Source: Phocaeicola dorei
GTDB taxonomy: Bacteria; Bacillota_I; Bacilli_A; RFN20; CAG-288
Direction of reading: 5' to 3'
Length of the DNA: 40,565 nt
NCBI GenBank assembly: GCA_963622735.1
Contig: CAVFIT010000050.1
Coordinates: 1 to 40,565, forward strand
This document shows positions 1-40,565 of this stretch, piece after piece. Within the stretch, counting starts at the first letter, position 1, and every line of letters begins with the position of its first letter. Position numbers and translations under genes: made by a program. Below the pieces are notes generated by a model. It made no database searches. It saw only the letters and a program-made list of their open reading frames with translations, and had not been told where the DNA came from.

Positions 1-34
1 TAATAAAAGGTAACAGGGGTTTACTCTGTTACCT
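1..34 (-). terminator. Rho-independent terminator downstream of the oleate hydratase gene
   Basis: Perfect 9-bp stem AGGTAACAG (8-16) / CTGTTACCT (26-34) with a 9-nt loop. On the minus strand it sits right after the TAA stop (45-47) and is followed by TTTATTA. Confidence 0.55.
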
Positions 35-44
35 AATTCATTTT

Positions 45-1838
45 TTACTTAATTAATCCACTTTCTTTTAAAAGAAGTTCAATATCTGTATTTTTTACTT
101 TCTTCTTTAAAACTTTTAATGCTGCTTTCTCTTTTAATGATAATTTAACATCATCTAAAGATTTCTTATCAAGACCATAATATCCAGCTCTTAATAATTC
201 TCTTACATCATATTGACTACCCCAAACTTCAGGTACTGCTCTATCTATATTAAGTAATGTATATACAGCTTCCATACCTGTACGAATAGAATATTCTGTT
301 GTAAATATTGTATCTCGAGGAGTTTCTGCAAATTGACCAACGAAAGCAAAATTTACTGCACCATGAGGAACAACTAAAGGTCTATCTGAATTCTTTCTAG
401 GTTGGAAAAATGCATTAATATAAGGCATATAACATGTTGTAGTATTACATCTATTATTAGCGTAATCTTTAATCTTAGATTCGTCTATACCAATATGATA
501 TAACCATTCCATACATACTTCTGCACCAGTACAATCTTTCATAGCTTTTTTCACATAATTACCATTTTTATTAGTATTAAGTGAATATAACCAGATTAAT
601 ACACTGTTCTTATCTTGGGCTTTAAATTGGGGTTGACGGTTAATTGTCCATGATAAATACCAGTTATTTGTACTATCTTTAACAGTTACAATACCACCAG
701 TTGTAACTTTACCTTCTCTAGGATCTCTTTTACAAACTTTAATTATATGTTGTATGATTTCTTCATCAGAAGTTTGAACAGTAGCACTCATCCAGTTAGT
801 TTTATCAACATCTGAACAGAATTTCATAGGATTACCAAATTCACCATGTAAACTTTGTTTAGCGATGTTTTTCCACATATCCCATGATTCACCTACACCA
901 TTTTTAATCTTTGATAAATCAGGTGCTTCATTTTGACTACCATAACAAGAAGTATCTGTACAACAACCGTTAGTAATAATTACTAAATCATTTTCAGTTA
1001 ACTTATATTCTTTATTAACACCTTTTTCAACATATTGAATCTTTTTAGCAACTTTCTTTTTTTCAGTATTATCAATTACAACATTTTTTACATCAATACC
1101 ATATGTGATTTTAACACCGTGTTTTTCTAAATATTTAACAAGTGGTAAAATCATAGATTCATATTGATTATATTTAGTAAATCTTAAAGCACTAAAATCA
1201 GGAAGTCCATCAATATGATGTACAAATCTACAGATATATCTTTTCATTTCTAATGCACTTGACCATCTTTGGAATGCAAACATAGTTTGCCAGTATAACC
1301 AGAAATTAGTTTTCCAGAAACTTTCAGGTAATACTTCTTGAATTTGTTTATCTTCAAGTTCTTTTTCAGGTGTCATGAATAATTTAGTTAATGCAAGTGC
1401 TGACTTTTTATCTAACTTAAATAATCCATCTGTATGAGCGTTTTCACCTCTATTTATACTAGCACGGCATAAAGAAAAGTTAGGGTCTTTTTTATTTAAC
1501 CAGTAATATTCATCAAGTACAGAAATACCTGGAGTTTCAATAGACTCTACATCTCTATACATATCCCACATACATTCAAAGTGGTTATCCATTTCTCTAC
1601 CACCTCTCATGTAGAATCCCTTAGTTACATCTTTCCTTCCGTCACAAGATCCACCTGCAAGTTCAAGTTTTTCAAGAACGTGAATATTTTCACCCTTCAT
1701 TTGTCCATCACGAACTAGATAGAATGCAGCAGAAAGTCCTGCAAGTCCAGTTCCGATAATATATGCACTCTTATTATCAACACCCTCTGGTTTTAAAGGA
1801 TGTGCGAATGCTTCATAAGTTCCAGCTCCATAATACAT
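45..1838 (-). CDS. ohyA: Oleate hydratase (FAD-dependent fatty-acid double-bond hydratase, MCRA family)
   Basis: 597 aa. N-terminal MYYGAGTYEAFA, an FAD Rossmann motif IIGTGLAGLSAAFYL, and the family-typical GFYMRGGREMDNHFECMWDMYR block. AGGAGG RBS upstream of the ATG at 1838. Confidence 0.9.
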   Translation of the reverse strand: MYYGAGTYEAFAHPLKPEGVDNKSAYIIGTGLAGLSAAFYLVRDGQMKGENIHVLEKLELAGGSCDGRKDVTKGFYMRGGREMDNHFECMWDMYRDVESIETPGISVLDEYYWLNKKDPNFSLCRASINRGENAHTDGLFKLDKKSALALTKLFMTPEKELEDKQIQEVLPESFWKTNFWLYWQTMFAFQRWSSALEMKRYICRFVHHIDGLPDFSALRFTKYNQYESMILPLVKYLEKHGVKITYGIDVKNVVIDNTEKKKVAKKIQYVEKGVNKEYKLTENDLVIITNGCCTDTSCYGSQNEAPDLSKIKNGVGESWDMWKNIAKQSLHGEFGNPMKFCSDVDKTNWMSATVQTSDEEIIQHIIKVCKRDPREGKVTTGGIVTVKDSTNNWYLSWTINRQPQFKAQDKNSVLIWLYSLNTNKNGNYVKKAMKDCTGAEVCMEWLYHIGIDESKIKDYANNRCNTTTCYMPYINAFFQPRKNSDRPLVVPHGAVNFAFVGQFAETPRDTIFTTEYSIRTGMEAVYTLLNIDRAVPEVWGSQYDVRELLRAGYYGLDKKSLDDVKLSLKEKAALKVLKKKVKNTDIELLLKESGLIK

Positions 1839-1918
1839 AATAAAATACCTCCTTGTATTTATTTACATTTGTATTTTAATAAATATTTTAGAAAAGAAAA
1901 CTTATAAAATTTGAACAT

Positions 1919-1948
1919 TGTCAAATATTTTTACAAATGACAAATATT
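1919..1948 (-). promoter_or_regulatory. Candidate operator in the ohyA upstream region: two direct copies of an 11-mer
   Basis: TGTCAAATATT (1919-1929) and TGACAAATATT (1938-1948) match at 10 of 11 positions and start 19 bp apart. Each contains the AATATT palindromic core. They lie between the tetR stop and the ohyA RBS. The minus-strand TTGACA (1924-1919) could serve as a -35, but I could not place a matching -10 with confidence. Confidence 0.3.
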
Positions 1949-1959
1949 GTAAAAATTAA

Positions 1960-2520
1960 TTATCTTTTATTCATGTTTTCAATACAATTATCGATAGTAC
2001 CACTAAGTAAAGCGGATACTTTATCAACTATTTTCTTAGGATCTTGTTTCATATTCTTATCAACCCAATCTAAAACAATACTTACAAAAGAATATTTATA
2101 AAAATTAGTAATAAATACTTTATCTTCTTCTTTGATATTTTTCCCTTTAGATTTTTCATCTACAACACGATAAATAACTGGATATACTAACTTATATAAA
2201 TATTTAGATAATATTTCATGACTTACTGTATGATATATGTTATCTATAAATACTCTATCCTCATATATAAGATTAAATAAGGCAATAAACGCATCTTGCC
2301 AAGAAGAATATGATTTCTTATTTTCAAGTGCTTTATTACTAGATTCAATAGTAATCCATTCTACTAATGAAACAATATCAGGAAAATGATAATAAAATGT
2401 TTGACGTGTAATATCGGCTTTTTTTGCAATATCATTTATAGTTATCTTAGGAAGTGGTTTTTCAAGTAGTAGTTCTTTAAAGCTTGAAGCTATTTGTTTT
2501 TTAGTTGTAAGTTTTGACAT
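1960..2520 (-). CDS. TetR/AcrR-family transcriptional regulator (DhaS-like subgroup)
   Basis: 186 aa. N-terminal helix-turn-helix ITINDIAKKADITRQTFYYHFPDIVSLVEW is typical of TetR_N, followed by an all-helical C-terminal ligand domain. It sits immediately upstream of ohyA on the same strand. Confidence 0.85.
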   Translation of the reverse strand: MSKLTTKKQIASSFKELLLEKPLPKITINDIAKKADITRQTFYYHFPDIVSLVEWITIESSNKALENKKSYSSWQDAFIALFNLIYEDRVFIDNIYHTVSHEILSKYLYKLVYPVIYRVVDEKSKGKNIKEEDKVFITNFYKYSFVSIVLDWVDKNMKQDPKKIVDKVSALLSGTIDNCIENMNKR

Positions 2521-2544
2521 TTTATACCTCTATAATTATTTTTG

Positions 2545-2553
2545 ATTATATCA
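2545..2553 (-). promoter_or_regulatory. Extended -10 promoter element for the TetR gene
   Basis: The minus strand reads TGATATAAT (TGnTATAAT), about 25 nt upstream of the AGAGG RBS and ATG at 2520. It lies directly downstream of the terminator of the preceding operon. Confidence 0.45.
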
Positions 2554-2560
2554 CACATTG

Positions 2561-2598
2561 TAAAAACCCTTAAGTCTATTAAGTTTAACTTAAGGGTT
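2561..2598 (-). terminator. Rho-independent terminator ending the opp/metalloprotease transcription unit
   Basis: Perfect 11-bp inverted repeat AACCCTTAAGT (2565-2575) / ACTTAAGGGTT (2588-2598). The minus-strand stem runs into a T-rich tract (complement of A2562-2566), about 30 nt after the stop at 2629. Confidence 0.65.
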
Positions 2599-2628
2599 TA
2601 TTAAATAAGTATAATTTGAATATTTAGA

Positions 2629-4383
2629 TTAATCTAAAGTAATTTGAAGCTTACATGTATATCCATATGTATCATCTTCATCAATAGATAAGACCTTCAT
2701 ATTGTAATTACATGTTATAGAATCATCAATTTCAACAATTTCTTTACCTGCAGTTGTTCTACCTGTAATTGTTTTAGCTTTGTTCCATAAATTAGAACGA
2801 GAAGGCATATATTGACTAAATGCAGTACTGCTTAAATTGAATTTATGACCTTTACTAAATAAATCACTATTTGTAGCGTTATAGTTAGCAGAAGTCATCC
2901 AGTTAGAAGTAGAGCTACCATTAGATTGGATTAAAGAAACTAATGAATAATAACCTGTTTGTTTTTTACCAGAAGCATCTGTGTATGGGAATGTATCTGT
3001 AGCGTTAGAATTATTATTTCTTCCACCATAGGAATTATCAACTCTAAATTCTGTAGCTTCTTGACCGATTTTATCAGCATCAGAAACATAAGTATCATGA
3101 GGATATTTATCTTTAGATAAAGAATTATAAACTCTAGCATCAACATGTAAAATTCTTACACCAGGTTTTGTATAACCAGTAGTATTTTGATAACCATTGA
3201 TGTAGTCGTTTTTAGCTAAGCCTGTAGGACCAACAAGTTCTAAGATAAAGTATTCATCAAAAGCAGTACCATTATAATTAGGTGAAGCAAGCACTAATGA
3301 ATCACCACTATTTGTAAAGGCATTTAATGTAATAACAGCAGTCTTACCACCTTTTAATTGTTCTTCAGTTAAGATATATGGATTTGTCCAGCCTAATGTA
3401 AATTTAGAGAAAGCTGAATGATCACCTAAGTTTTGATCCATATAATCAACACTTCCCATAGGTTTCCATTTATTATTGTAATCATAATAATCATCTAAAC
3501 CGAAAGTATGACCTGTTTCATGGATAAATGTATGAGAATCATAACCATTACAGCCTTTAGACATAAAGCTAGTAGAAGCCCAGCCTAATGTTTTAACTGT
3601 AGGAGTATCTACATCAGCTTTTGTAGATGTATCATAAGTGACATAAGCCCACCAGTTGGAATTATAATCTTCAGGATAAGTATATACAATCCAGATTAAA
3701 TCCATAAAGCCATCACCATCAGCATCATAATAAGTAAATGGTTTAGCATTTTCACCTAATGCACCATGATTGTCTTTAGCATATTCTTGTAAATACCAAT
3801 TTCTACAATATTGAGCAGCATATACACCTGCATTTCCACTACAATCTGAATTAAATTGGCTAGCTGTACCATTATAGGTAATCCAAGGCATAACATCACA
3901 TTCAAATTTAGCCTTACCATAACTTGATTTAGTATAAAATGATTTAACTGAATAAGCTGTGTTATCAGTCTTTTCAGACATTACTTCATCACTAGCAGTA
4001 AATGTAGTAACAATTTTTTCTCTTACTTCTTCAGTAGCAGCAGTAGTCTTTTTATCATAATCAGATGTACCTGTTTGGAAAGTAAATGGAGCAACAAAAA
4101 CATGTTGACCACCTGTTGCAACAGGATTTAAATGAGGGCTATTTTGATTTCTATATAATGTATCTTGATTTAAATTAGCAGTTTTACCATCTTTTGTAGT
4201 ATAAGTAGTTTTACCTTTAGCTAAATCTTTTTCTGTTAAATCAGCTTTGATTTCAGATGAACTAGAAGATGAAGCTGAACTTGTTTGAGAAGAAATCACA
4301 CTACTAGTTGAATTATTACCACAGCTTGTAAGTGAAGCTAATACTACAAATACAGATAATGTTTTTAATAATTTCTTATTCAT
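2629..4383 (-). CDS. Surface lipoprotein, M6 (immune inhibitor A)-like zinc metalloprotease
   Basis: 584 aa. Signal peptide plus lipobox LASLTS-C-GNN, then a Ser-rich tether (SSASSSSSSE). HExxH zinc site in the context FIHETGHTFGLDDYYDY, which is the HExxHxxGLxDxY arrangement of M6-family peptidases. Confidence 0.65.
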   Translation of the reverse strand: MNKKLLKTLSVFVVLASLTSCGNNSTSSVISSQTSSASSSSSSEIKADLTEKDLAKGKTTYTTKDGKTANLNQDTLYRNQNSPHLNPVATGGQHVFVAPFTFQTGTSDYDKKTTAATEEVREKIVTTFTASDEVMSEKTDNTAYSVKSFYTKSSYGKAKFECDVMPWITYNGTASQFNSDCSGNAGVYAAQYCRNWYLQEYAKDNHGALGENAKPFTYYDADGDGFMDLIWIVYTYPEDYNSNWWAYVTYDTSTKADVDTPTVKTLGWASTSFMSKGCNGYDSHTFIHETGHTFGLDDYYDYNNKWKPMGSVDYMDQNLGDHSAFSKFTLGWTNPYILTEEQLKGGKTAVITLNAFTNSGDSLVLASPNYNGTAFDEYFILELVGPTGLAKNDYINGYQNTTGYTKPGVRILHVDARVYNSLSKDKYPHDTYVSDADKIGQEATEFRVDNSYGGRNNNSNATDTFPYTDASGKKQTGYYSLVSLIQSNGSSTSNWMTSANYNATNSDLFSKGHKFNLSSTAFSQYMPSRSNLWNKAKTITGRTTAGKEIVEIDDSITCNYNMKVLSIDEDDTYGYTCKLQITLD

Positions 4384-4439
4384 AATTTTTTCCTTTCTTT
4401 TTTTATTATTTTAAATTTCCTTATTAAAATATATTTAAA

Positions 4440-4889
4440 CTATGGTCTTAAATTATAATAAGGAATAAGTAAGAATAAACCAATAATTAAAAATATAGCT
4501 CCAACAATAAACATATACATAACATTTGGTTTATCTTTTTCACGCTTAAGTTCTTTATATTCAGCATAGTTTCTAGCAACTTTGGTCTCTTTTAAATCCT
4601 TATGGAAAGTTGAATAAAACACAACTTGAAGAGAATAAGTAAGCATATCAAATGCCCCTTGATAAGAACAATATACTAAAAAATAGCTCAATATAACTAT
4701 TAATCCTGATAATGAGAACCCATCAACTAAACACTTATAAAGAAAGTCTTTATTAGAATAATATTCTACACAAAATATTATAGTAAATAGTAATACACAT
4801 ACAATAAATGAGACTATTATTCCTATAATAAAGACTTTTCTTTTATCAGTATCTTTAACTTTATATGGTTTAATCTTGTTATCTTGCAT
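4440..4889 (-). CDS. Small polytopic membrane protein (possibly DUF3899-like), overlapping the end of oppF
   Basis: 149 aa with 3-4 hydrophobic helices (IIGIIVSFIVCVLLFTIIF, LSGLIVILSYFLVY, MYMFIVGAIFLIIGLFLLI). The ATG at 4889 overlaps the oppF stop (4879) by 11 nt, which implies co-transcription and translational coupling. The family assignment is from memory only. Confidence 0.55.
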   Translation of the reverse strand: MQDNKIKPYKVKDTDKRKVFIIGIIVSFIVCVLLFTIIFCVEYYSNKDFLYKCLVDGFSLSGLIVILSYFLVYCSYQGAFDMLTYSLQVVFYSTFHKDLKETKVARNYAEYKELKREKDKPNVMYMFIVGAIFLIIGLFLLIPYYNLRP

Positions 4890-6636
4890 AAACAGATTTA
4901 TTTTGTTTAAGTTCTTCTTTGTATTTTTCTTCTTCTACATCATTACATAATACAAAGTGACCTTTTTCAAGTTCTCTCATTGTAGGTTTTTGAGTTGAAT
5001 AATCATGTTCTAAGCTAGGATTATAAACAATTCTTTTTCTATTTGCTTCAACATTAGGATCAGGATAAGGAACAGCAGATAATAATGATTTAGTATAAGG
5101 ATGTAAAGGATGAGCAAATAACTCATCAGCAGTAGCAAGTTCTACTAAATTACCATAATACATAACCGCAATTCTATCACAGAAATATTTAACAACAGAT
5201 AAGTTATGAGCGATAAATATAATTGTTAAGCCTAAATTATTTCTTAAATCGTTAAGTAAGTTAATAACTTGAGCTTGAATAGAAACATCCAAAGCTGAAA
5301 CAGGTTCATCAGCGACAATTAATTCAGGATTCATGATAATAGCTCTAGCAATACCAATTCTTTGACGTTGACCACCAGAGAATTCATGAGGATATCTATT
5401 AGCATGTTCAGGAACTAAGCCGACTAATTTTAATACTCTTTCAACTTCTTTATTAATATATTCTTTATCATGAACACCTTGAATAGTTAAACCTTCAGCA
5501 ATAATATTTCTAACTGTCATTCTAGGATTTAAACTAGCGATAGGATCTTGGAAGATCATTTGAACTTTATTAGCGATATTTGTGGCTTTAGCTCTTTTAA
5601 TAGCTTGTTTATATTCATTATATTTGTTGTTATATTTTTCATAGACAACTTTAGCGTCTTGATAATCATTAATTAAAGAAGCATATTTTTGACTTACACT
5701 ATCTTTACTTTGCTTATCTTGACATGCAGATAATTCTTTTGAGTATTGATTATATTGATTAGAAAGATCTTTATATTTAGCTTTACTAGATTCATAGTTA
5801 GTGTTGTAATCATTAATAAATTCTTCATAATCTTTATTAACTTTTTCAACAGCTTGTTTAGAAATGTTTTTATTGTAATTTCTATCATCTTTTTTAGCTA
5901 ATTTGATTCTTTGCTTTTCAACAGAACAAATATCATGAGCCTTTTGTTTTTCATATAATACTTTTTCATCATAACTAGCTTTTAAAGCATCATATTTTTT
6001 AACATATTCTAACTTAGCATTTAAATTAGAATCTTGTTCTAATTGACTTGAACTAGGCTCTTTAATTTTAGAAAGGCTTCTATAATTAAATTGTTCATCA
6101 AAGTTATTAGTATATTCAATATTTAATTGATTAACTTCTTCATCAAACTCATTTTTAAATCTTTTTAAAGATTCTTTAAGTCTAATATTTGTAAACTTAA
6201 TTTCTTTTTCGTTCCATCTAGTACCTGCAGCGATTCTTATACCATCTAGATAAATATCACCAGAAGTGATTTTATATAACTTAAGAATATCTCTACCAGT
6301 AGTAGATTTACCACAACCAGATTCACCAACTAAGCCAAATACTTCACCTTTATAAACATCAAAAGATACATCATGTACAGCTTTTAAATATTTACTAGTT
6401 TCAGACTTAAATTTAAAGTATTGTTTTAAATGTTTAACTTTTAATAATAATTCAGCGTCAGTGTAATCAAATTGTTTTTGAAATTGAACAGGTTTAATTT
6501 CTTCTACATTAGTTTCTTTTGTAGTTTCTACATTTTTAGTAGCTGACTTAGTTTCTACATTTTTAGGAGTTGTAACTTTTTTAGTAGTTTTCTTTTTTGT
6601 TTGTTCTTCAACTACTTCTTTTTTAGCTTTAGCCAT
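4879..6636 (-). CDS. oppF: Oligopeptide ABC transporter ATP-binding protein OppF, with a Lys-rich N-terminal tail and an internal insertion of about 210 aa
   Basis: 585 aa. Walker A GESGCGKST, Q-loop QMIFQDP, signature FSGGQRQR, Walker B LIVADEPVSALD, and the oligopeptide C-terminal motif HPLHPYTKSLLSAVP. Its ATG shares one base with the oppD TAA (TAATG). Confidence 0.85.
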   Translation of the reverse strand: MAKAKKEVVEEQTKKKTTKKVTTPKNVETKSATKNVETTKETNVEEIKPVQFQKQFDYTDAELLLKVKHLKQYFKFKSETSKYLKAVHDVSFDVYKGEVFGLVGESGCGKSTTGRDILKLYKITSGDIYLDGIRIAAGTRWNEKEIKFTNIRLKESLKRFKNEFDEEVNQLNIEYTNNFDEQFNYRSLSKIKEPSSSQLEQDSNLNAKLEYVKKYDALKASYDEKVLYEKQKAHDICSVEKQRIKLAKKDDRNYNKNISKQAVEKVNKDYEEFINDYNTNYESSKAKYKDLSNQYNQYSKELSACQDKQSKDSVSQKYASLINDYQDAKVVYEKYNNKYNEYKQAIKRAKATNIANKVQMIFQDPIASLNPRMTVRNIIAEGLTIQGVHDKEYINKEVERVLKLVGLVPEHANRYPHEFSGGQRQRIGIARAIIMNPELIVADEPVSALDVSIQAQVINLLNDLRNNLGLTIIFIAHNLSVVKYFCDRIAVMYYGNLVELATADELFAHPLHPYTKSLLSAVPYPDPNVEANRKRIVYNPSLEHDYSTQKPTMRELEKGHFVLCNDVEEEKYKEELKQNKSVYAR

Positions 6637-8435
6637 TAGTTATTTCCTCCTTTCTGTTTTACACTATTTAAAATTGAATTCTTGTAATTTGAAGGACTTG
6701 GACAGTTTTCATAATTACATTCTTGTAAAGATTCTTTAATTCTATTGACTACGATTTTAGGTGCTTCAACATCAATTGCATTTGGATGTAATAACCATGT
6801 AGCAGCAAAGTGAGTATCACTTACTTTGAAAAATGGTGGTTGAGCAACAAAATCTTGTTTTAATGCATATTTATTTCTTAAAGCAAAGGCATCACCTTTT
6901 GGAGGTAATAACATGTTAGGAGGAGTGCCAGGAATAGCGTTAAGCTTTTCTTTTGTCTTTAAATCAGGCATAGATCCAAGTAAAGCCCAAGTATAAGGAT
7001 GTCTAGGATCATAGAAAATATCATAGACTGTTCCATATTCAACTATCTTACCTGCATACATAACTGCAATATCATCAGCCATGTTAGCAACAACACCTAA
7101 ATCATGAGTAATAAAGATAATTGATAAGTTCTTTTCAACTTTAAGCTTTTGAATAAGTTCAAGAATTTGAGCTTGAATAGTAACATCAAGAGCTGTTGTA
7201 GGTTCATCACAAATTAATACTTCAGGATTAGAAGATAAAGCGATAGCGATAACTATTCTTTGTCTCATACCACCTGAGAATTCAAATGGATATTGATTAT
7301 AACGTCTTTCTGGTTCATTAATACCGACTTCAGTTAATAATTCTAAAGCTCTTTGTTTACCTTCGGCTTTAGTCATACTTCCTTTTGAATCAATGACATT
7401 TTTTAAATAATTAATTTGAACCTTACTTGCGATAGAAGTTAATTCTTCTTTTGTCTTTGGTTGACTTACTTGTTCTAAATGATTAATTAATTCACTTGTT
7501 AATTGTTTAATAGCGTCAACATGTTCACTAGGTAAAGTTAATACTTCTCTAGATTGAGCTCTAATATTAGCAGGTAAATCATATACATCACTTACATTAT
7601 GTTTAGTTAATAATTCATTTGTCTTATTAATTAACTTTTCAGATTCTTTGATTTTGTTTAATAAATCTACTACTAAAGCATAATAAACTTGAATAGTATC
7701 ATCTGCTTCACTTGCTAAAGAGAATAAAGATTTATTTAATAATGATTTAATAATGCGTAAATCTTTTTTAAATGCATGAATATTAACATCTTTATAATTA
7801 ACATTATCTGCAAAATATGAAGTATTAAATTCATTTAACTTGTCTAATGCAGCTCTAGAACTAACTTGTTGTTTATCAATTTCTTGACTACAAGCTTTAA
7901 TAAAGAAATCTCTAGAATCATTTAAATTAAATGATTTATCTTCTTTAGTTAAACTAGAAGCGTATTCTTGTAATACATTAAAATCTTCTTTAGAAATTTT
8001 ACTTAAGATTTTATTTACTTTAGATAAATATTTTTTAGCGTTTTTTACTGTTGCTTTAGATTTTAAAATCATAGCTTCAGTAAGTTGCTTACCTACTTTC
8101 ATAATAGGATTTAAGCTTGAAAGAGGGTCTTGGAAGATCATTGAAATCTTAACACCTCTAATTTTTGTAAAGTCTTCTTCTTGTAATTTTAATAAATCTT
8201 TACCTTCAAAGATAATTTGACCATCTTCAACTATCTTATTATTGGCTAAAATACCTAAGATAGCTTTAGATGTAACAGATTTACCTGAACCAGATTCACC
8301 AACAATAGCAAGAGTCTTACCCTTATATAAAGAGAAAGAAATACCTCTAACAGCTTTAACTGTACCACCATTAGTTTTAAATGATATACGAAGGTTTTTA
8401 ACTTCGAGAACTTTTTCTTGTTGTTTTTGTTCCAT
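6636..8435 (-). CDS. oppD: Oligopeptide ABC transporter ATP-binding protein OppD, with an internal insertion of about 225 aa
   Basis: 599 aa. Walker A GESGSGKSV, Q-loop MIFQDPLSSLNP, signature FSGGMRQR, Walker B LICDEPTTALD, and C-terminal PRHPYTWALLGSMP. Confidence 0.85.
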   Translation of the reverse strand: MEQKQQEKVLEVKNLRISFKTNGGTVKAVRGISFSLYKGKTLAIVGESGSGKSVTSKAILGILANNKIVEDGQIIFEGKDLLKLQEEDFTKIRGVKISMIFQDPLSSLNPIMKVGKQLTEAMILKSKATVKNAKKYLSKVNKILSKISKEDFNVLQEYASSLTKEDKSFNLNDSRDFFIKACSQEIDKQQVSSRAALDKLNEFNTSYFADNVNYKDVNIHAFKKDLRIIKSLLNKSLFSLASEADDTIQVYYALVVDLLNKIKESEKLINKTNELLTKHNVSDVYDLPANIRAQSREVLTLPSEHVDAIKQLTSELINHLEQVSQPKTKEELTSIASKVQINYLKNVIDSKGSMTKAEGKQRALELLTEVGINEPERRYNQYPFEFSGGMRQRIVIAIALSSNPEVLICDEPTTALDVTIQAQILELIQKLKVEKNLSIIFITHDLGVVANMADDIAVMYAGKIVEYGTVYDIFYDPRHPYTWALLGSMPDLKTKEKLNAIPGTPPNMLLPPKGDAFALRNKYALKQDFVAQPPFFKVSDTHFAATWLLHPNAIDVEAPKIVVNRIKESLQECNYENCPSPSNYKNSILNSVKQKGGNN

Positions 8436-8438
8436 AAA

Positions 8439-10133
8439 TTAGTCCTCACTTCCTTTTAAAGAGGTGTTAAATGCATCTCTTAAACCGTTACCAAATAAGT
8501 TAAAGCAAATCATTAATAAAGAAATAATAATTGCTGGGAATAATAATACATGTGGGTTAAGATCTAATCCAGCTGATTGACCTTCAGAAAGTAATGTACC
8601 AATAGAAGAAATACCAGAAGATGTTAAATCAATAATACCTAAATAAGATAATGTAGATTCAGAGAAGATAACACTAGGAATCATTAATACTGTAGAAGTA
8701 ACTAATGTACCAATAGCGTTAGGTAAAATATGTTTAAAGATCAATCTAGAATCTTTAGCACCTAATGTTCTACTAGCTAGTACATATTCTTGGCCTTTAA
8801 ATCTATAAAATTGCATTCTTGTAGTAGAAGCAACACCAACCCATCCGTTATACACAAACGCAATCAGCAACGCCAATACAGTAATACCTGCACTACCTAG
8901 ACTACCTTTTAAAGATAAGTTATTAGTAAATTGAATAGAACAAATAGTTAAGATAATTAAAGAAGGAACATTAGAAATAATATCTGTAATTCTTTCCATA
9001 ATTAAATCTGTTGTACCACCATAATAACCAGAAATAGCACCCCAAATTAAACCGATAATAAAGTTAATTAAAGAAACCCCTATACCTAAGCCTAATGAGA
9101 ATAAAGCACCAATAGCAAGTCTAGAGAAAATATCTTGACCTTGGCCATTAGCACCAAATGTCATATATGGTGTCATATTATATTTATATGTAAAGTAATC
9201 AAAATAATCTACTCTTAATTCATATTGTTGACCACTATTTAATTCAGCATAGATGTAATTACCATTACTGTCTTTTTGATATAAGCTAACTACTTTACCA
9301 TTTTCTGTAACAGGAACATATCTATTTGAGTTATAATCACCATTTGATTTTTTATAAGCGGCCATTTTATACCAAACATTAGAATTGTTTTGATAATATG
9401 TTGTTAATTTATCTTTAATTTCACCAATAACAGATTCACCAACACCTTCTTCAGTTAATTGTTGAATATATTCATCAATATATTCAGTATAACCAACTAA
9501 AGGTTTAATAAGAGATTTACTATCTACTTTATAAGATGATTTATCACTAGAAGTGTATGTTAATAAGCCTTTAGCTTGTTGATCATCTAATAATTTTTGA
9601 TATTCGTCTGCACTTAAATAAATAATCTTATTACCAACAGCATAGGTATCTCTTCTAATATTGTAACTTGTAGTAACACTAGAACCTACTCTAGTAGAAG
9701 TTGTAGATAATAATTTAGCTACTTGGTGATTAGAATCATCATTAACATATGTTGTATAAACAGCTTCAGAAACAGATTCATCTTTACTACCATCCCAAAA
9801 GCCAGTACCTTTAAATAATCCACAATAAGGAGTTACATATGCAAATCTTGCATCTTTAAAACCAGATGAAAATTCTGAATAAGATTGAGCTCTATATCCT
9901 TTTGAAGAAGCAAAAGGTACAATAATAGCATATAAAACGATAATTAAAATAATTACGCTAGCGACTATACTAGATTTATTTTTACAAAATCTATTAAAGC
10001 AGTCTCTAATATAACTTACAGGTTTAGTTTCAAAAGCTTGATCGTGTAAATTTTCTTCATTTAAAGCGAGAGTTAAATTTTCACTAGGAATAGATTCAAT
10101 ATTCATACTAGTATTATTTTTAATGTCTTCCAT
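8439..10133 (-). CDS. oppC: Oligopeptide ABC transporter permease OppC, with a large extracytoplasmic loop after TM1
   Basis: 564 aa. TM1 VASVIILIIVLYAIIVPF, then about 260 hydrophilic residues, then a typical BPD_transp_1 core (YYGGTTDLIMERITDIISNVPSLIIL; ASRTLGAKDSRLIFKHILPN). Confidence 0.85.
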   Translation of the reverse strand: MEDIKNNTSMNIESIPSENLTLALNEENLHDQAFETKPVSYIRDCFNRFCKNKSSIVASVIILIIVLYAIIVPFASSKGYRAQSYSEFSSGFKDARFAYVTPYCGLFKGTGFWDGSKDESVSEAVYTTYVNDDSNHQVAKLLSTTSTRVGSSVTTSYNIRRDTYAVGNKIIYLSADEYQKLLDDQQAKGLLTYTSSDKSSYKVDSKSLIKPLVGYTEYIDEYIQQLTEEGVGESVIGEIKDKLTTYYQNNSNVWYKMAAYKKSNGDYNSNRYVPVTENGKVVSLYQKDSNGNYIYAELNSGQQYELRVDYFDYFTYKYNMTPYMTFGANGQGQDIFSRLAIGALFSLGLGIGVSLINFIIGLIWGAISGYYGGTTDLIMERITDIISNVPSLIILTICSIQFTNNLSLKGSLGSAGITVLALLIAFVYNGWVGVASTTRMQFYRFKGQEYVLASRTLGAKDSRLIFKHILPNAIGTLVTSTVLMIPSVIFSESTLSYLGIIDLTSSGISSIGTLLSEGQSAGLDLNPHVLLFPAIIISLLMICFNLFGNGLRDAFNTSLKGSED

Positions 10134-11176
10134 TATTTTTTACCTCCCATTCTAATTCTAGGGTCAACAAAGCCATATGATAAATCTACAATTAATGAGC
10201 CGACTAATCCAATCAAAACATAGAACATAGCGACAAATTGGAATACATCATAGTCTCTAGTTTGAATTGATTGTAAGAATAAAGAACCAACACCATTAAC
10301 AGCAAAGATGTTTTCAATAATCATTGAACCAGATAATACTGAAATAATTTCACCTAAAATCATTGGAAAAATAGGTACTAAAGAGTTTCTCATAGCATGT
10401 CTAATAGTAGCTTGACCTCTTGATAAACCTTTAGTTCTAGCTAATAACATAAAATCTGAAGTTAAAACTTCTGTTAATTCAGCTCTAGTATATCTAGCAA
10501 AACCAGCGATAGAGCCAAATGACATAGATAAAACAGGTAAAATCATTGATAAGAACATACTAGGTTCAAACCATGAGTTATTAAATGTCGCTCTAATAGC
10601 AGGTAAACATTTTAATTTATATGCAAATATATATTGTAATAAGAAAGCATAGACAAATGAAGGAACAGAAATAAATAACATAACAACTACTGATAAGAAG
10701 TTATCTTGCCATTTATTCTTTTTCAAAGCCATATAAATACCAAGTCCTAATCCTAAAGGAATAGAAATAATCATGGAATAAATATTAATTAAAATAGTTG
10801 GAGGTAATTGTCTTCCTAAGACTTCTAAAGGTGAAGTTAACCATGCGATTTTCCATGAATAGCCCCATCTAGATAATTCATGAACAGTACCATCACTACC
10901 CACGTATGTTGTTGGTACAAATAAATTCTTAATAAATGTGCCTAATTGTTGTAAAACTGGAACATTATAATAATTTCCATCACTGCCTTTATACATTCTA
11001 CCCATAGAAACTTGTGTAATGTAGAACATCTCAGGATCTTTACCAGGTGCATCTGCAGCTGTAATTGGTAACATTCTTACCAAAATGAAACACAAAATAA
11101 AGATAATTACAAAGGTCACAACAAGCAGTAGCAAACGCTGACCAATGTACTTTAGCATTTGTTTTAAATCTCTCAT
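10133..11176 (-). CDS. oppB: Oligopeptide ABC transporter permease OppB
   Basis: Canonical OppB N-terminus MLKYIGQRLL and EAA-type loop LARTKGLSRGQATIRHAMRNSL. The ORF-track start at 11194 is a TTG. I prefer the first ATG (11176, MRDLKQMLKY...); the ATG at 11158 is also possible. The stop overlaps the oppC start by 1 nt. Confidence 0.8.
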   Translation of the reverse strand: MRDLKQMLKYIGQRLLLLVVTFVIIFILCFILVRMLPITAADAPGKDPEMFYITQVSMGRMYKGSDGNYYNVPVLQQLGTFIKNLFVPTTYVGSDGTVHELSRWGYSWKIAWLTSPLEVLGRQLPPTILINIYSMIISIPLGLGLGIYMALKKNKWQDNFLSVVVMLFISVPSFVYAFLLQYIFAYKLKCLPAIRATFNNSWFEPSMFLSMILPVLSMSFGSIAGFARYTRAELTEVLTSDFMLLARTKGLSRGQATIRHAMRNSLVPIFPMILGEIISVLSGSMIIENIFAVNGVGSLFLQSIQTRDYDVFQFVAMFYVLIGLVGSLIVDLSYGFVDPRIRMGGKK

Positions 11177-11196
11177 TTTTCTTCTCTCTTCCAATT

Positions 11197-11225
11197 AAAA
11201 AACTTCATAAACTAAAGTTTATGAA
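11197..11225 (-). terminator. Intra-operon hairpin (attenuator/partial terminator) just upstream of the oppB RBS
   Basis: Perfect 9-bp stem TTCATAAAC (11204-11212) / GTTTATGAA (11217-11225) with a 4-nt loop, followed on the minus strand by GTTTTTT. The stem is AT-only, so it is weak. Confidence 0.4.
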
Positions 11226-11281
11226 AATATAATACTATTAAATGATAAATTTTTAAAGTATTTTAGATAAACTTTTAAATT

Positions 11282-11321
11282 AAAAAGAGCCTAATAACTT
11301 ATTTTTTGTTATTAAGCCCTT
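11282..11321 (-). terminator. Intra-operon terminator-like hairpin after oppA
   Basis: Imperfect inverted repeat GAGCCTAATAAC (11287-11298) / GTTATTAAGCCC (11308-11319). It has a 7-bp perfect core plus GC pairs beyond one mismatch, and is followed on the minus strand by TTTTT (complement of A11282-11286). Confidence 0.45.
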
Positions 11322-11357
11322 ATTTAAATCAAATATTCGAAAAATTTCGATTATTTT

Positions 11358-14051
11358 TTATTCTTCAGCGTTTTTGTATAATGTGGATAAATCGCCACCT
11401 TGTTTATTAACAAAATCGTTCCAACCACTATTAGTATAGTTAAATGTCATAAATCTAATTCCACCATAACCAACTAATGAGACATAGTTAGAAGAACCTT
11501 GTTCAACTTTGAATGATGTTAATGAAGAAGTACCTCTAGCAACAATAGGGATAGCTTCAAATCTAGAAATAATACCAGCTTCAAGACCAGCTAAGATAGT
11601 TAATTTCTTATCAGTAGATGTAGCTGAATCCATTTCTGTATACCATGTTTCAAATGATTTAGTTTCGCCCTCACTAATAACGCCATCACCATTAAGATCG
11701 ATATCTAATAAGACTTCGTTTTGTTTGCCTTTGAAACCATATTCACAACAAGAAGCAAAATCAGATTTACAATAGACTTCCATTAATCCATATGGGTTAA
11801 TTTGAGCACCACCCCAAATAGAGAAGATCATATCATAGTTACCATTTTTAGCAGAATCATAATAGTTTTCATCTTTAACTGTTGAAACTTCAATTGAAAC
11901 ATTAGATCCTAATTTTTCGTTTGCACCTTTTACAACATTCTTCCAATATTCGTTTAATCTTGTATTAGCAGCAATTGTATTAGCGGAAGTATTATCATAA
12001 ACTCTAAATTCGATAGCAATTTTATCATTTTGAGTTAAATGACCTTCTTCAGTTGAATTAAATTCATCTTGGAAAGCTTTAGCAACATATTCAATAGCTA
12101 AGGCTTGGTTATAACCATAACTTGATTCAGGAAGTGCTTTATCTTCACCAATAGTTGTACCACCTAATTTACCATAAACTTGGTTATAAACAGATTTACC
12201 TTGTTCTGTGTCTCTATATTTTTTACCATGTTCAACATCAGAAAGATATAAATCGTTTAATAAACCTGTAAAGGCTTTAGAACCAGCAGTAGCTTGAGAA
12301 GCAAAGTCTTTTCTATTAAGAGATAAAGATAAACCTCTTCTAAAATCAGTATTAGCAAGAATGGTTTTATTACCAGAGCCCATACTTGTTTGTCTTTCTA
12401 ATAATTTACTTCTATTAGAGTTAAATGAAACTTTTGTTGTATATGATTCATAAACTGTTGTTAATCTACCAGAGTTACCAAAGTCTTTCATATCATCAGC
12501 AGTTAAATCAATATCATCTAACTTACCTTGTTTAAATAACATCATAGCTGTTGTATGATCAGTAATAATTTCAGTGTTTAAACCTGTCATTTGGAATTGA
12601 CCAACATGTTTACCATCATTCCAACCATACCAGTTTTCGTTTTTAACTAAGTTAATTGTCTTACCTGATTCATATTTTGATAATTTATAAGGACCAAAAG
12701 CCATATAGTTATCAATTGAATTTGTGGCATAACTTGTTTGCTTTGTACCATTAGCTTGAGTTGTGGTTAATTTTTCATATAAATCTGTTTTTACTAACCA
12801 GTTACTAGATAAGGCAAACTTTAAATTTAAATCAGTGATTTCTTTAGCAAGATAGAATCTAATTGTATAATCATCAACTTTAACTAAGCCGACATTATCC
12901 CATGTCTTTGTACTTGTGTTATAAACAGAAACATAAGACATGATTTTATAACCTTCTGTTTCACCCCATTTAGCTGTAATACCATATCTATTTAAACCAG
13001 TAACAATAGTATTCATATCAGCTATTAATTTTGCTTTAGAATACTCATCTGCATTTGTTCCTGTAATAGAAGAGTTATTAGCATCTTTTCTAACATAAAT
13101 TTTATTAGAATCAAATTCTTCAAAATCTATATCAGGATGATTTTCTAACATATCTTTACTAACTGAGTTAGCGCCTTCTTCTTTAGCTTTTTCCCAATCA
13201 GATTTATGTTCATCATAATAACCTTGATGTTTAGCATAATAAGAAGTATTAGAATAACCTTGTAATAAGAAAGATTTAACAGCATCTGTAATTCTACTAG
13301 CGGCTAAATTATTAGCTGCATTATCTGTAATCATACTTTGTTGGAATAATAAGTAAAGATTAGATGTAGATTCACTTGAACCAGAAGCATCATTGAAAAT
13401 ATTTTTAACCCAGTCATTTTCTCTACCAATATTTAAATAGTAGACATCATCTTGACATGAATTTTCATCAAATTCACCATTTGTTTTATCAACATGGTTA
13501 TAAGCAGATTCAACTGTAGATCTACCAGATTTAAAATAATCTTCAGCATTAGCAATAACTAAATTACCATTATAATAGCTATCAGCACGATAGTTAGCAT
13601 ATTTAGGATCAAGTTGAAGTTTCATAGATTCAACATAATCATCAGCTTTAATAGCAGTACCATCTTGCCATTTAGCGCTTTGATTTAATTTAATATCCCA
13701 AATTAAACCTTCACCAACGTTACCATTATAGTATTTAGAAAGTGTAGCATCATCAATAGTAGATGGATCAACTGCAATAGGCATTTCAGCAGCCATTTCA
13801 GTAACAATTTCATAACCATCTTTTGTGGAATTTAAAATTGTGTCATATAAACCCATTTCTGTGTAACTAGTGATATAAGATTCATCACTAGTTTCCCAGT
13901 TATGTGTGTTCCATGTTTTAGGATTTGTAGAAATGTAGGTATTATAAACATAATCACCTAAATTAGAACTTGTATTATTACAGCTAGCTAAGCTAGTTGT
14001 AGAACAAAATCCTAATACTGTTAATAACGCTAAATAAGATTTTCTTTTCAT
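11358..14051 (-). CDS. oppA: Oligopeptide-binding lipoprotein OppA (family-5 solute-binding protein, enlarged)
   Basis: 897 aa. Lipobox SLAS-C-NN. Family-5 SBP hallmarks include MAFGPYKLSKYESGKTINLVKNENWYGW. It sits directly upstream of oppBCDF and is about 350 aa longer than typical OppA proteins. Confidence 0.8.
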   Translation of the reverse strand: MKRKSYLALLTVLGFCSTTSLASCNNTSSNLGDYVYNTYISTNPKTWNTHNWETSDESYITSYTEMGLYDTILNSTKDGYEIVTEMAAEMPIAVDPSTIDDATLSKYYNGNVGEGLIWDIKLNQSAKWQDGTAIKADDYVESMKLQLDPKYANYRADSYYNGNLVIANAEDYFKSGRSTVESAYNHVDKTNGEFDENSCQDDVYYLNIGRENDWVKNIFNDASGSSESTSNLYLLFQQSMITDNAANNLAASRITDAVKSFLLQGYSNTSYYAKHQGYYDEHKSDWEKAKEEGANSVSKDMLENHPDIDFEEFDSNKIYVRKDANNSSITGTNADEYSKAKLIADMNTIVTGLNRYGITAKWGETEGYKIMSYVSVYNTSTKTWDNVGLVKVDDYTIRFYLAKEITDLNLKFALSSNWLVKTDLYEKLTTTQANGTKQTSYATNSIDNYMAFGPYKLSKYESGKTINLVKNENWYGWNDGKHVGQFQMTGLNTEIITDHTTAMMLFKQGKLDDIDLTADDMKDFGNSGRLTTVYESYTTKVSFNSNRSKLLERQTSMGSGNKTILANTDFRRGLSLSLNRKDFASQATAGSKAFTGLLNDLYLSDVEHGKKYRDTEQGKSVYNQVYGKLGGTTIGEDKALPESSYGYNQALAIEYVAKAFQDEFNSTEEGHLTQNDKIAIEFRVYDNTSANTIAANTRLNEYWKNVVKGANEKLGSNVSIEVSTVKDENYYDSAKNGNYDMIFSIWGGAQINPYGLMEVYCKSDFASCCEYGFKGKQNEVLLDIDLNGDGVISEGETKSFETWYTEMDSATSTDKKLTILAGLEAGIISRFEAIPIVARGTSSLTSFKVEQGSSNYVSLVGYGGIRFMTFNYTNSGWNDFVNKQGGDLSTLYKNAEE

Positions 14052-14073
14052 TATATTTTTTCTCTCCTTTTAA

Positions 14074-15963
14074 TTAGTAACCAATACCAGTTGTACCAAT
14101 ATTGGTAATATCAAATGCCCATCTAGCAACTGTATAGGTTCCACTACTTGCAGACCATAATAAGTTTACACCGACATGGAATTCAGTATAAGCTTTGTCA
14201 ACTTTAGTAAATGAAATAGTAACTTCAGATGTTAAATCAGCCATACAACCAGCTTCAAAATAAGGATATGACCAATCACCTAAGAAATTCATTTGATTAT
14301 ATGTACTAGAATTAATTAAACCAATGATAAAATCAGAACAATATTTACCACTATTTAATGTAACATTTGTTGTGTTTTTATTTACAACAGAACTAGCAAT
14401 ACCAGCACTTTCAAATTCAACATCTGCAACAGATCTAGCACTTACATAAGTAAATACATCTTTATCACCAAGACTAGATGTAGTTGTAGCAGGTTCATCT
14501 AATAATGAATAAGATGTGTCACCTTTACTAATATTTGTAATAACATCAACTTTTGTTGAATCTTCTGAATTTTTATTATAAAACACGTAACCTTTCTTAG
14601 ATTCGTCTTCTTGAGTAGGATCAGTTAAAACTGAACCAAAGCCAGAAACTAATGTTTCTTCAACTGCATCTTGAGTGAATTTCTTTTTAGCTACAGTAGG
14701 TGTTGCAAATCTAGGTAATAAATATGCCAAATTTTCAGGAGTATATCCATCAGGTAATTCACTTACTTCTTTATAATTACCAAATGTTCCTGTTTCATCA
14801 TCAACAGTAGCTGTAAACCAACCAAATGTTTCTTCAATAGTATAGTTTTTACCACTAGCAATTGCTTTTAATGCAGTATCAATACCTGGATCAGTAATAG
14901 GATCAGGTTGACCTGTTGTAGAAATATAATTTTCAACTGCAGCAATACCAACTTTATCACCTACTTCTAAAATAGAAGCACTTAATAAGCCTGTTTTTGT
15001 ACCTGAAGTAATATATGTGAATATAACTGGAGCTTCTGTAACAACTTTTTTACCATCTTGATCATAATAAGATACAGGTTGATAATCAATTTCAGCATTA
15101 CCAATACCATATCCAGCAGCTTTAATATTAGTTAAAGAATATCCTAAACCATATAAGATGAAATTTTCAGTAGCTTCACTAGTTAATTGTAATATTTCTT
15201 TTCCATCATCATCTTTTGTTGTAACTGCATCAGTAAGAGCGGAAATTGGGAAATCAGCACCAACATAGAAATCAGTTAATTCATTACCTGTAGGACCTTG
15301 TTGAACATTTAAATCAGTGCCAAATCTATCTGACATTGTATAGTAATAAACTTCACTATCTGCGCCAAGTAAGTATCCGATTTTAGCACTACTTTGTAAA
15401 AAGCCTACATATTGTTCATTATGGACTGTACCTGTTTGATTACCAACAAATCCATTATCGTCAATAATAAATCCATTACTATCTTCAGCAAGATCTTCTA
15501 CTGTGTAATTTTTTACAACATCCTTTGTTTCTTCATAGAATCTCTTCTTTAAAGCAGAAACACCTGTAATAGTTAAATTAGCTCTAACACCTTCAGCTTG
15601 AACACCATTTTGAATTCTTAAAGAAATAGTGCCTTCACTAGTAACAGTTAATTTATGACCTGCTAAGCTAGCATAGTCACTACCACCAGTAAGAGTAACT
15701 GTATAGTTATTATCACTAGGAGTTACTTGTTGAGAATTGACATCAAATAAATTGATGTAATCATCAATACTAATTGTAGAACCAATAGTGACAACTGTAT
15801 CAGCGCTTTTATTAATTGTAATTCTTTGAACTGTAGCATCTCCACTAGTTTGGGATGTAGATGTAGAAGTAGTTCCACTAGAAGTAGTTCCACCACAGCT
15901 TGTTAATGTAGTACCTGTTAATAATAATGCTACACATAAAGGTAAGATAACTTTCTTTTTCAT
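14074..15963 (-). CDS. Orphan surface lipoprotein with an N-terminal Ig-like (Big_2-like) domain
   Basis: 629 aa. Lipobox TLTS-C-GG and a Thr/Ser tether (TTSSGTTSTSTSQTS). The segment VTIGSTISIDDY...HKLTVTSEGTISLRIQ...ANLTITG resembles a bacterial Ig-like domain. I see no catalytic motif in the rest. AGGAGAG RBS, 22 nt upstream of oppA. Confidence 0.75.
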   Translation of the reverse strand: MKKKVILPLCVALLLTGTTLTSCGGTTSSGTTSTSTSQTSGDATVQRITINKSADTVVTIGSTISIDDYINLFDVNSQQVTPSDNNYTVTLTGGSDYASLAGHKLTVTSEGTISLRIQNGVQAEGVRANLTITGVSALKKRFYEETKDVVKNYTVEDLAEDSNGFIIDDNGFVGNQTGTVHNEQYVGFLQSSAKIGYLLGADSEVYYYTMSDRFGTDLNVQQGPTGNELTDFYVGADFPISALTDAVTTKDDDGKEILQLTSEATENFILYGLGYSLTNIKAAGYGIGNAEIDYQPVSYYDQDGKKVVTEAPVIFTYITSGTKTGLLSASILEVGDKVGIAAVENYISTTGQPDPITDPGIDTALKAIASGKNYTIEETFGWFTATVDDETGTFGNYKEVSELPDGYTPENLAYLLPRFATPTVAKKKFTQDAVEETLVSGFGSVLTDPTQEDESKKGYVFYNKNSEDSTKVDVITNISKGDTSYSLLDEPATTTSSLGDKDVFTYVSARSVADVEFESAGIASSVVNKNTTNVTLNSGKYCSDFIIGLINSSTYNQMNFLGDWSYPYFEAGCMADLTSEVTISFTKVDKAYTEFHVGVNLLWSASSGTYTVARWAFDITNIGTTGIGY

Positions 15964-15984
15964 AATTTATATTCTCCTTTTTTA

Positions 15985-17844
15985 TTATTCACCAGTTGAT
16001 GAACTTGTTGTATTAGCAATACTTGGGCTAATTGCTAAATAATAATAACTACTTGATTTTAAAACTGTACATTCAATAGAAATAGTTTTACTAACTCCAT
16101 TAATTGTTACATTTTTAGAATAAATACCTGTAGTTGTATCATATGCATATCCAGCATCTATAAACTTATCATTAATACTTGTAACCATATTTTTTAATTC
16201 AGTAGTAGAAGATGTTGAATATGTTAAATAGTATGTATATTCTTCAGTAGTTGAATCTTGTGTTCCATTAACACCATATGTAGGATAAACTCCACCTAAA
16301 GTAGGAACATATGTATCTAATACTTCTGCAGTCATACCTTCACCAAATATTTCTTCAGGTGTAGCAACACCAGTTTTAGTAGAATTATAATATCCACAAG
16401 AATCTTCCCATGAATCAGACCACTTTAACTCATCGCAGTTATTTTTAACTGGTAAGTTAATAACTGAACCTGTACTAACTTTATTAATATTAGAATAAGT
16501 AATTTTATCAACAATTGTCATTGGGAATGCATATGAAGTACTATATTGATAATAAGTTTCATATGTATTAGTAAATGAAATTGTAGGATTTGTAGGATCA
16601 CTATTATCTAAAGTAATTGTAAATCCATCAAAACTAAACGCTGTTTCAATAGGTGAATAGTTTTTAGAATATTCTTGAACTGGGAAGACATCATCTCTAA
16701 ATACATAAACTGATTTAGTTGATGTAGATTTACTAGTATCTTTTTTAAATAAGGCACTAGATAAAGAATATTCAGGGAAGAAATCTTCTTTTAATGTAAC
16801 ACCTGTTGTTTCAGATCCATCTTGATAGAAATTTTCTTTAACTTTACTAAGTTGAATAACACCACTTTTAGTAGTTTGCATAGCGCTAGTAGACATTAAT
16901 GCTTTACCACTATCGTCTACACTATAAGAATATAATATAAAGTCTTTACCATCAGTTTTACCATCATATTCATATGTAGCAGATTGAGATTCTGTTTCTG
17001 AATATGTAATTGAAGCTTGTCTAGTAGAAACAAATTCAAAATTACAAGCTTGTAATGATTTAATAGCTGCATCTAAAGTTGCATCAGTGTCAGTTAATAC
17101 TGTAGGTAAGCTAGTTAAATTATCACCAAACTTAGTAAATTTACCACTGACACTAACATCTACATTAGCACCACTTGATGTAGTAGCTGCTTCATAAGTA
17201 ACATTACAACTAATAACATTATTTTCAACTGAGAAAGTACAAGCTTTAGCCTCAACAGATAATCCACCACTTAAGTTAACACCAAGTGCAATTAAAGCTT
17301 CTTTTTGGCTAGAAGAAACAGTTCTTAATTTAAATCCGCTTACTGCTTTTGTAAAATCGTCAATAGTAAGATTTGTAAATGGATTAATAAAACTTGTGTT
17401 ATCCCAACTAAGAGGTTTACCTGTAGATGCAGAAGTAAGAACTTTATTCTTAATTTGATTGTCTAAACCTAAATAAGTACTACAAGCATAACCAAGTTTA
17501 TTTTTTGTGTAATAAACTTTATCATATGCTGTATCTTTTGTAGGAACATCTCCAGTAGATGCAACAGGTTCATAACTAATAGAATTATAAACTCCATCAC
17601 TAATAGAAACATCGTTGAGATATTTTGAAACTGAACTGCCTGATTTTAAAAGTACAGTAGCTTCAAATAAATAATTTTGTTTCAATTGAGCTAAATAGGA
17701 TTCAAAGACAGCAACATCAGAATCTACACTAGAAGTAGAAGAAGATGTGGTAGAAGAAGTAGAATTTGAGTTATTTTGACCACCACAACTTGTTAATGTT
17801 ACGCCTAATAAAGCCAAAGCAATAATAGACTTAAATTTTTTCAT
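15985..17844 (-). CDS. Orphan surface lipoprotein, first gene of the opp transcription unit
   Basis: 619 aa. Lipobox TLTS-C-GG and a Ser/Thr tether (NNSNSTSSTTSSSTSS). The composition is beta-rich and Thr/Ser/Tyr-rich, with no motif I can assign. AGGAGAA RBS. Confidence 0.75.
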   Translation of the reverse strand: MKKFKSIIALALLGVTLTSCGGQNNSNSTSSTTSSSTSSVDSDVAVFESYLAQLKQNYLFEATVLLKSGSSVSKYLNDVSISDGVYNSISYEPVASTGDVPTKDTAYDKVYYTKNKLGYACSTYLGLDNQIKNKVLTSASTGKPLSWDNTSFINPFTNLTIDDFTKAVSGFKLRTVSSSQKEALIALGVNLSGGLSVEAKACTFSVENNVISCNVTYEAATTSSGANVDVSVSGKFTKFGDNLTSLPTVLTDTDATLDAAIKSLQACNFEFVSTRQASITYSETESQSATYEYDGKTDGKDFILYSYSVDDSGKALMSTSAMQTTKSGVIQLSKVKENFYQDGSETTGVTLKEDFFPEYSLSSALFKKDTSKSTSTKSVYVFRDDVFPVQEYSKNYSPIETAFSFDGFTITLDNSDPTNPTISFTNTYETYYQYSTSYAFPMTIVDKITYSNINKVSTGSVINLPVKNNCDELKWSDSWEDSCGYYNSTKTGVATPEEIFGEGMTAEVLDTYVPTLGGVYPTYGVNGTQDSTTEEYTYYLTYSTSSTTELKNMVTSINDKFIDAGYAYDTTTGIYSKNVTINGVSKTISIECTVLKSSSYYYLAISPSIANTTSSSTGE

Positions 17845-17884
17845 GTTTATTGATTCTCCTTTTTAATCGAATAAAATCGATAAT

Positions 17885-17913
17885 ATTATAATATAAAACA
17901 ATACATTTATCAA
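17885..17913 (-). promoter_or_regulatory. Near-consensus sigma-70-type promoter of the lipoprotein-opp-protease unit
   Basis: The minus strand reads TTGATA (17913-17908), a 17-nt spacer, then TATAAT (17890-17885). It lies about 40 nt upstream of the ATG at 17844 and just downstream of the atp terminator. Confidence 0.6.
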
Positions 17914-17958
17914 TTTTTTATGCTATCTATCCAATATAAAATACACCATTTTGATTAC

Positions 17959-17986
17959 AAAAAAAAGAGGTTTTTTAAAAACCTCT
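17959..17986 (-). terminator. Rho-independent terminator of the atp operon
   Basis: Palindrome AGAGGTTT...AAACCTCT (17966-17986) overlaps the atpC TAG stop. On the minus strand it is followed by a run of 7 T (complement of A17959-17965). Confidence 0.7.
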
Positions 17987-18398
17987 ATAATTTATTGTTA
18001 AGTTTAAGCCTATTTAAAGCCTTTTTCAAAGAAATTTCAGCTTTAGTGTAAGCTTCACTTTCTTTATCTAAAACAGTTTTAAGACTATCTTCAGCTCTTT
18101 GTTTAGCATTTAAAGCTCTTTGATAGTCTAATTCATCTTGAGTTTCAAAAGCGTCAGCTAAAACATTAACCTGATTTTGACTTACTTGTAAAATACCACC
18201 TTCAATAGCGATAGGATAAAAATTACCATCTTTTTTGTAATTCATAATAGAAATTTCTATCACCCCTACTAAAGGAGTATGGCCTTTTAAAATACCTATA
18301 TCTCCATCAGAAAGAGTAAAATTTGCCATTTCTACATTATCTTCAAATTTTTTTCCATCTGGAGTGGTGATTTTAAGTAAGAAACTATTATCTGCCAT
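17985..18398 (-). CDS. atpC: F1 ATP synthase epsilon subunit
   Basis: 137 aa in the last position of the atp operon. Typical N-terminal beta-sandwich (LKITTPDG...) and a C-terminal helical hairpin. Confidence 0.9.
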   Translation of the reverse strand: MADNSFLLKITTPDGKKFEDNVEMANFTLSDGDIGILKGHTPLVGVIEISIMNYKKDGNFYPIAIEGGILQVSQNQVNVLADAFETQDELDYQRALNAKQRAEDSLKTVLDKESEAYTKAEISLKKALNRLKLNNKL

Positions 18399-18403
18399 TT
18401 AAA

Positions 18404-20679
<2,276 letters not shown>

Positions 20680-20691
20680 AGCATCTCCTAA

Positions 20692-22197
20692 TTATTTATA
20701 TGCTTTTGCAAATTCATTTATAGCGTTATTTAATCTTGTCTCATATTCTTTAGACATTTCTTTTTTAGTTTCAAGTTCACTAATTAAATCGCTATGATTT
20801 TTTTGAATATATAAATATAATCCATCTAAGAAAGGATGAACCTTATTTAAATCTAAATCATCTAAGTAATAATGTTGAGCAGCAAATAATTCAATTACTT
20901 GTCTAACAAATGACATTACTTGATATTGACCTTGTTTTAATAATTCCATTAAAACTTTACCATGAACTAATGTCTTTTTAGTAGAAGCGTCTAAATCAGA
21001 ACCGAATTGAGCAAAAGATTGTAATTCTTGATAGTTAGCTAGTTCAATCTTTAAAGATTTAGATACTTGTTTAACGCATTTAAATTGAGCCGCAGAACCA
21101 ACTCTTGAAACTGATAAACCAGAATCAACAGCAGGACGTTGACCAGCGTTAAATAAATCACTAACTAAGAAAATTTGACCATCTGTAATTGAAATAACAT
21201 TAGTAGGAATATAAGCTGAAATATCACCTGATTGAGTTTCAATAATAGGTAAAGCGGTAATAGATCCACCACCGTGTTCTTGATTTAATCTACAAGCTCT
21301 TTCAAGTAATCTAGAATGAATATAGAAAACATCACCTGGATAAGCTTCTCTACCAGGAGCTCTTTTTAAAAGTAGTGATAATGTTCTATAGCTAACAGCA
21401 TGTTTAGATAAATCATCATAAACAATTAAAACATCTTTACCTTGTTCCATCCATTCTTCTGACATAGTAACCCCAGAATAAGGAGCAATGTATTTTAAAG
21501 GATCAAGTTCAGCAGCATTAGCAGCAACTATAGTTGTATATTCCATAGCGCCTTTTTCTTTTAATTTATCATACACTCTAACAACTGTAGATGTTTTTTG
21601 GCCTATAGCTACATAAACACAAAGTACATTTTTACCTTTTTGATTAATAATTGTATCAATAGCAATAGCAGTTTTACCTGTTTGTCTATCACCAATAATT
21701 AATTCTCTTTGGCCTCTACCAATAGGAATCATAGCATCAATAGCTTTAATACCAGTTTCTAAAGGAGTGTCGACTGACTTTCTAGTCATAACACCTGGAG
21801 CGATTCTTTCAATAGGTCTACTTTTATTAGTTTTGATTTCACCTAAACCATCAATAGGTTGACCTAAAGCGTTAACTACTCTTCCAAGCAATTCATCACC
21901 AACAGGAACTTCAACTACTTTACCAGTTCTTTTAACAATATCACCTTCGTGAATGAGTTTATCATTTGAGAAGATAACAGCGCCAACTGAATCTTGGTTA
22001 AGATTCATAACCATACCAAAAACATCATTAGGGAATTCTAATAATTCACCTAACATTGCGTTTTGAAGACCATAAACATTAGCAATACCATCACCAACTG
22101 TAACAATTTTACCTATATCAGTAGAAACTGTCTTTTGTGAATAATTTTTAATTTGCTGCTTAATTAAGGCAGAAATATCATCTGTTTTAATTGCCAT
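20692..22197 (-). CDS. atpA: F1 ATP synthase alpha subunit
   Basis: 501 aa. Walker [19 protein letters not shown] and the conserved block [21 protein letters not shown]. Confidence 0.97.
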
Positions 22198-22736
22198 TAG
22201 TTAGTCCCTCCTTTTAATTCTTGTTTTAAAGATAAGATTCTTCCTTGTATAGAACCATCATATACTTTGTCATCTAATATAACTTTGATACCACCAATAA
22301 TTGATGGATCAACTTTGTTTTCAAGTTCAATCTTATAACTTAATTTCTTTTCAAGTGCAGATTCAACATTACTTATTTCTTGCTTATCTAATTTAGTAGC
22401 AGAATATATAATTCCTGATTTAATTCCTATTGAATTATTAGCCATTTTTATAAATTCTCTAAAAATATAAATAAGTCTATAAGCTCTATTGTTACTACAT
22501 ATTACCTTAATAAAAGTTTTAAGGTATTCAATATCAACTATTTTAAATGCTTGATCAATAATTTCTTCTTTTTCAGACTGATTTAAAAATGCAGAATCTA
22601 GAAGTTTTATAAATTCAGGATTCTCATTTAAAGATTGATAAATAACTTTAGCTTGTTGTAAGTACTCTTCAACATTATTTTGTTCAAGAGCAAGACTTAG
22701 TAAAGCTTGTGCATATCTTGTAGGTATTGTTTCCAT
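22197..22736 (-). CDS. atpH: F1 ATP synthase delta (OSCP) subunit
   Basis: 179 aa. Assigned from its position between atpF and atpA and the OSCP-like start [12 protein letters not shown]. The start of atpA overlaps its stop by 1 nt. Confidence 0.85.
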
Positions 22737-22738
22737 AA

Positions 22739-23281
22739 TTATTTACTATCTTTAGAAATATCATCTACAAAAGAATCAACCATCTTTCTTGTATCATCTT
22801 TACTAACTTCTCTTTCAAGTAATTGACTAGAAGCTTGTAAAGCGATATCGACAATTTCTTGTTTGCATTCTTCAATAGCTTGTTTCTTTTCAAGTTGAAT
22901 ATCTCTTTCAGCTTGTTCGCGTTTTAATGCGAGTTCTTGTTTTAATTCTTCTTGATATCTTAGTTTATCTTCTTCAGCTTGTTTTTTGCCTTGTAAAATA
23001 ATTTCAGATGCTTGTTTTCTAGAATTATTTAAGTTTTCTTCAGCTTGTTTATTATTTAAATCAGCTTCAGCGTTTAATTTTTGAGCATTATCAAGATTAG
23101 AATCAACAAATTCTTTTCTTTTTTGAATATAGTTATGAACAGGTTTATATCCTAACTTAATAACTATAAAAACTAAAACAAAAAAAGCTAATAATTGAGT
23201 TATAAAAGCCCAAAGATTTGGAATTAATTTACCATTAATTTCAATAGTTGGTACATCAGCTAAAATATTTAAAAAACTCAT
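22739..23281 (-). CDS. atpF: Fo ATP synthase b subunit
   Basis: 180 aa. One N-terminal TM helix followed by a long charged helix (AEENLNNSRKQASEII...), in the expected operon position. Confidence 0.88.
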   Translation of the reverse strand: MSFLNILADVPTIEINGKLIPNLWAFITQLLAFFVLVFIVIKLGYKPVHNYIQKRKEFVDSNLDNAQKLNAEADLNNKQAEENLNNSRKQASEIILQGKKQAEEDKLRYQEELKQELALKREQAERDIQLEKKQAIEECKQEIVDIALQASSQLLEREVSKDDTRKMVDSFVDDISKDSK

Positions 23282-23304
23282 AATAACTCCTTCCTAAAAT
23301 TAAA

Positions 23305-23532
23305 TTACATAACAAGACACATAATAGCGATAACTAAACCGTAAATACCAGTAGTTTCGTCTAAAGCACAACCTAAAATCATAGTTGTACGAAGTTTAGA
23401 ATACATTTGAGGGTTTCTTGCCATACCATCGATAGCGTGAGAACAAATAAAGCCTTCACCAATACCAGAACCTAAACCGGTTAATACAGCAATACCAGCA
23501 CCTATATACTTTAATCCATCCATATTTTCCAC
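23305..23532 (-). CDS. atpE: Fo ATP synthase c subunit (proteolipid) with Na+-type ligand signature
   Basis: 75 aa helical hairpin. GxGxGxG (G19-G25), loop R39-N40-P41, and helix-2 carboxylate E59 in ALDETTGIY. See the finding on this gene. Confidence 0.93.
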   Translation of the reverse strand: MENMDGLKYIGAGIAVLTGLGSGIGEGFICSHAIDGMARNPQMYSKLRTTMILGCALDETTGIYGLVIAIMCLVM

Positions 23533-23545
23533 CTCCTTTCAAATA

Positions 23546-24334
23546 TTAATTAGCACCTTCCTGTTTAAGGAATACTTGATCATCTTCTTCATCTTGAGGA
23601 CCTTCTTGAGACACCCAAATCATAGTAAGAACACAGAAGACTAATGTTTGAATTAATCCACTGAATAAGTCAAAATACAAATGTAACCATGGTGTAATAA
23701 ATGGAGCTACAATCACTGAATTTAATCCTGGTACAGAAATAAATGCAAATATTGCAGCAGATAGTTGTTGTAAATAGAAATAAACTAATGTCATTAAACA
23801 ATAACCAACTAGAGCATTACCAAATAAACGTAATGTAATTGATAATAAAGGAGCCCACATTGATAATAAGTTAATTGGTAAAAATACCGCGATAGGATCT
23901 ATATATCTTTTAAAATATCCCCACTTATTAGTTTTAATAGCAGTGGCATGAATCATTACAAAAGTAATTAATCCTAGACTTAATGGAACTGCTAATTCAG
24001 TTAACGGGTTAGGTAAACCAGTTAAACCGATGATGAAGCAGAAGAATATATACATAGCAAGAGCCATTATATATCCAGCAAACTTTCTCCATCTTTTACC
24101 CATAATCTCGATTACTTGATTATCTAATAATTCAACAAACGCACAAATTAGAGTAATAAATTTATTTTTATCTTTCTTAGTAGGATCTTTTTTACGAAAC
24201 ATGAACCATATCAAAACACTAAATAAGGCGACAAACCCCATTACTGCAAAAGACATGATCATTTCACCACTATAAGTAGTTTCACCCCATTTAAGCGAAT
24301 TAGAAAAATCTAACGCCATTAAATTTAAACTCAT
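23546..24334 (-). CDS. atpB: Fo ATP synthase a subunit
   Basis: 262 aa polytopic protein. Conserved stator arginine in LSITLRLFGNALVG. Confidence 0.92.
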   Translation of the reverse strand: MSLNLMALDFSNSLKWGETTYSGEMIMSFAVMGFVALFSVLIWFMFRKKDPTKKDKNKFITLICAFVELLDNQVIEIMGKRWRKFAGYIMALAMYIFFCFIIGLTGLPNPLTELAVPLSLGLITFVMIHATAIKTNKWGYFKRYIDPIAVFLPINLLSMWAPLLSITLRLFGNALVGYCLMTLVYFYLQQLSAAIFAFISVPGLNSVIVAPFITPWLHLYFDLFSGLIQTLVFCVLTMIWVSQEGPQDEEDDQVFLKQEGAN

Positions 24335-24340
24335 TTTTTA

Positions 24341-24784
24341 TTAATCCTTATTTTCATTTTCTTGAATAGGTTGAATGTTTTCTTCTTCAACTGGTTTAAT
24401 TAATGATAATATGCCAGTCATAACAAAAAAAGGAACACCACTAGCAAGAATATTCATATAAATTATCTTATTTTGATCAGCACCTTTAGTTAAGTAAATA
24501 ACTAAAGTAGATAAACCAATAGCAGCAAACATCATTAAAAAACGAATGAAGTGTCCTGCACCTAACATAACCATTTCACTTTTTTTAGCATCAGGTTTTA
24601 ATCCATCACCAGATTTAATTAAAAGTACTAAATTTACACATGCACATACCCCACTAATAGCTAAACTAGTAGCGATGTAATAATTATTCCAAATTAAACC
24701 TATTAAACTAATAGCAATTAAAACAATAATTACTAACCAGTAAATTAAGCATGATTTTGTTAAATAAGGTAATTTTTTTATCAT
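24341..24784 (-). CDS. AtpI-like small membrane protein, first gene of the atp operon
   Basis: Four hydrophobic helices immediately upstream of atpB. The ORF-track start (24829) is a TTG that runs through the likely promoter. I use the ATG at 24784 (MIKKLPYL...), which is preceded by AAAGGAA. The AtpI assignment rests on position only. Confidence 0.6.
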   Translation of the reverse strand: MIKKLPYLTKSCLIYWLVIIVLIAISLIGLIWNNYYIATSLAISGVCACVNLVLLIKSGDGLKPDAKKSEMVMLGAGHFIRFLMMFAAIGLSTLVIYLTKGADQNKIIYMNILASGVPFFVMTGILSLIKPVEEENIQPIQENENKD

Positions 24785-24809
24785 CTTGTCATTCCTTTCG
24801 ACCCACTCT

Positions 24810-24815
24810 ATTATA
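24810..24815 (-). promoter_or_regulatory. Candidate -10 element of the atp operon promoter
   Basis: The minus strand reads TGTATAAT (TATAAT at 24815-24810), about 25 nt upstream of the ATG at 24784. The -35 is weak (TTATCT with a 17-nt spacer). Confidence 0.35.
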
Positions 24816-24868
24816 CATTCAAAAAACAAAAAAGATAAAGAAAAATCGCATTTTAAAAATTTATTTTT

Positions 24869-24888
24869 TACATTTTTATAAAAATGTA
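24869..24888. repeat. Perfect 20-bp palindrome upstream of the atp promoter
   Basis: TACATTTTTA|TAAAAATGTA is exactly self-complementary. It lies between the upstream terminator and the atp -10 element. Confidence 0.6.
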
Positions 24889-24929
24889 TATTAAATAAAT
24901 CTAAGTTATTAAAAACTATTAAACATATT

Positions 24930-24961
24930 AAAAATCCTGTTAACTTTTTTTATTAACAGGA
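24930..24961 (-). terminator. Rho-independent terminator of the beta-helix/GLUG/lipoprotein operon
   Basis: 9-bp stem TCCTGTTAA (24935-24943) / TTAACAGGA (24953-24961), followed on the minus strand by TTTTT. It sits 9 nt after the stop at 24970. Confidence 0.65.
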
Positions 24962-24969
24962 CTTACTTT

Positions 24970-25638
24970 TTATACTGTAGGTAAACTAATATTAGGCATT
25001 GAATATTCATAATTCAATGTAATTGTACATGTATATGATGCTTTAGTTAAATATTCAAATTCTAGTTTAGCGATTTTTTCAACACTATCAATTTTTTGAA
25101 CACTACCTTTTATAGTCACATCACTATTTACATCACTTATTTCTTTGGTAAAAAATGCTGTAGTATCATCTTTTAATACTTTTGAAGTAAATGAAGAACT
25201 AGTTCCACTAATTTCTTGTAACACTTGGAAATTATAACTAATAGAAAATACTTTAATTGTATTAGTTTCATCTTTAATAGAATACTTACCATCATCACCT
25301 AATGTATATGTTTTACTAGGTGAATAATATATATTAAACGCTTTAGTTTTACTATCACTTCCAGAAGGATTATCAACACTATTTATAATAGCTTTTGTAC
25401 CATAATTATGTAAGATATTTGACTCAGTATTTACTTCATAATTAGAATAAGTAGAAGAAATAGTCTGCCCTTTGTTAGAAATATTAGTAGAACTTCTAAT
25501 AATATAAGGACTTTTCTCAGCTTGTATAATAGTTTGTTTAATATCAGCTATACCTGAACTAGAATTATTATTACCTCCACATGAAGTCATTGATACTAAT
25601 AATAATGATAAAGGTAATATTACTAATTTCTTATTCAT
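24970..25638 (-). CDS. Orphan small lipoprotein
   Basis: Start reassigned to the ATG at 25638 (MNKKLVILPLSLLLVSMTS-C-GGNNNSSSG), which is preceded by AGGAGGG. The ORF-track TTG at 25674 overlaps the upstream gene. No assignable motif. Confidence 0.7.
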   Translation of the reverse strand: MNKKLVILPLSLLLVSMTSCGGNNNSSSGIADIKQTIIQAEKSPYIIRSSTNISNKGQTISSTYSNYEVNTESNILHNYGTKAIINSVDNPSGSDSKTKAFNIYYSPSKTYTLGDDGKYSIKDETNTIKVFSISYNFQVLQEISGTSSSFTSKVLKDDTTAFFTKEISDVNSDVTIKGSVQKIDSVEKIAKLEFEYLTKASYTCTITLNYEYSMPNISLPTV

Positions 25639-25654
25639 AATCTTTTCCCTCCTT

Positions 25655-28600
25655 TTATAAATTAATATCAACAATAGAACTTGAAGAAGAATAAATATCT
25701 TCTATTTGTTTAATATATTCTTCATATTGAGTTTTACATTGATCATATTTTGCTTTTAAATCAGCAACACTAGTTTTATCTTCACTAGATAAATACTTAT
25801 AAACATTACTTGCTTTATATAAAGGATATCTATAAGTAGAGACATTGCCATCTAACATATCAATATATTGTTTATAGTCAGCTGTAGTAAATGATAATTT
25901 ACTCTCATCTTTTGATTTAACTATAGGTCTAGATAAGCTAGTATCAAATGACCAATCTAAGTTAGTATCTAAATCTCTTAAGAAAGTATTTTTCTCCCAC
26001 CATGATTGTGAACTAAAATTAGCATAAGAAATAGAATCACCAAAACTAATAGCTGTTTTTGTTGGAGTAATAGAATCACCTAAATCTGAATAATCTTCAG
26101 CGATATAATTAACATTAGATCCACTATAAGAAGATGTATTTGCATCATGAGAACCAATAAAGTTATTAAAGTAAGTAGGTTGAGTCATAGATTTAATTTT
26201 TAAATCTGAAAGAATGTTATTAGCAACAATCTTGCCACCTTCTTTATTATGTCCAGCAATAGCACCTACTTCTTTTTTAGCAAATGTTACTTCTAATAAA
26301 ATAACTGCATTATTAATATTTGTCTTTGCTCTATTTCTACCAATTAAGCCAACTGCAGCTCCTTCAGTATTAATTTTTCCTTGAGCGTAAATATTTTCCA
26401 TATTTACTGTGACATCTTGAGAAGAACCACCTACACCACCAGTAAGTAAACCAACATATTTATTACAATCGATTTCACAATCAATAATATTTACATTTCT
26501 AACATTAGATACAGTTTCATCTCCTCTAAATCTTCCTACTAAAATAGCGTAATATCCTTCACTACCTTCAGCATCAGGATTTGTAATAACTTTACTATTT
26601 GTAACATTAACATTTTCAATAGTACCGCCAAACACTTGACCAGCAAGAATACATGAATCACCAGATCCAGAAGTATAACAAGAATCAAAATTAATATTTT
26701 TAACTGTTCCTTTTAATTCTTTAAATAATGCTGTTTTAGGATCAGTAGAAACTAATAAAAGATTAGAAATAGTATGCCCTTGTCCATCTAATACACCTGC
26801 AAATGAAATAGCAGTATCAGCTGAAAATTTCCAATCATAAGAAGAACAATCAATATCATTAATTAATCTAAATGTTGAACTTTTTGTAGATTCATTAATA
26901 GTCATATCATATAAATCTTCTACACTAGAAATATTAACAACTGTTGAAATCTCTTTAGCTGAATAGATAATAGAATCACCATTAGTAGATGTAAGTAGTA
27001 AATATGCATCATACTCTTTAGAAATATCTATCAAGTTTGTATCAATAGAAATAGTAGAAGATGTAAGTACAATATTATTACCTCCATCTACTTTACCATC
27101 TACATTAGCGTTAGATTTAATATCACTAGCACTAGGAGTTGTACTATTTTTATTTAATATTAAATAAGATGCACTAACATTAGCTTGATATACATTTCCA
27201 GATAAAGTAATTCTAGCTTTAGTAGTATAAGTAGAATCTTGTTTTAAATAAGAGGCTTTAAAATTAACTATACTAGCACTTTCACCTACCTTAGATTCAT
27301 AAAAATACTGTTTAACTTCTTTTATTTCATTATATTTAGTTAATGTAATAGTAAATGTCTTTGTAGTTAATTTATATGCACCTACATTTTCTTCAACTAA
27401 TATTGGCTCACTAACAGTATAATCACTTCCTTTTGTTAATATCTTTGTATTATCAAATCTATTTTCAATTTTAAATTCAGGAATTGTATTAAATGTAGCT
27501 GTATCGCCTTTATAATAATAAACTTCTTCAGGATAATCTTTAACTAAGCCGATACCTAAATCTCTATTAGGGTTAGAAATAGTCTCTTCTTTAGGTAGAT
27601 TTACAATATTATCAAACTTAATATCTGAAATATATGTATAACCATTTTTAGTACCACTTAAAATCTTAATTTTTAAAGAATCAAGTATTTTAGAAGAGTT
27701 TCCATTAGACATTACACCTGCACTAGTGTTATATTCTTTTAATCCTGCAGTTATTTCTTTGTAACTAGAATTAGAAAAATCATATTGATATAACTTAACA
27801 TAACCAGATAATGTAAGTTCTACTCTATATTTATTCCATATACCTTCTTTAGGAGCAGATTCATATGTGTAATCTTGACTATTATAAACAAACGAATTTC
27901 CACTACTTGATAAAGTCATACCAAAGGCTTTATTTGTTCCACCATTTAACGAAATTTCAACTCCGTTAGTATCTCCTTCAAACATGGTATAAAATTCAAA
28001 CGCAACTTTTTTAACACCGGTTGAATCTGTACTAGTTACATTTGTATTATTAGCATTTATTTTTGTGGTATATACATTAGCGGTAGATAATTTACCTGAT
28101 TTAATTTCAAGCATTTTCTTATCTTTTATAGGTAAATTAACATTATTTACTACACTTTCTTTAATATTAGCTAAACCTAAATTACCACTAGCAGTGTATT
28201 TAAAATAGTTACCTATATCAATACCTGTTTTATATGAATTAAAATCTTCATTAAACGCTAAAGGTAAATCCTCTTCTTTAGAATTAGAAGAATGTAATAC
28301 TGTTAAATCAAATGTTTTATCAACACTATATTCTTCACCATTTAATTCATAAGTAATAGTAGCAGTTAATCTAACATTTTTATCTACTAAACTATCTTGA
28401 CTTACCCTACCTATAATATCACTTACTTTACCTGAGTCAGCTTTAGATACTTCTATTGTAATAACACTTGTATCAGAAGAAGCCCATGTAATAGAAGTAG
28501 AATATAAACCAGTATGAGGTAATCTAATATCACTTACTATCTTAGTTGTATCAATATTTAACTCTAATAATTCATAAGCTTTAGTAAGTTCATCAGGGTT

Positions 28601-28714
28601 TTGACTAGTTGCAGTAGCATAATTTATATTCTTTAAAATTGATGAAGAAACATTGTTTCCTCCAATAAGAGAAAAACATGTTGCTAAACATACAATAATT
28701 AATGATTTTTTCAT
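25655..28714 (-). CDS. Large secreted/surface multidomain protein with a GLUG-type repeat region
   Basis: 1019 aa with an N-terminal signal/anchor MKKSLIIVCLATCFSLIGG. An Ig-like segment (IRLPHTGLYSTSITWASSDTSVITI) resembles the degenerate bacterial Ig domains of Firmicute surface proteins. Residues ~150-370 look like a ConA/LamG-type beta-sandwich, by inference. FAGVLDGQGHTISNLLL is followed by periodic rungs (VKNINFDSC, IENVNVTNS, VRNVNIIDC, VGLLTGG, VGLIGRN, VGAIAGHN), as in GLUG-motif proteins. AGGAGGG RBS, 14 nt after the upstream stop. Confidence 0.6.
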   Translation of the reverse strand: MKKSLIIVCLATCFSLIGGNNVSSSILKNINYATATSQNPDELTKAYELLELNIDTTKIVSDIRLPHTGLYSTSITWASSDTSVITIEVSKADSGKVSDIIGRVSQDSLVDKNVRLTATITYELNGEEYSVDKTFDLTVLHSSNSKEEDLPLAFNEDFNSYKTGIDIGNYFKYTASGNLGLANIKESVVNNVNLPIKDKKMLEIKSGKLSTANVYTTKINANNTNVTSTDSTGVKKVAFEFYTMFEGDTNGVEISLNGGTNKAFGMTLSSSGNSFVYNSQDYTYESAPKEGIWNKYRVELTLSGYVKLYQYDFSNSSYKEITAGLKEYNTSAGVMSNGNSSKILDSLKIKILSGTKNGYTYISDIKFDNIVNLPKEETISNPNRDLGIGLVKDYPEEVYYYKGDTATFNTIPEFKIENRFDNTKILTKGSDYTVSEPILVEENVGAYKLTTKTFTITLTKYNEIKEVKQYFYESKVGESASIVNFKASYLKQDSTYTTKARITLSGNVYQANVSASYLILNKNSTTPSASDIKSNANVDGKVDGGNNIVLTSSTISIDTNLIDISKEYDAYLLLTSTNGDSIIYSAKEISTVVNISSVEDLYDMTINESTKSSTFRLINDIDCSSYDWKFSADTAISFAGVLDGQGHTISNLLLVSTDPKTALFKELKGTVKNINFDSCYTSGSGDSCILAGQVFGGTIENVNVTNSKVITNPDAEGSEGYYAILVGRFRGDETVSNVRNVNIIDCEIDCNKYVGLLTGGVGGSSQDVTVNMENIYAQGKINTEGAAVGLIGRNRAKTNINNAVILLEVTFAKKEVGAIAGHNKEGGKIVANNILSDLKIKSMTQPTYFNNFIGSHDANTSSYSGSNVNYIAEDYSDLGDSITPTKTAISFGDSISYANFSSQSWWEKNTFLRDLDTNLDWSFDTSLSRPIVKSKDESKLSFTTADYKQYIDMLDGNVSTYRYPLYKASNVYKYLSSEDKTSVADLKAKYDQCKTQYEEYIKQIEDIYSSSSSIVDINL

Positions 28715-28728
28715 TTTCTATTTCCCTC

Positions 28729-30228
28729 CTATTTTGTTTCAAATATAGCACCTAAAGGTGTACCATTTTCACCCATTGTATAAAATGGTGAAGTGGATTT
28801 AACTTTTAAGAAATCACCTAAATTAACTGAACCATCTTTATTTCTTAAATTTTTATGAACATCATTAATTGTAGTAGCAGGTACTCCTTGAGAAGCCATT
28901 TCTTGAGGAGTAGTTACACTTACAAATGGATTTTCATAAGTAGAAGAAGTTCCTCTATATGTAGTAGATGAATAATCAATCTTTGTTGGCGCTCCAATTA
29001 CTAAATTAGATAAACCATTATAGAAAGCTGAATAAGAACCACTTCCTTTATATTCATCTTTAGAATTAGCAATATGAGATTGTAAAGTAATAGGATTAAT
29101 TACATCCCCATAACAATAAGATAAGCAGTTCTTATAATAGTTAATACTAGTTTGAGCATCTCTACATGTTGAAAAATTATATCCATCTTCATCTCTAGTA
29201 CCATTGTTATAAGCTGTACAATTTTCAAAACGAATAGTTCCTGGATTTGAGTTATCTGTAAATCCTGTAGCCATATTATTAAAAGCTACACAATTAATTA
29301 CACTATGAGGAACAGAAATTTGCTCACCACCTAATTTAAAACCATTACCATCTGAATTAGATGTACCAATTCCTTGACTTGTCATACCATTATTAAAGGC
29401 TACACAATTTTTTATAGTGACTGGTCCAATAGCTCCAGATTCACCTTTTGTATATAAATCCCAACCATCATCAACATTGTTATAAGCAATACATCCATCA
29501 AACACATTACCTACACCAGTAGTAAGTTTACATGCAAATCCATCACTATCTTCACCAGAAGGGTCATGGTTATCATGAGAAGTACAATTTAAAATCGTAT
29601 TATATGAAGGCCATTGATCCATACTTTCATAACTAGAACCTGCTCTACCAAGTTGAAGACCAGTATCTTGACAATTATTAATATCAAGATATTCAACAGT
29701 ATTATAATTACCACCTATATAAACACCATTATCACCAGCACCATATACTTCAAATCCTTTAATATGCCAGTAATCTGAATTTAAAGTAATACCTCTATTA
29801 GAAGAAGCAAATCCCATACTAGAAAAATCAAACTTAACTTTTACATAATCCCCATTACTATCTTTAACTGGTTCAATTAACTTTTCTTCATCAAAAGATG
29901 TAGCAAGTACATTATGTTCTTTTTCATAGTCTTTAGAGATAGATAAAGGATAAGAATATTTATAAGTACCTTCTAATAAATAAATCTTTCCACCTTTATC
30001 AAGTCTTGAAATAGCAGCTTCAAAACTTAGTGGTGAATCTTTACTACCAGTATTATCTACTTTGCCATTTGTAGAAACATATATTTCTTTTAAAAACACA
30101 ATACCTGAATCATCACTTGATATTTGACTTGTTGGATTAGTTGAAGTAGATGAACCTGAGTTATTAGTGTTACATCCACTTACTAATAATGTTATTACCA
30201 TTAGAGGTAGTATTTTTTTAATCTTCAT
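28729..30228 (-). CDS. Surface lipoprotein with a right-handed parallel beta-helix, pectate-lyase (PL9)-like
   Basis: 499 aa. Lipobox LLVSG-C-NTNN plus a Ser/Thr tether. DUF1565-like start IYVSTNGKVDNTGSKDSPLSFEAAISRLDKGGKIYLLEGTY. Periodic rungs ILNCTSHDN, FDGCIAYNN, IKNCVAFNN, VINCVAFNN, FENCTAYNN and YKNCLSYC. Acidic/basic blocks DSDGFACKL, VDDGWDLY and DGNGFKLGG are typical of PL9-type lyases. The fold call is stronger than the family call. Confidence 0.6.
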   Translation of the reverse strand: MKIKKILPLMVITLLVSGCNTNNSGSSTSTNPTSQISSDDSGIVFLKEIYVSTNGKVDNTGSKDSPLSFEAAISRLDKGGKIYLLEGTYKYSYPLSISKDYEKEHNVLATSFDEEKLIEPVKDSNGDYVKVKFDFSSMGFASSNRGITLNSDYWHIKGFEVYGAGDNGVYIGGNYNTVEYLDINNCQDTGLQLGRAGSSYESMDQWPSYNTILNCTSHDNHDPSGEDSDGFACKLTTGVGNVFDGCIAYNNVDDGWDLYTKGESGAIGPVTIKNCVAFNNGMTSQGIGTSNSDGNGFKLGGEQISVPHSVINCVAFNNMATGFTDNSNPGTIRFENCTAYNNGTRDEDGYNFSTCRDAQTSINYYKNCLSYCYGDVINPITLQSHIANSKDEYKGSGSYSAFYNGLSNLVIGAPTKIDYSSTTYRGTSSTYENPFVSVTTPQEMASQGVPATTINDVHKNLRNKDGSVNLGDFLKVKSTSPFYTMGENGTPLGAIFETK

Positions 30229-30281
30229 AATCTTTCCTTTCTATTATAATTAGCAAAAGCATATATTATAATAATATAAAT

Positions 30282-30295
30282 TGTAAGGGTTTACA
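30282..30295. promoter_or_regulatory. Palindromic operator copy 1 (TGTAA-N4-TTACA), overlapping the -35 region of the minus-strand operon promoter
   Basis: TGTAAGGGTTTACA. On the minus strand a TATAAT lies 17-18 nt downstream (plus-strand ATTATA at 30265-30270). Confidence 0.5.
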
Positions 30296-30380
30296 TTAAA
30301 ATAGTATTTTTTTGTGCCTTTAGCATAAAGTTATTAACTTTTAGTTGATTATATAGTAAAAAAAGATAATAATATGAGAA

Positions 30381-30394
30381 TGTAAGGCTTTACA
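30381..30394. promoter_or_regulatory. Palindromic operator copy 2 (TGTAA-N4-TTACA), in the leader of the plus-strand lipoprotein gene
   Basis: TGTAAGGCTTTACA matches copy 1 at 13 of 14 positions. It lies downstream of the candidate -35 TTGATT (30345-30350) and the A/T-rich -10 region, and 25 nt upstream of the ATG at 30419. Confidence 0.5.
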
Positions 30395-30418
30395 ATGCCT
30401 GAATCAAAGGAGATAAAA

Positions 30419-31525
30419 ATGAAAAAATTATTAAAAGTCATGCCTATTGCAGTCGCTATGTTTTCATTAGCATCATGTGGAGGTAATCAAACAAGTAGTG
30501 TAGCAACTTCTTCTTCAACACCTACAAGTGTTGCTACATCATCTACTACCCCAACACCTACTTCAAGTAGTACAACACCTACACCTACTCCAACTAGTAC
30601 AACACCTACTGCTAAAGTAGTTACAAAGACAGTAGATATGGCCTCAATTCCTGGAAAATCAAAATCTGATGTAGATTGGACATTAGCTGATGGATTTTTT
30701 ACTTGTCATCAAGTTAGTTCAGATGCTAATACAGATATTAAAACAGATGGTACATCCGATAAAGACTTAAAAGCATCTATTCAATTTACTACTACTGGTG
30801 CAGGTAAAGTTACAATGACAGCTAAATCTGGTGGTAAAGGTAATGCTTCTCAAGGTTTATATAGAAAATTATTCTTAGTTAAATTAAATAGTAAAGGAAC
30901 TGCTATTGATAAATTTATTCAAGATTCAAAAGTAGGACTTGACTATGGTGATTTAGAATGGGATTTCTATAGTGCAGGTAAATATGCAATCTTATCAGAT
31001 GCTTCATGTAAAATTTCCGCTTTATCAGTTACATATACTGAAGGTGCAACTTCAACTGAACCTACATATTCAATTCCTACAGCTTCTGATGCATCAATAT
31101 TTGAACCTATAAATATTAGACCAGGTACATATTCTTCTGCTACATATGGTCAATTTAAATTAACAGGTGATGTTTTCTTTAAAGGTGCTAGAACAATTAC
31201 TGGTATTACAGATCAATTCGACAATTATTTGACTATAAATGGTCAAGATAACGATAAACCTGGAAAATTTACTCTTAATAATTCTAATGGTGAAGCTGGT
31301 ACATTAACTATTTATGCTGCAGAAAGTGCAGAATTAGGTACAGTTAAAGTCGGCCATAAATCTAATAGTGGTGATATCTCATACGAGGAAACTCCAATTC
31401 AAAAAGATTCTAATAAAGTTCTTGCTCCTATATCAATTTCTGTTGCTGCTACAGATACAACTGTTGATGTTATCTGTGATACAGGTGCTATCAACATCTT
31501 CTATGCAACATTCCAAGCTATTTAA
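30419..31525 (+). CDS. Orphan lipoprotein with a Thr/Pro-rich tether and two beta-rich modules
   Basis: Start reassigned to the ATG at 30419 (MKKLLKVMPIAVAMFSLAS-C-GGN), preceded by AAGGAG. The ORF-track ATG at 30395 would include that RBS. The tether is SSSTPTSVATSSTTPTPTSSSTTPTPTPTSTTPT. Two modules of about 140 aa end in ...ISALSVTY and ...INIFYATFQ. Confidence 0.7.
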   Translation: MKKLLKVMPIAVAMFSLASCGGNQTSSVATSSSTPTSVATSSTTPTPTSSSTTPTPTPTSTTPTAKVVTKTVDMASIPGKSKSDVDWTLADGFFTCHQVSSDANTDIKTDGTSDKDLKASIQFTTTGAGKVTMTAKSGGKGNASQGLYRKLFLVKLNSKGTAIDKFIQDSKVGLDYGDLEWDFYSAGKYAILSDASCKISALSVTYTEGATSTEPTYSIPTASDASIFEPINIRPGTYSSATYGQFKLTGDVFFKGARTITGITDQFDNYLTINGQDNDKPGKFTLNNSNGEAGTLTIYAAESAELGTVKVGHKSNSGDISYEETPIQKDSNKVLAPISISVAATDTTVDVICDTGAINIFYATFQAI

Positions 31526-31543
31526 TCTTTAACTAGCTTATCT

Positions 31544-31586
31544 AAAGTGTTTTATTCAAATGGATAAAGCACTTTTTTCGTTTTTT
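31544..31586 (+). terminator. Rho-independent terminator of the plus-strand lipoprotein gene
   Basis: 11-bp stem AAAGTGTTTTA (31544-31554) / TAAAGCACTTT (31565-31575) with one G-U pair, followed by TTTCGTTTTTT. Confidence 0.65.
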
Positions 31587-31678
31587 AAATTTATTTAATA
31601 TATTTTATATATTATTCTTGCTTTTATAAGTTAATAACTTTAGTATATTTAAGTGAAATTATTAGGAGATAATTACAT

Positions 31679-32308
31679 ATGACAAAAATTGTATTAATAG
31701 GTGGTGGCAGTTCTTCAGGTAAAACTTATATCACTAAAAAAGCTTTAGAACAACTTGGAGCAGATGATATTACATTAATTAGTTTTGATGACTATTATAA
31801 AGATCTTTCTCATCTTTCTAGAGAAGAAAGAAAAAAGCAAAACTTTGATCACCCTAACGCCTTTGATTGGCCTTTAATTTTAGAACAAGTTAACGCTTTA
31901 AGAAACGGTCAAACAATTACAAAACCTATATACGATTTTAACATCCAATCTAGATCAGATAAAACTGAAACAGTTACTCCTAAAAAGGTTATAGTATTTG
32001 AAGGTATTTTAGCTCTTGAAAATCCTAAATTAAGAAAAATGGCAGATTTAAAAATATTTGTCGCTGCATCTCCAGAAAGACGTTTCTTACGTAGATTAAT
32101 TAGAGACCACTCTGAAAGAGCTGATAGACCTTATGATTTTATTATCAACCAATATTTTGATACAGTTAAGCCTATGTATGATGAATACGTAAAACCTACT
32201 CAATTCTATGCTGATACTATTATTTATAATGAAGGTACAGTTAGTGGTGAATGTAAAGCTACAAATATCTTAACTACTTTATTAAAATCTGTATTAAACG
32301 AAAAATAA
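31679..32308 (+). CDS. udk: Uridine kinase
   Basis: 209 aa. P-loop IGGGSSSGKT and the NFDHPNAFD motif. AGGAG RBS. Confidence 0.9.
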   Translation: MTKIVLIGGGSSSGKTYITKKALEQLGADDITLISFDDYYKDLSHLSREERKKQNFDHPNAFDWPLILEQVNALRNGQTITKPIYDFNIQSRSDKTETVTPKKVIVFEGILALENPKLRKMADLKIFVAASPERRFLRRLIRDHSERADRPYDFIINQYFDTVKPMYDEYVKPTQFYADTIIYNEGTVSGECKATNILTTLLKSVLNEK

Positions 32309-32311
32309 CTT

Positions 32312-33769
32312 ATGTCAAACATAAAACAATCATTTGTCAACTTATTTAAACCAGTTGATTTAACCAAAGGCAAACCATTAAAAGTTATCCTAATTTTTAT
32401 GGTTCCTATTTTAATTAGTCTAATTTTCCAGCAAATCTATACTATTTCTGATGCTGCTATTGTTGGAAACACTCTTTCAACAAATGAAGTAGCAGGAGTT
32501 AATGTATCATATTCATTAATATTTATAGTCTTACAATTCGCTTTTGGATGTACAGCAGGATTTAGTGTAATTACTTCTAATAAAATGGGTGAAAATAATT
32601 TAGAAGGTGTTAGAAAATCCTTTGCTTGTCAAATCTTAGTATCTTTAATTATTTCTATATTATTAACTTTAGTTGCTATATTATGTATTCCTTTTTTATT
32701 AAATTTTATAGGAATTGAATCTACTCATGCTGATTATCAATATGCATATACTTATATATTTATTATATATTTAGGCTTAATATGTCAGGTATTTTATAAC
32801 TTAATTGTCTCTGTTTTAAGAAGTGTAGGAGATTCATTAACACCTTTATTATTCTTAATAGGATCTACTATTTTAAACATCGGCTTAGACTTTCTATTTA
32901 TATGTACATTTAAAATGGGAGTTAGTGGAGCTGCTATTGCTACAGTTATTGCTCAATTTGTTGCAGCATTAGCATGTTTTATTTATTCATTTGTTAGATA
33001 TGATTTTTTAAGAATAAAAATAAACGATTTTAAATTAAGTTCTAAATTTGTAATTGATCATTTAAAACTTGGCCTTCCTATGGCATTTCAATTCTCTATT
33101 CTTGCTATTGGATTAATTATATTACAAAAAGCTGTTGTAAAATTCGATGTAAATGGATTTGAAAACGCTAAAAACGGATATGGTGCAGCTGTTAAATTTA
33201 ATGACTTTTTAATGACTCCGCTAAATGCATTAGGAACCGCTATGTTATCTTATGCAGGTCAAAACTATGGTTCAAAAGATATTAATAGACTTAAAAAAGG
33301 AATTAAAACATCATTTATTTTAATGTTAAGCTTATATGCTATTCTTGCAGTAATTGGATGTTTATGTTCAATAGGTGGAGCTTATGTATATATTTTCTTA
33401 AGTGGGGATAAAATTAACGATAGAGTTATATTTTACGCATCATCTTACATGGTAGTAGATAGTTTAATGTATTTTTCCTTAGGTGGTTTATTTTTATGTA
33501 GAAATATCTTACAAGGGTTAGGTAAATCTATTTATCCATTATTATCAGGTATTACTGAATTAATAGGTAGAATCCTTATTTGTGAATTCATACCTCAATT
33601 AATAAATCCTTCTAATCCAATATCTGATGCTTCTTTTATTGGCTTATGCTTTGCAGATTCAATGGCTTGGATATTAGCAGTATGTGTAATGTCTTATGGA
33701 ATAATACATTATATTATAAAAGGTAAAATATCTGATGATTTCAATTCTGTAGCTGTTAAAAATAAATAA
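32312..33769 (+). CDS. MATE-family multidrug/solute efflux transporter
   Basis: 485 aa with about 12 TM helices. N-terminal MATE signature FMVPILISLIFQQIYTISDAAIVGN, with an internal repeat of the motif region (VLRSVGDSLTPL / ILQGLGKSIYPL). Confidence 0.85.
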   Translation: MSNIKQSFVNLFKPVDLTKGKPLKVILIFMVPILISLIFQQIYTISDAAIVGNTLSTNEVAGVNVSYSLIFIVLQFAFGCTAGFSVITSNKMGENNLEGVRKSFACQILVSLIISILLTLVAILCIPFLLNFIGIESTHADYQYAYTYIFIIYLGLICQVFYNLIVSVLRSVGDSLTPLLFLIGSTILNIGLDFLFICTFKMGVSGAAIATVIAQFVAALACFIYSFVRYDFLRIKINDFKLSSKFVIDHLKLGLPMAFQFSILAIGLIILQKAVVKFDVNGFENAKNGYGAAVKFNDFLMTPLNALGTAMLSYAGQNYGSKDINRLKKGIKTSFILMLSLYAILAVIGCLCSIGGAYVYIFLSGDKINDRVIFYASSYMVVDSLMYFSLGGLFLCRNILQGLGKSIYPLLSGITELIGRILICEFIPQLINPSNPISDASFIGLCFADSMAWILAVCVMSYGIIHYIIKGKISDDFNSVAVKNK

Positions 33770-33826
33770 TTTAATTAAGCCTTAACATAAAATCACTTGA
33801 AAAATAAGCTGTTTTTAAAAAAATTA

Positions 33827-33855
33827 TTGACATAAAAGCAAATAAATTATATTAT
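33827..33855 (+). promoter_or_regulatory. Consensus-like promoter of the tRNA cluster
   Basis: TTGACA (33827-33832), a 17-nt spacer, then TATTAT (33850-33855). The first tRNA starts at 33866. Confidence 0.6.
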
Positions 33856-33865
33856 TATCAATGCT

Positions 33866-33941
33866 GGGGCTGTAGCTCACCTGGGAGAGCGCCTCCATGG
33901 CATGGAGGAGGTAGCGAGTTCGATCCTCGTCAGCTCCACCA
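33866..33941 (+). tRNA. tRNA-Ala (anticodon GGC)
   Basis: 76 nt and folds as a cloverleaf. Acceptor GGGGCTG/CAGCTCC with the G3:U70 alanine identity pair. Anticodon stem CCTCC/GGAGG, loop ATGGCAT, T-loop TTCGATC, and an encoded CCA. Confidence 0.9.
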
Positions 33942-33965
33942 GCATTTAAAAAATATAATATTTAT

Positions 33966-34042
33966 GGCAGCGTAGCTCAGTTGGTTAGAGCGCTCGGCTC
34001 ATACCCGATATGTCGAGGGTTCGAATCCCCCCGCTGCTACCA
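33966..34042 (+). tRNA. tRNA with CAU anticodon, most likely elongator tRNA-Met
   Basis: 77 nt. Acceptor GGCAGCG/CGCTGCT (G1:U72), D-arm GTAGCTCAGTTGGTTAGAGC, anticodon loop CTCATAC, T-loop TTCGAAT, encoded CCA. It lacks the initiator features (no C1-A72 mismatch, no GGG/CCC anticodon stem). Confidence 0.75.
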
Positions 34043-34049
34043 TTGTATT

Positions 34050-34125
34050 GGATCAGTAGCTCAATGGTTAGAGTCCCCGTCTCATAAGCGGGTCGTTACA
34101 GGTTCGAGTCCTGTCTGATCCACCA
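34050..34125 (+). tRNA. Second CAU-anticodon tRNA, candidate tRNA-Ile2 (lysidine-modified) or a second tRNA-Met
   Basis: 76 nt. Acceptor GGATCAG/CTGATCC, short D-loop (AATGGTTA), anticodon stem CCCGT/GCGGG, loop CTCATAA, T-arm ACAGG-TTCGAGT-CCTGT, encoded CCA. Not initiator-like. Met versus Ile2 cannot be decided by eye. Confidence 0.7.
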
Positions 34126-34149
34126 CTATTAAAACTTAATTGAAAATGT

Positions 34150-34173
34150 CCCTGCTTATAAGCAGGGATTTTT
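34150..34173. terminator. Terminator hairpin shared by the convergent tRNA cluster (+) and the housekeeping operon (-)
   Basis: 7-bp GC-rich stem CCCTGCT (34150-34156) / AGCAGGG (34161-34167) with loop TATA. ATTTTTA follows on the plus strand, and a weaker ACATTTTC follows on the minus strand. Confidence 0.65.
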
Positions 34174-34187
34174 ATATTTCTAAAAGA

Positions 34188-35033
34188 TTATTTTATAAAC
34201 TTAAAGAACTGATATGCTTCATAAAAAAATTCATTCCACATAATTTCATTATGCTCGTATTTTTTATCAACTTTATATCTAAGTTTTGATTGATCATATC
34301 CAGCTTTTACTAGTTTATTTACAAAACTAGGTGGATATTTAGAATAGTTTTTTTCTATTCCTTGACCTCCAGCAGTTATAAATATATTTACTTTATTTAA
34401 TAATTCTTTTGATGTGTATTGTTTTATAACATAATTAAATGCTGATTCATCATTAGTTCCTAAATAAGCGGGCTTTTCTTCACTTAATCCATATTTATAT
34501 ATAGGAAACGCAGGAGAAAACGCATATATATTATTAAATATATTAGAATATTTAATTCCAGCTTCTAATGCCATTAATCCACCCATAGATGATCCACCTA
34601 TAGATCTAGATTTTTTAGTTTTATTAACATTATATTTAGATTCAATTAAAGGGATAACTTGATTAATTAAAAAAGAGAATGTCTTATCAGATTTATATGC
34701 TAAATCACCTATAGCGATATTAGAAAACCTAGGTAAATATTCACTTAATCTATCTTTAGAGTTATCTAAACCAACTACTATTGAAGGCTTAATATGTTTA
34801 GTTTGTTCTAAGTAAGTTATAGACTCATCTATTTCCCATTCTTCTACAAAACTTGTAGCTTTATCAAATAAGTTTTGCGCATCAAACATATAAATTACAT
34901 CATATTTTTGCTTTGATTTAGCTGAATAAGAAGAAGGTAACCATACTCTTATTTTTCTATTTTTAGACACTAAAAAAGAGTCACACACTAAATTAAGAAT
35001 CTCTAATTTTCCAACAATAGTATGTGACTTCAT
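34188..35033 (-). CDS. Alpha/beta-hydrolase, putative esterase family (esterase D / IroE-like)
   Basis: 281 aa. Nucleophile elbow GGSSMGG. N-terminal pattern RKIRVWLPSSY...YDVIYMFDAQNLFD is typical of the 'putative esterase' family. No signal peptide. Confidence 0.7.
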   Translation of the reverse strand: MKSHTIVGKLEILNLVCDSFLVSKNRKIRVWLPSSYSAKSKQKYDVIYMFDAQNLFDKATSFVEEWEIDESITYLEQTKHIKPSIVVGLDNSKDRLSEYLPRFSNIAIGDLAYKSDKTFSFLINQVIPLIESKYNVNKTKKSRSIGGSSMGGLMALEAGIKYSNIFNNIYAFSPAFPIYKYGLSEEKPAYLGTNDESAFNYVIKQYTSKELLNKVNIFITAGGQGIEKNYSKYPPSFVNKLVKAGYDQSKLRYKVDKKYEHNEIMWNEFFYEAYQFFKFIK

Positions 35034-35040
35034 ATTAAAA

Positions 35041-36048
35041 CTATTTTGTTGTTGATTTTACAACAATTTCTACATCGGTGTTTTCAGGATTTGCGTATGC
35101 ATCATAAACACTTGTTAAAGGTTTATGAGAAGTAATTCTTTTAATAACATCAGCAATCATAGGGGCTAATGAAACAACACTAACATTTTTAACTTTCTTC
35201 ATGCTATCAGATAAAGGTATAGAATCTGTAACAATGATTTCATCAAAAATACCAGTTGATAATAACTCAGCAGCAGGATCAGAAAAAACACCATGAACTG
35301 CAGCAATTTTTACACTTTTTGCACCATTAGCTTTTAAAGCTCTAGCACCATTAACAGCAGATTTAGCTGTATCAATCATATCATCAATCATGAAACAATC
35401 CTTGCCTTTAACATCACCAATAATTGCCATGACTTCAGGTTCAAGGTTGTTATTTCTTCTTTTATCAATAATTGCTAAAGGAGCGTTAAATAATTCAGCT
35501 AAATTTCTAGCTCTTTCAACTCCACCATGATCAGGTGAAACAACACAAATATTAGATAAATCTTTGTGTGTTTTCATAATGTAATAACCTAAAAGTTTAA
35601 TAGCAGATAAATTATCTACTAAACAAGAGAAGAACCCTTGAATTTGAGCAGCATGTAAATTAACTGTCATAACTCTATCAACTCCAGCTGTAACTAATAA
35701 ATTAGCAACTAAAGATGCTGTAATTGGTTGTCTAGGTTTTGCTTTTCTATCTTGTCTAGCATAGCCAAAATAAGGAATAATTACATTGATTTCTTTTGCA
35801 GAAGCTCTTTTTAAAGCATCGACAAAAATCATTAATTCCATTAAGTTTTCATTTACTGGTGGGCATGTAGATTGAACAATATAAACTACCTTTCCTCTTA
35901 CTGATTCATTTGGTTCAACAATAATTTCACCAGATGGGAAACGTCTAATTGAGCGTTGGCCTAAATGAATGTCTAATCTTGCAGCAATAGCTTGAGCTAA
36001 ATCAGGTGTTGCTGATAAAGAAAATAATACTGCTTCTTCTTTTTCCAT
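35041..36048 (-). CDS. prs: Ribose-phosphate pyrophosphokinase (PRPP synthetase)
   Basis: 335 aa. YFGYARQDRKAKPRQPI and the PRPP-binding loop CFMIDDMIDTAKS. Confidence 0.95.
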   Translation of the reverse strand: MEKEEAVLFSLSATPDLAQAIAARLDIHLGQRSIRRFPSGEIIVEPNESVRGKVVYIVQSTCPPVNENLMELMIFVDALKRASAKEINVIIPYFGYARQDRKAKPRQPITASLVANLLVTAGVDRVMTVNLHAAQIQGFFSCLVDNLSAIKLLGYYIMKTHKDLSNICVVSPDHGGVERARNLAELFNAPLAIIDKRRNNNLEPEVMAIIGDVKGKDCFMIDDMIDTAKSAVNGARALKANGAKSVKIAAVHGVFSDPAAELLSTGIFDEIIVTDSIPLSDSMKKVKNVSVVSLAPMIADVIKRITSHKPLTSVYDAYANPENTDVEIVVKSTTK

Positions 36049-36124
36049 AACTTTTTAATAAATCCTCCTATATATTAATTAGTCAACATAATATTATCAT
36101 TTTTTTATTTATTTATAAAGTTAA

Positions 36125-36979
36125 TTAACAACAAGTTTTGCTAATCCATACAGAATGATGTTCATCTTCAAACTTCTTAGCGATTTTTTTCAATTTCTTA
36201 ACATCTTCATCTAAAGCAAAAACAGTAGAACCTGAGCCAGACATCATTACTTTAGTTAAACCTTCTTCTTTCAATTTATCAATAAGAATTTTAATTTCAG
36301 GTAATATACTAATTGATGCGTTTTGTAATCCGTTTTTCATATTTTCTTGGATTAATTTATCATCACCTAATTTTAATCCTTCTATTAATTTTTCTATATC
36401 AGGTTTATCTCCTTTGATAGTGTCAGATACTTTATATACCCCACCAGTAGATAACCCTTGATCTGGTTGAATAAGTAATACAGCCCAGTTCTTTTTTACA
36501 TCGATAAAATCTAATTGATCACCTTTATAACGCATTCTAGCTGGTCTATTAAATAAACAATAAGGTACATCAGATCCTATTTGAATAGCTATATCTATTT
36601 TTTCTTGATCTGTCATTTTTAATTTAAAAATTTTATTTAATCCATTAATTAAAGCTGCAGCATCAGCACTACCTCCACCTAGTCCAGCTTCTACAGGAAT
36701 ATTTTTATAGATTTTAATTCTCATACCTGAATCAAATTTATATTTTTTCTTCATTAATCTATAAGCTTTATAAACTAAATTAGATTCATCACAAATAATA
36801 GAATTATCATCACAAGTTAAAAATGTTCCATATTTAGCAGGAAACACTTCAAGTTCTAAACAATCATGTAATTGTAAAGGAAGAGTTACTATATCAATAT
36901 CATGGTAACCATCTTCTCTTTTATTTAATACATCTATTGCTAAATTTATTTTAGAGGGTGCTTTTATTATTGTTGTCAT
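36125..36979 (-). CDS. ispE: 4-diphosphocytidyl-2-C-methyl-D-erythritol kinase (GHMP kinase)
   Basis: 284 aa. N-terminal APSKINLAIDVLNKREDGYHDI and the GHMP ATP loop PVEAGLGGGSADAAA. It holds the Firmicute-typical position between rsmA and prs. Confidence 0.85.
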   Translation of the reverse strand: MTTIIKAPSKINLAIDVLNKREDGYHDIDIVTLPLQLHDCLELEVFPAKYGTFLTCDDNSIICDESNLVYKAYRLMKKKYKFDSGMRIKIYKNIPVEAGLGGGSADAAALINGLNKIFKLKMTDQEKIDIAIQIGSDVPYCLFNRPARMRYKGDQLDFIDVKKNWAVLLIQPDQGLSTGGVYKVSDTIKGDKPDIEKLIEGLKLGDDKLIQENMKNGLQNASISILPEIKILIDKLKEEGLTKVMMSGSGSTVFALDEDVKKLKKIAKKFEDEHHSVWISKTCC

Positions 36980-37012
36980 ATTTATTAATTCCTATCAATT
37001 ACAATTTTAGTC

Positions 37013-37819
37013 TTACTTATTATAAAAATCCACGATTTTTCTTAATGTTATTACATCTAATTGATGTGGTCTTATATTTTTATCTATATTTAACGACTCA
37101 AATAAATTTCCATCCTCTTTAAAATAAGAATTTTTTAAATTATTAAATAAAGTTTTCTTAGGATTTTTAAAAATACAATCCAACACTTTAAATGTATGTG
37201 TATTTGCGTATTCTAAATTAGTAGGATATAAAGCTACAAATGTAGAATCCACCTTAGGGGAAGGATAAAAATTATTAGGCTTTAAATCTAATATTCTTTC
37301 TAATCTACCTACTATTGCTAAAAAGGCAGAATAATTACTATTACAAGATAAACCTGGTTTATAAAATAATTCATCCGCTAAATCTTTTTGTAACATAAAT
37401 CCAAAATATTCAAAATGACCATTAGTAATTACTTTCTTAATTAAATCTCTAGTAATTTGATAAGGTAAATTACCAATATATGCTACTTTTTCATTATTGT
37501 ATTTAGTTAAATCTTCTTTTAAAAAATCATTTTGAATCAATGTAAATTTATCATCTTTAATTTCATTAGATAACACTTTAATCATATCGTTATCAAATTC
37601 AATAGATGTTAATTTTTTAGAATTTATAAGTAGAGGATTAGTTAATGAACCAAGTCCAGGACCTATTTCAATTACATGATCTACTTTAGAAAAATCCAAG
37701 CTTTTTATTATTGTGTCTACAGATTTTTGATTTATTAAAAAATTTTGTGAGAATCTTTTTTGAGCCGCAACTCCATATTTATTCATTAATTCAATTGTGT
37801 GATCTAATAAATTCATCAT
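37013..37819 (-). CDS. rsmA: 16S rRNA (adenine1518/1519-N6)-dimethyltransferase
   Basis: 268 aa. RFSQNFLIN, SAM motif VIEIGPGLGSLT, and GNLPYQIT. AGGAGAG RBS. The start overlaps the end of rnmV by 29 nt. Confidence 0.93.
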   Translation of the reverse strand: MMNLLDHTIELMNKYGVAAQKRFSQNFLINQKSVDTIIKSLDFSKVDHVIEIGPGLGSLTNPLLINSKKLTSIEFDNDMIKVLSNEIKDDKFTLIQNDFLKEDLTKYNNEKVAYIGNLPYQITRDLIKKVITNGHFEYFGFMLQKDLADELFYKPGLSCNSNYSAFLAIVGRLERILDLKPNNFYPSPKVDSTFVALYPTNLEYANTHTFKVLDCIFKNPKKTLFNNLKNSYFKEDGNLFESLNIDKNIRPHQLDVITLRKIVDFYNK

Positions 37820-38327
37820 AGCTCTCCTTTACATTTTCTATAGTGATTTGTAGCATATTTAATTGTTTATAAATATAATTTATACCTTGAGTAGTATCTA
37901 TATGGTAATAAGCATATAAATGTTTTATAACTTTTTCATCTAATTGTTTTACTTGGTTTAATAAAACAGTCGAGTTTTCTTGAATATTTTTATCAAAATC
38001 TATATATTTTTTTAAACTGTTTTTTAATAGTGATGGATTAGATTCTGCTATTCCTACTTTATTTCTTTTTATCGCTTCTACTTTAGGTATTTTAATTTCG
38101 TTATATCTAGTTAAAGCCTTTTTTAATGTAGATGATAATAATTTACCAGGACCATCAGGATCTAATACTAAAACTATATTTCTTATTTTATTTACTTCAA
38201 CTAAAAAATCTATTTTGGATTTAGTTAATCCTTCATATCCATTTGTTTTATAAATATATTTACATCCTAAGCTAGTTAATTTATCAACATCGCTTTTTCC
38301 TTCAACCACATATAAATTACAATACAT
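37791..38327 (-). CDS. rnmV: Ribonuclease M5 (Toprim domain, 5S rRNA maturase)
   Basis: 178 aa. Toprim motifs VVEGKSDVDKL and VLVLDPDGPG. Conserved tatD-rnmV-rsmA neighbourhood. Confidence 0.85.
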   Translation of the reverse strand: MYCNLYVVEGKSDVDKLTSLGCKYIYKTNGYEGLTKSKIDFLVEVNKIRNIVLVLDPDGPGKLLSSTLKKALTRYNEIKIPKVEAIKRNKVGIAESNPSLLKNSLKKYIDFDKNIQENSTVLLNQVKQLDEKVIKHLYAYYHIDTTQGINYIYKQLNMLQITIENVKESYDEFIRSHN

Positions 38328-38328
38328 A

Positions 38329-39111
38329 TTATAAATGATATATTTCCTTTGATTTTAAATAGATTTCATCTGCTAATTGATTTACATCCATTTTTAATAA
38401 CTCAGCCATTTTTTCTATTGTTTTTACAATATATTTAGGCTCGTTTATTTTTCCTCTATAAGGAGAAGGTGCTAAATAAGGAGCATCAGTTTCAACAACT
38501 AAATGGTCATAAGGTATTCTACAAACTGAATCTACCATCTTTATAGCGTTTTTAAAAGTCACCACTCCACCTATTCCAAAATATGTATTTTTCTTATGTC
38601 TTAAATAACGTAATCCCATTTGAAATGATGCGGAAAAACAATGTAAAGTAATATTACCTTTAAACTTAGAATCAATTATTGTATTTAAAGTATCGGCTTC
38701 AGCATCTCTAGAATGTACAATAACTGGTAGATTATATTTATCTGCTAATTGTAATTGAGCTAAAAACAAAGCTTTTTGCTTAGCTTTTGTTTCTTTTGAA
38801 TTATCTAAATGATAATCTAGACCAATTTCACCAATAGCAACTAAATTATGAGTTGTTTTAATTTTTTCTTCTAATCTAGTTATAATTTCATCAACAGAAT
38901 TATATTCAGTTGTAGGGAAAATACCTATAGCAGAATAGCAAAAATCAGGGAATTCAACTGCTAATGAATCTATAACATCTATAGATTCAAAAGTATCTCC
39001 ATTATTAATTACTTTTTCAACCCCTGCTAATTTAGCATCTTCAATAATTTGTTTTCTATTTGGATATAATTGTTCAGCGTTTAAATGAGTATGAGTATCA
39101 ATTATTTTCAT
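38329..39111 (-). CDS. tatD: TatD-family metal-dependent hydrolase/DNase (YabD-like)
   Basis: 260 aa. IDTHTHL, GEIGLDYH, VHSRDA and VETDAPYLAP metal-ligand motifs. Confidence 0.92.
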   Translation of the reverse strand: MKIIDTHTHLNAEQLYPNRKQIIEDAKLAGVEKVINNGDTFESIDVIDSLAVEFPDFCYSAIGIFPTTEYNSVDEIITRLEEKIKTTHNLVAIGEIGLDYHLDNSKETKAKQKALFLAQLQLADKYNLPVIVHSRDAEADTLNTIIDSKFKGNITLHCFSASFQMGLRYLRHKKNTYFGIGGVVTFKNAIKMVDSVCRIPYDHLVVETDAPYLAPSPYRGKINEPKYIVKTIEKMAELLKMDVNQLADEIYLKSKEIYHL

Positions 39112-39124
39112 ATATTTCCCCTTT

Positions 39125-40468
39125 TTATTTACCTACACAGAAATGTTTAAATATTGTTGAATAAATATCTTCCATAGAAGAATTATTATTTAATAAAGTA
39201 TCTAATATTGTAGAAGCTTCAACTAACTTAATTTCTATAATATCTATAGTAAAATCTAGATCAATATCTTCTAATATTGATTCTAATGTAGATACAAATT
39301 TATTTAATATCTCTAGTTCTCTTTCAGAAGTAAATCCTTCATCAGATGTATTATTAATTTGTAATTTAGAATTAATTAAATTAAATAAATCATCTAAATT
39401 ATCATCATCTTTGCAAATAGATATATCAGCATTATTATTTATACCATGTAAATCTTTTTTAGTAGATACAAAAATAGTAGGTTTATTTTCTACAATATCT
39501 TTTAAATCTAAATTATTTAATTCATCTTTAGGATTTTCTTGATCAGATAATACTAATACAATATCTGCTTGCTTACATGTTTGATAAGACTTTTGAATAC
39601 CGATTTGTTCTATTTGATTATCTATTTGTCTAATACCAGCAGTATCAAAGAATTTATAAATAATACCATTAACTTCTTTTTCACCTTCTACTATATCTCT
39701 AGTAGTACCAGGGATATTAGTAACAATTGCTTTATCAAATCCTAATATTTTGTTTAAAAGGGTAGACTTACCTACATTAGGTTGACCTACTAAAGCGACT
39801 TTTACACCGTTAAATAAATATAAAGATTGTTTAGAATTACTTGCTAATTTCTTACTTTCTTGAATAATAATAGGTAAATCTTTTTTTACCTTATTGATTA
39901 AAGTATCATCTTCATCAAATTCAGGATAATCTATATTAACTTCTATTTCTGCTTCTATTAAATTTAATTTTTCCTTAATAGATTTTAATTGCTTAGAAGC
40001 ATTACCATCTAATGTTTTCAACGCAAAATTTTTAGAACGTTCAGTTCTTGCATTAATAAGTTGATTAACAGCTTCAGCTTCAGTTAAATCTAATTTACCA
40101 TTATAATAGGCCTTAGCAGTAAATTCTCCACCTTGAGCTTGTCTAGCGCCATATTTAATACATGTTTGTATTAATTCTGTAGCAATTAACATTGAGCCAT
40201 GTAAATAAAATTCTACTGTGTCTTCACCACAAAAAGATTCTTTTCCTTTAAATATAGTAAACATAGATTTATCTATTAAAGTACTTTTATCATTTTTATC
40301 TTTATAAAAAGAACAATAATACATATATCTAGGTTCTAATTTAGAAACATCTTTAGTAATTATCTTACTTAAAATATTAAAAGCATCTTTACCTGTTAGT
40401 CTAATAACACAAATAGAAGATTTTAACATAGGAGTACATAAAGAAATAATTGTATCAAAAATCAACAT
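39125..40468 (-). CDS. mnmE: tRNA uridine-5-carboxymethylaminomethyl modification GTPase
   Basis: 447 aa. G-domain motifs GQPNVGKSTLLN, DTAGIR and STKKD, and the C-terminal FCVGK (CxGK) tail. Confidence 0.93.
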   Translation of the reverse strand: MLIFDTIISLCTPMLKSSICVIRLTGKDAFNILSKIITKDVSKLEPRYMYYCSFYKDKNDKSTLIDKSMFTIFKGKESFCGEDTVEFYLHGSMLIATELIQTCIKYGARQAQGGEFTAKAYYNGKLDLTEAEAVNQLINARTERSKNFALKTLDGNASKQLKSIKEKLNLIEAEIEVNIDYPEFDEDDTLINKVKKDLPIIIQESKKLASNSKQSLYLFNGVKVALVGQPNVGKSTLLNKILGFDKAIVTNIPGTTRDIVEGEKEVNGIIYKFFDTAGIRQIDNQIEQIGIQKSYQTCKQADIVLVLSDQENPKDELNNLDLKDIVENKPTIFVSTKKDLHGINNNADISICKDDDNLDDLFNLINSKLQINNTSDEGFTSERELEILNKFVSTLESILEDIDLDFTIDIIEIKLVEASTILDTLLNNNSSMEDIYSTIFKHFCVGK

Positions 40469-40565
40469 AATATCACCGTATATAATTATATCTAAATAAT
40501 ATTAAATATTAAAGTTAGCTATCTAAATAAATGTATTTATAAAAATGACCAAAAGTAGGTATAAA

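Follow-up and report, generated by a model that had tools for sequence, protein, structure and literature searches.

The window is a 40,565-nt stretch of DNA from a low-GC, uncultured lineage, the genomes of which have been deposited under the name 'Bacilli bacterium' or 'Bacillales bacterium'. On its minus strand the window carries a gene unit in the order lp619, lp629, oppA, oppB, oppC, oppD, oppF, a DUF3899 gene and the gene of a lipoprotein with an HExxHxxGxxD motif (Table 1). The preliminary description of this DNA had counted ten genes; the list of open reading frames (ORFs) gives nine, all collinear. The gene order given there is borne out by ORF coordinates and gene identities, and the coordinates likewise confirm that the junctions are tight or overlapping except at the oppA-oppB spacer. 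The junctions measure 21 nt (lp619-lp629), 22 nt (lp629-oppA), 163 nt (oppA-oppB; 181 nt counted from the probable ATG), -1 nt (oppB-oppC), 3 nt (oppC-oppD), -1 nt (oppD-oppF), -11 nt (oppF-DUF3899) and 56 nt (DUF3899-protease). An ORF scan of the oppA-oppB spacer found no further frame of at least 20 aa, and fold analysis of the 56 nt between DUF3899 and the protease gene gave no hairpin. An L-x-x-C lipobox is present on all four lipoproteins, namely lp619, lp629, OppA and the protease. Related organisms were sampled from gut and rumen.

Table 1. Genes and non-coding features of the unit, in the direction of transcription
Feature	Position	Strand	Description
Predicted unit promoter	17913-17885	-	-35 TTGATA 17913-17908; 17-nt spacer; -10 TATAAT 17890-17885
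TCGA-N6-TCGA motif	17867-17880		just 3' of the -10
lp619	17844-15985	-	lipoprotein, 619 aa, Cys20, Ser/Thr-rich linker
lp629	15963-14074	-	lipoprotein, 629 aa, Cys23
oppA	14051-11358	-	enlarged family-5 substrate-binding lipoprotein, 897 aa, Cys24
Second TCGA-N6-TCGA motif or small hairpin	11337-11350		directly after the oppA stop codon
Terminator-like hairpin after oppA	11321-11280	-	14-bp stem 11321-11285; U-run 11284-11280
Candidate internal promoter and palindrome	11257-11204	-	just 5' of the oppB ribosome-binding site; -35-like TTTAAA 11257-11252; -10 TATTAT 11234-11229
oppB	11176-10133	-	permease; probable ATG start; longest ORF from TTG at 11194
oppC	10133-8439	-	permease, 564 aa
oppD	8435-6636	-	ATPase, 599 aa; large insert in nucleotide-binding domain (Mollicutes type)
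oppF	6636-4879	-	ATPase, 585 aa; Lys/Glu/Asn-rich insert in nucleotide-binding domain (Mollicutes type)
DUF3899 gene	4889-4440	-	membrane protein, 149 aa, about three transmembrane segments; 11-nt overlap with oppF
Zinc metalloprotease lipoprotein, M6-like	4383-2629	-	584 aa, Cys21, Ser-rich linker
Terminal intrinsic-terminator-like hairpin	2598-2561	-	13 bp followed by UUUUUA

The near-consensus promoter previously placed upstream of lp619 holds up. It is sigma-70-like, matches the consensus at 11 of 12 positions, is the best match in 19 kb in a promoter scan and lies within a 140-nt gap after the atpC terminator (17986-17966). Promoter-like matches overall show no enrichment (101 found against 121.7 expected in shuffled sequence), and the assignment is supported by position and conservation, not by motif score alone. 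Four genomes (the window, L040, L007 and L041) share an identical -35 hexamer, although identity between their lp619 proteins is only 44-58%. The TCGA-N6-TCGA motif occurs twice in 40.5 kb, against 0.04 copies expected, both inside this unit. The copy beside the promoter, a possible operator or 5'-UTR element, is complete in L040, and its core GATTTTATTC is kept in L007 and L041. The copy after oppA folds as a 5-bp hairpin and is kept in L001/L002 and L007.

Folding of the oppA-oppB spacer gave z = -5.8. The hairpin after oppA (-15.5 kcal/mol) is followed by UUUUUAAUUU, and 16 of the 17 related loci have a strong hairpin in the same place. It is likely to be a partial terminator or mRNA stabiliser, so that lp619-lp629-oppA would be expressed at a higher level than the genes after it. 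Closer to oppB, the candidate internal promoter is joined by the palindrome TTCATAAAC-N4-GTTTATGAA (11225-11204, -7.5 kcal/mol). The window, L001, L007 and L008 share the sequence AGTAT(G/T/A)AT and the palindrome, with compensatory changes, and both may be functional; the remainder of the spacer is poorly conserved. At the far end of the unit, the terminal hairpin (-15.4 kcal/mol, z = -4.5) was unmatched by any shuffle. A simple terminator scan missed it. The preliminary description had taken this hairpin for the only strong terminator of a single-promoter unit. The hairpin and its T-run are real, but the post-oppA hairpin is equally strong; with this terminator-grade structure, and with a conserved -10-like element and palindrome before oppB, a single-promoter unit is doubtful.

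The importer belongs to a recognisable type. OppA matches SBP_bac_5 (PF00496, E 1.4e-34) and has orthologues of 886-941 aa in relatives. OppB matches PF00528 (E 9.4e-39), with Opp3B among its NCBIfam matches; its start is most likely the ATG, giving 347 aa as in relatives, where a conserved ATGAGAGA lies at the ATG start, and not the upstream TTG. In OppC, Pfam places OppC_N at residues 40-86 and BPD_transp_1 at 361-559. An insert of ~220 aa (roughly residues 90-312) separates OppC_N/TM1 from the core permease domain, and NCBIfam OppC models (302-328 positions) align only from residue 313 on. From standard OppC topology, the insert is predicted to be extracytoplasmic, and the size of the protein is kept at 546-575 aa in relatives. 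OppD and OppF both contain ABC_tran and oligo_HPY domains (Pfam), and their top NCBIfam matches are MMSYN1_0167 (E 6e-141, spanning the insert) and MMSYN1_0168 (E 4e-118). The enlargement of the importer noted earlier is real but not novel, as the Mollicutes-type Opp is already covered by these two models. The DUF3899 protein matches PF13038 (E 3.1e-10; Pfam). Its gene lies 3' of oppF in every related locus, even the distant, protease-less L014 and L016, and the protein may be a small subunit associated with Opp.

Of the two large lipoproteins at the head of the unit, lp629 belongs to a ~600-aa lipoprotein family linked to this opp type. Among 1.84 billion representatives the family makes up 49 clusters (50% identity), nearly all of them with a lipobox, and ten scanned members gave no Pfam domain. 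The N-terminal domain of lp629 is Ig-like (Big_2-like), no catalytic motif was recognised in the protein, and its AF2 model (pLDDT 46.5) is of low confidence outside residues 55-135. A remote homologue (hhalign 98.9%, E 3.9e-17, full length) is encoded directly 5' of oppA in L009, L010, L012 and L013, and a family member 3' of the protease gene in L025, L026 and L028. The other lipoprotein, lp619, has no sequence match in Pfam, NCBIfam or PDB, and its likeness to lp629, OppA and the protease is confined to the signal peptide and linker. Its homologues were found in the closest relatives alone (P0127-P0131, L007, L040, L041 and L008, the last with two copies); lp619 is a lineage-specific accessory and not a core part.

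The final gene product carries HETGHTFGLDDYY, with the HExxHxxGxxD motif at residues 288-298 (nt 3522-3490). H288, E289, G291, H292, G295 and D298 are invariant in an alignment of 54 homologues. The M6 domain model TIGR03296 matches with E 2.5e-20 at 73.5 bits, below its cut-off of 110.8, and a Pfam scan of the protein gave zero matches. The AF2 model (pLDDT 91, pTM 0.89) finds its best Foldseek matches in Bacillus anthracis InhA2 (4yu6, 4yu5; E 1e-9, probability 1.0), with a TMq of 0.46 and 10% identity. A catalytically dead protein or an unrelated fold had been considered beforehand; the invariant active site and the InhA2-like fold speak against both. The protein is presumably proteolytic. 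As it falls below the curated M6 cut-off and has no Pfam match, its specificity is not transferable from InhA.

In relatives the protease gene adjoins opp in 22 of 22 loci, although the protease is 43-80% identical, GC ranges from 25 to 53% and the genes flanking the cluster vary from locus to locus. In 21 of these it comes after oppF-DUF3899, and in the remaining one, L015, it is divergently oriented to oppA; oppABCDF-DUF3899-protease is collinear in L001 and in L007, L008, L009, L010, L011 and L012. Metagenomes supplied 13 more close protease loci (GC 25-53%), and all 13 have DUF3899 and oppF directly upstream. An lp629-family gene stands directly 5' of oppA or just 3' of the protease gene in 16 of the 18 loci with visible flanks. 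The neighbourhood, whose loss in relatives had been considered, is thus kept for oppABCDF, DUF3899 and the M6-like gene; the suggested co-occurrence with opp stands for the protease and lp629, and fails for lp619 outside the closest relatives. Distant M6-like homologues (L035 and L039; 23-33% identity, on longer contigs) do not adjoin opp, which indicates that the linkage is specific to this protease subfamily. Conversely, L014, L016 and L017 have a related enlarged Opp and DUF3899 without the protease, so the importer can do without it.

The retention of opp, protease and DUF3899 together points to a dedicated locus for cutting outside and importing the pieces. With somewhat better than even confidence, the unit is best read as a conserved proteolysis-plus-import (peptide-acquisition) locus. 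Its core would comprise a Mollicutes-type oligopeptide ABC importer, a DUF3899 protein translationally coupled to oppF, a membrane-tethered zinc endopeptidase of InhA/M6 fold and one lp629-family lipoprotein, with lp619 as an extra lipoprotein of the window's closest relatives only. At the cell surface, the lipid-anchored protease would cleave proteins or long peptides from outside the cell; the resulting oligopeptides would be captured by OppA and taken up through OppBCDF. Both lp629 and the DUF3899 protein could be accessory surface or membrane components, perhaps in substrate capture or assembly; the part of lp629 and lp619 in the mechanism is a guess. Transcription would begin at the conserved promoter, and the post-oppA hairpin would terminate or stabilise part of the transcripts, yielding more lp619, lp629 and OppA. 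Expression of oppBCDF, DUF3899 and the protease may then depend on read-through, the internal promoter-like element or both, with all transcription stopping at the terminal hairpin.

Other couplings would agree equally well with conserved adjacency: defence against antimicrobial peptides, the maturation of pheromones or the processing of lipoproteins. For defence, an InhA-like surface protease would cleave cationic peptides of host or competitor and an Opp/Sap-like importer would clear the fragments for cytoplasmic degradation. InhA ('immune inhibitor A') is named after its degradation of insect antibacterial peptides, and Sap transporters, of the same ABC subfamily, import antimicrobial peptides. 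The InhA2-like fold, the gut and rumen origin of the organisms and the presence of SapB, SapC, SapD and SapF among the weaker NCBIfam matches of the permeases and ATPases agree with this. However, the transporter proteins match OppB, OppC, OppD and OppF best, OppA is a family-5 peptide-binding protein, identity to InhA2 is only 10%, and universal retention in apparently small genomes better suits a housekeeping nutritional role; defence is considered improbable. The same low probability is given to a protease that matures, sheds or turns over OppA, lp629 and lp619 without feeding the transporter, much as surface proteins of mycoplasmas undergo endoproteolytic processing. Genes for large lipoproteins with long Ser/Thr linkers always accompany that of the protease, and extra protease and lp629 paralogues come and go together around the cluster (L024, L025, L028, L030), but the L011 cluster keeps the protease, and neither an lp629- nor an lp619-like gene is in view there.

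It is more unlikely still that the protease trims secreted pro-pheromones for re-import by Opp, as in RRNPP-type quorum sensing of Firmicutes. Opp is the usual import route of such peptides, some signalling peptides are matured by extracellular metalloproteases, and the possible operator at the promoter is a hint of dedicated control. However, neither a gene for an RRNPP regulator nor one for a small pro-peptide lies within or next to the unit in the window or its relatives, and the neighbouring TetR gene is not kept with the cluster. Least probable, by a shade, is that the genes are neighbours by descent only, the protease and lipoproteins acting independently of Opp. The clear dispensability of lp619 across the clade would agree with this, but adjacency persists in every locus despite divergent GC, protease identity down to 43% and reshuffled flanks, and L015 keeps it with the protease on the other side of the operon.

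The peptide-acquisition locus favoured here extends known biology in a sensible way and is not a new kind of system. As in the proteolytic system of Lactococcus lactis, extracellular proteolysis would feed an Opp importer. PepO of L. lactis is cytoplasmic and belongs to family M13; the gene for PrtP, the extracellular S8 proteinase, lies outside the operon. In contrast, the operon-linked enzyme here is lipid-anchored, surface-exposed and M6-like. The endopeptidase gene in L. lactis oppDFBCA-pepO is co-transcribed with opp genes (PMC3138775), whereas oppA comes first here, and lp629-family and DUF3899 genes are added.

InhA (MEROPS M6, Bacillus cereus group) shares the HExxHxxGxxD zinc site and whole-protein fold, but the window protease is lipoprotein-anchored and not freely secreted, has a fixed opp context, is shorter than the matched chains (689-754 aa; ~10% identity) and misses both the TIGR03296 cut-off and Pfam Peptidase_M6. 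Snapalysin (M7) has a nearly identical local motif, HETGHxLGLxDxY. It is a single-domain enzyme of ~130 aa, however, with a match of 28 residues only (E 0.39) and no place among the significant Foldseek matches.

The closest likeness of the transporter is to Mollicutes-type Opp (JCVI-syn1 MMSYN1_0165-0168; Mycoplasma hominis P100/OppA), which likewise has a very large OppA lipoprotein and long nucleotide-binding-domain inserts in OppD and OppF. All scores of the window proteins are below equivalog cut-offs, and the ~220-aa OppC ectodomain is missing from the 307-position MMSYN1_0166 model. The OppA of M. hominis is a surface lipoprotein with several functions (PMC3179953); in the literature searched, no description of a protease, lp629 or DUF3899 partner of mycoplasma opp operons was found. 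A DUF3899 gene is contained in the oppA-oppBCDF-tldR operon of Enterococcus faecalis V583 (bioRxiv 10.64898/2026.09.22.753285). That gene is antisense and encodes about 100 aa, whereas the one in the window is sense, overlaps oppF and, as in 21 of the 22 related loci, has the protease gene after it.

Nine collinear open reading frames (ORFs) span positions 17844 to 2629 on the minus strand of the window, which has a GC content of ~28%. Seven of the eight junctions overlap or measure no more than 56 nt (21, 22, 163, -1, 3, -1, -11 and 56 nt, in order). The preliminary description had counted ten genes while listing nine, and nine is the number found, as the only long spacer, between oppA and oppB, holds no additional ORF of at least 20 aa. 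An 88-aa plus-strand ORF (11509-11775) was set aside as antisense within oppA. The longest ORF of oppB begins at a TTG; relatives conserve a start at the ATG lying 18 nt further in (11176, ATGAGAGA), which gives a protein of 347 aa. Four of the products carry an L-x-x-C lipobox followed by a Ser/Thr-rich linker: lp619 (LTSC20) and lp629 (LTSC23), the two lipoproteins encoded at the 5′ end, OppA (LASC24) and the protease encoded last (LTSC21). The unit is preceded by the end of the atp operon and followed by a TetR gene; both were rejected as parts of the module, being conserved with the cluster only in its closest relatives. Elsewhere in the window, a further surface-protein block (24970-25674, 25655-28714, 28729-30228 and 30395-31525) encodes a 1019-aa protein whose N-terminus resembles a signal segment, together with three additional lipoproteins that have linkers of Ser/Thr (or Thr/Pro) type. 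The organism appears to be rich in lipoproteins.

Genes and candidate signals of the unit, with the counterparts of one element in related loci
Feature	Locus	Position	Strand	Remark
lp619	window	17844-15985	-	
lp629	window	15963-14074	-	
oppA	window	14051-11358	-	897 aa
oppB	window	11194/11176-10133	-	
oppC	window	10133-8439	-	564 aa
oppD	window	8435-6636	-	599 aa
oppF	window	6636-4879	-	585 aa
DUF3899 gene	window	4889-4440	-	149-aa membrane protein
protease gene	window	4383-2629	-	584-aa lipoprotein carrying HETGHTFGLDDYY
TetR gene	window	2520-1960		downstream of unit
atpC terminator	window	17986-17966		upstream of unit
candidate promoter	window	17913-17885		
hairpin after oppA	window	11321-11285		
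terminal hairpin	window	2598-2561		
TCGA-N6-TCGA	window	17867-17880		abuts promoter -10
TCGA-N6-TCGA	window	11337-11350		after oppA stop codon
-10-like box and palindrome	window	11204-11234		
-10-like box and palindrome	L001	~3150-3190		
-10-like box and palindrome	L007	~12830-12870		
-10-like box and palindrome	L008	~12870-12905		

The last gene encodes a protein with the motif H288-E-T-G-H292-T-F-G295-L-D-D298 (HExxHxxGxxD). In an alignment of 54 homologues (45-81% identity), H288, E289, G291, H292, G295 and D298 are invariant, and this site is therefore under selection. The M6 domain model TIGR03296 matches the protein over nearly its whole length (E 2.5e-20), at 73.5 bits against a cut-off of 110.8. 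No Pfam family, Peptidase_M6 included, is reached at E <= 0.01, and a search of PDB sequences fails to match InhA, returning only the motif of snapalysin (M7) at E 0.39. An AF2 model built on the 54-homologue alignment is of high confidence (pLDDT 91, pTM 0.89). Its sole significant fold matches in the PDB are 4yu6 and 4yu5, the zymogen of Bacillus anthracis InhA2 (E 1e-9 to 1.5e-8, probability 1.0, TMq 0.44-0.46, ~10% identity); the next match has an E-value of 0.023. On this model, the protein is an InhA/M6-fold zinc peptidase lying outside the curated M6 sequence boundaries, with predicted zinc-dependent endopeptidase activity. The earlier designation “M6-like” is apt, because the InhA fold is matched and the motif is invariant, yet the sequence cut-offs are missed. 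A dead or unrelated HExxH protein, which would have counted against the original proposal, is not what the alignment and the fold indicate. More than 300 relatives are found, nearly all from uncultured “Bacilli bacterium” assemblies.

The importer genes, judged by Pfam and NCBIfam, encode a complete Opp-type ABC importer, for which transport of oligopeptides is predicted. OppA is a family-5 solute-binding protein (PF00496, E 1.4e-34). The permeases OppB and OppC both match PF00528 (BPD_transp_1; E 9.4e-39 and 1.4e-22), the latter along with PF12911 (OppC_N), and have Opp3B and Opp3C as their best NCBIfam matches, at scores under the equivalog cut-offs. OppD and OppF each carry PF00005 and PF08352, the oligo_HPY C-terminal extension. 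The enlargement of this importer is, from its profile matches, of the Mollicutes type, in the sense of a shared architecture and not of equivalogs. The best NCBIfam matches are MMSYN1_0167 for OppD (E 6e-141, 470.9 bits against a cut-off of 740) and MMSYN1_0168 for OppF (E 4e-118, 395.8 bits against 800), and these alignments extend through the inserts of both proteins. OppC holds an insert of ~220 aa (residues ~90-312) between OppC_N (40-86)/TM1 and the core permease (from ~313). This insert is absent from the standard NCBIfam OppC models (302-328 positions) and is kept in relatives, whose OppC proteins measure 546-575 aa. From the standard topology of OppC, it is probably an extracytoplasmic domain.

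Loss of the neighbourhood in relatives had been proposed as a test of the original description; the protease gene stands beside opp in 22 of 22 loci. Three relatives of the protease (80%, 48% and 50% identity) are encoded in the identical order of oppA-B-C-D-F, a ~150-aa TM protein and the protease, and the genes downstream differ wholly among them (an HI0933-like gene, ribonucleotide reductase and uvrA). A scan of species-representative genomes with OppA, combined with local annotation, revealed the same collinear cassette in six loci (L007 to L012). In another, L015, the protease gene has been relocated but still borders the cluster, in divergent orientation to oppA. Scanning metagenomes with a protease profile added 13 close loci with GC contents from 25% to 53%; in all 13, within the reach of the contigs, the DUF3899 gene and oppF lie directly upstream of the protease. 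Composition, synteny, active-site conservation and fold are matters of observation. On L035 and L039, contigs of sufficient length for this to be judged, remoter M6-like proteins (23-33% identity) do not adjoin opp.

Some of these loci show further features. A second, diverged M6-like protease paralogue lies directly downstream of the first in some relatives: L024 (11668-13590), L030 (11884-13377) and L028 (11801-13993, minus strand). A second complete opp operon is present in L030, 4 kb beyond the paralogue. The contig of L007 (CAVHUN010000035.1) has the whole atp-lp619-lp629-opp-protease layout of the window, with an OppA that is 72% identical; its label, “uncultured Prevotella sp.”, is probably a binning or labelling error.

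Distant enlarged Opp loci (L014, L016 and L017; OppA 29-32% identical) lack the protease, which is therefore a clade-specific addition. The 149-aa protein that precedes it belongs to DUF3899 (PF13038, 40.7 bits against a cut-off of 23.4, E 3.1e-10). Its gene is kept after oppF in L014 and L016; the L017 contig stops within oppF. As these two loci keep DUF3899 yet lack the protease, DUF3899 is the more widespread companion of Opp. The opp-tldR operon of Enterococcus faecalis V583 likewise has a DUF3899 gene within it (bioRxiv 10.64898/2026.09.22.753285). This family may represent a general, unrecognised Opp-associated subunit.

The two large lipoproteins of the unit fared differently from one another. 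Searches of Pfam, NCBIfam and PDB sequences, with single sequences and profiles, gave no credible known domain in either. The lp629 protein evolves fast, and a word-based search found six relatives. In L009, L010, L012 and L013, the gene directly upstream of oppA encodes a ~640-aa lipoprotein that is remotely homologous to lp629 over the full length (hhalign 98.9%, E 3.9e-17). Profile searching among 1.84 billion representatives extended the family to 49 clusters at 50% identity, nearly all represented by ~600-aa lipoproteins with a lipobox; ten members searched against Pfam gave no domain. With a family-wide HMM, the loci L025, L026 and L028 were found to have no such gene upstream of oppA and a member just downstream of the protease. 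Of the 18 loci whose flanks are visible, 16 (all but L011 and L015) have a family member with the cluster, and lp629 is therefore a core component. Its conserved positions are mainly Gly, Tyr and Pro, plus H181 and Y185, and no catalytic motif is evident among them. The AF2 model from a six-sequence alignment is poor overall (pLDDT 46.5), the exception being residues 55-135, which form an Ig-like domain near the N-terminus, and Foldseek returned only weak Big_2-domain matches for this low-confidence model.

In contrast, lp619 is found only in the closest relatives L040, L007 and L041 and as a tandem pair in L008, and is accordingly a lineage-specific accessory. In L008 (“Bacillales bacterium UBA6879”), the tandem copies occupy 3776-5791 and 5881-7887, and the paralogues match at E 6.8e-88. 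Of the two lipoproteins originally placed in the surface module, only lp629 is a core part. That the two might be paralogous to one another, to OppA or to the protease was considered and rejected, as BLASTP and hhalign align the signal peptide and Ser/Thr linker only. A profile of lp619 and lp629 fused retrieved lp619 relatives only. A link of lp619 to the protease in rounds 2-3 of an iterated HMM search was discarded as contamination through the Ser/Thr linker.

The candidate promoter (TTGATA-17-TATAAT) is the best match in 19 kb, at 11 of 12 positions. The motif score alone proves little, because promoter-like matches are no commoner than in shuffled sequence (101 found against 121.7 expected). 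Its -35 hexamer does not vary, and the sequence following the -10 is conserved too, across four genomes with lp619 proteins of just 44-58% identity. At the other end, the terminal hairpin has a 13-bp stem (-15.4 kcal/mol) followed by UUUUUA, and no shuffle folds as well. A single promoter and a single strong terminator had been proposed. In that form the proposal is doubtful: the terminal hairpin is equalled by a hairpin after oppA with 14 bp and a U-run (UUUUUAAUUU) at -15.5 kcal/mol. Strong stem-loops of differing sequence follow oppA in 16 of 17 related loci, in all of which the oppA-oppB spacer is the sole long junction.

Downstream of this hairpin, just before the oppB ribosome-binding site, a -10-like box, AGTAT(G/T/A)AT, and a palindrome, CATAAAC-N4-6-GTTTATG, are conserved with compensatory substitutions in four genomes (the window, L001, L007 and L008). 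Together they resemble an internal promoter accompanied by an operator or a 5′ stem-loop. Exactly two copies of TCGA-N6-TCGA are present in the 40.5 kb, where 0.04 would be expected, and each shows at least partial conservation in close relatives. The motif may be an operator for some regulator, or a small RNA hairpin. An Rfam scan for a riboswitch, T-box or other known RNA leader in the window matched three tRNAs only, which are tandem genes on the plus strand (33866-34122). In opp operons, the binding protein is commonly expressed at higher levels than the membrane components. The most economical reading would be a two-tier unit, in which lp619-lp629-oppA are expressed highly from a transcript ending at least partly at the hairpin, and the oppBCDF, DUF3899 and protease genes would be expressed by read-through and/or the internal promoter.

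The preliminary description, largely right in its observation, had suggested a surface module that captures, cleaves and imports polypeptides, and the comparative results are consistent with this. We lean, with some reserve, towards proteolysis coupled to import for peptide nutrition. The lipid-anchored InhA-fold protease would generate oligopeptides at the cell surface, which OppA would capture and OppBCDF would import, with lp629 and DUF3899 as conserved accessories of the import locus. Protease activity, its substrates and its coupling to Opp are what we infer. That the genes are neighbours and nothing else is the least probable alternative, since a protease kept by opp in every one of the 22 loci strongly disfavours mere adjacency. 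Maturation of a pheromone by the protease is highly unlikely. Defence against antimicrobial peptides, which would be argued by analogy with InhA and Sap, is improbable, and the same low probability attaches to a protease that processes the co-encoded lipoproteins.

An outside chance is given to a bolder reading, a physically integrated “protein utilisation” machine in which the protease, the lp629-family lipoprotein and DUF3899 would dock on the unusual OppA and OppC ectodomains. Cleavage products would then be handed straight to the transporter, lp629 would be a new class of Opp accessory receptor, and the whole would form a monoderm, peptide-directed counterpart of the polysaccharide utilisation loci of Bacteroidetes.

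If the coupling of proteolysis and import is real, it would offer a testable account of how abundant uncultured small-genome bacteria of the gut and rumen feed on host or dietary protein. It would also give a first functional context to the opp-linked M6-like lipoprotein proteases, to DUF3899 and to the lp629 family, which has no Pfam model. Full-text searches turned up no published account of opp joined to an M6-like lipoprotein, nor of an opp operon that combines one with DUF3899 and a lipoprotein of lp629 type, a negative that is not proof of absence because literature coverage was incomplete. The idea of a surface protease feeding Opp is in line with expectation and no surprise. The likeness of the protease to InhA is confined to the fold, and the transporter is like mycoplasma Opp in architecture (PMC3179953).

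In Lactococcus, the operon encodes a cytoplasmic peptidase (M13), and the gene for the surface proteinase lies elsewhere. The proteolytic pathway of this genus is the closest described system, with oppDFBCA-pepO forming an operon (PMC3138775). Were the coupling real, an extracellular protease and Opp joined at the level of the operon would be an evolutionarily stable design that extends the textbook Lactococcus model of separately encoded surface proteinase and transporter.

Follow-up and report, generated by a model that had tools for sequence, protein, structure and literature searches.

The window (the whole stretch of DNA analysed here, 40,565 nucleotides) encodes a single F-type ATPase c subunit that has a counterpart for every side chain of the Fusobacterium nucleatum Na+ site, and we therefore predict that it forms part of a Na+-coupled F1Fo enzyme with two carboxylates in each ion site. 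We assign a probability of roughly 70% to this Na+-coupled reading as a whole, in which the enzyme most likely hydrolyses glycolytic ATP to expel Na+.

The open reading frame at 23305-23532 on the minus strand comprises 75 codons from a GTG, and its product is MENMDGLKYIGAGIAVLTGLGSGIGEGFICSHAIDGMARNPQMYSKLRTTMILGCALDETTGIYGLVIAIMCLVM. The GTG chosen by the ORF finder (23530-23532) overlaps a Shine-Dalgarno sequence. An ATG lies 9 nt downstream (23521-23523), and most homologues begin there (MDGLKY..., 72 aa). The real start of atpE is almost certainly this ATG at 23523, with a product of 72 aa. The codons that the original prediction cited, those of E26 and E59, are at the positions it gave, but its residue numbers, which are counted from the GTG and kept here, are probably 3 too high; from the ATG, the site residues would be E23, D55, E56, T57, T58 and Y61.

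23305..23523, minus strand: atpE, F-type ATP synthase c subunit, probable true coding sequence of 72 aa from the ATG (PF00137, TIGR01260 and homologue starts)
23532..23536, minus strand: Shine-Dalgarno GGAGG, 8 nt upstream of the ATG and overlapping the ORF-finder GTG (direct sequence reading)

The protein is a member of Pfam PF00137 (73.3 bits against a gathering cutoff of 24) and of TIGR01260 (58.6 bits, cutoff 43.95). An AlphaFold2 model built from 50 homologues is a helical hairpin (helices 2-36 and 38-71, pLDDT 94.1), which Foldseek matches to solved c subunits with TM scores of 0.85-0.94. The hairpin, the polar R-x-P loop and the carboxylate in the middle of helix 2 are all present. The models for the N-type (alternate) F0 subunits c and a both score far below their cutoffs, TIGR03322 at 28.2 bits (cutoff 130.85) and TIGR03306 at 52.5 bits (cutoff 302.1). 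An N-type (alternate) ATPase is ruled out by these scores, with a delta/OSCP gene also present in the operon, and a V-type K subunit is ruled out by the NCBIfam scores. The F1Fo ATPase is canonical and has this protein as its single c subunit, in a homo-oligomeric ring. It contains three cysteines (C30 in GEGFIC, C55 in LGCAL and C72 in IMCLV), which is unusual for a 72-aa proteolipid; many relatives carry these cysteines, the first of them being found in 81 of 121 sequences.

The c gene has the a-subunit gene on one side and the b-subunit gene on the other. The atp operon to which it belongs is complete and co-directional, with the order atpI-B-E-F-H-A-G-D-C, all on the minus strand, and has no other c gene. 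The other elements are listed from the head of the operon.

24341..24829, minus strand: atpI-like small membrane protein with a TTG start at the operon head (weak PF03899, 21.1 bits against a cutoff of 25.1, and operon position)
23546..24334, minus strand: atpB, a subunit (stator) (PF00119, 118 bits; aligns to chloroplast, PS3 and mycobacterial a subunits)
22739-23281, minus strand: b subunit (ORF and Pfam)
22197-22736, minus strand: delta subunit (ORF and Pfam)
20692-22197, minus strand: alpha subunit (ORF and Pfam)
19813-20679, minus strand: gamma subunit (ORF and Pfam)
18404-19798, minus strand: beta subunit (ORF and Pfam)
17985-18398, minus strand: epsilon subunit (ORF and Pfam), with the full C-terminal helical domain of PF00401
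17966..17986, minus strand: terminator-like hairpin followed by a T-run, directly after atpC

Alignment and translation identify the essential stator arginine of the a subunit as R169, within LRLFGN (codon 23828-23830). When compared with the PDB, the a subunit matched only H+ enzymes (chloroplast, mycobacteria and PS3), at low similarity. Its C-terminus (23546-23610) is a hydrophilic acidic tail, SQEGPQDEEDDQVFLKQEGAN, lying outside the Pfam ATP-synt_A match, which covers residues 30-242; an acidic tail of this kind gave a weak alignment with the C-terminus of the mycobacterial a subunit.

The ion site of the c subunit is formed by residues in both helices, as follows.

23452..23478, minus strand: helix-1 glycine motif G19-x-G21-x-G23-x-G25-E26-G27, containing the carboxylate E26 (ungapped phmmer and MAFFT)
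23410..23418, minus strand: cytoplasmic loop R39-N40-P41, the alignment anchor, RQP in the reference proteins, with R and P invariant
23341..23361, minus strand: helix-2 ion-site motif D58-E59-T60-T61-G62-I63-Y64, in which E59 is the coupling carboxylate
23455-23457, minus strand: E26 (GAA), equivalent to Glu32 of F. nucleatum and Gln32 of Ilyobacter tartaricus
23359-23361, minus strand: D58 (GAC), at the position of Ala64
23356-23358, minus strand: E59 (GAA), equivalent to Glu65
23353-23355, minus strand: T60, equivalent to Ser66
23350-23352, minus strand: T61, equivalent to Thr67, which holds the water
23341-23343, minus strand: Y64 (TAC), equivalent to Tyr70

These equivalences were originally drawn from an ungapped alignment anchored on R39-N40-P41, and the same register is recovered by phmmer, MAFFT and Foldseek, with no shift in any of them. 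In a phmmer search of all PDB chains, the four best distinct sequences were Acetobacterium woodii c1, A. woodii c2/3 (4bem), F. nucleatum (3zk1) and I. tartaricus (1yce), and the three best matches are the three solved Na+-binding F-type rings. The alignments are gapless with an offset of +6 (query residues 6-73 on 12-79 of 3zk1, and 9-73 on 15-79 of 1yce), and that to 4bem is also ungapped. As grouped in this comparison, the query and the three Na+ rings have the motifs GIGEG and (A/D)E(S/T)TGIY in common. The ligand columns are also kept by MAFFT in the alignment with I. tartaricus, F. nucleatum, Bacillus PS3 and spinach chloroplast that had been proposed as a check, and the register holds for Escherichia coli and Yarrowia as well, with E26 under E32/Q32 and E59 under E65. 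The H+ enzymes in this alignment are without the polar ligand set, PS3 having N/V-E-A-L, spinach Q/M-E-A-L-T and E. coli I/V-D-A-I. Foldseek likewise ranks 4bem_A, 3zk1_A and 1yce_A as the top three for the AlphaFold model (TMq 0.85-0.87, rmsd 1.4-1.5).

The window protein thus has the sequence features of the Na+ class, namely Glu at position 32, equivalents of Glu65, Thr66, Thr67 and Tyr70, and a five-glycine motif. Glu at position 32 together with the complete Na+ ligand set is also the sequence signature of the two-carboxylate subtype, and the F. nucleatum-like site that was first proposed is borne out at this level, GIGEG being identical and E26 falling at Glu32. The claim of a Na+-type c subunit therefore stands as to register, side-chain ligands and nearest relatives by sequence and fold, and its ion specificity is predicted from these. 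The glycine motif had been understated as GxGxGxG and is in full GxGxGxGxG (G19, 21, 23, 25 and 27). This helix-1 packing motif is associated with c11 rings (PMC3692424), and by analogy the ring of the window enzyme may possibly be a c11.

The ligand positions are conserved among relatives. In an alignment of 50 sequences that are 56-96% identical to the window protein, only 9 of the 72 columns show no variation; among these are the five positions with a ligand or stabiliser role (E, E, T, T and Y) and the R and P of the loop. The hypergeometric probability that five pre-specified columns are all invariant is about 9e-6, indicating that the ligand pattern is not due to chance. Among the 120 best homologues, the helix-1 Glu is found in every one and the helix-2 pattern E-T-T...Y in 119, the exception having Asp at the coupling Glu.

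The nearest homologues belong to uncultured gut Bacilli of low GC that are related to Mollicutes and Erysipelotrichia. A scan with one genome per species yielded 46 related loci. Almost all of them are from uncultured Bacilli of the gut or rumen, and the labels of relatives include Ca. Scatoplasma merdavium, Firmicutes bacterium CAG:449, 'uncultured Mollicutes', Erysipelotrichaceae, Anaeroplasmataceae and Ca. Alloenteromonas. A few related atp loci are labelled 'uncultured Prevotella sp.', 'Bacteroidaceae bacterium', 'Gemmiger formicilis' or 'Slackia isoflavoniconvertens', which are probably mis-binned contigs or wrong taxonomic labels in sets of metagenome-assembled genomes (MAGs). Databases give the relatives generic names ('ATP synthase F0 subunit C', 'F-type H+-transporting ATPase subunit c') despite the full Na+ ligand set, and the label 'F-type H+-transporting ATPase' may mislead metabolic reconstructions.

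The window has a GC content of 28.5%, within a range of 26-30%, and reads in the standard code. Its remaining content comprises an Opp-type ABC transporter, large Ser/Thr-rich lipoproteins, an oleate hydratase, a MATE exporter, nucleotide and isoprenoid kinases and housekeeping genes; we found no Na+ pump, respiratory gene or cell-wall gene within the 40 kb. On either side of the atp operon (14074-17844 and 24970-28714, minus strand) lie large genes whose products have lipoprotein-like N-termini (LTSCGG, MTSCGG) and linkers rich in Ser/Thr. Those on the 3' side (14074-15963 and 15985-17844) encode 629 and 619 aa and those on the 5' side 234 and 1019 aa, and the gene upstream of the 5' pair (28729-30228) encodes a Pel9A-like beta-helix. 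The products of the genes flanking the operon resemble the surface proteins that are typical of Mollicutes-like or Erysipelotrichia-like genomes. The Opp-type peptide transporter (4879-14051, minus strand) has unusually long components, with ATPases of 585 and 599 aa, permeases of 564 and 353 aa and a binding protein of 897 aa; in each ATPase subunit the ABC domain is matched as two stretches. The oleate hydratase (45-1838, minus strand) is of the MCRA family (PF06100, 704 bits) and adjoins a TetR regulator, suggesting fatty-acid hydration in a probably lipid-scavenging organism. The MATE-family transporter (PF01554; 32312-33769, plus strand) is a candidate consumer of sodium-motive force, as Na+ coupling occurs in some MATE subfamilies.

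In the F. nucleatum structure, the ligands of Na+ are Glu32, the carbonyl oxygen of Val63, Glu65, Ser66 and a water that Thr67 and the carbonyl oxygen of Ala64 keep in place, while Tyr70 and Ser66 lock Glu65. Glu32 keeps its proton during the whole rotation, with no co-transport, and equals the I. tartaricus Gln energetically; no H+ pumping was detected for the enzyme (PMC3692424). By this model, each inter-subunit site of the window ring would hold one Na+ through five ligands, E59, E26, the T60 hydroxyl, the L57 backbone carbonyl and a water, the last being held by T61 and the backbone carbonyl of D58. E26, on the inner helix, would be expected to remain constitutively protonated and to act like the I. 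tartaricus Gln, and Y64 would lock E59. Na+ would exchange at the interface with the a subunit, where R169 would displace it. All c-rings intrinsically prefer H+, and coupling is set by the Na+/H+ ratio of the habitat (PMC3692424). In the low-GC gut anaerobe proposed here, related to Mollicutes and Erysipelotrichia, glycolytic ATP would be hydrolysed and Na+ driven out to create a sodium-motive force, the reverse being possible in principle. Operation as an ATP-driven Na+ pump is plausible. The low GC of the window, the Mollicutes-like gut relatives and the precedent of Acholeplasma are consistent with a pump in a fermentative, wall-less host.

The enzyme might instead be Na+-coupled and work physiologically as an ATP synthase, driven by the sodium-motive force of a Na+-pumping decarboxylase or Rnf as in F. 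nucleatum, Propionigenium modestum and A. woodii; we consider this possible, at well below even odds. The full C-terminal helical domain of the epsilon subunit (PF00401) points in this direction. Such a domain is usually linked to inhibition of hydrolysis. Against a synthase are the absence of any encoded Na+ pump from the 40 kb window and the nature of the relatives, which are small-genome gut organisms of Mollicutes-like lineages. The F-ATPase of Mollicutes is generally taken to run hydrolytically, which also counts against synthesis. Every Na+ enzyme of the F-type that has been characterised structurally (F. nucleatum, I. tartaricus, P. modestum, A. woodii and C. paradoxum) makes ATP from sodium-motive force (PMC3692424), and Acholeplasmas have been reported to possess an Rnf complex (PMC4221730); however, the A. 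laidlawii enzyme was characterised as a Na+-transporting ATPase, to judge from the title cited in PMC4221730.

It is improbable that the ring is promiscuous and translocates both Na+ and H+ under physiological conditions, like the Methanosarcina acetivorans A1Ao enzyme, with D58 tuning the balance. The gut lumen has abundant Na+ and a near-neutral pH, and these conditions favour Na+ occupancy of an F. nucleatum-like site. The reading draws on M. acetivorans itself, which has two predicted glutamates and is coupled to both ions (Schulz et al., PMC3692424), and on the finding that Na+ enzymes translocate H+ in the absence of Na+ (PMC2359735).

Coupling to H+ despite the ligand set, in a site that binds two protons (three with D58) and translocates one, is quite unlikely. 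Such a mechanism has been proposed for the two-carboxylate rings of Streptococcus pneumoniae, Mycobacterium tuberculosis and the Burkholderia pseudomallei N-ATPase. Two-carboxylate H+ rings do exist (PMC3692424), and the B. pseudomallei ring was predicted to bind Na+ but measured as H+-selective (PMC5376962). Also, a third carboxylate, D58, near the site could raise its proton affinity, and pipelines name relatives of the protein 'F-type H+-transporting ATPase subunit c', although this is a generic label only. However, the two-carboxylate H+ rings miss some of the polar residues (in B. pseudomallei, Met stands at the Thr67 position), whereas the window protein has every ligand, with ETTGIY as in A. 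woodii, and matches F. nucleatum. The ligand positions are moreover invariant across the clade, which is not expected of dispensable positions and counts against H+ coupling.

Within the preferred Na+-coupled, two-carboxylate site, only the Asp immediately before the coupling Glu has no counterpart described so far, and it could shift the pKa or the selectivity of the site. D58 had been called unusual. This is correct on a broad scale, Asp occurring at this -1 position in 4 of 443 hairpins (~1%) of a sample clustered at 50% identity, all four in related single- or double-hairpin Bacilli-like sequences; the background is from a representative search whose top 150 were mainly multi-hairpin, probably archaeal-type proteolipids, as domain scores add up. 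Among near relatives, however, it is a clade-wide trait: the 120 best homologues have D at this position in 66 cases, T in 25, A in 17, V in 9, C in 2 and S in 1, and the residue switches even between sequences more than 80% identical. The ready exchange for T, A or V speaks against D58 being an essential ligand, and it probably modulates the site instead of defining it.

We estimated the orientation of D58 from a helical wheel, taking as reference the outward-facing residues with which yeast subunit c contacts oligomycin (Leu57, Glu59, Leu63 and Phe64). The -1 side chain lies about 172 degrees from the outer, oligomycin-contact face, and by this estimate D58 probably faces the inner helices, beside the structural water. 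A mutual-information scan of the -1 column gave mostly phylogenetic signal, from which one exclusive association stood out. Specifically, Lys or Arg is found two residues after the helix-1 Glu (E+2), a position deep in the membrane, in 23 near homologues, which form 5 groups at 80% linkage. Each of the 23 has Asp at -1, and 0 of 54 non-Asp sequences have K/R at E+2, in counts that ignore phylogeny. This suggests a buried ion pair between the two helices in those relatives. In several of the K/R-bearing sequences the glycine motif is degenerate, similar to GxAxAxGxA, and their rings could differ in size. At E+2 the window protein carries Phe (F28, codon 23449-23451), so D58 is without a basic partner; it is probably protonated or hydrogen-bonded.

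It is doubtful that D58 acts as a functional third carboxylate, either ligating Na+ directly in place of the water (compare Gln65 of the Enterococcus hirae K-ring) or resetting the pKa or selectivity of the site. If it did, the protein would represent a 'three-carboxylate' form of the rotor ion site, for which no structure has yet been described. The -1 Asp is the one feature of this protein able to teach something new about ion selectivity in rotor rings.

If the Na+ prediction is true, widespread uncultured low-GC gut Bacilli run their membrane energetics on Na+ and not on H+. Organisms of this group have been found in human, chicken, rabbit, horse and rumen samples. Models of their transport, pH and osmotic homeostasis and drug sensitivity would be affected, and the 'H+-transporting ATPase' labels assigned by pipelines would be wrong for the group.

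Among known systems, the F. nucleatum c11 ring (3ZK1/3ZK2, PMC3692424) also consists of single-hairpin F-type c subunits and aligns to the window protein without gaps at 47-49% identity. The two share GIGEG with Glu at position 32, the five-glycine motif and, in helix 2, the coupling Glu, Ser/Thr, Thr and Tyr. The window protein differs in having Thr for Ser66, Asp for Ala64, RNP in place of RQP in the loop, a shorter N-terminus and three cysteines, and its host belongs to a low-GC Bacilli lineage. The Na+ logo with Gln/Glu32 and the classification of F. nucleatum as Na+-coupled date from 2008 (PMC2359735). As the two-carboxylate Na+ site was thus recognised in 2008 and solved in 2013, the window protein adds to its distribution and not to its mechanism.

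A. woodii c2/c3 (4BEM) and the I. tartaricus c11 ring (1YCE), the best and fourth-best sequence matches in the PDB, have the same Na+-site architecture. The helix-2 motif ETTGIYGL is identical in A. woodii, and Thr at the Ser66 position is the A. woodii state. Unlike the window protein, both have Gln on helix 1 (a one-carboxylate site) and Ala at -1, and A. woodii has in addition a fused c1 subunit, whereas the window operon has a single c gene. The B. pseudomallei N-type c17 ring (PMC5376962) resembles the window protein in its two carboxylates (Glu30 and Glu61) and in the Thr and Tyr of helix 2. It differs in having Met at the second Thr position and in its measured H+ selectivity, and also in operon type, since the window operon contains delta and its c subunit fails TIGR03322. 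This precedent demonstrates that sequence-based predictions of Na+ coupling can fail, though in a ring without the full ligand set.

Our literature search on Tenericutes, Rnf and sodium returned nothing relevant. Table 1 of Mulkidjanian 2008 lists bacteria with V-type ATPases, including Acholeplasma and Eubacterium dolichum, with a column for the presence of an F-type enzyme; we rejected it as evidence for Na+ F-ATPases in these organisms because its header defines V-type carriers. The supplement of that study gives only a V-type K subunit for A. laidlawii, classed as H+. In three Acholeplasma species, the motifs of AtpE led to the inference of an F1Fo-type Na+ ATPase (PMC4221730), and 22Na transport by the purified (Na+-Mg2+)-ATPase of A. 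laidlawii is cited in the same paper. The relatives of the window protein differ in being gut MAGs (Ca. Scatoplasma, CAG:449 and those labelled Erysipelotrichaceae or Anaeroplasmataceae). Like the window, Acholeplasma (PMC4221730) combines a low-GC, Mollicutes-related host and the standard genetic code with Na+ coupling inferred by the same c-subunit motif logic, and the role proposed for its enzyme is likewise that of an ATP-driven Na+ extruder.

Follow-up and report, generated by a model that had tools for sequence, protein, structure and literature searches.

The question raised by this locus is what a divergent group of four genes for surface proteins, encoded between the atp operon and udk, does for the cell that carries it. 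A sequence-only reading of the window (the whole stretch of 40,565 nucleotides analyzed here) had proposed a machine, tethered to the membrane, for binding or depolymerising a polysaccharide. This proposal is now strengthened: the lyase-like protein belongs to polysaccharide lyase family 9 (PL9) and its active site is intact, and the four genes co-occur among relatives. We consider it probable that the locus is a conserved, sugar-regulated surface cassette capturing and cleaving pectin (homogalacturonan) in uncultured low-GC gut and rumen Bacilli (RFN20-like). All four open reading frames initially described are present and are arranged as follows:

17985-24829: atp operon, one flank of the cassette
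24926..24964, minus strand: intrinsic terminator of the three-gene operon, with a 13-bp stem (CCUGUUAA...UUAACAGG core) and then a U-run
24970..25638, minus strand: LP222, a 222-aa lipoprotein with ATG at 25638, AGGAGGG ribosome-binding site and lipobox MTSC
25655..28714, minus strand: BIG, a secreted multidomain protein of 1019 aa with an N-terminal signal peptide
28729..30228, minus strand: PL9 polysaccharide (pectate) lyase lipoprotein, 499 aa, lipobox LLVSGC
30282..30295, no strand assigned: palindrome TGTAAGGGTTTACA, resembling a cre / LacI operator, 54-67 nt before the start codon of PL9
30381..30394, no strand assigned: a further palindrome, TGTAAGGCTTTACA, 25-38 nt before the likely start codon of LP376 (30419)
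30395..31525, plus strand: LP376, a lipoprotein with lipobox LASC that combines a Ser/Thr/Pro tether with a tandem pair of CBM77-like beta-sandwich modules (residues about 76-218 and 222-376)
31544..31575, plus strand: intrinsic terminator 3' of LP376 (-14.2 kcal/mol, z=-4.4)
31679-32308: udk/PRK, the other flank, with MatE next

The minus-strand genes are separated by 14 nt (PL9-BIG) and 16 nt (BIG-LP222), matching the spacers of 14-16 nt first read, and the AGGAGGG ribosome-binding site attributed to all three is found in the second and third genes, whereas the first has the weaker GAAAGGAAAG. The terminator first placed at 24930-24961 corresponds to a hairpin at about 24932-24964 with a U-run after it, which is stable in RNA folding (-14 kcal/mol, z=-5.6; 0/200 shuffles equally stable). 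The start of LP376 is most likely ATG 30419, giving a length of 368 rather than 376 aa, because a GGAG ribosome-binding site lies there and the orthologs begin with MKK.

From its sequence, the beta-helix lipoprotein is a PL9: it matches the Pfam Pel9A-like beta-helix (40.4 bits, cut-off 25.2) and, in part, the NCBIfam models of PelX and PelN, while its matches in the PDB are 1RU4 (Pel9A; E=2.3e-37) and, in second place, 5OLQ (a PL9 rhamnogalacturonan lyase; E=3e-10), with about 130 C-terminal residues not aligning to Pel9A. The Ca2+ ligands of Pel9A, Asp209/233/237, and its base, Lys273 (PMC10992409), align to D229, D253, D257 and K298 of this protein. Inspection for the Ca2+-binding Asp cluster and catalytic Lys, recommended in the sequence-only reading, thus finds the active site intact, with D229, D253, D254 and D257 as predicted Ca2+ ligands and K298 as predicted catalytic base; these columns are invariant in 20/20 cassette orthologs (53-87% identity).

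The divergent lipoprotein had been described as an orphan with a Thr/Pro tether and two beta-sandwich-like modules. The tether is seen in the sequence and the modules are recovered by profile and predicted fold, but the protein is no orphan, since both modules resemble the carbohydrate-binding modules (CBMs) of pectate lyases. They match each other, and both match 8X8H in profile searches of the PDB (A5; E=9.9e-9), which also retrieve the CBM77 structure 5FU5 (E=0.002). Foldseek searches with the moderately confident model (pLDDT 66) return 8WC1 (TMt 0.62) and 8X8H (TMt 0.55), both entitled 'carbohydrate binding domain of a putative pectate lyase', as well as tandem-CBM and SGBP-B proteins, SGBP-B (7KWB) being the top match. 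Among 11 LP376 orthologs, Pfam reports PPC in 5 and CBM77 in 2, the latter below threshold (best E=0.0018), and we therefore call the modules CBM77-like on the basis of profile-level similarity. The ligand of CBM77 is homogalacturonan (PMC9668655).

The order PL9-BIG-LP222 with divergent LP376 is the same in every related locus that has enough flank, among 18 GTDB reference species plus metagenome contigs, all from uncultured gut or rumen Bacilli (RFN20-like); the possibility that the four genes never occur together is thereby dismissed. The lipoboxes of PL9, LP222 and LP376 are kept across orthologs, and the cassette is still whole in loci that lie away from atp and whose PL9 is no more than 46-51% identical. 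Its position between atp and udk had been taken as a sign of accessory nature, which is half right: the cassette does sit elsewhere in other species, but its GC content equals that of the flanks and the atp-adjacent site is common to relatives down to 37% identity. Lipoproteins of the CE8 pectinesterase family carrying an N-terminal LP376-type module adjoin the cassette in three related loci (L001, L017 and L014), and a GH28 gene lies 8 kb from it in another (L008). The substrate, left open initially, is most plausibly homogalacturonan because of the CBM77-like modules of LP376 and of the CE8 with the same module, or GH28, beside some relatives.

Specificity among anionic glycans is not fixed by membership of PL9, a family in which rhamnogalacturonan lyases and a thiopeptidoglycan lyase are also found. 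The same architecture could act upon another such glycan, for instance rhamnogalacturonan I, one from the host (mucin or glycosaminoglycan) or one of microbial origin (exopolysaccharide or capsule), and the cassette would then help the cell to forage on glycans of host or microbes, or to remodel biofilm. The rank of 5OLQ in the PDB search is consistent with this alternative, as are the lack of consistent adjacency of CE8, GH28 and uronate genes among the related loci and the lectin-like domain of BIG, to which no specificity is assigned. We nevertheless regard it as unlikely, given that the lyase itself matches pectate lyases best (Pel9A, PelX, PelN), that the LP376 modules resemble pectate-lyase CBMs and CBM77, that the neighbouring CAZyme genes, where present, are the pectin-specific CE8 and GH28, and that the relatives inhabit plant-fibre-rich gut and rumen.

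The palindromes in the divergent promoter region bear on the control of the cassette. TGTAA-N4-TTACA occurs three times in the window against 0.16 expected, and two of these copies are TGTAAGGGTTTACA and TGTAAGGCTTTACA; the form TGWAA-N4-TTWCA is present in the LP376-PL9 intergenic region of 12/17 related loci, which holds 13/17 of its occurrences across those loci. The central bases in the window are GG and GC, unlike the CG centre of canonical cre. Such a conserved cre/LacI-like operator suggests nutrient-responsive control by a putative regulator.

The large protein BIG is composed of the following parts, all on the minus strand:

28292..28552: aBig_2 (atrophied bacterial Ig) domain, Pfam PF20578, residues 55-141
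27605..28267: beta jelly roll, legume-lectin / ConA-like fold predicted by AlphaFold2, residues about 150-370
26945..27562: two Ig-like beta-sandwich domains, residues about 385-590, from the strand pattern of the model (pLDDT 72-93)
26105..26941: right-handed beta-helix, GLUG / Peptidase_M26_N type, residues about 592-870
25685..25897: C-terminal helical region, residues about 940-1010 (model helices H944-1009, pLDDT 72-88)

Its family comprises 47 distinct full-length members (28-96% identity), or about 25 representatives at 50% identity. The aBig_2 domain (E=1e-9, 38.5 bits, cut-off 27) is, by profile match, shared with the GH43 arabinanase AbnA (5HO0). The LamG/lectin-like domain claimed previously is recovered as a predicted fold (pLDDT mostly 64-89, with three 10-residue blocks at 53-60) that Foldseek relates to legume lectins, CBM11 and TtX122A (TMt 0.41-0.49), but sequence searches with it return no match. 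Similarly, the GLUG label fails in a direct Pfam comparison (10.2 bits, E=1.1, cut-off 20.5) and holds through profile searches, in which the beta-helix (A4) matches PDB 3N6Z (E=2.6e-22) and the N-terminal domain of the S. pneumoniae IgA1 protease (6XJA/7JGJ, E about 7e-17), the group as a whole spanning E=1e-22 to 1e-15; Pfam Glug and Peptidase_M26_N domains are carried by its distant homologs. A relationship of this beta-helix with PL9 was rejected (hhalign probability 2.9%). No catalytic domain is recognized in BIG, and a conserved lipobox, an HExxH motif and a C-terminal sortase signal/LPXTG are all absent from it. Orthologs of LP222, with lipoboxes, lie directly 3' of BIG in every locus reaching that far; LP222 has no match in Pfam, NCBIfam or PDB, even with a 16-sequence profile.

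Could BIG itself be a second, unrecognized pectin-active enzyme or a processivity factor, with an active or binding groove in its beta-helix and hence two catalytic activities in the operon? The beta-helix is indeed its most conserved part, with 28/285 positions (9.8%) at least 95% conserved across the 47 members, including R728, R793, K813, K814, Q845, Y848 and D874; a polyanion would be well matched by the basic residues of consecutive rungs, and motifs such as NTEGAAVGLIGRNR and AKKEVGAIAGHNKEGG, invariant in alignment A1, are absent from generic GLUG modules. Against this stand the lack of sequence similarity to PL, GH or CE families, the profile-profile result with PL9 and the non-catalytic nature of the homologous IgA1-protease domain, and such conservation would be equally compatible with a protein-protein interface to PL9 or LP222; we consider an enzymatic BIG quite improbable. 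Least probable is an adhesin complex, in which BIG, rich in GLUG and Ig modules like the giant adhesins of Firmicutes, would act together with the lipoproteins in attachment to plant particles or host surfaces, with the PL9-like protein mainly a binder: the presence of up to 9 copies of the beta-helix module within single giant surface proteins (1000-7000 aa), its IgA1-protease homology and the missing catalytic domain fit such a role, but the whole PL9 catalytic set, invariant in 20 orthologs, is unexpected for a pure binder, the operator suggests nutrient-responsive control, and attachment to pectin is compatible with its cleavage, so that this weakened alternative is largely contained in the pectin-cassette explanation.

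Returning to pectin capture and cleavage, LP376 would be held in the membrane by its lipid anchor, its flexible tether keeping the two modules off the cell, where they may bind de-esterified homogalacturonan. The lipid-anchored PL9 would use Ca2+-assisted beta-elimination to cleave the alpha-1,4-galacturonosyl backbone, with D229, D253, D254 and D257 holding Ca2+ and K298 acting as the base, yielding unsaturated oligogalacturonides. Translated from the same mRNA, BIG would be a secreted non-catalytic partner, its jelly roll and beta-helix providing extra glycan binding or scaffolding, possibly within a physical complex; LP222 most likely keeps it at the membrane, since BIG itself lacks an anchor. 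The operators would be common to the two divergent transcription units, and we propose that expression tracks sugar availability. Uptake and catabolism of the products may be encoded elsewhere or left to other community members: as noted early on for the adjacent genes, there are no uronate transporter or catabolic genes in the window, nor does any such family recur in the flanks of the relatives, so that any nutritional benefit to this cell is putative.

Compared with known PL9 lyases (Pel9A/PelL of Dickeya/Erwinia chrysanthemi, 1RU4; PelX; the surface rhamnogalacturonan lyase of Bacteroides thetaiotaomicron, 5OLQ), the cassette enzyme shares the right-handed beta-helix catalytic domain, the Ca2+-binding Asp cluster, the Lys base and the extracellular location, but it is a lipoprotein of a low-GC Bacilli member, always encoded with a GLUG/lectin-like partner of 1000 aa and two lipoproteins. 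LP376 likewise resembles, in profile and fold, the beta-sandwich modules of about 120-150 residues tied to pectin enzymes (CBM77 of a Ruminococcus flavefaciens pectate lyase, 5FU5; 8X8H; 8WC1), yet carries two of them alone on a lipid-anchored tether rather than as appendages of an enzyme. The surface glycan-binding proteins (SGBPs) and enzymes of the polysaccharide utilization loci (PULs) of Bacteroidota offer a similar pairing of glycan binders with an endo-acting enzyme (in the cassette presumably so), all lipid-anchored, encoded together and regulated by sugar, but the cassette belongs to a Firmicute, a host with no outer membrane, and lacks the SusC/SusD pair, linked transporter and regulator, and downstream catabolic genes. 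The beta-helix of BIG, homologous at profile level to that of streptococcal IgA1 proteases (6XJA, 7JGJ, 7UVK) and 3N6Z, differs from these proteases in having no M26 metalloprotease domain, HExxH or LPXTG anchor, in its fusion to aBig_2, jelly roll and Ig domains, and in its genetic tie to a polysaccharide lyase. If our interpretation is correct, the cassette would be a fairly ordinary plant-fibre system, in which the sole new element is the large partner BIG that is always present.

The cassette consists of three minus-strand genes, for a 499-aa beta-helix lipoprotein (hereafter PL9), a 1019-aa secreted multidomain protein (BIG) and a 222-aa lipoprotein (LP222), together with a divergent gene for a further lipoprotein (LP376). 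It lies between the atp operon and udk, the latter accompanied by a MatE transporter, and the GC content of the window, about 28%, is unchanged across it. Its features are as follows.

~24926-24964, minus strand: operon terminator, 13-bp hairpin plus U-run (-14 kcal/mol, z=-5.6)
24970-25674, minus strand: LP222 ORF, likely starting at ATG 25638 to give 222 aa, N-terminus MNKKLVILPLSLLLVSMTSC
25655-28714, minus strand: BIG ORF, 1019 aa, head to tail with PL9 and LP222
28729-30228, minus strand: PL9 lipoprotein ORF, 499 aa, N-terminus MKIKKILPLMVITLLVSGC
30282-30295: palindrome TGTAA-N4-TTACA, copy 1, TGTAAGGGTTTACA
30381-30394: palindrome TGTAA-N4-TTACA, copy 2, TGTAAGGCTTTACA
30395-31525, plus strand: LP376 ORF, divergent, with a Ser/Thr/Pro tether
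31544-31575, plus strand: LP376's own terminator, 3' of the gene

The minus-strand genes are separated by gaps of only 14 and 16 nt. The sequence-only reading had described this layout correctly overall, except for one ribosome-binding site and one start codon: AGGAGGG lies upstream of BIG and LP222, but the PL9 gene has GAAAGGAAAG only, and the mechanical start of LP376 (ATG 30395, MPESKEIK...) is probably wrong, the true start being ATG 30419, because a GGAG ribosome-binding site is present there and the orthologues all begin with MKK. PL9, LP222 and LP376 carry the bacterial-lipoprotein signature of a signal peptide ending in a lipobox, defined as [LVI][ASTVI][GAS]C (VSGC, MTSC and LASC, respectively), and lipobox-like motifs are found in all LP222 orthologues, in nearly all those of PL9 and in all those of LP376 except a split copy in the related locus L014.

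The 499-aa lipoprotein is a member of family PL9 with its predicted active site intact, on the strength of its similarity to Pel9A and of five invariant columns in its orthologues. It scores 40.4 bits with the Pfam model of the Pel9A-like beta-helix (PF22842, cut-off 25.2) and its residues 37-370 align to Pel9A pectate lyase (1RU4) with E=2.3e-37, the alignment with the PL9 rhamnogalacturonan lyase 5OLQ being weaker (E=3.2e-10). The Ca2+ ligands of Pel9A are Asp209, Asp233 and Asp237 and its catalytic base is Lys273 (PMC10992409, a review of pectinolytic lyases). In the 1RU4 alignment their counterparts in the window protein are D229, D253, D257 and K298, and Pel9A Asp234 pairs with D254. None of the five columns varies among 20 distinct cassette orthologues of 53-87% identity. 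The NCBIfam models PelX and PelN gave partial matches far under their equivalog cut-offs, so orthology to either of these enzymes is ruled out. A PL9 homologue of similar identity and different length occurs without BIG, in an unrelated context of the cellulosome type.

LP376 as a single sequence matched nothing in Pfam, NCBIfam or other single-sequence searches. A profile of 11 LP376 orthologues, from which signal peptide and linker had been trimmed off, matched PDB 8X8H with E=9.9e-9, each half of the protein doing so separately; this structure is annotated as a pectate disaccharide-lyase and elsewhere described as "a carbohydrate binding domain of a putative pectate lyase". The same profile matched the CBM77 module 5FU5 with E=0.002. 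Since Pfam CBM77 stays below threshold, being detected in two of the 11 orthologues with a best E=0.0018 (PPC in five of 11), we call the LP376 modules CBM77-like rather than members of that family. An AlphaFold2 model of moderate confidence (pLDDT 66) shows two beta-sandwiches, for which Foldseek returned 8WC1 (TMt 0.62) and 8X8H (TMt 0.55), with probability 1.00, as well as proteins with tandem CBMs and SGBP-B, a surface glycan-binding protein of Bacteroides. Profiles of the modules alone indicate that modules 1 and 2 are related to each other, and a third copy forms the N-terminus of CE8 pectinesterase lipoproteins whose genes adjoin the cassette in three relatives, with i-E values of 1e-5 to 4e-7 in a set of 1028 ORFs; signal peptide and Ser/Thr linker inflate the jackhmmer link between LP376 and these pectinesterases, the module-only match being weaker but real. 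LP376, as a stand-alone, lipid-tethered tandem CBM77-like protein, would be a Gram-positive counterpart of the surface glycan-binding proteins of Bacteroidota. CBM77 binds homogalacturonan (PMC9668655). With this specificity and the Pel9A match on one side and the alignment to a rhamnogalacturonan lyase on the other, we consider it unlikely that the substrate of the cassette is another anionic glycan.

BIG resisted direct sequence searches of Pfam, NCBIfam and the PDB, which revealed nothing beyond an aBig_2 domain, also recognised by a profile match to the GH43 arabinanase AbnA. Its AlphaFold2 model (mean pLDDT 75.8; residues 150-870 mostly 70-95, with lower blocks) presents, in order, a signal peptide, aBig_2, a beta jelly roll (about 150-370), a pair of Ig-like domains, a right-handed beta-helix (about 592-870) and a helical tail. 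The "LamG/lectin-like" domain of the sequence-only reading holds as a statement on predicted fold only, in that the jelly roll has Foldseek matches among legume lectins, CBM11 and comparable domains (TMt 0.41-0.49) but its profile found no significant match in the PDB or Pfam. The GLUG label is right at the superfamily level. The Pfam GLUG model (PF07581) remains under its cut-off on the beta-helix (10.2 bits, E=1.1, cut-off 20.5), and whole-model Foldseek was uninformative on this region, being dominated by aBig_2 and jelly-roll matches; the label needed a broader profile combining the BIG family with distant modules, which matched PDB 3N6Z (E=2.6e-22), the N-terminal domain of pneumococcal IgA1 protease (6XJA and 7JGJ, E ~7e-17) and 7UVK and 7UVL (E=1e-15 to 1e-16), while Pfam Glug and Peptidase_M26_N are present in distant homologues of the region. 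Word-indexed homologue search gave only eight full-length relatives of BIG, and exhaustive profile search gave about 25 full-length clusters at 50% identity along with more than 8000 proteins matching positions ~590-830 alone, mostly giant surface proteins in which the region is repeated up to nine times.

The beta-helix is also the most conserved part of BIG, with 28 positions conserved in at least 95% of 47 members whose identity goes down to 28%; several of these positions are basic. BIG lacks HExxH, a C-terminal sortase signal and a conserved lipobox, its lone LPxTG-like string lying at residue 65, within aBig_2. With neither HExxH nor an LPXTG anchor nor any peptidase match in Pfam, BIG was rejected as an M26 IgA1 metalloprotease, and hhalign (probability 2.9%) ruled out that its beta-helix is a diverged PL9. 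Weighing the conserved basic positions against these negative results, we regard it as distinctly improbable that BIG is a second, unrecognised enzyme. LP222 had no match in Pfam, NCBIfam or the PDB, nor did a profile of 16 sequences in the PDB, and its relatives were detected only within the cassette.

The four genes behave as a unit. Related loci were gathered via BIG homologues, via PL9 homologues and from a scan in which each GTDB species was represented by a single genome (18 species). PL9 is directly followed by BIG in all fetched loci that have the upstream flank, and iterative searches found a lipobox-bearing LP222 orthologue directly downstream of BIG, and a divergent LP376 orthologue upstream of PL9, in every locus extending far enough; the refuting condition set in the sequence-only reading, four genes that never co-occur in related genomes, is clearly contradicted. 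About six to eight species share the position next to the atp operon, with BIG identities as low as 37%, and the remaining species have an intact cassette elsewhere. Recent horizontal insertion in this genome is ruled out by the flank-like GC content and by the atp synteny with distant relatives. The hosts are all uncultured gut or rumen MAGs, labelled Bacillales, Bacilli or Erysipelotrichaceae; one of them, UBA7642, belongs to GTDB order RFN20, family CAG-288.

Some of these loci deserve separate mention. Two contigs with the Bacilli-type cassette were deposited as "uncultured Prevotella sp." (L012, CAVHUN010000035.1, which carries the atp operon as well) and as "Bacteroides uniformis" (L025, CAVCCX010000022.1), in MAGs that are probably mislabelled or mis-binned. 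In locus L010 BIG is split into ORFs of 795 and 101 aa (3177-6169), which reflects a frameshift or pseudogene or else an assembly error; its close relative in L016 (3096-6110) is intact, with 1004 aa. In some relatives the cassette-atp region has AAA_14/DUF4143 ATPase genes at its borders or within it (L004, 3128-4441, 5914-7233 and 14299-15555; L007, 627-1904 and 8818-10170), and these may mark a hot spot of recombination or insertion.

As the sequence-only reading had noted for this locus, no transporter or uronate-catabolism family accompanies the cassette in the window, and none is found repeatedly among the 91 proteins scanned in the neighbourhood of related loci; a SusC/SusD-like transporter pair is absent from both. 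DUF4143/AAA_14 ATPases are the commonest family among these neighbours, two of the 91 are pectinesterases by a scan for pectin and uronate genes, and pectin-specific neighbours are only occasional (CE8 in L001, L017 and L014; GH28 in L008).

The region between LP376 and PL9 spans 166-190 nt and contains the two palindromes listed; TGTAA-N4-TTACA has three matches in the window versus 0.16 expected. The cre site of CcpA, a LacI-family operator, is a 14-bp palindrome in the promoter region, TGWAANCGNTNWCA in the Bacillus consensus. The half-sites of the window palindromes are perfect with respect to this consensus but the central CG is missing, whereas in several relatives the orthologous sites are canonical for cre (e.g. 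TGAAAACGATTTCA and TGTAACCGATTACA). Twelve of 17 relatives have the relaxed form TGWAA-N4-TTWCA in this intergenic region (L004, L007, L010, L011, L015, L016, L019-L022 and L025 among them), usually as the sole occurrence in the whole locus, and this region accounts for 13 of all 17 occurrences across related loci of 11-23 kb. Because the palindrome is conserved in the divergent promoter region, with several copies being canonical cre, the pattern points to putative sugar-responsive control of the CcpA or LacI type, which would fit a nutritional function of the cassette; no regulator gene is linked to the cassette in the window.

The window has further peculiarities. AGG is nearly unused in it (five codons vs 283 AGA), and in some species of the related genus UBA7642 it is reportedly read as Met (bioRxiv 10.1101/2021.06.18.448887). 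Such recoding was rejected here and standard decoding seems to apply, because eight of nine sequences have Arg or Lys where BIG has its lone AGG codon (residue 103), the exception being Ile in the homologue P0008. The components encoded by the Opp-type ABC transporter operon at 4879-14051 are unusually long, with 585 and 599 aa for the ATPases, 564 aa for a permease and 897 aa for a binding protein, a feature that recalls reduced genomes of the Mollicutes-like kind. For three large minus-strand ORFs of 629, 619 and 584 aa (14074-15963, 15985-17844 and 2629-4383) Pfam offers no family at E<=1e-5; two of the three sit between the opp and atp operons. A 162-aa membrane-protein ORF directly upstream of atpB, in an atpI-like position (24341-24829, minus strand), has no Pfam match and is kept at the same place in every relative with the atp operon in the fetched flank. 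At the left edge, an MCRA-family protein (oleate hydratase-like, 597 aa) adjoins a TetR regulator (45-2520, minus strand).

Taken together, the cassette is likely to encode a lipid-anchored surface apparatus that would bind homogalacturonan via LP376 and cleave it with the PL9 lyase. In this apparatus BIG would serve as a non-catalytic, translationally linked partner for binding or as a scaffold, and LP222 would likely tether BIG to the membrane. A mainly adhesive complex is the least probable alternative next to a lyase with its predicted active site intact. Within the proposed apparatus for homogalacturonan, we also entertain, as a tentative and rather doubtful extension, that BIG and LP222 are obligate, unrecognised accessory subunits of PL9 in a lipid-anchored complex, the beta-helix either binding polygalacturonate and feeding it to the lyase or itself cleaving or modifying it. 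If true, this would be the first biochemical function for the GLUG/M26_N beta-helix of thousands of giant Firmicute surface proteins (8308 hits at E<=1e-3).

We found no description of the cassette in the literature searched. Both the PL9 enzyme and the CBM belong, or nearly belong, to known families and are ordinary in them; new are an architecture of four genes that is strictly conserved in an uncultured lineage, and the genetic coupling of a GLUG-type beta-helix protein with a PL9 lyase, which supplies a genetically defined partner for this widespread, functionally uncharacterised module. The absence of linked uptake genes raises the question of whether the cassette's products are public goods. 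The guts of animals and humans commonly harbour RFN20-like Bacilli, which are uncultured and reduced in genome and whose ecological role is, to our knowledge, largely unknown; a conserved surface pectin cassette would give them a concrete niche, in pectin attack or the release of oligogalacturonides.
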